Of a stretch of 43,235 nucleotides of DNA, positions 1 through 43,235 are shown piece by piece. The stretch covers positions 22,782-66,016 of the forward strand of contig PS015221.1 in assembly GCA_048213135.1 (NCBI GenBank), in the 5' to 3' direction. The notes under the pieces are model-generated. The model saw only the letters and a list, made by a program, of their open reading frames with translations, made no database searches and had not been told where the DNA came from. This DNA is from Reclinomonas americana ATCC 50394 (Eukaryota). The position numbers were made by a program, and so were the translations under genes. Positions within the stretch are counted from its first letter, which is position 1. Every line of letters starts with the position of its first letter.

Positions 1-3000
1 TGATACGTGTGTGCGTTTTGTGCGACCTTACACTGCCGTGCTCACTCGCGAGGTTGCTCGTTGCACGCAGTACTCATCGCCGTTCACGCAAGTGGCGAAT
101 CTGTCCATCGATTTTCTGGCTGCAGTCTTTCCGCAGCTGCGGCCGAATGCGCAGATGAATCTGCTGACGTTTGTGTGCCGCGATCTCAAGGTCTCCGTCA
201 GTCACCCTGCTGCCATCACACCGTCTGCATCCTCACCTCTCCACATTACTGTAGGGGGCGTGGAAGAAATCTGCTGGGCGTGCACACATGATTGCACTGA
301 ATTGCCTGTCTCTGATGTGGAAACTGATGGCCAACTTTGCGGTGCGGCACGCTGTCGGTGCTTACGAAGTGTGGCCATTCGAGGACATTCGCAGCACTCT
401 GCTTGGTGCGACCGCTCGACTCGACTGCCATTCGTGCGTGCAATCGTTTCTCACCTTTCCCCTTACTTTCAGAGTATTGTGCGCATCCGCGGTGCGAGAT
501 CTACGCCCTGGCTGCCGAGTGCATTGGGTCGTTTGCCGGCGTGTGTGAGCGCGTGAGTCCACCAACGCTGCAGCTGCTGTTGCATACTGTCGTGCAGGAG
601 GTGAGCGCGTGTGTTTTGCGGTTGATTCTGTCTGGGTTTGCATTTTTCATTGAATCTCTGGCCGCAGTGTGAAAACCCCAACCCGGTGGTTCAAGCATCT
701 GTGTGCCTGTCAGTGTCGGCCATGATTCGGTGAGATCGTGTCGTTTTTCTTCGCGAGCGCGTGCGTTGCTGTTTCTCATGCAGTTCTTCGGAGCATACTG
801 CAGACACTTGTCGGTGGCACAGGCAGAGGAGTTCCAGCCGTTGTTTGTCTCCACGTTGCTGTCCAAAGTGCGCAGTATCGAGGTCGACGTGCANNNNNNN
901 NNNNNNNNNNNNNNNNNNNNNNNNNNNNNNNNNNNNNNNNNNNNNNNNNNNNNNNNNNNNNNNNNNNNNNNNNNNNNNNNNNNNNNNNNNNNNNNNNNNN
1001 NNNNNNNNNNNNNNNNNNNNNNNNNNNNNNNNNNNNNNNNNNNNNNNNNNNNNNNNNNNNNNNNNNNNNNNNNNNNNNNNNNNNNNNNNNNNNNNNNNNN
1101 NNNNNNNNNNNNNNNNNNNNNNNNNNNNNNNNNNNNNNNNNNNNNNNNNNNNNNNNNNNNNNNNNNNNNNNNNNNNNNNNNNNNNNNNNNNNNNNNNNNN
1201 NNNNNNNNNNNNNNNNNNNNNNNNNNNNNNNNNNNNNNNNNNNNNNNNNNNNNNNNNNNNNNNNNNNNNNNNNNNNNNNNNNNNNNNNNNNNNNNNNNNN
1301 NNNNNNNNNNNNNNNNNNNNNNNNNNNNNNNNNNNNNNNNNNNNNNNNNNNNNNNNNNNNNNNNNNNNNNNNNNNNNNNNNNNNNNNNNNNNNNNNNNNN
1401 NNNNNNNNNNNNNNNNNNNNNNNNNNNNNNNNNNNNNNNNNNNNNNNNNNNNNNNNNNNNNNNNNNNNNNNNNNNNNNNNNNNNNNNNNNNNNNNNNNNN
1501 NNNNNNNNNNNNNTGGAGCTGTATGCCACGCAGATTCTCACCACCTTGCGTCAGGTTTTTGGCCTCTGTGTTCCCCCGTGGAGTGCATTGTATACATGCA
1601 TTGCAAATCACCCACTCGACTGTCACGCAGCATTTGGTGTGTACCGATCGGTCTGCCGATGTGGATTTCGACGGATCTCTGGGAGGTGTGGTGGACACAA
1701 AGCACCTGGTGTCGCCGGAGGACCTGTCCTGCGTGACGCGAGCGCTGTGTGCATTCCTTGATTGTTGCTGGTCCATCATTGACGATCAAGCCATGGCGCG
1801 CGTCATCTCCCTGCTCGTGGAGCAGTACAAGTTGTCTGAGGGTGCGTTCGTGAAATGTGGTTCGTACTGTTGACTGTTGTTGCACTCACCTACGATCGCG
1901 GTCAATTGGCGCAGCGTACGTGGTGACCTATGGCGAGGAGAGTGCCTTGCGCATCAAGGTGGAGTTGTTGCAGGCCATGGCGCACGTGTTCTCCACGGGT
2001 TTCCGTGGCCACGGACCAGCGTCGGGAGTGCCGACCACCTTTTTTGAGTTGAGCCTGGTCCAGAGTTGAAGGCGTGTGACTTGTTACTGTCGCTGGCTGA
2101 CCTTGCGTCGTCGTTCGCTCTCAGGTGTGACATGATGGTGCTGGTGGTATACGATTGGTTCCACATTGTCAGCGACTTTGCCTATTTGAAGACAAAGCGA
2201 ATGGTTTGTTGGCACTTGTGGTGCAACGCCTCTCGCGCTGGTGCGTTGTTCACTTGAAGCGCACCGACAACAGCATCACTCGTTCGATCGGGACTTGACG
2301 GGCGATCACTGGCAACTGCACCTCACGAATCGCGTTCTCGGGTTCCGAGCACTTCCGCTCATGGAAGGCAAGATGCTCAGTGTGCTGGAGGCGCTTTTCC
2401 GTCTGGCTTCTTTTGATGGAGGCAAGCACTGGAGAACGGCGTTTGAGGTGAGAGGAATGTCGGTGTGTGTGTGAGAGAGGCCACAAATTATGGTGTGGTA
2501 ACACTTGCGAATAGAGCGAGGCATCGTCCACATGGTCGTTTGCCGTCTCGGCGTTTTGGTTCTGCGTCAACATTTTTGTCAGTGCGGATCGCGAGGCATT
2601 CTCCGGTGTCATGAACAACGCGCTCTCGGCATTGGTGGCCGCTCCCTTTACGTGGCTCACACAAGTATGTATCGTGTTCTTTGGTCGCATCAGAGGAACA
2701 TGTTCTCATGAGTGCTTGCTGTTGTGCCAGGACGGAAGTGCGAGTCTTGTCATGGCGTTCTTGGAGAGTCACTTGGATGTGCAGGAAAATGTTGTGTCCC
2801 TTGCTCATTCACATATCTTGTCACCGTCGGCAGTGGTCTCACCGCGCTGGTTCGTCTGCAGCCGGCCACTGTGGTACAGTTCTTGTCGGCAGTGAGCAGT
2901 GGTCTGTCGACCACTCCGGCCAGCGTACGGCCACTCCTGCTGTGCGTACAGGCATGCACACGTCTCTGTGGAAACAGTTTGCCGACTGAACTATTGTGTG

Positions 3001-4271
3001 CTAGTGACTCGGTGATTGCTTCTGTGAATCGTCTGCATCAGCAGTTGCTGGCACTGCATGCTCCTTCGTTGCTTGTCGATGGAGCCGATGCACCAAGCAT
3101 GCGTTGCGTAACGGGCCTTGTTCTCTCTGAATGAAGCGCGGTGCATGCTCCTCATTGCTCGATGCAGAGCTCGACGGTGCCGTGCTGCGAGACTTGCTTG
3201 CCTCCGAGTTGGCGTTTGTCGGTGCCGCTGTCGATCCTGCCGTCTCGGTGGCACTCGAGCAGGGTACCAATGCAGCCGCTTGGCGCTCGTTTGTGGCACA
3301 GTGTGCCATTTGCAGCCAGCGAGTGGTGCGGCTGCTGACTGGTGGCGTGGTGGTGCCGGTGGAACTGCCAGGCATGTGCACTGTGGCTGTTGTTGTTGTT
3401 GTGCTGTATTGTTCACAGTCGTTGTGTTGGTAGCCGATGCAATGTCGCTTGCGTCTCGGGAAATGTCGGCCATTCTGGCCTGCACTGGAGCTGCCTCCGA
3501 TCGTCTGGCGCTGTCCCTCTTGAGGGACGTGCAAGAGTTTCGTGCCTGCGTGGCCACATGGTTGAGAAGAGAACATGTCCATCTCATTTTGAAGTGTATG
3601 CGACAGCTCGGCCAGCACACCGGCGCTGCTGGACTGCGTGGTGGCGGGATTCATGTCATTACCGGAGCACTCGGTCCGGCATCAACAATTCCTCGCAGTG
3701 TTGCAACAGCAGCTGCAACACCCGACGGCGGTATGTGTTTGACTGTGTCTCTGTTCTGTGTCACGTGTCTCACCGCTGTTTTTCGGCGCAGAATTCGTCG
3801 CGGTTGTTGCAGGCAGCACTGCGACAACTTGGACGAGTTGCATTGCCGTCTCCTTTACATATTATCTCGTTGCCATGGACTGCTCACTTTTCCCACCCCC
3901 GACAGCTTGGTGGTGAATCGGGCAACACCATGCGGCAATATGTGGCCGCTGTGGCGCACGTCACGCTGGCCCAGTTGGAAGGAGCGACACCCGGCGTTCT
4001 GGAACAGTGCGCCCTGGAACGAGTGCAGTCTCTCATGCTGCTCTACGCGCTCTCAGCTGCTGTTGATTCGGCGCCCGATACGGATCAAAGTTGCGCCACG
4101 ACAAGCGCCTCTCTCATCTCGATCTCCTTTTCTCGCTGACCAAATGACTGTGAACACCAGAAGCACAATGTCTCGATGTGGTCGTGGCCGCCTTGCTCGT
4201 GTTCCTTCGCCTGTTGCGTGCGCCACAGTGACACACTCGCCCAGTGACCCAGTTCTCACGTGCTCTTGCCG
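1..4271 (+). CDS. Large multi-exon helical (ARM/HEAT-like) protein of unknown identity; partial, interrupted by gap 894-1513, runs into gap 4272-5151
   Basis: Successive Leu/Ala-rich helical exons on + separated by short GT-AG introns (e.g. GAG|gtgagc at 601, GAG|gtgaga at 2447). No family-diagnostic motif recognised. Confidence 0.6.
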
Positions 4272-5152
4272 NNNNNNNNNNNNNNNNNNNNNNNNNNNNN
4301 NNNNNNNNNNNNNNNNNNNNNNNNNNNNNNNNNNNNNNNNNNNNNNNNNNNNNNNNNNNNNNNNNNNNNNNNNNNNNNNNNNNNNNNNNNNNNNNNNNNN
4401 NNNNNNNNNNNNNNNNNNNNNNNNNNNNNNNNNNNNNNNNNNNNNNNNNNNNNNNNNNNNNNNNNNNNNNNNNNNNNNNNNNNNNNNNNNNNNNNNNNNN
4501 NNNNNNNNNNNNNNNNNNNNNNNNNNNNNNNNNNNNNNNNNNNNNNNNNNNNNNNNNNNNNNNNNNNNNNNNNNNNNNNNNNNNNNNNNNNNNNNNNNNN
4601 NNNNNNNNNNNNNNNNNNNNNNNNNNNNNNNNNNNNNNNNNNNNNNNNNNNNNNNNNNNNNNNNNNNNNNNNNNNNNNNNNNNNNNNNNNNNNNNNNNNN
4701 NNNNNNNNNNNNNNNNNNNNNNNNNNNNNNNNNNNNNNNNNNNNNNNNNNNNNNNNNNNNNNNNNNNNNNNNNNNNNNNNNNNNNNNNNNNNNNNNNNNN
4801 NNNNNNNNNNNNNNNNNNNNNNNNNNNNNNNNNNNNNNNNNNNNNNNNNNNNNNNNNNNNNNNNNNNNNNNNNNNNNNNNNNNNNNNNNNNNNNNNNNNN
4901 NNNNNNNNNNNNNNNNNNNNNNNNNNNNNNNNNNNNNNNNNNNNNNNNNNNNNNNNNNNNNNNNNNNNNNNNNNNNNNNNNNNNNNNNNNNNNNNNNNNN
5001 NNNNNNNNNNNNNNNNNNNNNNNNNNNNNNNNNNNNNNNNNNNNNNNNNNNNNNNNNNNNNNNNNNNNNNNNNNNNNNNNNNNNNNNNNNNNNNNNNNNN
5101 NNNNNNNNNNNNNNNNNNNNNNNNNNNNNNNNNNNNNNNNNNNNNNNNNNNC

Positions 5153-5799
5153 CTTCTCGAGCTCAGTGTAAAACGTAATCGTGAATGCCGGCATTGCATT
5201 CACACCTGCAGGCGCCAGTGCTTCAGCCTGTCGTCCCTCTCCCCCCTCCTCCCCTCGCTCCCTCCCTCTCTCCCACTCAACTCTTCGTGCGGTACTCCTC
5301 CAGTGGCGTCATGAGACAATGCTGACCCTGGAACTGTGCCACCATACTCAAGTAGCCCTCGCCCTTGATCAGTGGCAAGACAAACATGGGACTGCAGAGG
5401 GAGAGACGTGAGGAGACGACGGCTAGCGAGCGGGGATAGAAGAGGGGAGGAGAGGAGACCATGCTTTGCAGTGCGCCTGCAAGTCCTGGAAGACGTTCGA
5501 GTTGAGAGTCATTGCGACAGCATCGTTCCGGCTCAGATGATGCTGCATGCAAGGAATGAGAGGACTTCTCCGACAATGCACACTCACACACACGTGCACA
5601 CACACACACACCTCCGACCAGATGGCTGCCACACGTTCTTTGGGTTCACTGTGTGCGTGCAGAGTGAGCGCTGAATGAAGGACTGGCATGGAATGCATTG
5701 CGCGGACCGCATGAGAAGAGGCAGCTTGACGATCTGATCGAGGGCTCTTGACCCCGGCCATGTGAATGACATGTACCGCCGTGCGGTTCTGAACAGCAT
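5153..5799 (-). CDS. ATP11: ATP synthase F1 assembly factor ATP11/ATPAF1 (3' end lost in gap)
   Basis: Spliced translation MLFRTARRYMSFTWPGSRALDQIVKLPLLMR|EPKERVAAIWSE|HHLSRND...CKAC|PMFVLPLIKGEGYLSMVAQFQGQHCLMTPLEEYRTK|SVNAMPAFTITFYTELEK. It matches the ATP11 motifs LDxIVKL, IWxxHH, PMFVLPL, LEEY and YTEL, and has an Arg-rich targeting-like N-terminus. Confidence 0.88.
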
Positions 5800-6080
5800 T
5801 CCTTGTTCTCGACGAGATGGAAAAGGGAGCGACGAAGTAGGACACTCCAAGAGGACACGATACGAGACAACTGCGACGAGACGGAGGCGACGACGTCGTC
5901 ACAGAGGGTGCTTGGTGTTTCACCAACCTTGATCTCCTAGTTGTCGTGTCAAGGATCAAGGGTAACAGATGCAGGGGTTGACGTGCACAAGGACGAAGGG
6001 TCAAGGCTCTCGTGTGACTTCTGTTCACGAAACAGTCTCCACTACATTCTCGCCAACAAAGCGGAAGCACGGGGTGTGCT

Positions 6081-8287
6081 TTAGAGAGCGGATGAGTTGG
6101 TCGAGGCTCCGGCACCGGAATTCGGCGACAACGGAGCAGGAGCAGGAGCTGGGACAGGAGCCGCCGCGGCCGGTGGTGGCGGGCACGGAGCCGTGGGCAT
6201 GGCGGAGCATTCATCAAAAAGATCCTTGAACAGAGCAGTTGACAGGTCTGCAGAAAGCGCATCCGAGTGAATACACAAACTCACACAGCACAGACAGCAA
6301 TGATTGCGACGCAACAGCGTTCGCCAAAGCTGGGCTCCACCACCTGACGAGATACGCAAGTGATGAGGAGGGGGACGCCAACGAAACCGACTTTGCTGGC
6401 ATGACAGACGCAACGACAATCAGCTTGCCCTCGTTCTCCGGCTGCTTTGCCAGCTCCACTGCGCTGTGAATCTGTGCACAAGGTGAGGGGGGGGGGAAAG
6501 AACACAACTGCCCTGCACGCTGCTGACACACACCGCTGCACCGCTGGAAATGCCACAGAAGATGCCTTCCTCCTTGGGCAGGCGGCGCGCCATCGTCAGA
6601 GCTGTGTGCCAGCTGCGTGAGCACACACACAAAACATGCAAAAGTGCGCTAAACTCACCGGTTTGTGACGACACCTGGATGATTCCGTCGACCACCTCGC
6701 TGTCATAGATCTGCACTGCCAGTGAGCACAGACATTGTCGATTCCTGTCGCCGCGACACGCACACGCAACATCTGGCTTGAATCCGGCGCCAATGCCCTG
6801 GATCATGTGCGGACCGGGCTTGTTGCCACTGAGAACAGCCGACTCGACGGGTTCCACGGCGAACGCCTGCATGCCGACGCGCGTGCATCAGTGAGGAGGA
6901 GATGTGCACACATCACGGTCAATTATGGTGGCTCACACGCCAGCACCTTCACACTCGGCTTCTGCTCCTTCAGGAACTTGACAGCACCGGAGATGGTGCC
7001 GCCTGACACAAGATTGCACATGAGTGAGCCAGCAGAGCAGGGGGCGAAACTCGTCGAATTCACACACCAGTGCCCACACCACCGACGAAAATGTCGACTT
7101 CGCCCGCGGTGTCGCGCCAGATTTCCGGGCCAGTGCTGCGTGTATGTCTGGTGTGAGCCTTCTCTTCTATTCGTTCCACACCCCCGCAGCACAAGGAACG
7201 CAACGTGTTGTAGTGGATCGCAGGATTGGCGGGGTTGCCAAACTGGTTGGGCATCCACGAGTTCGGGATCTCCTCCAACATCTGCCTGGCCTTGCGCTGC
7301 AGCACGAGGGAGTGGGGGGCAAGAGTGAGGCAACAGATACAGGCGGGGACATGTCGGGTAAACTCAACTGCAGCTCCGGGAATGCCAAACTCGCGCGGCG
7401 TCAGCACCAACTCGGCACCAAACGCACGCAGCAACACACGGCGCTCCATCGAGAAGCTATCCGGCATCACTGTGTTGCGTGGGAAAACGAAAAAAAGTGT
7501 GAGCAGACCGAACACACAGCACAGCATACAAGAATGAAAAGAGGCGGCCTCACCGAGGATGGCCTTGTAGCCCTTGACGGCGGCGGCAAAGGCCAGCGCA
7601 ATGCCAGTGTTGCTGCGCAGAAGAGGGAAACGAAAAGAACAAGCAAGCGAGAAAAGTCAGCGGTGAATAACGCTGCAAACTCGAGTGAGAGATACAGCTT
7701 GCCGCCGCTGTGCGCACCCTGATGTGGGTTCGATAATGGTCGTGATGCCCGGTGTAATGATGCCGCGCTCCTCGGCGTCATCCAGCATCGCCTTGCCAAT
7801 GCGGTCCTTCACCGAGCCGCAAGGCTGCGCGCGCGCGTGCGAGGAGAGGGCGTGAGTGCGACATGTCGGTCCACCATTGTCGAGACACACACACACACAC
7901 ACACAGACACACCTCTTGCGCCTCGAGCTTGACGGCGACGCGAGCGACGCAGCCCTCGGTCACGCGGTTGAGGTACACCATGGGTGTGCCTGTCGTGCAT
8001 TCGCGTGAGCACACGCAATCAGACGACCACACACTCTGTCTCTCACGCACGCACCACCGACGAGGTCGAGCATCGTCGCGGCGATTCGGTTGGTGGATCC
8101 TGCAGCTGCGTGCGTGCATGCATGTATGCGCGAGTGCGAGTGAGTGAGTGAATGATGACACACACACAATGCTCCGATGCATCAGTCGTCGCTTCTCGTT
8201 GCAATGCAGTGCTCTCTCTCTCTCTGTCAGTCGACTGTGAAACACAGTGTGTGCAAGTGTCTCTGATGTGCACTCACCAGATGCCAT
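6081..8287 (-). CDS. cysK: Cysteine synthase / O-acetylserine (thiol)-lyase, CysK-type, 15 exons
   Basis: Spliced motifs [23 protein letters not shown] (PLP lysine), [76 protein letters not shown] at 8287, TAA at 6081-6083. Confidence 0.96.
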
Positions 8288-8494
8288 GGGGGACGGGGTT
8301 GCCTGTGCGTGCGAGAAGAGCGACAAGAATTTAATTTCGTCGGCCCCTAATGTAATGTGTTCGGAACGCTCCGAATGAACGTTGCAGCTTTCGCATATTT
8401 ATTCAAGGCAAAGACAAACGCAGAGAGCGAAGAAAGAGAGCACGCCCGACTAATTCTTAATCGAGTATTCTATACATAAAAAACGCACATCGAA

Positions 8495-9670
8495 TTACCA
8501 GGCTGACTTGTTGTCGGTCGCGCCATGGCCAGCCTCGACATCCTTTGCCCGTCCCGACGGGGTGTAGTTGGCGGCGGAGGGACTCACCGCCCGGCGAGCG
8601 GCGGCGCCATCGCGGAAGAAGAAGGACAGGATGAGCGTCACAAACACGAGCCATGTGCCGACCCTGCATGCGCAGCGTGTGAGCACGGAGGGGAGCACGC
8701 CACACGCGAGTGCGCATGCAGCAGTTCACGTACCAGAAGATGATGTAGCTCCAGTCCCATTTCTGCAATCGGAAAGAGGCGCTGCGAGTGAGAAGGAACA
8801 CGACACCAGGTGCACTACACATGCATCCCTGCATTCGACGCAACTGCCTTGCCGTTCACTCCGTACAGCGGGTCGCACGGTCCGAGCGTGTTCTGGTTGG
8901 TGTAGTACGCGACGGCGGCGAGGCACAGCTGCAGCAGAAGAAAAATGCATGAGCACAGCGATCACACACAAAGGTACAGGGAAACCAGCATCGCACGAAC
9001 CCCCCACGAGATGAAGGAAATGACCTGCAATGACAAACACGCAACACGATGTGAGACGACACGGCGACACATCGACAGTTTTCTGTTGGACGCACCGCGC
9101 ACACCCACTTGATCGCGGTGAGTGGTCGAATCACGTAGATCAGAAGGAAGACAAAGAGGAGGCAGGCCATGCCCGTCCCACTGGCACCGACACCGAGCGT
9201 CTACGCAGTCGCGTTGAGTGGTGGTGATCAGTCAGACAGACAACAAAGTATCGAAAAACACACGCAACGACGCGATTGATCTGCGCGTCACTCGTGCTCC
9301 CCGTGTAGCATGCCGGTCCATTCACAGGGTCGTCGTAGTTCGTGCACAGCCACCTGCGTGCACACGCCAGTGTCACACAAAAGCGGAAAGTCACAAGGTT
9401 CATGATTGGCTGTTGCAGCAAACAAACCCATTGCGGAGGCCGACTTCGAAATAGTATGCCGGCCTGCAGTCTTGTTTGCTGTGTTGTCGGAGGCACACGG
9501 AGAGAGGGAGGAGAGTGACAGCGTGAGTTTTCAGACGGAGAGCTGCGAAACCGTACACACACACACACACGCAACATCCAGTGCCACGACTTGAGGCCGA
9601 GGACGCAGCAAGCGATCGCTCCACCGACCAGTACCAGACACACAATGGCGAGGGCGCGACCAGTGGTCAT
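8495..9670 (-). CDS. Small tetraspan membrane protein, claudin/PMP22-superfamily-like
   Basis: Four hydrophobic segments across about 7 exons. The first loop has W..W...GL..GWLC...C, WDWSY precedes TM4, and there is a short polar tail. A possible 5'-UTR intron lies at about 9673-9749. Confidence 0.6.
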
Positions 9671-10409
9671 TCCTGTGCATGTGTGTGCGATCATGAGTGT
9701 GTGTGACGTCGACACATTGGATCAACGATGAGATGCGATCGCCGACGCACCTGGTCCCTCTCTGGTGTTCAAGTCGCGGATCTTCAGCTCTTGCGTCGGT
9801 CGCGCCGACGTGTGGCCATTCGCTGCGCTGTCACTCATCGCTGATCGGAAGATCTTGTTGGAATGTGTTCAAACGGAGAAAGGGAGCTTTTTGCGAGTTG
9901 CCCTGCAACGCTGCACGCGTGAGACGAACGGCAACAGAATGTGTGTGTGAGTGAGTGTGTGTGTGCTCTCTCTTACCGCACCTTGAAGCAGTGGCAAGAG
10001 GGAGCAGTTAGAGTCGACGGGGTTTTTGGACAACTGTCGCGCTCGGGCGTTTACGCGTCTATATGCAGACCTGGCGTGGTGTTTGTTGCACCCGGACAAC
10101 AGCGAATGTGCGAGAGACCTGTGCGCAGCAGTGGGCACTGCGGAAAGTGTGTGTGACCGCGGCAATCGACATTTTCATCGACTTTTTTCAGGAAATGGAC
10201 AGGTGTCGCGCCGCAATCGCACTCGACACGTGGCGCTATCCATGCGCATGGTTTCTCTTCTCGCTTGCTCGCCTGCGCAGTGGTGGAGCCACCTGCTGCC
10301 TCCGTCCGAAACCCCTGTTTGCAGACATTGATTGGTTCAGCTCTTCGATTTCTCAAAAGTTTCTTTTTTGTGGCCGCGCGCGCATGCAGACGCTGCTTGC
10401 AGCAAAAGA

Positions 10410-13288
10410 ATGAAATTCGGGCGTCGTCTCTACGAGTACTCGGTGCCCGAGTGGTTCTCGCAGTACTTTGCCTACAAGGCGCTGAAGAAAATGGTCTCAA
10501 TCCTCGGCGACGCTCTCGCACTCCCTGCTCCGGTGAGTGGCCTCTCTCTCTCCCTCCCTCTCCTCTCTTCTCTCCTCTCTCTCTCTCTCTCTGTGCACTC
10601 TGTTCATGCATGTGTCTGTGTGTGCGCCAAAAGCTACGTGAGCACCGAGCGCATTCCGTGTCGTCGGACGGCGCGAACACCGAGCTTGTGTCGCTGGTCA
10701 GCGGCGGTGCGGCAGGAGCGGCAGCTGTGGAAGTGGATTCCAGCAGTGAGCCGAGTCTGCCGGCGAGTGACTCGTTCACCGTCATCAAGCGCCTCGGTCA
10801 CATCAATCGTCACTTCAACCTGGGCGTGTCGGCGATTGTCGAGGTGCGTGCGCATGCGTGCGTGCGCGTCGCCTTTGGGCGCTACTTCCTCTCACGCCAC
10901 TCAAACTCATCGCAGCTGGATGCTTTGGATGCGAGCCAAGTGCCGTGTGTGACGCGCGCGCTGGCCGTAGAGCTCATTCTGGAGGCGTACCGCGTGCAAA
11001 TGGCCAAGGCCAGCAGCTTCTTTGCGGAACGCGTGGCGCCGGCAATGCAGCGGTGGGAGGAACTGAAGACGGTGGCGCCTCGCTCGCTCCTCTCCAAGGA
11101 CGCGCTCAGAATGCCGGCCTCCGAGTACGCGGATCTGCTGAGCGCGGCGGAGCGCACGTTCAAGGAGCAGTACTCGATGGTGTTTCACCTCGAGAACTTT
11201 TGGTGAGCTCTCCTTCATCTTGTGAATGCTGTTGCTTGCCCCCCCTGCTGCCTGACTGACACTCTTCCATGCATCTCGCACAAAGCATTCTCAACGTGAC
11301 GGCCGCACTCAAGATGCTCAAGAAAGTGCGCAAGAAAATGCGCGCGCGTCGACACGCCCCCCAGGCGACGCTGGCCGACACGCAGCAGAAGATCGAGGAG
11401 TGGGATTTGGGTCGGCACGCGGTAGAGCTCAGCCAGGTGTGCGATCAGCTGGAGAGACTCTTCGAGAAGCTGTTTGTGCACAATCCGCGCATGCCCACCT
11501 CGTCGTCGTCGCTGTCGGTTCGCGGAATGCGCCAACCGCATCACGCCGACTCGTTCCTCGGAGGTTTGTTCATCGGGCTGACAGCATCGTGCCTCATGGC
11601 CCTCGGCTTCATGTTCAACGGCGATGTGTCGACGAGTATCAACTCGGCGCACTACGCCGCCGAGCTGGCTCTATTCCGTTGCCTGTTTGTGATTGGCTTG
11701 GCCTTTGTCGGCTGGAGCCTCAACACATACGTGTGGCAACTGTACAAGATCAACTACGTGTTCATCTTTGGCTTCGACCCTCGCACCACCCTCACCCCGC
11801 ATAGGGCACTGGCAGTGGCCACGGCTTTCATGGCGGTCTGTGGCGTCTTCTTCTTGGTGTGGATGACCATTATCTCGTCCGACCTGAAGACCGCCGTTCC
11901 ACGACAAGTGTTTGTGTATCCTGTGGTTGCGGTCGGTGCGTGTATGTGAGCCTTCGCGATAGCCGTCTTCGAATTCTCTGTGTTCACTTACGTTCCGTTG
12001 CAGTGGTCTTGGTGCTGATCAACCCGTTTCGCATCATGAATTACTCGGGTCGCATGCTCTTCCTGCGCACCACCTTCCGTATCGTGACGGCGCCGTTCCA
12101 CATGGTGACGTTTGGCGACGTGTTCCTCGGCGACATTTTCACCAGCCTGACATCCGCGCTGAACGACTTCTTCGCGAGTATGGCGGCCGTGGCGACAAGT
12201 GAGGTTCCGCTTGGTCTGACGCTGAATCGGACAATCACTGCACTGGCACTGGGCTTGCCGTATCTGTGGCGCATGCTACAATGCTTGCGGCGGTATCGAG
12301 ACACGCGACACGCGTGGCCACATCTGGCCAACGCCGTCAAGTATTTTTCGGCGTTCCCCAACGTCGTGTTTGGTGTGCTCGAGACGTACGATGGGCGCTA
12401 CTTGGTGCCACTGATCGTCAGCTACGTCGTGTCGGCGGTCCTTCGTCTGTACTGGGACTTGAAGGTTTCGTTGTGCGGCGCCTAGAGCTTGCTTCATTCC
12501 ATGCGTGCATGTACCCACTTGCGCGCCGCAAACAGATGGACTGGGGACTGTTGGATTTCAAGCAAAAGAAACACTGGCTCCTTCGCAAGGTTGAGAGCTC
12601 GCCATATGGGCTTCGTTCTCTGCCAACTCTCATACATGTGTGCTCATTGCTTGCGTTTTTTTTTTTGCAGCAACTGACGTTCCCCAAGTTTGTGTACTAT
12701 GTGGCCTTTTTCCTCAACTGTGTTCTCCGCATGGCATGGATCGTGCAGGTACGTGTGTACGCGCGTGCTCTCCTCTCTCCCCGTTGTCTGGTCGTGACTC
12801 TCGTCGTGCAGGTTACCATTATTGTACGCAACAGTCTGGCGAGGCCATTTGTGCAAGTCGGTCTCGCCGCCGCCGAAGTCACTCGCCGTGTCGTGTGGAG
12901 TTTCATTCGTGTGGAGAACGAGCATCTGACCAACTGCGACGGCTTCCGGGCCTTCAAGCTGACGCCTCTCCCGTTCCAGCCAGTGCACTTGCAAGATACG
13001 GCGACCGACCCGAATGCACAATCGGCGCAAACCATCGAGTTGGAGGCGTCTGTCGCCATGCTGCCGACCACCGAGAGCGCCCGTCTGCGTGCGCTCTCTG
13101 TACCACTAGTCAATAGCGATGGTAAGTCACACTATGTGTGCGTAAGCACAGGACCACCACTTCTTGCACACCTGACAGTCGCCTTGACAGGTGAAGCCGA
13201 GCAGGCGCTCTCAAGAACTCCTGACGCGACCGACTGGGAGCAGCGTTTCAATCGTCGCTCCAAGTCCATCCATTTCCATCATCTGTAA
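10410..13288 (+). CDS. SPX-EXS domain protein (XPR1/SYG1/PHO1-family phosphate exporter), 9 exons
   Basis: SPX motifs: MKFGRRL...PEW..QYFAYKALKK and CILNVTAALKMLKKVRK. EXS motifs: INYVFIF, FGDVFLGDIFTSL, LQCLRRYRDT, HLANAVKY, YWDLKMDWG, EVTRRVVWSFIRVENEH. The TAA is followed by AATAAA. Confidence 0.95.
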
Positions 13289-13326
13289 GTAATAAATGTA
13301 CCAGTAGTCCATGTATCCCGCGGACT

Positions 13327-15841
13327 TCAAAGCTGGATGTCGAAGACGCCGGCAGCAACGAGTGTGCTCGCGGCATATGCACACGTCTCCGCATCGCGGC
13401 TCACGTCGTTGTAGCGCAGATCAAGAAATCGCAGCACGTGGCCGCCATTGAGCAGAAGTGAGTCGGTGAGACGCTGGACGGTGGTTGCACTTACGGCATT
13501 GTCTGCAGAACAGGCCGTGTGTGAGTCCAGCGCACGCAGTCACAAAAAAGAGAAGCGTGGTAACTTTGTACATCCAAATGCTGGAGTGTCTCATTGTGAC
13601 GCAGCGCCGAGACGAGGCCAGCACCACTCAGATCGTTGCCACGAGCGATGAGTGTCTTTAGCGCGCTGTCGTTCACCAGCAGTCGCACGAGGTTGTCGAA
13701 CGCTGCGTACTCCCGGCTTGAGTCACACCCTTCAACACGCGGATGAATGGGATGAGGATACCTGCAATCGAGTCCGGGTCCAGGATCATGCCGCTGATCT
13801 CCAGCACCTCCAGACTGCTGCTCCACACCACCGCCGTGCCCAGCATCTCCAGATCGTCCTCGTGGAGCCAGTTCTCTGTGTCGCGAGAATGAGAAAGGCG
13901 GAAAGACCGCCAACACGCGCCTCATGCACGCACCATTCAACTTGAGCGTGACCAGCGGCGATTCGCGCAGCGCCGCCCACGCCACAGACATGGCGTCAGG
14001 ATCCGGCTCGGCCACATTCATATTGTCGAGTGCTGTCTCTCAGAGGTCAGGACAGAGTGGGTGCGTTTGTGGCGTTCTGTGCGTGCGCGTTGCGCAACTC
14101 CACACGCGCGACAAGTCCAACGAGGTGAGTCGACACACCCCGTCGGAACTGATGGCATCGAAAATGGGGTCGAGTGACACCAGTGTCCCCGGAGCGCCGG
14201 CCACCGACAGCGAGCGCAACGAGGACGTTCGCCGAATCAGTTCGTTGGCCACCAGTTGCACGCCCTCCGTCGACCCCAACAGGCGGTGGCCGCCGACGCC
14301 AAAGTGCACCAGCTTGCGGTGTTCACGAACCACTGCCAGCAACGGTTGCAGCTCTCGTGGATCGAGCTGATTATCGGCAAACTCAAACGCGAGTAGTGGC
14401 AGAGCGCGACTCGCCGACATGCCCAGCTGCTCTGCCAGCGCCTCCACTGTGCGCTGAATGTCGGATGCGCGGGCCAGCGGCAGAGTGCCTGTGGCGAGGT
14501 CTCTCATTGTTCAGTATTTTTGTGGCACAACACGAAGAAACCGCCGAAGACACAGCGCACCCGACAGCGTGAGGTGCTGCGTCGTGCATGCGGGATCCGT
14601 GCACACGATTTGCATGAGGGCCACATGATCGTCTGCAAAAACACTGCGGATGAATAACGTAGCCACATAAAATGCTCCCAAACACACTTTTTCCGAACGC
14701 AACCAAGCGACAGAACCACACCGCCAATGGTCAGCGTGCGCAGCTGACACAGCAGGGCGCGTGAGGGCAGCGGACTACACGTGGCAGCATGCAGCACCGA
14801 CACTGGAGGTCGCTCAAAGCGGATGCACAGCGATCGGAGGGAAGTGGCGCCCGGCATCGCCTCCAGTGCACTCGCCCACCACCGCTGCGCAGTGGTCAGC
14901 GAACGCTCCACTCCACCGCCGCCACTACCACCGCCATGCCGCGCAGCTCGTCGCGCTTGCGACGCCTCCCACATGCGCACCGCGAGCATGGCACCACCAC
15001 CTGCACTCGCGTAGTCATCGTCGTCGTCGTCGTCGTCGTCATCATCAAAGTCGTCATCTTGCTGGCAAAAATCCTCGTCGCCGGCATCAAAGTCCCCCAG
15101 TTGTAGCAGCAGATCGTCGTCATCTGCATCTGCATCGCCACCATCCACACCCGGGCCACCAGCGCAGCCTAGCCACCAGTGCTGTGCGTCACGCATCTCC
15201 GGCGAACCGACACCCGGCGGAACAACTGTTGCGCATCGATCGGCATCAACACCAAGGCGCCCCGCACTCACGTCGCCCGACAACAACAACAACGCAACTC
15301 GCATCAATCTCCAGCGACTGCAACTGCGGTGCACGCGACAGCAACGCCGGCACGAACCACGACGCTGCACGACGACTCTTCTTGACCGGTGCCGTCACCT
15401 CCAGCCGAAAGCGATGCCACATGCGCACGGCCTCCTCCTCGCGAAGAAGCCGATGCAGCTGTTGGTACGTGCCAGCACGCAACGCCATTGTCACCTCGTG
15501 CAGGCCGCACACTGCGTGGAGTGTGGATTACACAGAGAGGCAGTCATGCATGCACAGACAACTCACTCTCGTGCGTACCAAACAGCGGCGCAACGCCGAC
15601 GCCGACGGTGACCACTGATCGCACATCTGCGGATGTCAGAAACGAGAACACATCTGTGCACGTTCGCTGTGAGACTGGGGGAAGAGAGAGAGAGAGAGAG
15701 AGCGGAGGGCGATGAGCGGAGAACGAAACTGTGCCACACCTCCTGCAATGTCGCAAACAGTGCAGTGAGAGTCAGGAGAGAGATGAGGTGCGGGAAGAGC
15801 AGCAACGCAACTGCAGGCAGAGGCAAGTCGACAAACCTCAT
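13327..15841 (-). CDS. F-box + RNI-like leucine-rich-repeat protein with internal poly-Asp tract
   Basis: The F-box LPA|EVWHN|VFSFLTSADV is rebuilt through a 13-nt micro-exon (15742-15730). LRR units include LRSLSVAG, LTSLDLS, LKTLIARGNDL, LQHLDVQ and LRFLDLRYNDV. TGA at 13327-13329. Confidence 0.8.
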
Positions 15842-16108
15842 CGATTCTCTCAGCTCGTGGCAACAACAAAGTCAGTGTCCTGTCACTCTCCTCTTCTTTT
15901 TGTTGNNNNNNNNNNNNNNNNNNNNNNNNNNNNNNNNNNNNNNNNNNNNNNNNNNNNNNNNNNNNNNNNNNNNNNNNNNNNNNNNNNNNNNNNNNNNNNN
16001 NNNNNNNNNNNNNNNNNNNNNNNNNNNNNNNNNNNNNNNNNNNNNNNNNNNNNNNNNNNNNNNNNNNNNNNNNNNNNNNNNNNNNNNNNNNNNNNNNNNN
16101 NNNNNNNN

Positions 16109-16358
16109 CACGCACACACAATCAATCACAATGTACATGTGCGCGTAGTGAGGCAGCAAAGGGACGCACCTCGGGTGTCGGACCCTTCAGTGAGGTCATC
16201 AAACCTGTGCATGTATGAGCAGAAGAGAGAGTGAGAAGAAGGGGGAGTGTGGTGTCGGGCACCTCACACTCACCATAGCCAATGGCGATCGGAGTGAAAA
16301 AGTAAAAGAGGCCGACGCCGATCTTGCCGCTGCGTGTGCGCACAGTGAAGCGACCCAT
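16109..16358 (-). CDS. Small single-pass membrane protein, 5' part only (continues into gap)
   Basis: MGRFTVRTRSGKIGVGLFYFFTPIAIGYG|LMTSLKGPTPE| with canonical GTGAGT/GTGCGT donors. Identity is not established. Confidence 0.4.
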
Positions 16359-16515
16359 GAGCGTTGGCAGCGATAGCTCCGTGCACCACACGATCGATTC
16401 CACGCGGAGATTGATTGATTGAGAGCTCGAGTGGGACAACTTTGTGATAACCATTCCCTCGCTTTTACTCTCACATCGCTTATTGGCATTCCCTGTGTAT
16501 GCCGTGGTGTGCCAT

Positions 16516-16964
16516 TCAATCGTCTTCACCGGGTCGGCACACCAGCACCTGCGCGCAAAAGTGTGAATTTCTCTCCACGAGCAACGTCGACGCACACCAG
16601 AAGATCGCCAACTCACCGAGCATGGTGCATGGCTGCTCACCACATACAGATATGAACCAAATACGCGCATCAGCAACACGAGAGCAAGACGCCGAGGTCG
16701 ATCACACTTCGAACAACGCAACTGCACAACGTACTCGGAAACGCTGCCGATCAAAGCTCGCTGGGAGACGATGAGCAACAGAAGATGCACAAAGGACCCC
16801 CCCGAGTGCCTACCTTTATTGCGCCCATTCCGCGCGATCCAATGACTGCAGAAGAGAATGAGGAAAAAAAGATGCTGCAGAAAGATGCGAAGGGCGACGA
16901 CGTAACTGATCATGTCGACGCGCTCGGCAGTCGCCAGCTCCACCAGTCCCTCTCGTGCCTTGCC
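16516..16964 (-). CDS. Universal stress protein (USP/UspA domain), C-terminal half
   Basis: Spliced GKAREGLVELATAERVDMI|IIGSRGMGAIK|RALIGSVSEYVVH|HAPCS|VLVCRPGEDD*, containing the USP ATP-binding signature G-x2-G-x9-G-S. It is invisible in the ORF track because the exons are tiny. Confidence 0.92.
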
Positions 16965-17226
16965 NNNNNNNNNNNNNNNNNNNNNNNNNNNNNNNNNNNN
17001 NNNNNNNNNNNNNNNNNNNNNNNNNNNNNNNNNNNNNNNNNNNNNNNNNNNNNNNNNNNNNNNNNNNNNNNNNNNNNNNNNNNNNNNNNNNNNNNNNNNN
17101 NNNNNNNNNNNNNNNNNNNNNNNNNNNNNNNNNNNNNNNNNNNNNNNNNNNNNNNNNNNNNNNNNNNNNNNNNNNNNNNNNNNNNNNNNNNNNNNNNNNN
17201 NNNNNNNNNNNNNNNNNNNNNNNNNN

Positions 17227-17393
17227 TGTTGCAGGAGCTGCGGAGAACGCAAACGGTGCACGGGCAGCAGCAGTCGCGTGTGAATCGTGAGAAGCTCGAC
17301 GAGTTGTTGTTCAGCGTCAAGAATCGCCAGGGATCACCTCCGTCGGCCACCACTTCTCCGCCTGCGTCCTCCACGGAAGGTGCCAACAAGTAA
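17227..17393 (+). CDS. Probable terminal exon of an unknown + strand gene mostly lost in the gap
   Basis: Open frame LQELRRTQ...NREKLDELLFSVKNR...GANK* followed by T-rich UTR-like sequence, convergent with the cyclase gene. Confidence 0.4.
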
Positions 17394-17569
17394 ACAAGAA
17401 AGGTACTGCTTGCGCTGCTTGTATGTTTGTTTTTTGATTGTTGTTTGGTTTATTATTCCATCCAGAGAGTGGCGGTGTGGTAATTGTGTGTGTGGTTGTT
17501 GTGTGGCACACGACGATGGTCGTGGCGAAAGATTGGTAGTTGTTGTTGTTGTTGTTGTGTGTCGCTCGA

Positions 17570-20500
17570 TCACACCGGACCGAGTCGTTTCTCAATGGCC
17601 GTGAGCAGCGCCATCCACTTGGCATTGCGCTTGACGCTGTCCATTCCCGGCCTCCATGGGTCCTCGCGCAGCTCCTGCAGCATGTCGCAGATCTCTGGTG
17701 TCTGGCGCTTCCACACGCGCTCCATCAGCTTGTCGTCGACTTCGACGAGCGCCAAGATCTCCTCCTTCTTGCCCTGCATTGGTGGTTTCTGTTTAGTCAA
17801 CACGCAAGCAAGCGAGAATAACTGTGGTGGCACTGTACCTTGCGCTCGGCCTGCTCACAGCGGAACTGGAAGGCGCACCACCACAGCGAGAGGCAGACGC
17901 AGACGCGAATCCATTCGCTGCCGAGCTCGCGCTCCGAACCGCATCGGTTGACGCCCTCCACCAGCGCTGTGTAGGCTCGCTCCCATTCTTGATCGGTGAA
18001 GGGGAACTCACGCCAGTCGCCGTCGCCCAAGTACGACGGATCCACTGAGCGCGTCAGTCGGCGGCACATGGCTCGACCCATGCGGCGAATGAGCATAATC
18101 CACGGCATCTGGTGGTCGTTGGCACGCCGCAAGAGCGCCAGCTGCGAGGACAGCACACTGATGGCAGTGGCCAGGCGCGCCTCACGCACGAGCACATCCG
18201 ACAGAGTGACAGCCACCCATGGTCCCATGGACTGTCTCCGCAGCGCCTCCATGTCGCTGAGCAAGTGCAAGAACACCTCGTTGACATCGCGACACAGGGC
18301 CAGCTCCTCTTCGGCAAACTGTTCGAGCATCTCGTCGGCAGTCGTCGAACCGACCGCCGAGACCGCAGAAGGCGGTCGCGGCATACCGCTGTCGTCCTCG
18401 CGATCGTCCTCGCCGCAGCTGCGCAGACGGTAGTACTCGCACAAATGGTAGTGATACAGACACAGTTTGCGGTAGGCGATCTTGTCGTGGAACTTGGCGT
18501 AGCGGAAACCGTCGACACTGAGGCGGCGCAGCAGAGACCAGTCGGCCAAGAACGAAAGCACGTAGCCACTGTAGCCGAAGAACAGCACGCGGCTCTCGGC
18601 ATGCGCAGAGGCGTCGGCCAAGGACCAGCTGCAATGCATAGCACGCGATGAGGAGCTCAGTACATAGAGGAGCAAATCAACAGCCACGGCAACGCACCTG
18701 ACACGGAAACAGCGGTCGGCCTCGGTGTACTTGCCGAGATGTGCGTACATCTTCGCCATGACGACATAGGTGGTGACGCCGAGGTCGGTACATCGCGGGT
18801 AGTGACGCATGGTGTTGCAGTGCTTGCGCTGATCGAACATGTGCTCAAAGTCCTCAAAGGCCTTGACTGCCGGCAGCGGGTCGCCCTTCATCGACATGTA
18901 CACAATATTCATGCTGTGCACACACATGAGGTGAGCATATGTCCACACACACACAAGCGACACAGACGGACACAAAGTCGATCTTACCGGCAGTAGTCGA
19001 CGCGGCGGAACTCGTCGCGAAGCTGTGGCTGCAGTTCGACAATGCGCTCCCAGAGCGCATCGCACTCGGCAATCTTGCGCTCCCCCGACTCGGTCTGCAT
19101 CTCCAACTCCATGAGCGTGCACAGCAAGTCGAACAGCAGATCGTGGTACAAGTCTCCGCCGAGCTGCACAAGCAACACACAATCAGGAAACAGCGAAAAA
19201 GGCCGATGTAAGCAAGTCAAGGACATTGTACCTCGCGGTTGGTCTCCAGCATGTCAATGGCACTGTTGAGCTGTGTGCGCGTCTCGACCTCACTGTCGGC
19301 CAGTTGCACCATAGAGAAGGAGCAGAGCTTGAGGAAGTGGAAACGGTACTCGAGCATGGCGGGGCATGCGACTGCGACGACAGGTGTGGTGAGCGCACAA
19401 AACGACAACCACATCGTGCGTGATGCGTCGTCAAAAACCTTCGCCTCCAAAGTTCTCCATCAGGTGGAGTCCTCGTCGCAACACAGACACGGCCATGCGG
19501 TGCTTGGAGGTTGCCGCCAGCGTGCATGCGTACTGGTAGACAAACATGAGGCCTTCGACAAGCTGCGTCAGGCGGTCGGCATCTGCTCCACAACACACGT
19601 GAGAAGAACGTTTTTCCACAACTTGATTCGGCTATTAGTGCGGCGCAACTCTTGGCCAGTGGCGTGGCCGCGCGACCGGCAGTGTACAGGTACGAAGTCA
19701 CCACATCCGACAAGCCCTGCAGCGAGTGGTGTGCCAGACGCGCCACGACATTGTCGTACTTGGGGTCGTAGCGGTCGAACCATGATGTCGGCACAAACTG
19801 TGCACCACAAGACCTAATTAAGAGACGCACGTGAACACACGAGCAGGCAGTGGTGCGACGAAACGGGCAGTTTGCCAATGTAGTACTCGTACAACAGGCG
19901 GTGACATTGGCCTCGGTGAGATGGCAAGATCTGGTGATACAAGGCCCAGGCCGTGGTCGTGTTGCGGAAACGGAACGAATACTCGACCTGCACACCGATA
20001 CAGTCAGTTGTGGCACCGCGACACCACACATCACTGACAGACTCGACACAGACCTCGGGTGCACGGTGCAGTCCGGCTCGCTGCAGTTGTGCTCGGCGGT
20101 GCTGGAAGGCTGCGTGGATGCTCGGAGTCTCCAGCGCTTTCACAGGCAAGCTAACGCCAGTCGGGAGAGACAAATGCAGCAACGAGTCTTCGGTCTCCTC
20201 GACAGTTGCCGCTGTTGTTGTGGACGAGTAGCGCACGAGGATGTTGAGGCCGAGAGCGCGGTCAAGAATGGCGTACACGTCGAGCACGGAGATGTCAGCG
20301 CGTGGTACCATGGCCACTACAATCTCGTGCAGTACGGCCGCCGGAATGTGCTCGTCGAACACCGTGGCTATCCCCAGACACACAGAGTGAGTACTGTGCG
20401 TGCGCATTATCCTCTGTGTGCTGCTGCAAACTTACCGAGCCGCAATACGTCCTGTTCAATCGCCGGCAACTCCAGCAGAGTGTCCTCCACGGCGCTGGAG

Positions 20501-23500
20501 ATGCGCTCGGAAATACTGGCCAGTGTGCGAAAATCGCGTCGCGAGTACTATGGAGTGGTGAGGTGAGTGTTGTCGCTCAGCGAACCACAAAATCTCTCTC
20601 TCTCTCTCTCTCCCCACCTTGATAACATCGTTCTCGACAACAACGATTTTCTCGTCGCGCAGAACAGAGGCCAGCTGCATCATGCGTCCCGGCCATCCCA
20701 GCGAATGGCGCCAAATCTCAGCAAACACCTTCGCATGTACACGCATGTGTCAACAAGCGATCTCCAACTTAAACTCTCGTAGCGCGTGAGCAAATAGTGA
20801 CTGACCTCGTATGACACCTCGCTGGCGACGAAGAACTCGAGGAGGAACTGCCGCACGTTGGCCTCGCTCATTGCCGACAGGTGGACGGCCTGCAGTTAGT
20901 TATTTGAGGAGATGAGAAAACAGGATGAACGGCAAGAGAGACTCTCTTGCCGCAACAGACACAAACCGTCAACTTAATGCCGGCTGCCGCACGCGGTGGG
21001 AGGTCCAGCATGCGGCGCACTTCCATATTGAGGTCCTCGGCGCGCATGGGAACGGCGTACGGAACGCGCACGGTGCCAAGCACCAGGAACGGGAGTCGTC
21101 GCATACGCGGCGGGAACTTGGCCACTCGTGCACGAGCGTAGCTAAAGGAGACAAAGTGCTGCAGAAGTGTGCGAGAGGCCTCGTCCAAATTGTGCGCGTT
21201 TTCCACCGACAGCAGCACGTAGCCAGGTTGAATGCCTGCGTTGCTTGCACGTCAGTATGCACAACAGCATCGAGCCCCGTGTGTACAAGTCACGCACCCC
21301 ATAATCGCTTTGCCAACTCGTCCATGAGGATGACACACAGCTCGAAGCGCTTGACGTCCAGCATTTGATTGTCCGGCAGCGGGTCGGTAAAGTTGAGCTC
21401 CAACAGTGGGTTGAGGAGGGCGGCCCAGGCCTTCAGATTGAGATTGCGCAGCACCTTTTGGACCAGTGCAGCCTCTGCGCCTGGGGCAGAGCCCGACGAG
21501 CGGCCGCGCGATCTATCGACATTGATCCCGTGTAAGGAAAATGACCACACCGAGACTGGGAAGAGTCCACGACTTTTGGCGTGTACGCAACTGGCTCTTG
21601 GGACGGGCGTTGAGCAGTTCCCAGAATCCACGCTTCCACGCCGAGAATGCCTCTCCAGCACCAATGAGACTGCCGTTGCACACCACCAGTGGGCACTGTG
21701 TGCGTGATTACGACGATGATGGGCGTCAGCAGTGAAAATAGAGGCACACAATTCAGTTGCATGTCAACAACACATACCACGTCTGGGGAGCGCCGGCGAC
21801 GACGCGCTTTTGCGGACAGAATTCGGCGCATGGTCGTCTGCAGGCCGCTGCCCATTGGACCCGCCAACACAAGCATTCTTCCCGGAATCTGGAGTTGCCA
21901 AAATTGTGCGCGTGAGCTTTTCTTAATCGCACTCCCCAGAAAGAAGGCAGTTTTCCTCACCGTCTCCATGGGCGATTCGCGTTGGAAGATCGACTGCCTT
22001 CTGACAGGTGTCTGGGGCATCGGTTGCTGTGCGGGCACCTAAGCAGTGAGCTACACGTTGACGCACTCTGCCTCTTTATCGTTGTCTCGAGTGGACTCAC
22101 CGGCGATACTGCGGGTGACGCGCCAGGCGACACGGGTGTCTCGGGCCGCATGGCGCCGAAATCACTCATATCAGTCGACAGACGCCGCAAACCAGACGGC
22201 GTCGGAGCCGTCAGTTCCTGTGCATCACTCTTTTCTCCCTCTGGTTCCTCCGCCGGCTGTGTGCGCACCATTCACCAAGTCAGCGACACAATCTGTCCAC
22301 TGCATTACTCAAACAGCGTGAACGAACCACTGATACGGCAAACACAGATGGTCGTCTGCGTGTGGCCGACGGACTGCGCGAGGTGTTGGTGGTGGCGGGA
22401 CTGTAGGGCTGACTGGAGTCGCCAGCACCATTGGACTGCAAGTGCGAGGGATTGGCGGCAATCTCCTTGATCGAGGCCACGGCGTCGTCGATGGCTTGGC
22501 GGATGTCCTCGCGACCAACTGCACAACATGGGTGCCGATGCGGTGAATAACCAACCGCTCCCGCACAATGTGCGTGCGATTCAAATATGTTACGAACCGT
22601 ACACCGACGATTGGCCGTCGTCGGCCTCCATGTCGCAGTTGAGTTGACGCCAGGCCGGCTCACGGTACTTGACGACTTGGTGACAGCTCACTGGAGTCTC
22701 CTTGCCTACAGAGATTGCCGATCACGGCAAGGTCAGAGGCACACCATGCGACGAAATTCGAGGGACGAGGGGCACCGCAAAAGACCTTTAAGTGTCACCA
22801 CCGTCGGTGTGTCGGAGAGCGTGTACTGAGAGTTGGCAATGGTGGGCTCCAGGAAGCAGCTCGCACTGCTGGCTTGGTCGCACAGCACCGGTAGCACGGA
22901 GAGTCGCCCTCCTGTTGTGTGTATGACAGTGAGTCTCACAACACGTGCCAGAGAGGGACGGTCTATTTCTCTCCTGCTTCAGTGATGTACCATGTTCAAC
23001 CGTGGGCCACAGGTAGCGCATTTTTGCCATGAGACGCGCGGCAGTGTTGACCACATCACCCAGCAACGTGAAGTCTTGGCGCAGAACCTCGACACCGACG
23101 CGACCAGTGTACGCAACACCCACACTGGAGGAAAAAAGAATGGAAAAAAGTACGTGAATGACCAGCACAGTGGATGGGGACAAGGAGGTGTCACACGACA
23201 AGCCCGCACCAGACACCAAGCGAAGATGGCATTGATTGCTTGCAGAACATATCGGCCAACTGCGCCGCGGCGTACACGGCACGCTGCTGGAAACCTGTTG
23301 TTTGTTTCGTACGCACATGCATGAGGACCGACTGTATGCTTCCGACGAGATCATGCCGGTACGCAACTGTCGCATGACTTGGGACTGAGGCCAAAGACAA
23401 GCAGTGCGCCGACGCCCTTCTCGTCCGCAAACACATTGGTGAGGACACCGTCCAGTGATTGCGCCACCTGCTGCGTCTTGCTGACGGCCCAGTGAATCTT

Positions 23501-26500
23501 GGAGGATCCACTGCGCATCATCTCCATGGTGGTGGGATCGTTGGTGTACGAGATGAAGACCACCGACACGTTGCGCAGCTCCGGCAGAATTGTGCCACTT
23601 CGCAGCATCATATCGGTGACGTACTTGGGCACCAGCGATGCCATGCAACTCCAAGCTTCCGGTGGGAAGACCTCAATCGGCAGCATGGTCTCGGTGTGCG
23701 CACTGAGCGCCAACGAGGCTCCGAGATCGGCGACGGCTTGCACCTGCAGGCGCCACGCCGACTGTTTCGGCTCCGGGAGTGGACACTCAGTCATGTCACC
23801 CAACCCGAAGCAGGCCGCCAGCTCTCTGTACCACGGAGCATGTGAGTATTTGTGAAACGCGCTCCTCACTTGCTGTGTGTGTATGTGGTGGTAAAAAATG
23901 TGGTACGCAACTTGCAATTGTTGGTTGCCGACCGGAGCATTGCGGCGGTCGTGTGACACAGCACAATGTCGCTGGAGCCGCACTCCTGCATGGCGTTCGC
24001 CAATGACTCGAAGGCGGCGCCACCACACACGTAGCGACACCGTCCACCAACACCACCGGCGATGCAGATGCTCAGTGGGCCGTAACCGATGCCTGGAAGA
24101 GAGAGACAGAGAGATAGAGAGGATGGAGTCAGCGCGCAAGGACAGTTGTTCGAGATTGGTGAAGCAAGCACACACTCACCCATGTGAATCAACAGCCGCA
24201 AATCGCCCACGCGATAGCTCGAAGCATACTGCATGAGTCGAGCGGTGCAGAGAGCAGCTCGTAGACTCGACACATTGGAGCCGTCGATTGAATGCAACGA
24301 TGCGGTGACCAGTTCCTTGCGGGCGTTGTCGTTCGGGTGCATGGCCGCCAGTTCCTGTCGCGCATACTCCTTGATCCTCTCAATGGCGATTGCGCGAGCC
24401 TCATCGTTCTCCTCGTCTGCAAAGAGCACCACCATCGCGTCGCCAACAAAGTACAGGACGTCGCCGCCGCACTCCTTGGTCACAATGTGGAGCAGCTTGG
24501 AGAAGTACTCGTTAATGATGACGACGAGCTGCTCCATTCCCTCCGAACCAAGTCCGCACAGCATCTCCGCCAGAGCAGTGAACCCTGCACAAACCACGAG
24601 TGTGAGGGCGTGCTGATCCAAGGCAGCTGCATGCACAATACACAAGCAACGGCACACAAACCGCTAATGTCCAGCAGCATGACACAGCCGACCACATCTC
24701 GGCTAAAGTCCATTCGCATTCCCCTGTCCTGGTTCTCTGTGACCTCCCGCAGCACCATTTCCTGTACAATGCGCGGCAGGAAGGCTCTGTGCGTGGGGGC
24801 GCGTTGCGCCTGCAGTGAGCTCACCACGCACACTCTCTCAGTGCTTTACATGGACAGACCTGGCGTCTGGCGAATCGCCATCTCCCATGAGCTGAACCTC
24901 GACAAGAGCAGAGCTGCCGGCCGCCAGCGGTGTCGACAGCACTTCTGGCGATGAACCGCGACTCCGTCGCTGCGATAAGCGCTTCGACTCGTGAGTCGAG
25001 TCGGAGGAGGCTGCTGTGGAAATCGACGGTCGCCGCATGTCGAGATTGGACGGACGGCGTCGCTCGTAGGCGGAAGCGCGGCGTGTCAACTTGCTGTCAC
25101 CGCCCGCATCGGCGACCACCACGGACTGACGACGGCTGTCCACCACAGACTGGCGGCGATTCATGCTCGGCGCACCGAGCGCCAGCGACGATCGACGACC
25201 CCTCCCTTCCTCAGCAAATGCTAATGACGGTCGCCGAGCACGACCACCTTCCTCGCCAGCAGGCATGCCCACCGCAAACGACGGTCGACGTGCCCTGCCT
25301 TCTTCGGCCTTGGGTGTGCCGGGAGCAAACGACGGTCGTCGAGCTCGTGCCTCCTCGACGACCGCAGCGGCACCGTGTGCGAACGACGGTCGGCGCACCA
25401 GTCCTTCGTCATCGTGTACCTGTTGCATGGGTCGTCGCATTGAACTGACCAGCAGAGGCTCACTGTAAAAGGCACACACAAAAAAGGACAGGAGCAGTGA
25501 GTGACGGAAAGGAACAGATGGACGAGGGTGGGTGGCGACGCACTCGTCGGTGCCGGAGGATTCGACTGACGTCAGTGTGGACTGGCCACTCTGTGAGCTG
25601 TCGTCGGCAGAGCTCGGACGCCGACCAAACACCTCAGCCGCCGCCGTTGAATCACTGAGCGACCGTCGATGTCTGTCTCGTGCAGGGAACAGCGCGTTAA
25701 CATGCAGACTGTTCCGTCGAGCACTCGAGCTATCCACAGCGGCGGTGGCGGCGGCGGCGGCCGCCGCCGCACTTGAGAGCAACTGTGAATCGTTGTTGCC
25801 GCCTGCGGCGGTGGTAGCTGCAGTAGCGGAAGGTGCGTGCAGGCTGCGAGTGCTGTCGTTGCTTGTAAGCACAGGTGTGCTGGAGCGGCCACTGCCCGGA
25901 GATCGTGGCGAGGGGCCCACCGAATTCGGCTCTGAGGCCGAAAAAGTCATCTTGGTGTCGCGCTGATCGGCAGACGACGCTCCGACCGCGTCGTTGCGAG
26001 CACGATCCGGGATCGCCATCTGCAGATCAATCGACAGCGACATGGTGCCGGCCGACTTATCCACCGAGTCCACCGTGATGCCCACGCCACCGGCGGAGGC
26101 TGGCGCCGTGAAATCCACATCGACCACTGACGAATGCAACACAATGCGCGGCGTAGGCCGCATGCTGCGCTTGCCCGCTGCCGCCGCTGCTGTCTCGTCC
26201 GTGTCCGACAGTACGAGAATGGGTGATGAGCGAGCAGACAGCGATCGCTCGACGCTGTTGGGCCGACTGGTCGGTGCGCTGCGACTGCTGCCACTCGCCT
26301 TGTCGCTCAGTGCCCGCAAGTATGCGAGACCGCGCTTCGCCGCCTGCGTCTTGTCCTCCTTTTGCGTGCGCGCTGACTGCGCCGACGACGGCTTGCTGCG
26401 AGTTGGTGAGTGCGACGGCTGTCGCTTTGCTCCGCGGAATCCACGACGCTGCTCGGCGGCTTTAGGCGGCAAGATGGTGGACGACGCACCAGCCGCGGCT

Positions 26501-27867
26501 GAACGCGCCGACTGGCTGCGACGTTCCGTCGTGTCGAGGCGAAGCTGAGCTTGCGCGGCGCCGGCACGCATTCGCCGCCGAATGGTCATGGGGACGGCCA
26601 CGTCGGGAGGCGGTCGCTTGGTGGTCATTGGCGGCGACGGCATGTTGACAACTGGCCGCACGGCATGCAGGCCCTCGCGGGCCGGAGACATTGTAGTTGA
26701 TGGTGGTGGTGGTGGCTGCTTGGCCAGCGGCCACAAAAGACGAGGAACTGGGCTGGCAGGCAGCTGCGCATTGTCTGGTGCCCACACCTTGTTGGGTGAG
26801 CAGTTTGCGGTCTCCGGCGAGCGAGCTGGTGAACGCGCCGCCGATTGTGCCTGCCGCCAGTCCTCCACAAAGCTGTCGTTGAAATACTCCTCGGGATCGT
26901 CGACATAGTCCACCAGTACGCCGGGCAGGCGATCCAAGTCGCTCGTCTCGAAGATAAAGTCTTCGTCCGCCAGTGGCAAGTGCGAGTGGACCGGACTCGA
27001 TCCACGGCTGCCACCTCGACTGTCGCCCGACTGTGGAGGGGAGTGAGGACAGACAGTTGTGTAAGTTGAAATTCTTACCAACGACGACGAAACAATGTGC
27101 GTGCTTCGGGAGCTTGAATGCTTCAAAGGAAGCGGCGGCTGCTGTTGTTGTGCGCCCACGCCACGATCGCCGCCAGTTGTCGTTGTTGTTGTCAGCGACC
27201 AGCACTTGGGCACGAGCTTGGACAGGGCGCTGCTCTCAAACTGCATCTCGCGATTGTCGCCGGCCGACACTGGCCGTGAGGCGACCTTTGCAGGCGCAGC
27301 GGCAGCACTTCGCACGCCACTCGTTCCGTGCGAGCGCGGCACCAGGTCGACAGATGGTGGCCAGTTGAACGATTCTTGGCTACTGACGAGCTGCAGGTCG
27401 CTTGTGGAGGCCACCGAGGCTGGCGCGTAGCGCTTGTTGCTGGCCGATTCCGGTCGCTGGTGAGTGGCCGACCTGGGTCGCTGCAGCGATGCCGACAGTG
27501 GCCGCATGGGCGACTTGCTGCGACTCAACAATCCGCGCTCCTCCGCACGTCGCAGCACCTCGGTCACCGAATGCGCAAAGCAGAACGGCACAGGCTGGCC
27601 ACCGCGGCGGCTGCTGCCCTGAGTCGCTGGTCGCTGCGTTCGGCCGCCAGCTGCTCTCGCCACCGTTGCAGCGGCCGCCATGACGGTTGCTGGCGGTGGC
27701 ACAAACGACGGCATGAGGCGCGACGCGGGTGCACGAGGTGTCACCAGCAGCGCCGGCAGCTGCATAAGCGAGACGCGTGACGCATCGCGTGGGGGCGACG
27801 AGGAGGGTGGCGAGGCCGGTGCCGAAACACTCGTTGGGAGTGTTCGCCCTACGGCCAAGTGTTCCAT
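17570..27867 (-). CDS. Giant soluble adenylyl cyclase (class III, sAC/ADCY10-like): long disordered N-terminus, two cyclase domains, STAND-like NTPase region, helical C-terminus
   Basis: C1: AFLPRIV...LLDISG|FTALAE, GGDVLYFVGDAM, IHMGIGYG. C2: ELRNVSVVFI, FADEKG, SLGVCVGVAYTGRVG, DFTLLGDVVNTAARLM. These are followed by VGRE, the P-loop-like GPMGSGLQT and the Walker-B-like LSVENAHNLDEAS. The start is inferred from the first ATG of the long ORF. Confidence 0.9.
25185..25402 (-). repeat. Degenerate coding tandem repeat (about 51-54 bp period) encoding EE(G/A)RARRPS(F/L)A
   Basis: The plus-strand core GACGGTCG recurs near 25226, 25282, 25331 and 25386. Confidence 0.85.
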
Positions 27868-28359
27868 CGACACCGCACCTCGACTCAAGTCGCTGCTGGC
27901 ACACAGCAAACACACACACACACACACCAAGAAACGAAACAAGCGTGAGTTTTAAGCGACAGTGGCCTCTGATAGGTCAGAATATTGCGACAAGTAGTGT
28001 GGCCGTTGCAAGCAATACTGTGTGCCCACAGTGTCAATTCGTGCGTGCAAGAGTGCGTGCGCGTGTGTGTGTCTGCGCTCCACGTCTGCGTGCTCTGCCT
28101 CTCTACCACACGCGCACTCGTCCTGTCTCACACTGCCTGTGGCTCTGGTGGAGAAAAAATGTGCCTTCTGTGTCAAATACAGCATACCTTTTCTCGATGT
28201 TTTCAAGAAAACGAAGTGGACAGTTTGCGGTGTTTGTCATCTGTCCACGTTACATAAACCGCGGGCTTTGTGTAAACAGGCGACACCATGTGTTCGTCCC
28301 CTCCGTTGCCCTCGATCGCCCCACCGACGCCATCTTTCACTCACCTCTTCCGAGCGCAG

Positions 28360-31300
28360 ATGACGACGACGGCGGCGACGACGATGATGACTGCGGCAGC
28401 AGCAGCCAGGGGTCGATTGTGGTGATCCGTGCCGCAGCCCCTGCCACCGCCACCCACCATTCCTCCGGCATTCGCCGTGCCAGTGTCATGGCGTACTACG
28501 ACGAGGACTGGTGGGACGACGACGACGACGATGGAGCGGCGGCGGCGGCGGCGGCGGCAGCGGAAGCCGCGGAGTCCGCCAGGTTACAGGAGGAGGCGGA
28601 GGCGGCGGCGCGACGTGTGTGCGCCGATGTNNNNNNNNNNNNNNNNNNNNNNNNAGGAAGTTTGCCGACCGCACGAGTGTAATGTGCACAGTATCGCAAG
28701 GTGTGTGACGACGCGGGCAAGGCCAGCAAGGTCGGCGATCTGCACAGTGTGTTGCAGCAGGTGGACGACACGAATGAGGCGGCTGCTGCTGCCGCCGCCG
28801 CTGCCACGGCAGCAGCTGAGGCGGCCGAGGCAGAGCAAGAACGGAGATTCGCATTATCGTCACCGACTGCGTCTGGCACGACCACCGCCGCCCCTCGCAA
28901 TCGGTCAGTGGCACCGGCGCGCAAGTCACTGCCTACCTCGCTTCGCGGTCAGAGTGGGAGTGTCTTGGCCGACAATGATGTACCGGAGAACTCGATCGCC
29001 GTCCACGATACGGACGGCGTCGGCAGCCGACCACCGGCCGCCCAGCGTTCATCTCCACATGCCGTGTCGGCTGCGACTGCCGGCTCCTACTCTTCTCCCC
29101 AGCCACACGACACGTACACTGAGGTGCCACCGCGCCACACGTGGGACAGTCGATACGGTACGTTGCGCAGTGGAGCGGCGCTTCTCTCATTTGCAGTGAT
29201 ATTCATTGTGGCTTGGCGGCAGACACGAGCGATGCGCCCGACCCGCGGCAACTGCAGTACGACATGGAGCGTGGCGGCCGCGGTGGTGGTGGTGGCAGTC
29301 CCGGCGGTGTTGGAGAGGGGGCGATGCTTGCTGCAGGAGCAGCAGCGGCTGCCCCGTACGGTGGCTCCCGACATGCCAGTGCACCCGACACGGCGCACTG
29401 GGGAGCGGCCGTGGATCAGGAGGCACAGTTCNNNNNNNNNNNNNNNNNNNNNNNNNNNNNNNNNNNNNNNNNNNNNNNNNNNNNNNNNNNNNNNNNNNNN
29501 NNNNNNNNNNNNNNNNNNNNNNNNNNNNNNNNNNNNNNNNNNNNNNNNNNNNNNNNNNNNNNNNNNNNNNNNNNNNNNNNNNNNNNNNNNNNNNNNNNNN
29601 NNNNNNNNNNNNNNNNNNNNNNNNNNNNNNNNNNNNNNNNNNNNNNNNNNNNNNNNNNNNNNNNNNNNNNNNNNNNNNNNNNNNNNNNNNNNNNNNNNNN
29701 NNNNNNNNNNNNNNNNNNNNNNNNNNNNNNNNNNNNNNNNNNNNNNNNNNNNNNNNNNNNNNNNNNNNNNNNNNNNNNNNNNNNNNNNNNNNNNNNNNNN
29801 NNNNNNNNNNNNNNNNNNNNNNNNNNNNNNNNNNNNNNNNNNNNNNNNNNNNNNNNNNNNNNNNNNNNNNNNNNNNNNNNNNNNNNNNNNNNNNNNNNNN
29901 NNNNNNNNNNNNNNNNNNNNNNNNNNNNNNNNNNNNNNNNNNNNNNNNNNNNNNNNNNNNNNNNNNNNNNNNNNNNNNNNNNNNNNNNNNNNNNNNNNNN
30001 NNNNNNNNNNNNNNNNNNNNNNNNNNNNNNNNNNNNNNNNNNNNNNNNNNNNNNNNNNNNNNNNNNNNNNNNNNNNNNNNNNNNNNNNNNNNNNNNNNNN
30101 NNNNNNNNNNNNNNNNNNNNNNNNNNNNNNNNNNNNNNNNNNNNNNNNNNNNNNNNNNNNNNNNNNNNNNNNNNNNNNNNNNNNNNNNNNNNNNNNNNNN
30201 NNNNNNNNNNNNNNNNNNNNNNNNNNNNNNNNNNNNNNNNNNNNNNNNNNNNNNNNNNNNNNNNNNNNNNNNNNNNNNNNNNNNNNNNNNNNNNNNNNNN
30301 NNNNNNNNNNNNNNNNNNNNNNNNNNNNNNNNNNNNNNNNNNNNGGAACTGATCGAGGAGGATGTGGAGCAGGTGCGTGACAGCTGCCGGCACCTTCGTT
30401 TTTTTTGTCTCGATACAAGCTCATTGATTGGCCGCCACCGCAGTTGGCCAACGCCCCCCTGTGGGAGGACAAGCAGTCGCGACAGCGACCACTGCCGAAG
30501 CGCCCGTTGCGTCCATGATCTTCCTTCCCACCTGTCGCGCACTAGTTGGCGACTGATCCAGATTCACACAGACCAACGCGCTTTGCACTGTTTGAACGCC
30601 TGAGCAAGCGAGCTCAGGAAACGGTTTCGTATTCTTCGCGTGCGATACAGTCTGTTCGTCGACTCACTCCCTCTCTCTCCACCAACACAGCTGAAGCGCA
30701 TCGAGGGCAAGAAAGAGGAACTTCGACTGGAACGGGAGCGCTCGTTGCTGCTGACGATGAACGCTGCCACGGCTGCGGCTACGCCCCTGTTGGATGCATC
30801 GCCGCCGTCGGTTCTCGCACGACAGATTGTCACGCCTCCGGGACGGGTTCGTGCATCAGGAGTGTTTGTATCGCCTTTTCATTCGCACCTGTCTCACCAC
30901 CCCACGCCGCACACAGCCCTTCAGTCGAAGTGCTCCACCCCTGCAGCAGCAACCTCAGCAACCGCAGCGCAGCCCGTCGCCGCTGGCGCAAAGCGTGCAA
31001 GCCGCAGTGGCATTCCACAGCGCCCCGCATTCGTGGTCCCTCCCGCAGCGAACTGCCGGTCCGCTGCACGCTTCGGACAGGCTGCCGACCACCGTGATGA
31101 CGGCGCTGGCTCGCGTGGCCGGTCACCGTGAGCACCGCAGTATGTCTGCGCCGCCACCTCCCACCGATTCTGTCGGTACTGCCTCGCCACCGCCATTCTC
31201 CTCGCCATCCGACGGTAGCACGGCTGCTACTGGCGGTGGCGGTGGCGCTGGTGGCAGTCCACTCCTCTCACCCGCCAAGCGCACCCGTCGACAGAGCCAC

Positions 31301-31531
31301 GGTGCTTCGTCCATGCGCTCGCCGCCGTCACCGCTGCTGCCAGTGGCGCGTGCATCGACGCCAGCCGCCGGTGCCATGAGCAGTGCGTGGCGGACGCCGC
31401 CGTCTTCAGCTGCCGGCGGTGGTCAGGCGCTGCCGAGTGTTCCACTTCGTCGAGACGTGGTTACGGCGGCCGGCAACCGGCTGCAGAGCACGACCGACGG
31501 ATCTGGGCGCCGTGCTGCAACACCGTGGTGA
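28360..31531 (+). CDS. Unknown low-complexity (Asp/Ala/Ser/Pro-rich) protein with short coiled-coil; interrupted by two gaps
   Basis: Long open frames with poly-Asp/poly-Ala, spliced exons ELIEEDVEQ|...ERLSKRAQET|LKRIEGKKEELRLERER, and TGA at 31529-31531. The start is uncertain (ATG 28488 or upstream). Confidence 0.5.
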
Positions 31532-31555
31532 GGAAAAAATGTAATGTTGTTACAA

Positions 31556-32276
31556 TTACTGTTGTTGCTGTTGTTGGTGACCATGCACGCGACGCCATGC
31601 ACGGCGCCACCAAGACACGGGCTGCTGCGCGCGACGATAGGCCTCCATGTCGCCCCAAAAGCCCGTCAACTTCTTGCGCGCCCGATTCTCCGCGGCTGTG
31701 TACGCTTTCTGCACCGACGGCGGCAGGCACGTCCACTCGTCGCCCGTCGCCGTTCGAGCCACGCCCATTCGCAGCAGATCGAGCGCCACATCACCGCGCC
31801 CGAAAACCTGCACCCCATATCTCTCTTGCTTAAGCAACACCACGAAGAAGGCACGAGAAAGAAAGAGCAGACCTTGCGATACAACAAGCGACCAATCACT
31901 GGTCCATCGTCCACTGTTTCCGTCGTGGGACCACGCATCACTTGCAACCAGGTCTCGGATCGGCGAGCGCTCAGTCGATGCACCGCCAGCTGCACCTCAC
32001 TTGTCCGCATCGCTCTCATCGCCGGCGGCATCTCCTCCACCGACGACACTCCAGCCAGCCGAACCACCATCGCCTCCTCGCCCGTCGACACAGCACCCTG
32101 CCATTGCCGCCAAAAGCGAGTCCACGCCGGTGGAGTGTGCACCACTCGACACACAAACTCGCGAGTGGGCGACACGCCAACATATTCGCACGGAATCGTC
32201 AGTCGCTGCGCGTAGTCCGCGGCGGCAAAGTCCGCGGCGCTCTTGAGTTGCACAAACTGCGAGCGCGGGCGATGAG

Positions 32277-32319
<43 letters not shown>

Positions 32320-32536
32320 GTACGCGAGTGTTGGCGAGCAGAAAAGAGACCTGTCGTCGCAGTTGTCGTCGATACAAGATTGCCAGTCCGACGGTGAGTG
32401 CGCCCGTCGACAGCCATCGCACAGCGCGCTGGTGGTTGTCTGCGAGAGCGACAAAGAATCACTCAAAGAAGGTACCGACACACGTGCTTGCTGGCGTGAC
32501 GCAACCGAGCCACACTGTCAACGCGTCCACGACCAT
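31556..32536 (-). CDS. C3orf33-like protein (membrane anchor + degenerate SNase/thermonuclease fold)
   Basis: MVVDALTVWL|DNHQRAVRWLSTGALTVGLAILYRR resembles, from memory, the human C3orf33 N-terminus (WADDHLRLVRNISTG). Downstream motifs are VVHTPP, VVRLAGV, DVALDLLRMGVA and AAENRARKKLTGFW. Confidence 0.8.
32280..32317. repeat. Intronic (CA)n microsatellite; similar tracts at about 7884, 9556 and 35395
   Basis: Directly visible. Confidence 0.9.
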
Positions 32537-32579
32537 TCGAGCAGAGAGGACAGAGACGAACAACAGGACCGTACGGAGA
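32537..32579. promoter_or_regulatory. 43-bp spacer between divergent start codons (putative bidirectional promoter)
   Basis: Lies between ATG 32536 (-) and ATG 32580 (+). Confidence 0.55.
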
Positions 32580-34427
32580 ATGCAGCGGCTTGTGGCGAGT
32601 GCGCTGTGTCGCCCTCTGTCGCTCACACGTCGCGTCTTCTCCTCTGCTGCTGGTCAGTGCTTGCGTGTGTGTGTGATATGACACGCTGCAGCTGACTGAT
32701 TGCTGCTGTCAGTGGAGAGCGATGCATCGTGGGAGATTCGGCCGCAGCTCGATCTCAAGAGTCTGTGTGAACGCGCCGAGCAGATGCAGCAGAATGCTCG
32801 CAATCGAGCAGTGCAGGTCGATGTCGCAGCTGTGGTTGGTGGGTGCTGCAATGCATGTGCATCCTCCGCGCATGCAGGCGACTGACTGATGAATGATCGC
32901 GCCCAGGCATGTACGATGAGTGGCGCACGCTGCAGAAGAAGCTGGATGCGTGGCGACATGAACGCAAGCTGGTGCGTACCACTGATGACTTTGTGGTTTC
33001 CCGTGGCGTGCGACTGAGCATGTGTCGCCCAGAATGCAAATGCTGTGCATGCATGCAAGGAGGCGAGTGAACGGCAGGCATTGGTGGCCGCCGGAAAGCA
33101 GCTGAAGCAGTCGACTAGCGAGGCTGAGGCTGCTGCGGAGCTGGTACGTGTGCAGTCGCTGTCGCAGCCGGGGAGGGCTTCGCTGAGTTTTGTTGCAGCT
33201 GTACGGGCGAATGATGGAGGCTGCGCTGAGAGTGCCGAATGACACGCACCCCGACAGTCCGATTGGTAGTGAGGACCAGGCGCGACAGGTGAAGCTGCAT
33301 GGAGGTGAGCTTCGAAGGGAAAGAGGGGCATCGATGCTGCTGCAGACTCACATGTGGGTACGCAGTGCCACCTGTGTTCGCGCAAGGACCACCGCTGGAT
33401 CACGTAAAGATAGGCACCGCGTGTGACCTGTTCGACTTTACGCAGGCCAGTCAATGCACTGGCTCGCGATTCTATTACTTGAAGAACGAAGCCGCGATGC
33501 TTGAATTCGCATTGGTGCAGTACGCGCTCGCCAAGTTGCGTCAATGAGCGCGCTCATGATGATGTGCTGCGCGCTGCTGCTCATCCGCGTGTCGGCAGAC
33601 TGATACCACGAGGCTTCACTCCAATCATCACGCCGGACTTGGCGCGCCACCAGGTGGTGTCCGCCTGTGGTTTCCAACCACGTGGTGCCGCCTCGCAAGT
33701 GTACTCGATCCGCGACAGCGATTTGTGTCTGGTCGGCACGTCGGAGATCACACTGGCCGGTCTCCTGGCCGGTCGTCTGCTGGACGCCTCGGAGCTGCCG
33801 CTGCGCTTTGTCGGCGTATCGCACTGCTTCCGACAAGAGACTGGCACTGGTGGCGCTCAAGTGCGCGGCCTCTACCGTGTGCACCAGTTCACCAAAGTCG
33901 AAATGTTCGCCGTCTGTGCGCCCGCTCAGAGCGACGCGCTCCTCGAGGAGATCCGGTCGACGCAGGAGTCGATTTTTGCCGATCTCGGACTGCATTTCCG
34001 CACGCTGGACATGCCAACGGAAGAACTCGGTGCGTCGGCGTACCGCAAATACGACGTGGAAGCGTGGATGCCGGGGCGCGGCGGCTTTGGCGAGGTCAGC
34101 AGCAGCTCAAACTGCACCGATTTCCAGGCTCGGCGCCTGGCCATTCGTATTCGCGATGGCAAGAACAATACGTATGCCCACACACTGAACGGAACGGCTG
34201 TGGCTGTGCCACGCACCATTGTGGCACTGCTGGAGACACATCAGGATCCCGACGGTTCCGGATGTGTCAAGGTGTGGTGGGCGCGCGCAGGCCCGAAAGT
34301 CGATTGTTGCTCACTGGCCGGTGCACCACAGATTCCGGACTCGCTGCTGCCCTTCATGGCCGTGAAGCCGGCGGATGGCGTGATCCGGCCGCGGGTGTCG
34401 TCAGCTGAGGTTGCCAACAAAAAGTAG
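32580..34427 (+). CDS. SARS2: Seryl-tRNA synthetase, mitochondrial type
   Basis: Targeting peptide MQRLVASALCRPLSLTRRVFSS, followed by RVPNDTHP, GSRFYYLKN, LVGTSEI, CFRQETG, GLYRVHQFTKVEMF, ELGASAYRKYDVEAWMP, EVSSSSNCTDFQARRL and HTLNGTAVAVPR. Confidence 0.96.
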
Positions 34428-34494
34428 GTTGTCGAGACAGCTTGCATAGAGTGAATATTATTGTGCACAACATTCGTCAGCGTTCCATCGCAGC

Positions 34495-34563
34495 GAGAGA
34501 GGGAAGAGATAGAGAGAGAAGAGAGAGAGAGAGAGAGAGAAGAGAGAGAAGAGAGAGAGAGAG
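34495..34563. repeat. GA-rich tract between the SerRS stop and the Pol X start
   Basis: Directly visible, immediately 5' of ATG 34569. Confidence 0.9.
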
Positions 34564-34568
34564 GAACA

Positions 34569-35392
34569 ATGAGTGGAGGAATGTCATCGCTTCCAGAGAC
34601 AAGTGAGGAATGTCGAGAATCTTTGAGTTCTTCCTCTCTCGGTCGGCGACGCGCATTCCATGTGGCACCCAGTGCCTTTGCGCCCGTGTCCAAGCGTCGT
34701 CGCCTGCGACACGATGAAGGTGCGTTTCCCTCTAGTTGGTGGTGGTCTGTCTCGTTGATTCTGGAACTGACATGCACGCTTCTCAATCAAGGTGTCGCAA
34801 CACATGGTCAGCCTCTGCTTCCGGTACAGCGTGAGTTGTACGATGCCGACGAGCTCAGTGTCACCTTTCGACTCGAGGCCGTGCAACTCTGCACATCACC
34901 GCCCTTCCGTAGGTGAGCAATCGGCACCAATCGAGAGGCATCTGCAGAGTGACTGATGTGTCGTCGACTGCCAGGTTCTTGGAGCGGCTGGTCGTGGCAC
35001 GCAACAAAGCCTCCACCGTCCCTTCTAGCCGCCAAGTGGTCGATCTGACGCATATCGACGACGACGACGACGACGACGATCAGCGACGTGGGAAGAAACT
35101 GGAGGTGCCCGAGGTCGCCGCGATGGTACTGGATCGACCAGAGGTCATGTTTGCGGGCGCTCGTGTGGCCATCATTCTCGGTGAGAAGATGCGAGCGATC
35201 AAGGCGGGCATGGTGCGCGACGCGATCGTCAAACGCGGCGGATCGGTGGTCGATAAAGACGACACTGTGGACAGTGAGACCACCGATGTGATTAGCGGCG
35301 TTGAGGATCCTGCCCGGCTGCTCCGGCGGTTTGGGTGGGTCGACGTACCGGTGAGGCTGTTAATGCGCGTGCATACGTGTTTCGTGTCTTTG

Positions 35393-35427
<35 letters not shown>

Positions 35428-38036
35428 CACTGTTGGAGGAGCAGCCAGGGATCAACATTAGGCCTGCCGACTGGGTGGCCGACAGCATTCGCCGTGGTAG
35501 CGCTGCACCCGACACGCTGAATGCGGTGGTGGAGGCCGGCGCCCGACAGGCTGCGTACGCTGCTTCGTCGGACGCTCGAACCAGCGTGGGGCGTGACATG
35601 ACACTGTCGCACACTCCCCACGCGGGCGCCGTGACTCTGGCGGAGCGGCGACGTCGAGCGGTGCGTGCGCTCTCACCACATGTCGATCGTTTCTCCCCGT
35701 GCACGTTGTGACTGTTACATCCTCGCAGAAGAACCATCAGCGTCGCCGGCGGCTCAGCAGAGACTCGCAAGGAGTCTTCGAGGAGACTGCGTACGAGAGC
35801 CCTGACGAAGAGTCGATCAGGCAGGCCCGGTCGAGGACGAGCAGGGCCGTACTACCGACGCTGGACGAGTGGTTGGCATCGTGCACGTCGCCGGAAACTT
35901 CAACATCGACAACGACGACTACAACCACCAGCGCGACCTCGGATCCGCCACTTCCAGCTGCGGGTGACAGTGGCAGCATGCTGCGCGACCCCATCCAAAC
36001 GCTGCTGAGTTTGCGTAGCCGACTGGGCGAAGCCGATGTGCTGTCGGAGGAGGATCGGCGCGAGTTGGAGCGTGAGGCACGTCCCACGATTCTTCTTCTT
36101 CTTATCCCGACTCGCTGCGTGATGTGTTCTTCTCTCGACTCATGTGAGGTGTTCTTGGCAGTTCTCTGGTGTGCGCTCCTCACTCGCATCCGAGTTGCGC
36201 GCCGGCCCGCGGTCGGAGAGAATGCTCGAGTCATTCGAGAATCAGCGGCGTGCAACCGATCCGGTGGTACGCAGCGTTGGATGAGAGTGCATCCGTTCAT
36301 CTCGAACTCTCTCCCTCACCTTGCACCGCACAGTGTGCTTCCAATCGACCACTCATCCAAGAGCTGCTCGACTACGCCGATGCCAATGCAATGGTTTCAT
36401 GATGGCTGTACACGTCCGAGTGCTTGAGTTGGCCTGTTCATGTGTGCCCCTCGATTGCAGGCTGGTGACGAGTGGCGCGTGCTGTCGTACCGACGCGCTG
36501 CGGCAACCATTGCGTCGCTGCCACATGAGGTATGCACGAACTAGCTCAGAGAGTGGCGAGACCACAAGCTGACTGCGCCTCGCAGGTGACACGGGCGTCA
36601 CAGTTAAAGGGCATTCCGGGATTCGGACCGCGCACGCTGGACCGCATTGACCAGTTTCTCAAGGTGTGCACAGGAGATGGCTGTCGTGTGTGTGTGTTCA
36701 ATCACCTACGATGCTGCTGCTCTTCGTGGACAGATCGGACACATTCCGCGCAAGGAGGCTCTTGTGTCGCAAGAACACAATCAAGTGGTCGATCTCTTTC
36801 GCGGCATCTGGGGCGTCGGCTTCGAGACGGCTCGTGCCTGGTACCAGGCCGGATACCGGACACTGGACGACGTGCGGGAGCGTGCCAGCCTCACACCAGC
36901 ACAGCTCGTCTCTCTGCGCTACTGTGAGGATGCCAAGCAGCGGATTCCGCGTGATGAGGTGCGCCAGATTGAACAAATTGTACGCGAGGAGGCGCAGAAG
37001 CTGTATCCGGAGCTTGTCGTGTGCGCCTGCGGCTCCTACCGCCGTGGCTCGGTGCGTGCTTACTCACTCTCTGGAGTGCACGAAGCTGCCTCGCTGACGC
37101 TCCCTCGCGCAGTCGTCGTCGAGTGACATTGATATGATTGTGTCGTTCGATCCGGCGGCACGCGACCCCACACCAGTCTATCCGCCAACACTCGGCATTC
37201 TGCGGCGTCTCGTCGACGCACTGCACGCACGAGGCCTCTTGACGGATGACTTGAGCATGAGCCACGGACGTGAAGAGGTTGTGATGCAGCTCTGACAACG
37301 CGCCTCCGGTTTTCCCCTTTTGCTTACGTGTTCGAGGCAGGGTGAAAGTGAGACTTATCTCGGATGGTGCAAACTGCCGGAGGGTGGCGAGTGGCACCGT
37401 CGGATCGATATCAAAGGTGAGCTGTTGTTATGTGTAGATTGAAGACACTGATGGATATCTCACCACCGGCCCAGTGTATCCGCCCGACCGCCTCCCCTTT
37501 GCCTTGTTGTACTTTACGGGGTCAGGCATGTTCAACCGGCTGATGCGACTGTGTGCGTATGCTTGTTGTATATGCATGTCGTCCATTGGCAGCAACTCAC
37601 TGTCCTCCCTGCAGACTGTCACGTGAATGTGCGTTCTCGAGTTGTCCTCTTGACTCGATTTTTGATTAATCTCACCTTTGATTCGGGAGACAGGGCTGGC
37701 ACTTGAACGACAAGTGCGTGTGTGTGCTCTTTACCCCCTGCTTCATCCCTGTTCTGTCTCATCATTCGTACTCTCAGGGGTCTTGTTCGAGTGCGTGATG
37801 ATGCTATGTGCTGCCACCACTGAAATCGAATCAAGATAACACACATTTGCTGCGCAGCGCTACAAGGACTCGAATGGCGACAAGGTGTTTGACGGCCCCA
37901 AGGTGCCATGCCGCACCGAGGAAGAGATCTTTCAGTTACGCGCAATCACGCATGCTGCTGGCAGGCACGTGCAGCTGACTGTTATTGCAGTGCCCTTGGC
38001 TTCGAGTACCGACCACCAGAACAGCGAACATTGTGA
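34569..38036 (+). CDS. Family X DNA polymerase with N-terminal BRCT domain (Pol lambda-like)
   Basis: BRCT (IVKRGGSVV...ADWVADSI), 8-kDa domain (GDEWRVLSYRRAA, IPGFGPR), IWGVG HhH, GSYRRG..SDID, RRIDIK, LLYFTGS..FNR.MR and TEEEIFHALGFEYRPPEQR. An NLS-like KRRR lies near the N-terminus. Confidence 0.93.
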
Positions 38037-38049
38037 GTCGACTGATTTA

Positions 38050-40191
38050 TTAGGAGCTTGTCGGTGCCCAGGCGCCCGGATAGTACCTGAGCAAGAGAGG
38101 TGAGACGGGCCAGTCACGACCAGCAGGGAAAGTGAATGAATGACACGTACTTGGCCAGTACGAATCCGCCCGCCGCGCCTGTGCGATCGCACATTATTGT
38201 AAGTGATCTGGCAGTGATCAAGATCAGTGGTGGAGGAAAAGGTAAACGTACCGACAATTAGGCCTGCGTTTAGGGCAAACGACTGCATATAGGATGAGAA
38301 ATCAGCGAGGCCAGGCGCGCGAGACAGGCAACGAAAGCGCACCATAAAAGTACCCGCCAGTTCCTGGAGTTCTCTGCGCTGCGTTGGCGAAATATTGCGC
38401 TCCTTCAGCACGTCATCATTGACCGCACCTGCGCCGAACAGTGAGAAAGGGAAGTGGTGCTGTGAGGAGAGTAGGGCGAGATCGCAACTGCTGCCATAAA
38501 TCATCGACAGCGCTGCGCGTACGAGGAGTGAGTGCGGATAATCAAGAAGTTTGCAAGGCGCAGCACGTTGTGCGCAACTGCCAAAGAGGCCATTCGTGAA
38601 ACCGAGGGCCACAATAATGACGTAGATGCCTGTCACGGGTAATGCAAGCCACCATGAGCACCACCAACAACAACAACAACAACAGAGAGGAAAAAAGGAA
38701 AGCACAACGCACCAGCTAGCGAATCGATCCAGTACGGTTTCACCATCATCAGCGTCGGTACAATGAGCACCACACGAGCGACCGACGAGAACATGATCCA
38801 CGAGCGAGGAACCAGCAGCACCCACTTATTGATAAGGCGCCCGAGAAAATCGGCAGCATTGAACACGCACTGCACGGCGTGGAGCGTCAGTCAATACAAT
38901 CAGCGAGCGAGTAAATGCGCTGACAGACAGCACACGCAACAATGGTGACCACCGGAAAGATACTTGGTGGGAAATGCCAGCCATTCGGTAGTGGGATTTC
39001 TGACAAGAAGCCGGGGAACACGAGCAACGACACAGCATAGACGGCGAACACCGAGATCGCTTCGGGAAGACAAAACTTGGCCGCGCGCCACACTCGACGC
39101 ATACCAGGCAGTTTCTGCACCAGCAATGAGAAACCAACGCGGCTGCGTGTAGAAAGTCAAACGTTGCGCAACAGGCGGTGCTGCTGCCTCGGCACCCAGC
39201 AGCTTCTTGGTCTCTGTGTTCTGATCACTCCGCAGTGCCGATTCAGCGTCGCCATTTGCCTCCTCTCGATTCACCGAGGCGGCGACCACGCGCTGTTGTC
39301 GCCGATGCTTCCTCACAACCTGTAATTGAGGAGGTTGGCAACCTAGTCGGTGAATGCACGGCGAATCAGCAGGAGTGGCGAACGCAACGAAATAGTGGAA
39401 AAAGTCGGAGCGGCGGATGAAAGCGTAGCCGACGACACACAGCAGCAGCACGCCGGCCGACATGGAGAAGAAGATGACGGCACCCGTGTCCACGTCTGCA
39501 CGAAACTCACGAGCGTGAGGCGCAAACGCGTGCACACAACCCACCACCGACCGACACCAGCGCCATGTACCTTTCATCGGCAACAGACACACAATGAGAA
39601 GGCGCAGAACCGAGATCACCACCGACGAGCAGCCGATGCCGAGCAGAGTCGACTGCACATACGCCTCCGGGAACAGCGTGGCCAGTGCAATCACACTGCT
39701 GTCCAGTACCGACGCGGTGAGACCTGTGCGAAACCATGCATGTGAGCACGCTCCGCTCAACGACACAGCTCGTCGAAGAATATCCGCGCACCTGCGAGGC
39801 CGACCAGCGCCACAAACATGCCATACGCCACATCCGGCGACGAGATCAGGTGGCCCACCGCCGGTGCCAGTCCCACAATCACCCCATCGATCACCAGCGA
39901 CACGAGAATACGCACCGAGAATGGCACCTTGCGCAGCCACAGAAACACAGGCAAGAACGCTGCATAGAGGTCAGCACACAGAGCAAGGAGGGAAGCATGC
40001 CTACACGCACTCACCAACAAAGGATGTCAAGTTGTAGACCATGGACACGGTGGCATTGATGCCGAGGGCATGCGTCGGGTACTGTGAGGAGAAATAGTCT
40101 GCATGCAGGGAGTAGGGAGTTAGTGACAGTCACAGTGACACACGCATAGAGCCAGCTTACCGACAGCAGACACAAAGCTGCACACGGAAGA

Positions 40192-40285
<94 letters not shown>

Positions 40286-40455
40286 GCGGCGACGACCGAC
40301 GTAGTGTGGTAGGAGTACTACTACTACCGTACCGTACGTAGTAGTGTGTGTTGTGTGTGTGTGTGTGGTAGTGGTAGTGGTNNNNNNNNNNNNNNNNNNN
40401 NGTACGTACGTACGTACGTAGTACGTAGTAGTAGTAGTAGTAGTAGTCGTAGTAG

Positions 40456-40554
<99 letters not shown>

Positions 40555-40879
40555 GCGCCACCAAGATTCGTGAGGGATCATCACACCTGTAGAATGCTGT
40601 GTGTGTTCGTGTGTGAGTGAGTGACTGTGAGTGTGGAGAAGGGGGAGAAGGCGGGTGAGCGCGCAACGAAGCAAGTAGCCGGCGCCAAGCAGCAAGAAGA
40701 GGCACCACACGGCAGAGAACTGTGTGTGCACACATTGAGCATTCATGCACGACTGCTGCACCTGCGTGTGTGTGTCACAACGCAACGCGATCGCGTGGAA
40801 TAACATCGCGCTCTGTGTCAATCGCCGTTGTGTCGTCACCCGGCTCGGCGATGATGAGAGAGCCGTACCGAGAGAGCAT
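38050..40879 (-). CDS. Equilibrative nucleoside transporter (ENT/SLC29 family), about 17 exons
   Basis: PRDR|FSAVWCLFLLLGAGYLLP|FYS|FVSAV|DYF, LFPEAYVQSTLLG, VSLLVFPG, VFNAADFLGR, LGFTNGLFG, ELAGTFM|SFALNAGLIVG. The last exon (to TAA at 38050) is inferred; an alternative stop lies at 38114. Confidence 0.92.
40196..40551. repeat. Compound microsatellite (GT)n(GA)n(TAG)n(GTAC)n within ENT intron 3, around a gap
   Basis: Directly visible. A (GT)n(GA)n block lies on both sides of gap 40382-40401. Confidence 0.95.
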
Positions 40880-40979
40880 TCTGTCTCTCTATGTCTCTCA
40901 GCGTTCGGAAACGATGGGGGGTCAATGTCGAACACACTCCCGATCACCGAACCGGCATGCATGCACAAAAAACCTATGT

Positions 40980-43235
40980 TCATTCCGCTGGAGGCGGTGC
41001 AGTAAAGAGGGCGCGCGGGGCCATGCCGCCAACGCCAGTGGCGCCACCGAGATTTCGATAGAGAGGCGAGGCGGTGCTGACCTCCATCTCCTCTCCTGGC
41101 GCATCATCATCATCGTGCATCTCAATCTCGACATTGGTGGGATGCACGACTGGCATGTGCGACGCTGCGTCGACGGGTCCCGACGAGGACACCAGCGCGG
41201 GTGGCGGTGGCAACAGAGGTCCCGCAGACAGTGGTAGGGGAGCGAGGAGATGGCCATTGGCGTCGACGGGCGGAGTTCCTAGCATAATGCTGCGTCGCCG
41301 ATTGAGCACGGTGATGGCCGGCGACGGTGGCGGCGTGAATGTCGGATCGGTGTTGCGTTTCCGGAACAGCTGCTTCAGTTGACCCTCGGCGCGGTTCTTG
41401 CGGATCGACAAGTGAGCCTGCCGCAACGGGTGGGTAAGGAACGGATGCAAGGAGGAGAAGAAGAGGACGAGCACGTCACACCTTGCGCGACACAGCGGGT
41501 GAAAACGAGAGCGATGACGACGGTCCTTCGCCGAGCTTCCACGAACTCCGATAGCGTTGTTCGCGCACGTAGAGAAACACAAAAGCGGCGACCACCAGTG
41601 CCAGGAAGAACCAGACGGGCAGAAACACGGCCCATAATGGCGTGTGGGCATCGCTCAGCATGCGCTGCAAAGGAGAGGACGTGAGATGGCGCACAAGGGC
41701 GAGGCGAGTGGGCCAACTTTGTGTCACACCTCGCACACGATAATCTGGATCACCACCACCGGGAACACGATGCAGAAGAAACCAATGCCCACTGCGGCCA
41801 TGTAAATCCAAAAGTACGCACACTTGGAGACCATTGTGGAGTACGGCTCATTGCGCCGACGGAAGCCAAAGTACCACGAGACAACTGCCGAACGATACAC
41901 AGACGGGTGAGTGCCGACATCCTCGTGCGTGTACGTGCAGCGGGGAGCGTGGCGCCGCAACAGAGCGTGGCCACGAATTCTTGAACAAACAGCGGCAGGA
42001 AGAGCAGGTATGGATTGGTTTCTGCCAGCACGCCGAAATTCTCGAACCGGCCCACCAGCAGCGCACAGGTGATTACTGGCGGCGCCGCCTGCAGACCAAT
42101 GAGGAGATACTTGCCCCAGGCCAGGCCGGGTGCTGTGCATTAGATTGTCTCTTCAGGTGAAGATCCCATGCAGCAATGGTGCGAGTGACGCACCCTTTTT
42201 GCCCGACACCAGACGTGACTCCAGAGCCACGCTGCGGCGACGGGAGAACCGCGACTCGGCCTCGTGAGCCGGCAACTCGAGTTTTGCGCGGTCCGCTGTA
42301 ATGGCAACAACAATTAGAGGCGCCTCGGAAGTGAAGAGGGGAGCATACCGGGCACAACGCAACGCTCGTACACGCTGCCGCGCACGTGCACCATGGACCG
42401 CGAATCGCGGACCAAACGAATCGGCAAGTAGCTGCAGTGGAAATGAGCAGCTGCTGTGCAGAGACACTCGCCCTTCCCTCCACAAGTTACCTTTCGCCAT
42501 ACTCGGACGCCTCGTCGGCACTATTGAATTTCTTCTCGGACCTGGGTTTCCAGCACAAGAAGACTCGCAGCAAGAAGAGAATGCCGGCAATGAGGAACGG
42601 CAGGAAGACGAGCGCGTTGGGAATGGTGCTGCTGGCGTCCTGCCGCTGCTGTTCCAGCCGCAGTACGAGCAGTACGAGGAAGCCAATGATTGACAACACC
42701 ACCAACATGAGCCAGAGGCACTGCACTCGCGGCAGCTCGGCGCCGCATACGTAGTGTGCTCGCCTTCTGGCAATGCACGACACAAAGGTGCTCCATCGCG
42801 GATTCCATCTCTTCGCCACATACACCGGTAACATGCCGGAGCCGGAGCAAAAGTAGGCCGCTAATACGGGCGTCACTCGCACCGCTGTGGAGGTGGTGAG
42901 AGGCGGCGAGATGGAACAAGCGAGGTAGCTGCTGACTGACCGAAAAACGCAAATGCCACCCACAGCGGAATAAAGACAATGCCCCAGTTCGTGGAGATGG
43001 TGCCGTTGAGCTGGAGAAAGAGGATGATGCTGAAAATTACAATAAGGGCCTGCGCGGATGTGTGTGGAGTGGTGAGACACCGCACAGTGAGAGGAGTGAG
43101 AAACAACCTCACGCACCGCTGTGATAATGTCCATTAGCGGTTGTGCAGCAAAGCACATTCGATTATACCACCCGCGGGAGGTTCGATACATATCCTTGTC
43201 CTGTGGCGACTGGGTGTGAGCTGACGGAAGTGGAG
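40980..43235 (-). CDS. Multi-pass membrane protein with repeated W-x-x-VF-x-P-L/V-W motifs (TMEM185/TMEM60-like); 5' end outside window
   Basis: FSIILFLQLNGTISTNWGIVFIPLW, LVLRLE...ALVFLPFL, YLLFLPLF and LWAVFLPVW, followed by a Pro-rich cytosolic tail ending in TGA at 40980. Confidence 0.7.

Follow-up and report, generated by a model that had tools for sequence, protein, structure and literature searches.

In the window analysed here, a 43,235-nucleotide stretch of a Reclinomonas americana contig, two classes of 5' splice site share a single motif. Ordinary (class 1) donors such as G/GTGCGT and GTT-starting (class 2) donors such as /GTTGCGT are forms of one heptamer, G[G/T]TGCGT, and in both the cut immediately precedes the first GT (a slash outside brackets marks the cut). 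The class 2 introns are, judged by their sequence, genuine U2-type GT-AG introns of 57-105 nt whose branch motif is CTCAC-like and whose acceptor is CAG. They account for approximately one-third of the introns in the window and are reasonably likely to be served by U1 pairing in a shifted register, possibly bulged at a few sites. The class is established for this one 43-kb window; we infer that it extends genome-wide.

Class 2 introns in conserved genes

An HMM of 99 homologues was used to score approximately 9,000 spliced variants of the cysteine synthase gene (minus strand), with any dinucleotide permitted at the junctions. Homology defines 12 introns, and in five of them the sole GT-AG pair in the best-scoring class begins GTTG[C/A]GT. 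No other GT-AG pair shares the top class with the intron at 7297..7368 (GTTGAGT, 72 nt; 102.5 bits), and 7136..7204 (GTTGCGT, 69 nt) attains the top score of 95.9, with a GC rival 3 nt downstream at 89.5. The intron at 6711..6770 (GTTGCGT, 60 nt) scores 54.6 against 55.1 for the best of any cut and 49.9 for its GC rival; no other GT-AG pair has that length. The last two are 6344..6414 (GTTGCGT, 71 nt; top score 23.0, GC rival 20.2), which was missed by the gene finder, and 6248..6315 (GTTGCGT, 68 nt), the unique top at 12.1, with the next cut at 7.2 and the GC rival at 5.6. The junction scan also places seven class 1 introns between 6472 and 7912, with donors at 7912 (GTGTGT), 7717 (GTGCGC), 7553 (GTGAGG), 7067 (GTGTGT), 6946 (GTGCTG), 6658 (GTGAGT) and 6533 (GTGTGT), all seven with G at -1. 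A CTCAC-like branch motif precedes the CAG acceptor in all 12 introns, regardless of donor class.

Two plus-strand genes extend this pattern. In an organellar-type seryl-tRNA synthetase (SerRS), scored against an HMM of 113 homologues, the class 2 intron at 33535..33598 (GTTGCGT, 64 nt) reaches 177.0 against 177.7 for the best of any cut; it is the sole GT-AG pair in the top class, and its GC rival scores 172.7. Two ordinary SerRS introns within 33144..33365, with donors at 33144 (GTACGT) and 33305 (GTGAGC), are the best GY-AG pairs and both have G at -1. An XPR1-like EXS gene contains class 2 introns at 12465..12535 (GTTTCGT, 71 nt) and 12590..12670 (GTTGAGA, 81 nt), and both exon joins align to human XPR1 without gaps. 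At the first, the exon end WDLK and the next exon, MDWGL, reproduce K303/M304 of human XPR1 (chain 8x5b_F). Removal of the second, which the gene finder missed, takes out 27 in-frame codons and joins LLRK to QLTFP, ungapped against XPR1 residues 318-326.

Removal of the intron thus restores frame and homology, with a GT start and an AG end, at all eight GTT donors tested, which supports these sites, listed in the original prediction among its 29 GTT donors, as real donors. The principal competing cut lies 3 nt downstream, GTT/GCGT, which would make these GC-AG introns and add one valine to the protein. Such a cut stays in frame, so that frame alone is compatible with it, and GCGT is present at 20 of the 29 listed sites. 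A GC start is nevertheless not the best protein fit at any of the five GTTGCG junctions tested, where it costs 6.4, 4.7, 2.8, 6.5 and 4.3 bits. The GC cut is also impossible at the nine sites without GC at +4/+5, and it offers no account of why GTT is conserved or why exons tend to end in CA, making it a very improbable reading.

Even more improbable is an artefact, in which the heptamer arises by chance or from a repeat (an introner or transposon end), or both junctions are misplaced by one base (a TT...AGN intron). Sliding both ends by one base gives an equal protein score in four of six scanned junctions, but it scores worse at 6315 (7.2 vs 12.1) and 7368 (100.6 vs 102.5), requires non-GT, non-AG ends, and at 12536 would cost MDWGL its conserved Met. 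Chance is contradicted by the copy number of the heptamer, which none of 100 shuffles reaches (see below). An introner- or transposon-derived family was rejected by all-against-all blastn of 34 class 2 intron interiors, which share only weak matches of 9-31 nt (best E 2e-4) and no similarity of the intron body beyond these. A U12-type assignment was also rejected: the long, conserved donor and branch consensus of minor introns resembles neither GTTGCGT nor the CTCAC-like motifs.

Donor motif and gene prediction across the window

All 29 positions listed in the original prediction carry GTT at +1 to +3 and G at +6, exactly as it had described. The hexamers comprise 20 GTTGCG, four GTTGAG, two GTTACG, two GTTTCG and one GTTGTG, and T occupies +7 in 20/29. 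Counting both strands, there are 30 copies of the heptamer GTTGCGT, whereas 100 dinucleotide-preserving shuffles average 10.44±3.34; its one-base variants have 0-13 copies each. Approximately 21 of the 30 copies coincide with claimed or predicted donors, and a branch motif plus YAG follows within 30-135 nt in 17/29 copies, against 27% for GT sites overall (p=0.0003).

A two-stage gene finder provides a second line of evidence. Stage 1 had no donor model except GT/GC, and stage 2 used a PWM conditioned on the base at +3 and trained on the program's own output; the tool is crude, recovering 7/12 homology-defined cysteine synthase introns exactly in stage 2. With GT/GC as the sole donor model, its commonest donor hexamer is GTTGCG (15/99), and the +3=T class of the PWM converged on GTT[G/T]CGT. 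Nine further listed donors were matched in stage 2, all on the minus strand. Four candidates lie in the ENT gene: 39293..39388 (donor 39388, GTTGCGT), 39115..39172 (39172, GTTGCGC), 38870..38940 (38940, GTTGCGT) and 38513..38578 (38578, GTTGCGC), the last two being found in both stages. The other candidate introns are 23295..23367 (23367, GTTGCGT), 15743..15811 (15811, GTTGCGT), 15654..15729 (15729, GTTTCGT), 14033..14098 (14098, GTTGCGC) and 8763..8844 (8844, GTTGCGT), the last found in both stages. Beyond the 29, the gene finder predicts at least eight GTTGCG donors on both strands between 14489 and 42363 (minus strand 42363, 41961, 23911, 21591, 19649, 15298 and 14703; plus strand 30506).

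Among the 29 listed donors, eight are therefore supported by homology, nine more are matched by the gene finder, and 12 are candidates on the basis of the motif; none is refuted. The 12 candidates (plus strand 2048, 37278 and 37935; minus strand 5281, 9268, 9575, 16722, 16906, 32505, 38488, 40667 and 40786) had no match in gene-finder stage 2 and no usable Pfam or PDB homology. Donor 2048 was found in stage 1 only. Donor 37278, initially described as less firmly anchored, is doubtful, as a rival donor GTGATG at 37281, 3 nt downstream, is equally compatible.

The enrichment of G at +6, whose absence would have undermined the proposed class, is present at window scale: G occupies +6 in 22/33 gene-finder GTT donors, compared with 23% when all 958 GTT sites are counted (p=1.3e-7); it occupies +5 in only 5/33. 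Within the 43-kb window the description of GTT as a major donor class also holds (5/12 homology-defined cysteine synthase introns; 33/99 and 34/90 gene-finder introns). The further statement that the lineage routinely reads a second register stands in part: the homology-defined junctions and the window-scale +6 G support the second register, whereas 'routinely' extrapolates from 43 kb to a lineage.

Exon ends and the shared heptamer

The two classes differ on both sides of the cut. Among homology-verified donors, G is found at -1 in 9/9 non-GTT but 2/8 GTT donors (Fisher p=0.002), at +5 in 8/9 versus 0/8 (Fisher p=0.0004), and at +6 in 8/8 GTT donors (non-GTT versus GTT, Fisher p=0.002). The gene finder shows the same loss at -1, with G in 48/52 non-GTT donors and in 7/33 GTT training donors (8/34 in a final recount). 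Of the 29 listed sites, 14 have A at -1 (p=0.0008 versus base composition) and four have G there, with C at -2 in 13/29, such that the exon end is mostly CA/; in the 20 listed GTTGCG sites, G occurs at -1 once (p=0.009). The verified donors 12465 (GTTTCGT) and 12590 (GTTGAGA) keep G at -1, with exon ends AAG/.

Because GTT donors mostly lack G at -1 and favour CA/, the two classes can be described as one heptamer cut at two places. This is the exon end that a shifted register leads one to expect, with +1G replacing -1G and positions -1/-2 acting as -2/-3. The -1 feature, absent from the original prediction, strengthens the register idea.

Pairing with U1 and the proposed mechanism

In the proposed mechanism, the bases that pair with U1 snRNA would be identical for class 1 and class 2. 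The ordinary heptamer spans -1 to +6 (G/GTGCGT, G/GTGAGT) and is cut after its first G, while in class 2 the second base of the heptamer is T, which places the first GT at base 1 and the cut one base earlier, /GTTGCGT. Here +1G would stand in for -1G, +2U would be mismatched, and the exon-end CA would pair like the CA of CAG. Later steps (U6, U5, Prp8) would then set the cut at the sole available GU.

Pair counts are consistent with this proposal. Using the textbook U1 5' end from PMC4856993, which may not be R. americana's own, the 29 sites average 4.24 possible pairs in the canonical register, 6.66 in the shifted and 6.28 in the bulged register; the canonical-register mean for ordinary donors is 7.27. 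U1 5' ends are reported to vary in some protists (bioRxiv 10.1101/2022.06.08.495308).

The small difference between 6.66 and 6.28 pairs leaves room for a bulged-U register, in which -1 and +1 pair normally, one U of +2/+3 bulges, and +4 to +7 pair as +3 to +6. PMC4856993 presents the +2/+3 bulge as an established register in humans, and the verified donors 12465 and 12590, with their AAG/ ends, fit it better. As a general explanation it is unlikely, since it predicts a favoured G at -1, as in 48/52 ordinary donors, whereas G is seen in 4/29 listed and 1/20 GTTGCG sites, with CA/ favoured instead; retention of the -1 G is not observed overall and may apply at 12465 and 12590.

Class 2 is also much more uniform than class 1, with C at +5 in 28/33 gene-finder donors versus C at +4 in 17/32. 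Such uniformity is what a tight, dedicated partner gives, such as a second U1 complementary to GUUGCGU (for example, with A for C opposite +2) or a protein factor reserved for class 2, and lineage-specific U1 5' ends are reported to match atypical donors in Entamoeba and Mastigamoeba (bioRxiv 10.1101/2022.06.08.495308). The same uniformity would arise just as readily, however, in a shifted duplex that has to make up for its mismatch with strong pairs elsewhere, and an Rfam search of the 43-kb window returned no hits, snRNA genes included. We regard a dedicated variant as somewhat less likely still than a general bulge.

On the shifted-register reading, a broader hypothesis can be advanced tentatively: the spliceosome may constitutively read a single 5' splice-site motif in either of two registers across the whole genome, for approximately one-third of introns, perhaps through a U1 5' end re-tuned to the complement of GUGCGU or through a second U1. 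Class 2 donors are strict for C at +5 and G at +4, and class 1 has a GUGCGU consensus; both features suggest a U1 5' end altered from the usual ACUUAC towards the complement of GUGCGU. If reading in two registers is a normal part of expression, the cut position would be uncoupled from the position at which U1 binds.

Implications

Non-canonical U1 registers matter in humans for the interpretation of disease mutations. If the reading proposed here is true, a shifted register at one-third of introns would offer a natural system for studying what sets the cut site once U1 has departed, and how far U6, U5 and Prp8 can accommodate extra spacing from the GU to the +5/+6 bases that are paired. For annotation, gene finders relying on one donor weight matrix that expects G at +5 would miss or misplace approximately one-third of introns in Reclinomonas americana, and the predicted proteome would therefore be badly corrupted.

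Comparison with known systems

Two-register splicing as a routine feature of one genome was not found described in the searchable literature, and the closest systems each share part of the pattern. U12-type introns likewise form a second, more uniform donor class beside the major one, but class 2 introns here share their branch and acceptor signals with the ordinary introns found alongside them in a gene. Animals and plants also have two major donor classes within a genome, defined by LUC7 proteins (PMC11842720); in the abstract of that study these are told apart by sequence features, with no one-base shift of the cut relative to the motif.

Among protists, Entamoeba (donor GUUUGU, U1 ACAAAC) and Mastigamoeba (GUACGU, ACGUAC) have donor consensuses that, as here, depart from GUAAGU, with U at +3 in Entamoeba (bioRxiv 10.1101/2022.06.08.495308). 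Their co-evolved U1 ends suggest that U1 may also be altered here. As reported there, each uses a single donor class, read in the normal register and carrying G at +5, whereas two registers coexist in the present window.

The nearest parallels are human, where non-canonical U1 registers are known at individual splice sites and the validated ones together make up 1.5% (PMC4856993). The bulge at +2/+3, with 68 predicted and 54 curated cases among 201,541 sites in that paper's table, resembles class 2 in leaving one of two Us unpaired and in pairing the +6 G with U1 C4, but it predicts a retained G at -1, which most sites here lack. The human shifted-register sites (Roca and Krainer 2009, summarised in PMC4856993) are closer: they have an extra U after the GU, the motif one base inward, G at +6 and the cut at the GU, with all U1 pairs shifted by one. 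They differ in core, which is GCGU here rather than the human type, and in evidence, the register here being proposed from sequence. In humans, as that summary presents it, the shifted register is a very rare oddity of individual sites, whereas in the Reclinomonas americana window it would, on our best reading, serve approximately one-third of the introns.

Donor positions fixed by protein homology

Two classes of 5' splice site were compared in the window: ordinary donors, with G at +5, and GTT donors, which carry an extra T at +3 and G at +6. The original prediction listed 29 positions of the second class, named here by their +1 G, and reading the sequence bore out the motif at every one of them: all 29 are GTT with G at +6 (20 GTTGCG, 4 GTTGAG, 2 GTTACG, 2 GTTTCG and 1 GTTGTG). 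Evidence that such sites act as donors comes from the cysteine synthase gene (~8000-6190, minus strand). For each of its 12 exon-exon junctions, every in-frame, stop-free joining was scored, ~9,000 variants with any dinucleotide allowed, using an HMM built from 99 of 120 retrieved homologues. The scan fixed intron lengths at 57-105 nt, and each junction had exactly one GT-AG pair in, or within ~1 bit of, the best-scoring class. Five of the 12 introns so defined start with GTTGCGT or GTTGAGT (7368, 7204, 6770, 6414 and 6315, minus strand), while the other seven donors are GTGTGT (three), GTGCGC, GTGAGG, GTGAGT and GTGCTG. The one rival that keeps the frame is a GC donor lying 3 nt further downstream (GTT/GCGT, the slash marking the cut), whose use would insert an extra valine; relative to the GTT cut it loses 6.4, 4.7, 2.8 and 6.5 bits at the four GTTGCG sites, and at 7368 the corresponding GTT/GAGT cut lies 2.8 bits below. 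A CTCAC-like branch motif precedes the CAG acceptor in 12/12 cysteine synthase introns, irrespective of donor class. These introns (6248-7912, minus strand), like the predicted introns throughout, are very short and have an unusually regular branch motif, CTCAC with the variants CTGAC, TTCAC and CTCAT, ~10-35 nt before the acceptor.

Two further genes lead to the same reading. In the organellar-type seryl-tRNA synthetase gene (SerRS, ~32750-34260, plus strand), the same junction scan with an HMM from 113 of 120 homologues fixed an intron of 64 nt, for which the top class holds a single GT-AG pair, beginning at 33535 (plus strand) with GTTGCGT; the GC rival is 4.3 bits lower. In the XPR1-like SPX/EXS-family gene (~10400-13460, plus strand), donor 12465 (GTTTCGT) comes after an exon that ends in WDLK, and donor 12590 (GTTGAGA) after the next one, which is 54 nt long and opens with MDWGL; the third exon starts with QLTFP. 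Joined, the three exons align without gaps to human XPR1 over both junctions (chain 8x5b_F, residues 295-326). The middle exon (12536-12589, plus strand) is an 18-codon micro-exon that carries the conserved MDWGL of the EXS domain and has GTT-type donors on either side. Judged by conserved coding sequence, the sites reachable by homology are donors in 8/8 cases.

Donor-agnostic gene prediction

Genes were also predicted with our own dynamic-programming gene finder, which combines self-trained codon log-odds with a branch-motif and acceptor score and which, in its first stage, required of a donor nothing more than GT, or GC with a penalty. This stage predicted 99 introns, 33 of them with GTT donors, and the commonest donor hexamer was GTTGCG (15/99). 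G occupied +6 in 22/33 GTT donors versus 23% of the 958 GTT sites window-wide (p=1.3e-7); within the window, the class thus withstood the refuting condition set by the original prediction, a lack of +6 G enrichment over background. At +5, G was present in 5/33 GTT donors and 38/64 non-GTT donors. In the second stage, a separate weight matrix was learned for each +3 base, with T given no special status, and 90 introns were predicted, comprising 34 GTT, 52 other GT and four GC donors, with G at +6 in 30/34 of the first group and at +5 in 47/52 of the second.

The second stage recovered 15/29 listed sites, nine of them outside the homology-tested set, and added GTTGCG donors at 42363, 41961, 23911, 21591, 19649, 15298 and 14703 on the minus strand and at 30506 on the plus strand. 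Four extra GTTTCG donors were predicted as well (27093 and 19864, minus strand; 30624 and 35379, plus strand). GTTGCG also occurs at 20956 (minus strand), where the gene finder chose the nearby donors 20966, then 20960. The method is crude: its second stage was trained on its own output and was exact for 7/12 homology-defined cysteine synthase introns, and it missed the verified GTT donors 6414 and 12590 and passed over the micro-exon at 12536-12589. The skipped MDWGL micro-exon illustrates how GTT-type donors and tiny exons defeat simple predictors.

Counts over the whole window point the same way. The heptamer GTTGCGT occurs 30 times (6 plus, 24 minus) against an expectation of 10.44±3.34 from 100 dinucleotide-preserving shuffles, none of which reached 30, and its one-base variants have 0-13 copies each. 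The excess over the shuffles is explained by donors, since some 21 of the 30 copies coincide with a listed or predicted one. A branch motif and YAG follow 30-135 nt after GTTGCGT in 17/29 scorable copies versus 27% of all GT sites (p=0.0003); the figure after GTGCGT is 28/67. By a local bridging score, made up of the coding potential on either side and the acceptor, the listed sites are enriched as a group, 12 of the 29 being among the highest-scoring 10% of 5,491 GT sites (p=1e-5); the score lacks the power to judge sites one by one, since verified donors rank only 0.72-0.99. The interiors of the 34 GTT-class introns have only short, weak matches in common, which rules out that these introns are copies of one element.

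Gene content and the remaining listed sites

The window (43,235 bases, GC ~58% outside seven N gaps) is nuclear DNA of an intron-rich eukaryote. Rfam and tRNA scans across it found no RNA gene, hence no snRNA gene within it. The SerRS coding sequence at 33389-34259 (plus strand) is of bacterial/organellar type; its nearest named eukaryotic sequences, from Heterolobosea sp. BB2 (EukProt) and red algae, share only ~60% identity, and the 80 metagenome loci matching the SerRS exon range from 54 to 65% identity throughout, none being a close relative. A 1037-codon open frame at 24838-27951 (minus strand) has the top coding score among its six frames; it matches no Pfam family and none of 1.84 billion protein representatives, so that either the gene is lineage-specific or the lineage is essentially unsampled.

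Several listed sites lie in genes where homology gives less purchase. For the ENT nucleoside transporter gene (~40100-38100, minus strand), which holds seven listed donors, a word-based protein search returned no match and Pfam matches were weak only. Microsatellites, long runs of (CA/TG)n and (CT/GA)n, occur at 40014-40774, 32250-32330 and 9800-10000 and in many introns, in both intronic and intergenic positions. One reaches the N gap at 40382-40401, and the upstream ENT exons and donors 40667 and 40786 are therefore not confidently joinable to the rest of the gene. Nine further frames, from the genes with sites 8844-9575, 14098-15811, 23367 and 32505, had no Pfam match. In the Pol-lambda-like polymerase gene (~36600-38030, plus strand), splicing at 37278 would lengthen a loop by 2 residues relative to human Pol lambda, and GTGATG, 3 nt further downstream, is a competing donor. 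At 37935 the candidate donor has only the reading frame and a presumed resemblance of the next exon to the C-terminal end of family-X polymerases in its favour; the C-terminal pieces around it gave no usable match in homology searches. The proposal that all 29 sites serve as donors stands for the eight tested by homology, and the gene finder recovered nine more; the other twelve are candidates, 37278 a doubtful one.

Proposed register of donor recognition

The two classes also differ at the exon end. G stands at -1 in 9/9 verified ordinary donors (7912, 7717, 7553, 7067, 6946, 6658 and 6533, minus strand; 33144 and 33305, plus strand) and in 48/52 predicted at the second stage, versus 2/8 verified, 4/29 listed and 8/34 second-stage GTT donors, and 1/20 GTTGCG sites. 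GTT donors prefer A at -1 (14/29, p=0.0008) and C at -2 (13/29). The working consensus for ordinary donors is G/GTRNGT, with +3 G far more frequent than A. The donor at 6946 (intron 6867-6946, minus strand), AAG/GTGCTGG, is fixed by homology and matches neither class cleanly, its +5 base being T and both +6 and +7 being G. Aligned by motif, G/GTGCGT (-1 to +6) and /GTTGCGT (+1 to +7) differ only in the second base of a shared heptamer, and CAG/G corresponds to CA/G. Most simply described, both classes have a single recognition motif, cut ahead of its first GT.

This pattern is what the shifted U1 register of rare human sites predicts: every U1 pair would move one base, and the cut would stay at GU, since later splicing steps require GU. 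With the textbook U1 5' end, from which the host's own may differ, the 29 sites allow a mean of 4.24 pairs in the canonical register and 6.66 in the shifted one; ordinary donors average 7.27 in the canonical register on the same assumption. Looping out one U at +2/+3 would serve nearly as well, and pair counts leave bulge and shift unseparated (6.28 vs 6.66). For the GTTGCGT sites, which form the majority, the near-absence of G at -1 speaks for the shift; the bulged U may serve the two verified donors preceded by AAG/. GTT donors are also more uniform, with C at +5 in 28/33 versus C at +4 in 17/32 ordinary donors. Such uniformity fits a dedicated partner for the class, but it equally fits a mismatched duplex dependent on its other pairs.

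Comparison with known systems

Altered U1 5' ends are reported to fit atypical donors in Entamoeba and Mastigamoeba (bioRxiv 10.1101/2022.06.08.495308), diplonemid donors read (G)/GTATG (PMC12621601), and a shifted register is raised merely as a possibility for tunicates (PMC13326754). By analogy with Entamoeba and Mastigamoeba, U1 here may be complementary to GUGCGU instead of the usual consensus. The searchable literature, which excludes supplements and many subscription papers, yielded no description of a GTTGCG-type or GTTGAGT donor consensus, and its shifted-register work was confined to human, tunicate, diplonemid and Entamoeba studies. As far as these searches reach, a shifted class serving about one third of introns is undescribed, though the host's genome paper could have noted it. 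The closest parallel is the human shifted register, in which all U1 pairs move one base and the cut is kept at GU; in humans, validated non-canonical registers make up 1.5% of 201,541 donors, with 54-68 sites for the +2/+3 bulge (PMC4856993). Unlike these rare human sites, the GTT class accounts for about one third of introns in the window.

Follow-up and report, generated by a model that had tools for sequence, protein, structure and literature searches.

Introduction

Recognition of atypical human 5′ splice sites in a shifted register was reportedly described by Roca and Krainer in 2009, and one-nucleotide bulge registers between 5′ splice sites and U1 are said to have been described by Roca et al. 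in 2012. The human shifted-register class comprises a few dozen sites. For these rare sites, shifted-register recognition by U1 is established as a mechanism (PMC4856993). In the portion of that source drawn on here, the model oligonucleotide printed for the shifted register has CA before the GU, and all validated noncanonical registers together account for 1.5% of human sites (PMC4856993). Atypical donors are also found in Entamoeba (GUUUGU, with U1 sequence ACAAAC) and Mastigamoeba (GUACGU, with ACGUAC), according to the relevant sections of a comparative study (10.1101/2022.06.08.495308). Here we describe a stretch of the Reclinomonas americana genome in which a donor arrangement one base off, rare in humans, looks routine.

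Materials and methods

A single window of 43 kb was analysed (contig PS015221.1, R. americana ATCC 50394; hereafter the window), and both the hypothesis and its test were drawn from it. Introns were mapped independently with a dynamic-programming gene finder, the donor model of which covered intron positions +3 to +9 only. The full map held 122 introns in 15 models. Three models lying on the strand opposite to genes with better support (starts 25163+, 27680+ and 34447−) were left out together with their ten introns, giving n = 112. Protein homology fixed 29 junctions, in cysteine synthase by comparing the profile scores of every GT/GC-AG pair within 45 nt, and the remaining 83 of the 112 were taken from the gene finder alone. 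Before homology fixing, 9 of the 13 cysteine synthase donors had been placed exactly, so errors may affect about one-third of the 83 junctions left unfixed. Duplex energies were calculated by the nearest-neighbour method with a canonical U1 5′ end, from which the U1 of this organism may differ.

Results

GTT[AG] introns are normal GT-AG introns

The window contains about a dozen intron-dense genes. The 112 introns fell into donor classes GT[AG] (70, termed ordinary), GTT[AG] (27), GTT[CT] (10) and GTC (5). The GTT[AG] introns, spread over 11 of the 12 gene models (Table 1), were of the normal GT-AG kind, and their branch and acceptor signals were ordinary. The acceptor had C at −3 in 26/27 GTT[AG] and 56/70 ordinary introns, a CTVAY branch motif lay within the last 30 nt in 19/27 and 50/70, respectively, and median lengths were 69 and 73 nt. 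Retention of the intron would break the frame or add a stop in 19 of 26 GTT[AG] cases. For ten of these introns, the junctions were settled by profile scores, by homologue scores or by Pfam coordinates, and their GT-AG boundaries fit the homology, with boundaries slid by one base not separable from GT-AG by protein homology at three of the five cysteine synthase sites. For a likely donor at an N-gap edge, 5281, the Pfam ATP11 match ended at profile position 187 of 271; the ATP11-like gene must therefore go on past this donor.

Table 1. GTT[AG] introns and likely GTT[AG] donors in the window. The slash marks the cut; likely features lie outside the counts.
Feature	Coordinates	Strand	Donor	Gene or place	Evidence and remarks
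Intron	7297..7368	−	CA/GTTGAGT	Cysteine synthase	Best profile score, GT/GC-AG pairs within 45 nt
Intron	7136..7204	−	C/GTTGCGT	Cysteine synthase	Best profile score; GC donor 3 nt downstream 6.3 bits lower
Intron	6711..6770	−	T/GTTGCGT	Cysteine synthase	Best profile score; gene finder's pick was nested GTGCGT at 6763
Intron	6344..6414	−	C/GTTGCGT	Cysteine synthase	Best profile score
Intron	6248..6315	−	T/GTTGCGT	Cysteine synthase	Best profile score; one-base slide of both ends costs ~5 bits
Intron	33535..33598	+	AA/GTTGCGT	Seryl-tRNA synthetase	Best profile score; GC alternative 4.2 bits lower
Intron	37935..37990	+	CA/GTTACGC	PolX gene	Exon chain fits Pfam thumb-domain coordinates
Intron	23826..23911	−	AA/GTTGCGT	Large cyclase-like gene	phmmer with P0241: near tie, 172.2 vs 173.2 for GC donor 3 nt downstream
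Intron	23295..23367	−	CA/GTTGCGT	Large cyclase-like gene	phmmer with P0241 best by 4.2 bits; tblastn pieces break here
Intron	21513..21591	−	CA/GTTGCGT	Large cyclase-like gene	phmmer near tie, 50.0 vs 52.6 for GC alternative
Intron	19583..19649	−	GA/GTTGCGC	Large cyclase-like gene	Gene-finder path only
Intron	15226..15298	−	GA/GTTGCGT	LRR-like gene	Gene-finder path; flat donor score agrees
Intron	14489..14703	−	TG/GTTGCGT		Gene-finder path; flat donor score agrees; G at −1, as in one other donor
Intron	14033..14098	−	GA/GTTGCGC		Gene-finder path
Intron	8763..8844	−	CA/GTTGCGT	Small membrane-protein gene	Gene-finder path; acceptor uncertain
Intron	38513..38578	−	CA/GTTGCGC	Nucleoside transporter gene	Gene-finder path
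Intron	38429..38488	−	CA/GTTGCGA	Nucleoside transporter gene	Gene-finder path
Intron	38870..38940	−	TT/GTTGCGT	Nucleoside transporter gene	Gene-finder path
Intron	39115..39172	−	CT/GTTGCGC	Nucleoside transporter gene	Gene-finder path
Intron	39293..39388	−	TC/GTTGCGT	Nucleoside transporter gene	Gene-finder path
Intron	41885..41961	−	CT/GTTGCGG	TMEM185-like gene	Gene-finder path; flat donor score agrees
Intron	42296..42363	−	GC/GTTGCGT	TMEM185-like gene	Gene-finder path
Intron	30506..30571	+	CC/GTTGCGT		Gene-finder path
Intron	3103..3167	+	GC/GTTGCGT		Gene-finder path
Intron	3837..3905	+	GA/GTTGCAT		Gene-finder path, weak support (1.0)
Intron	4090..4160	+	AA/GTTGCGC		Gene-finder path
Intron	37278..37340	+	AG/GTTGTGA, or T/GTGATGC at 37281		PolX frame kept by either donor
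Likely intron	16846..16906	−	CA/GTTACGT	Gap-flanked stretch	Signals and open frame only
Likely intron	15743..15811	−	CA/GTTGCGT	Upstream of LRR-like gene	Signals only
Likely donor	5275..5281	−	GA/GTTGAGT	ATP11-like gene, N-gap edge	Pfam ATP11 match breaks off here

Membership of special intron families was also considered. An introner or transposon-derived family was ruled out, since copies showed no similarity along the intron: in an all-versus-all blastn of 115 introns, every match was either between nested alternatives of a single locus or due to microsatellites. U12-type introns carry [AG]TATCCTT donors and a TCCTTAAC-like branch site. These minor introns were likewise ruled out by the GTTGCG donors and by branch motifs reading CTCAC, CTCAT or CTGAC.

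Donor class is coupled to the exon end

Two discrete donor types were present in the window. The common type, which depends on G as the last exon base (−1), was G/GT[GA]NG[TC], mostly G/GTGCGT. The second, H/GTTGCG(T), made up about a quarter of introns and had no exonic G, often following A or CA; 25 of the 27 GTT[AG] donors read GTTGCG. At −1, the GT[AG] donors had G 49, T 10, C 6 and A 5 (n = 70), and the GTT[AG] donors A 14 (52%), C 6, T 5 and G 2 (n = 27). The classes differed by Fisher's test for both G (p = 1.3 × 10−8) and A (p = 3.7 × 10−6). C occupied −2 in 11/27 GTT[AG] donors (41%), and CA stood at −2/−1 in 7/27, compared with 1/70 GT[AG] donors (p = 4.5 × 10−4). These contingency tests, run within the window, bear out two claims of the initial annotation, namely that shifted donors are coupled to the exon end and that most ordinary donors have G at −1. 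The ten CA/GTT sites that it had listed also exist (7368, 8844, 15729, 15811, 16722, 16906, 23367, 38488 and 38578 on the minus strand; 37935 on the plus strand).

The coupling is real within the window. In the homology-fixed subset, G preceded 16/18 GT[AG] and 0/10 GTT[AG] donors (p = 5 × 10−6), and in the cysteine synthase gene alone it preceded 8/8 ordinary and 0/5 GTTG donors. GTT[CT] donors kept the G (8/10; p = 4.6 × 10−5 versus GTT[AG]), which ties its loss to the G at +4, that is, to a displaced GCGT core, and not to GTT itself. At +4 to +7, the GTT[AG] introns held G 26, C 25, G 26 and T 18 of 27, matching positions +3 to +6 of the ordinary donors (G 57, C 37, G 64 and T 46 of 70); the same TGCGT core lies one base further from the cut. 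The intron side was far more uniform in the GTT[AG] class than in the ordinary class, 31/70 of which had A or T at +4, and in which GTGAGT, GTAAGT and GTATGT were also present.

CA/GTTRNGT had been proposed to be the consensus CAG/GTRNGT moved by one base. The enrichment of A and CA is as expected from pairing with U10 and G11 of U1, and in this respect the proposal is supported. Ordinary donors with G at −1, however, showed no preference for A at −2 (A 15, T 15, C 13, G 6) or for C at −3 (A 14, C 14, G 11, T 10). The exon-side preference is therefore not simply transferred from one class to the other.

Misplaced junctions could mimic such a class if the true donors were nearby GT[AG] sites, GC sites three bases downstream (with GTT read as a valine codon) or one-base slides. 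The 9/13 accuracy of the gene finder leaves some room for this, and with a single distant homologue the GC alternative scored higher at 23911 (1.0 bits) and 21591 (2.6 bits). At 7204, 6770, 6414, 6315, 33535 and 23367, however, profiles or the homologue placed the GT donor 2.6 to 6.5 bits above GC. Phases 0, 1 and 2 were all used (9, 12 and 5 introns), which precludes a reading of GTT as a codon in most GTT[AG] introns. Homology corrections put G/GTG or GTTGCG donors in place of false calls and so sharpened the pattern. A count from motifs, made with no gene model, showed the same contrast, with G at −1 in 20/44 GTGCGT sites with branch and YAG and in 1/19 GTTGCGT sites (p = 0.0015). We regard an artefact of mapping as extremely unlikely.

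The preference for A exceeds background

Relative to codon-position expectation, A was over-represented at −1 of GTT[AG] donors (14/26 observed, 4.5 expected, P = 2 × 10−5) and G under-represented (2 observed, 8.7 expected, P = 0.002). Non-donor GTT[AG] in the window was preceded by G in 13.7% and A in 22% of cases; against this background, A at −1 was enriched (p = 6.5 × 10−4), while depletion of G was not significant (p = 0.26). The excess of A at −1 amounted to about 2.4-fold relative to the k-mer background and to 3-fold relative to codon-position expectation. The lack of G, which had been put forward as the signal, loses its force here, as G precedes only 13% of all GTTG occurrences in the window anyway. 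Inside genes, GTTGCGT occurred 22 times in sense and 4 times in antisense orientation (p = 5 × 10−4). Coding constraint, the reason previously offered for the absent G, failed wherever it could be checked: intron phases were alike in the two classes, and 5/8 phase-0 non-G GTT[AG] donors ended in a codon having a G-ending synonym. In three phase-0 cases the A closed a CGA or GCA codon; CGA makes up 102/526 Arg codons and GCA 133/742 Ala codons.

That G before GTTG sits at background level would suit an exon/intron compensation with no shift, in which a strong, near-invariant GTTGCG makes the exonic G dispensable. This would resemble the split between AG//GUNNN and NN//GURAG donors, with A at −1 arising from U5 loop 1 contacts or local composition. 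A trade-off between −1 and intron positions, with two separable donor classes, is described for several species in the part of the source used here (PMC11732430), and the uniform intron side of the GTT[AG] class agrees with it. Ordinary donors, however, keep G at −1 in 70–89% of cases although 64/70 have G at +5, and the classes are therefore not split by the usual −1/+5 trade-off. Relaxation alone, moreover, would not predict the excess of A, and the three donors with A ending CGA or GCA also speak against it. Compensation therefore seems a rather doubtful account.

Pairing with U1

With the canonical U1 5′ end, GTT[AG] donors had a mean energy of −0.25 kcal/mol in the canonical register, compared with −5.43 kcal/mol for ordinary donors. 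Their mean in the shifted register was −0.80 kcal/mol, and best-register means were −1.05 and −5.45 kcal/mol for GTT[AG] and ordinary donors, respectively. The shifted register was best in 11/27 GTT[AG] donors, and 14/27 formed a stable duplex in no register. Under this U1, the suggestion that the shifted register compensates energetically did not hold. The near-invariant C at +5 (25/27), which would face a pseudouridine of canonical U1, is likewise not accounted for by a shifted-register helix with that U1.

Canonical U1 is predicted to form almost no duplex with GTTGCG donors. This prediction argues against a shifted helix with canonical U1, and would favour a co-evolved or second U1 snRNA with a 5′ end unlike ACUUACCUG, one form of which would be fully complementary to GTTGCG donors. 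Positions 5 and 6 of such a U1 might read G and C, perhaps together with A at 8, or two U1 variants might coexist; the exonic A/CA preference would then be set by snRNA bases, and no weak, mismatched helix would be needed. A hypothetical U1 with G and C at 5 and 6 gave −9.5 kcal/mol for ordinary donors and −7.0 kcal/mol for GTT[AG] donors, 25/27 of which paired best in the shifted register; adding A at position 8 gave −11.0 kcal/mol. The C at +5 fits an altered U1, as does the predominance of C at +4 among ordinary donors (37/70). Precedents in the sections used of the comparative study are the ACAAAC of Entamoeba, the ACGUAC of Mastigamoeba, and Physarum, with standard and changed variants (10.1101/2022.06.08.495308). 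The same sections, however, give Thecamonas and Micromonas a standard U1 despite C at +4 or GYGCGY donors (10.1101/2022.06.08.495308), so C at +4 is no proof of a changed U1. The ordinary GTGAGT, GTAAGT and GTATGT donors (A or T at +4) also fit canonical U1. A search of the 43-kb window for snRNA genes, including U1, returned no match. An altered U1 is possible, if on the unlikely side.

The displacement of the core by exactly one U could also reflect a bulge, in which G+1 and U+2 pair with C8 and A7 of U1, the U at +2 or +3 bulges, and GCGU pairs as usual. Bulges at +2/+3 and at +3 are among predicted human sites (68 and 51, respectively) in the part of the source used (PMC4856993). In this register, however, exon −1 would still lie opposite C9 and G would be expected, yet G was seen in 2/27 donors and in 0/10 of the fixed subset. 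With canonical or hypothetical U1, the bulge came out best for just two donors, those with G at −1. A bulged U thus appears improbable.

Discussion

A at −1 and C at −2 are partners for U10 and G11 of U1 if the intron G+1 lies opposite C9. The A/CA preference is consistent with a U1 helix shifted by one base, and counts against a bulged-U helix. The most likely reading, held with a confidence close to but short of even, is that a shifted-register snRNA helix on a constant string lies behind both donor types; this cause, and the snRNA sequence that would form the helix, are inferred. The donor-recognising helix (U1 snRNA, possibly later U6) would form on the string G-[G/T]-T-G-C-G-T, the first G of which would always lie opposite the snRNA base that usually faces exon −1. 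Cleavage would occur in front of the first GT of the string, and so after the first G where the string begins GGT (the ordinary case) and before it where it begins GTT (the shifted case). For GTT strings, the last two exon bases would lie opposite the snRNA bases usually facing −2 and −3, which would explain the preference for A and CA. The shifted-register interpretation of the initial annotation is thus partly supported.

The known split between −1G and +5G donors resembles the pattern in the window in that the exon-end base is coupled to the intron motif and the classes are separable. It differs in that both classes in the window carry the G of GCGT, lie at two spacings of one core from the cut, and include one with a new preference for A at −1. 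Entamoeba likewise has U at +3 and a lineage-specific donor to which an altered U1 5′ end may correspond. As far as the source sections cover it, 88–90% of Entamoeba introns share the atypical donor, in an intron-poor genome with one class in the canonical register. The window, by contrast, has two classes in intron-dense genes, of which the atypical one looks shifted by one base; a nearly universal atypical donor of the Entamoeba type was ruled out by the counts (27/112 GTT[AG], 70/112 ordinary).

The one-nucleotide bulge registers, in the part of their description used, likewise place one extra U after GU, ahead of the remaining consensus (PMC4856993), but predict G at −1, opposite C9, for which the GTT[AG] class has no preference. 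Human shifted-register sites, as far as the same source describes them, share with the window a GU donor whose +3 base is U (or C), no exonic G, a core displaced by one base, and CA before a cut at GU. Also shared are poor complementarity in the canonical register (−0.25 versus −5.43 kcal/mol, canonical U1 assumed) and exon bases at −1 and −2 complementary to U10 and G11 (A 14/27, C 11/27). The human sites pair through a long AAGUAU-type stretch, whereas the GCGU core of the window pairs poorly with canonical U1, and they are rare in humans, whereas here the shifted arrangement is found in 27 of 112 introns.

Genes of the window and mapping of introns

The genes of the window are densely interrupted by introns. 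The G+C fraction is ~0.56–0.64 (2-kb windows without N runs), and seven gaps account for 2,922 N of the 43,235 bases. Six genes were named by a Pfam run on long open frames, and further gene models were added. Protein searches with cysteine synthase (read-through query, best identity 41%) and seryl-tRNA synthetase (SerRS, best identity 63%; best named relatives red algae, ~60%) returned neither a protein of the organism itself nor one of a close relative. These values indicate that the collections searched hold no close relative of the organism. The read-through ORF of the nucleoside transporter, used as a query, found zero homologues.

Genes of the window, with the basis of each assignment
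Gene	Coordinates	Strand	Basis
ATP11-like gene		−	Pfam on long open frames
Cysteine synthase	~8100–6100	−	Pfam on long open frames
SPX-EXS protein	10410–13461	+	Pfam on long open frames
Class II tRNA synthetase: SerRS, bacterial/organellar type	~32580–34427	+	Pfam on long open frames, then protein search
PolX polymerase		+	Pfam on long open frames
Nucleoside transporter		−	Pfam on long open frames
LRR-like gene			Gene model
TMEM185-like gene			Gene model
Large gene, ~2,600 codons, cyclase-like core, long low-complexity N-terminal exon	27867–17570	−	Gene model

The gene finder used to map introns worked by dynamic programming and scored coding sequence with a three-periodic Markov model. Every GT was admitted as a donor and every AG as an acceptor, and an AG preceded by a CTNAY-like motif earned a bonus. 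Only intron positions +3 to +9 were used to train the donor model, so that exon bases could not bias the question of the exon end. An initial finder that combined a flat donor score with codon log-odds could not be used because of its noise, as was a pattern-only list of introns, though the flat-score finder still picked GTTGCG donors at 33535, 15298, 14703, 14098, 19649 and 41961. Signal-based calling is misled by (CA)n and (GA)n microsatellites, which fill many introns and intergenic stretches (5560–5620, 7880–7910, 40200–40540 and other places) and create GTGTGT donors.

Independent evidence fixed 29 junctions. The 13 in cysteine synthase were set with a profile built from 60 homologues, against which every GT/GC-AG pair up to 45 nt away was scored, and one SerRS junction by the same pair-scoring against a homologue profile. 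Ten junctions of the large cyclase-like gene were fixed by phmmer with P0241, a protein of 2,592 residues that is a distant full-length relative, and five PolX junctions by single-exon Pfam domain coordinates. P0241, the one distant homologue used, was informative at no more than about ten junctions of the large gene; at the four 5′ SerRS junctions, poor conservation of the N-terminal domain made profile-guided refinement unreliable. Before fixing, the finder was exact at 9 of the 13 cysteine synthase donors and misplaced the other 4, which puts the error rate of unfixed junctions at perhaps a third. Of the 122 introns that the 15 models of the final run contained, 10 (in three models antisense to better-supported genes) were removed, which left 112.

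Introns are short throughout the window (median ~70 nt; examples are 6613–6658 and 7136–7204, both −), with a CTCAC/CTCAT/CTGAC motif a median of 16–17 nt upstream of a CAG acceptor. Because of its complementarity to CTCAC, GTGAGT occurs more often antisense to genes than sense (22 vs 14). Very short exons also occur: one of 14 nt at 37615–37628 (+), which the PolX thumb-domain length supports, and one of 13 nt at 15730–15742 (−), called from splice signals only.

Exon ends differ between donor classes

The 70 ordinary donors, GT[AG], were preceded by G in 49 cases, T in 10, C in 6 and A in 5. Excluding GTGTGT repeat donors, G(−1) was found at 46/60, and at 16/18 in the fixed subset. The second class, GTT[AG], of which GTTGCG makes up 25 of 27 donors, showed a different exon end: A 14, C 6, T 5 and G 2, with CA in 7. 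Its ten donors in the fixed subset had A 6, C 2, T 2 and G 0. The five GTC donors had G 3 and T 2. Within the 112 introns, GTT[AG] and GT[AG] differed by Fisher's test in G (p = 1.3 × 10−8), A (p = 3.7 × 10−6) and CA (p = 4.5 × 10−4). Cysteine synthase alone displayed G(−1) at 8/8 ordinary donors and 0/5 GTTG donors. A model-free count, of motifs followed by a branch motif and YAG, gave G(−1) at 20/44 GTGCGT vs 1/19 GTTGCGT sites (p = 0.0015). The coupling of donor class to exon end, as proposed in the initial annotation, is thereby confirmed. Its proportions (25 of 29 shifted donors with non-G, 14 with A, 10 with CA) were reproduced in our own 27, and CA directly precedes GTT at all ten of its CA sites. 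Four of these (15729, 15811, 16722 and 16906) were excluded from our counts, being in gap-flanked stretches with splice signals and open frames only.

How far each class departs from expectation depends on the background chosen. G precedes 57 of the 435 occurrences of GTTG on both strands of the window and 13.7% of non-donor GTT[AG], against which 2/27 at donors is no significant depletion (p = 0.26). Relative to codon-position composition, however, G(−1) is depleted in GTT[AG] donors (2/26 observed, 8.7 expected, P = 0.002). A non-G base is the default before GTTG. Enrichment of A(−1) holds on both counts, against non-donor GTT[AG] (22%, p = 6.5 × 10−4) and codon positions (14 observed, 4.5 expected, P = 2 × 10−5). 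In ordinary donors, G(−1) occurs at 48/69 vs 23 expected from codon-position composition (P = 5 × 10−10). The class contrast stems mostly from this very strong G requirement of ordinary donors, which the second class swaps for an A preference.

GTT[AG] introns are ordinary introns

Within gene spans, GTTGCGT occurs 22 times sense vs 4 antisense (p = 5 × 10−4), and GTGCGT 41 vs 18. GTT[AG] introns have C at acceptor −3 in 26/27 cases, and CTVAY within the final 30 nt in 19/27 (ordinary introns, 50/70). Their median length is 69 nt, vs 73 nt for ordinary introns, and 11 of 12 gene models contain them. Outside the splice signals they have no sequence in common, which excludes a recently spread (introner) family. 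U12-type donors were also rejected for this class. A rival parse, with GTT as a valine codon ahead of a GC-AG intron, scored 2.6 to 6.5 bits lower at six tested junctions. At two others, judged with one distant homologue, it scored higher, by 1.0 and 2.6 bits. The mixed phases of these introns (9, 12 and 5) also contradict this parse. Sliding both boundaries by one base was rejected in a weakly discriminating test, with ~5 bits lost at 6315, ~2 bits at 7368 and 7204 (one direction), and neutral scores elsewhere. Homology thus fits GT-AG without proving it. Taken together, strand bias, 3′ anatomy, spread across genes, lack of a family and the GC-AG scores show that GTT[AG] introns are real, ordinary introns.

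The heptamer alone is insufficient for a donor, as the cyclase-like gene has a GTTGCGT within a conserved coding exon at 23117 (−). The finder, whose model of a small membrane-protein gene is weak, left three sense GTTGCGTGT sites in that gene unused, at 9575, 9268 and 9045 (−) and preceded by T, C and T; these too are probably GTT[AG] donors. A related heptamer, GTTTCGT, in which CGT has the same spacing as in GTTGCGT, recurs in the window, e.g. at 12465 and 30624 (+) and at 15729, 19864 and 6387 (−), mostly preceded by G in the gene-finder set. The call at 6387 was false, being nested in the true intron 6344–6414.

Exon ends fit a shifted U1 register

Positions +4 to +7 of GTT[AG] donors (G 26, C 25, G 26, T 18; n = 27) repeat +3 to +6 of ordinary donors (G 57, C 37, G 64, T 46; n = 70), so that the TGCGT core is displaced one base from the cut. 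At human sites, according to the accessible portion of PMC4856993, U1 accommodates a displaced core by a one-base shifted register or by a one-nucleotide bulge at +2/+3. In the bulge register, exon −1 would stay opposite C9 and G would still be preferred. In the shifted register, intron G(+1) would lie opposite C9, with −1 and −2 opposite U10 and G11, favoring A and C. The observed exon end (A 52% and G 7% at −1, C 41% at −2) fits the shift and not the bulge. GTT[CT] donors serve as an internal control for the displaced core: without G(+4), they keep the exonic G (8/10, with one A and one C; p = 4.6 × 10−5 vs GTT[AG]). Exon/intron compensation without any register change is an alternative account of the two classes, and both such compensation and a two-class view of donors are already known, as the available part of PMC11732430 describes. 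It does not, however, predict A enrichment at −1, and it leaves unexplained why ordinary donors with G(+5) still need G(−1).

The one-base shift suggested by the initial annotation is therefore partly supported, in the direction of the exon-end preference, while its energetic and coding-constraint parts fail as stated. Nearest-neighbor energies were computed in explicit registers with the canonical 11-nt U1 5′ end, uridines standing for pseudouridines. Ordinary donors gave a mean of −5.43 kcal/mol in the canonical register, whereas the means for GTT[AG] donors were −0.25 (canonical register), −0.80 (shifted register) and −0.57 kcal/mol (bulged register), with no stable duplex in any register for 14 of the 27. 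Three two-base-pair segments split by mismatches make no helix, so the shift brings no thermodynamic compensation of the kind envisaged. Nor is the motif simply CAG|GTRNGT moved by one base, since ordinary donors with G(−1) prefer neither A(−2) nor C(−3). The shifted class has its own requirements, and the same consensus is not simply inherited. C(+5) is kept in 25/27 GTT[AG] donors, though it would lie opposite a pseudouridine of canonical U1. The rule that the class is used where coding forbids an exonic G finds no support: intron phases are similarly distributed in both classes, and 5 of the 8 phase-0 non-G GTT[AG] donors end in a codon with a G-ending synonym (CGA, CCT, GCA twice, GTC).

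A possible altered U1 and comparison with known systems

A changed or dual U1 5′ end could reconcile the shift with the energies. In the changed form, G and C would replace the two pseudouridines, perhaps with A at position 8; alternatively, a second U1 variant would be dedicated to (CA)GUUGCGU. A hypothetical U1 carrying G at position 5 and C at position 6 gave −9.5 kcal/mol with ordinary and −7.0 kcal/mol with GTT[AG] donors, of which 25/27 paired best in the shifted register; adding A at position 8 made (CA)GUUGCGU fully complementary, at −11.0 kcal/mol. Entamoeba, Mastigamoeba and Physarum provide precedents for an altered U1 5′ end, but C(+4) is preferred with a standard U1 in Thecamonas and Micromonas (both from the accessible portion of preprint 10.1101/2022.06.08.495308). 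That the genome runs such a dual donor system, with at least a quarter of introns one base out of register, seems to us rather unlikely. If true, where the cut falls with respect to the snRNA helix would vary across the genome between two states, according to whether G or U follows the paired G.

The U1 sequence itself would separate these readings. Solely ACUUACCUG at the 5′ end would imply a mismatched shifted helix or protein-assisted recognition, whereas ACGCACCUG or ACGCAACUG, or two variants, would imply a co-evolved or dual U1. In the window, Rfam gave no snRNA match at the gathering threshold, and at E up to 1 only two matches, both chance, in repeat tracts.

To our knowledge, U1 registers with a shift or a bulge are on record only as rare exceptions, shown minigene by minigene in human cells. 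A one-base-displaced class at ~1/4 of introns, were the genome so built, would provide a natural large-sample system. It would allow study of what fixes the site of cleavage independently of the U1 helix, of the handling of the extra base by U6, and of whether snRNA 5′ ends co-evolve with donor classes. In practice, a large share of Reclinomonas americana genes will be spliced wrongly by gene finders trained on GTRNGT; our own finder misplaced 4 of the 13 cysteine synthase junctions.

Among the matches listed for GTTGCGT/GTTGCG (or GUUGCGU/GUUGCG), no paper was on splicing by title. Of known mechanisms, the shifted U1 register at rare human sites (PMC4856993) comes nearest, and of genome-wide oddities, the GUUUGU donor of Entamoeba with its matched U1 (preprint 10.1101/2022.06.08.495308). 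In the accessible portions of these sources, neither is described with two discrete donor classes in one intron-dense genome. The two classes of the window differ in the spacing of the same core and in the preferred exon-end base.
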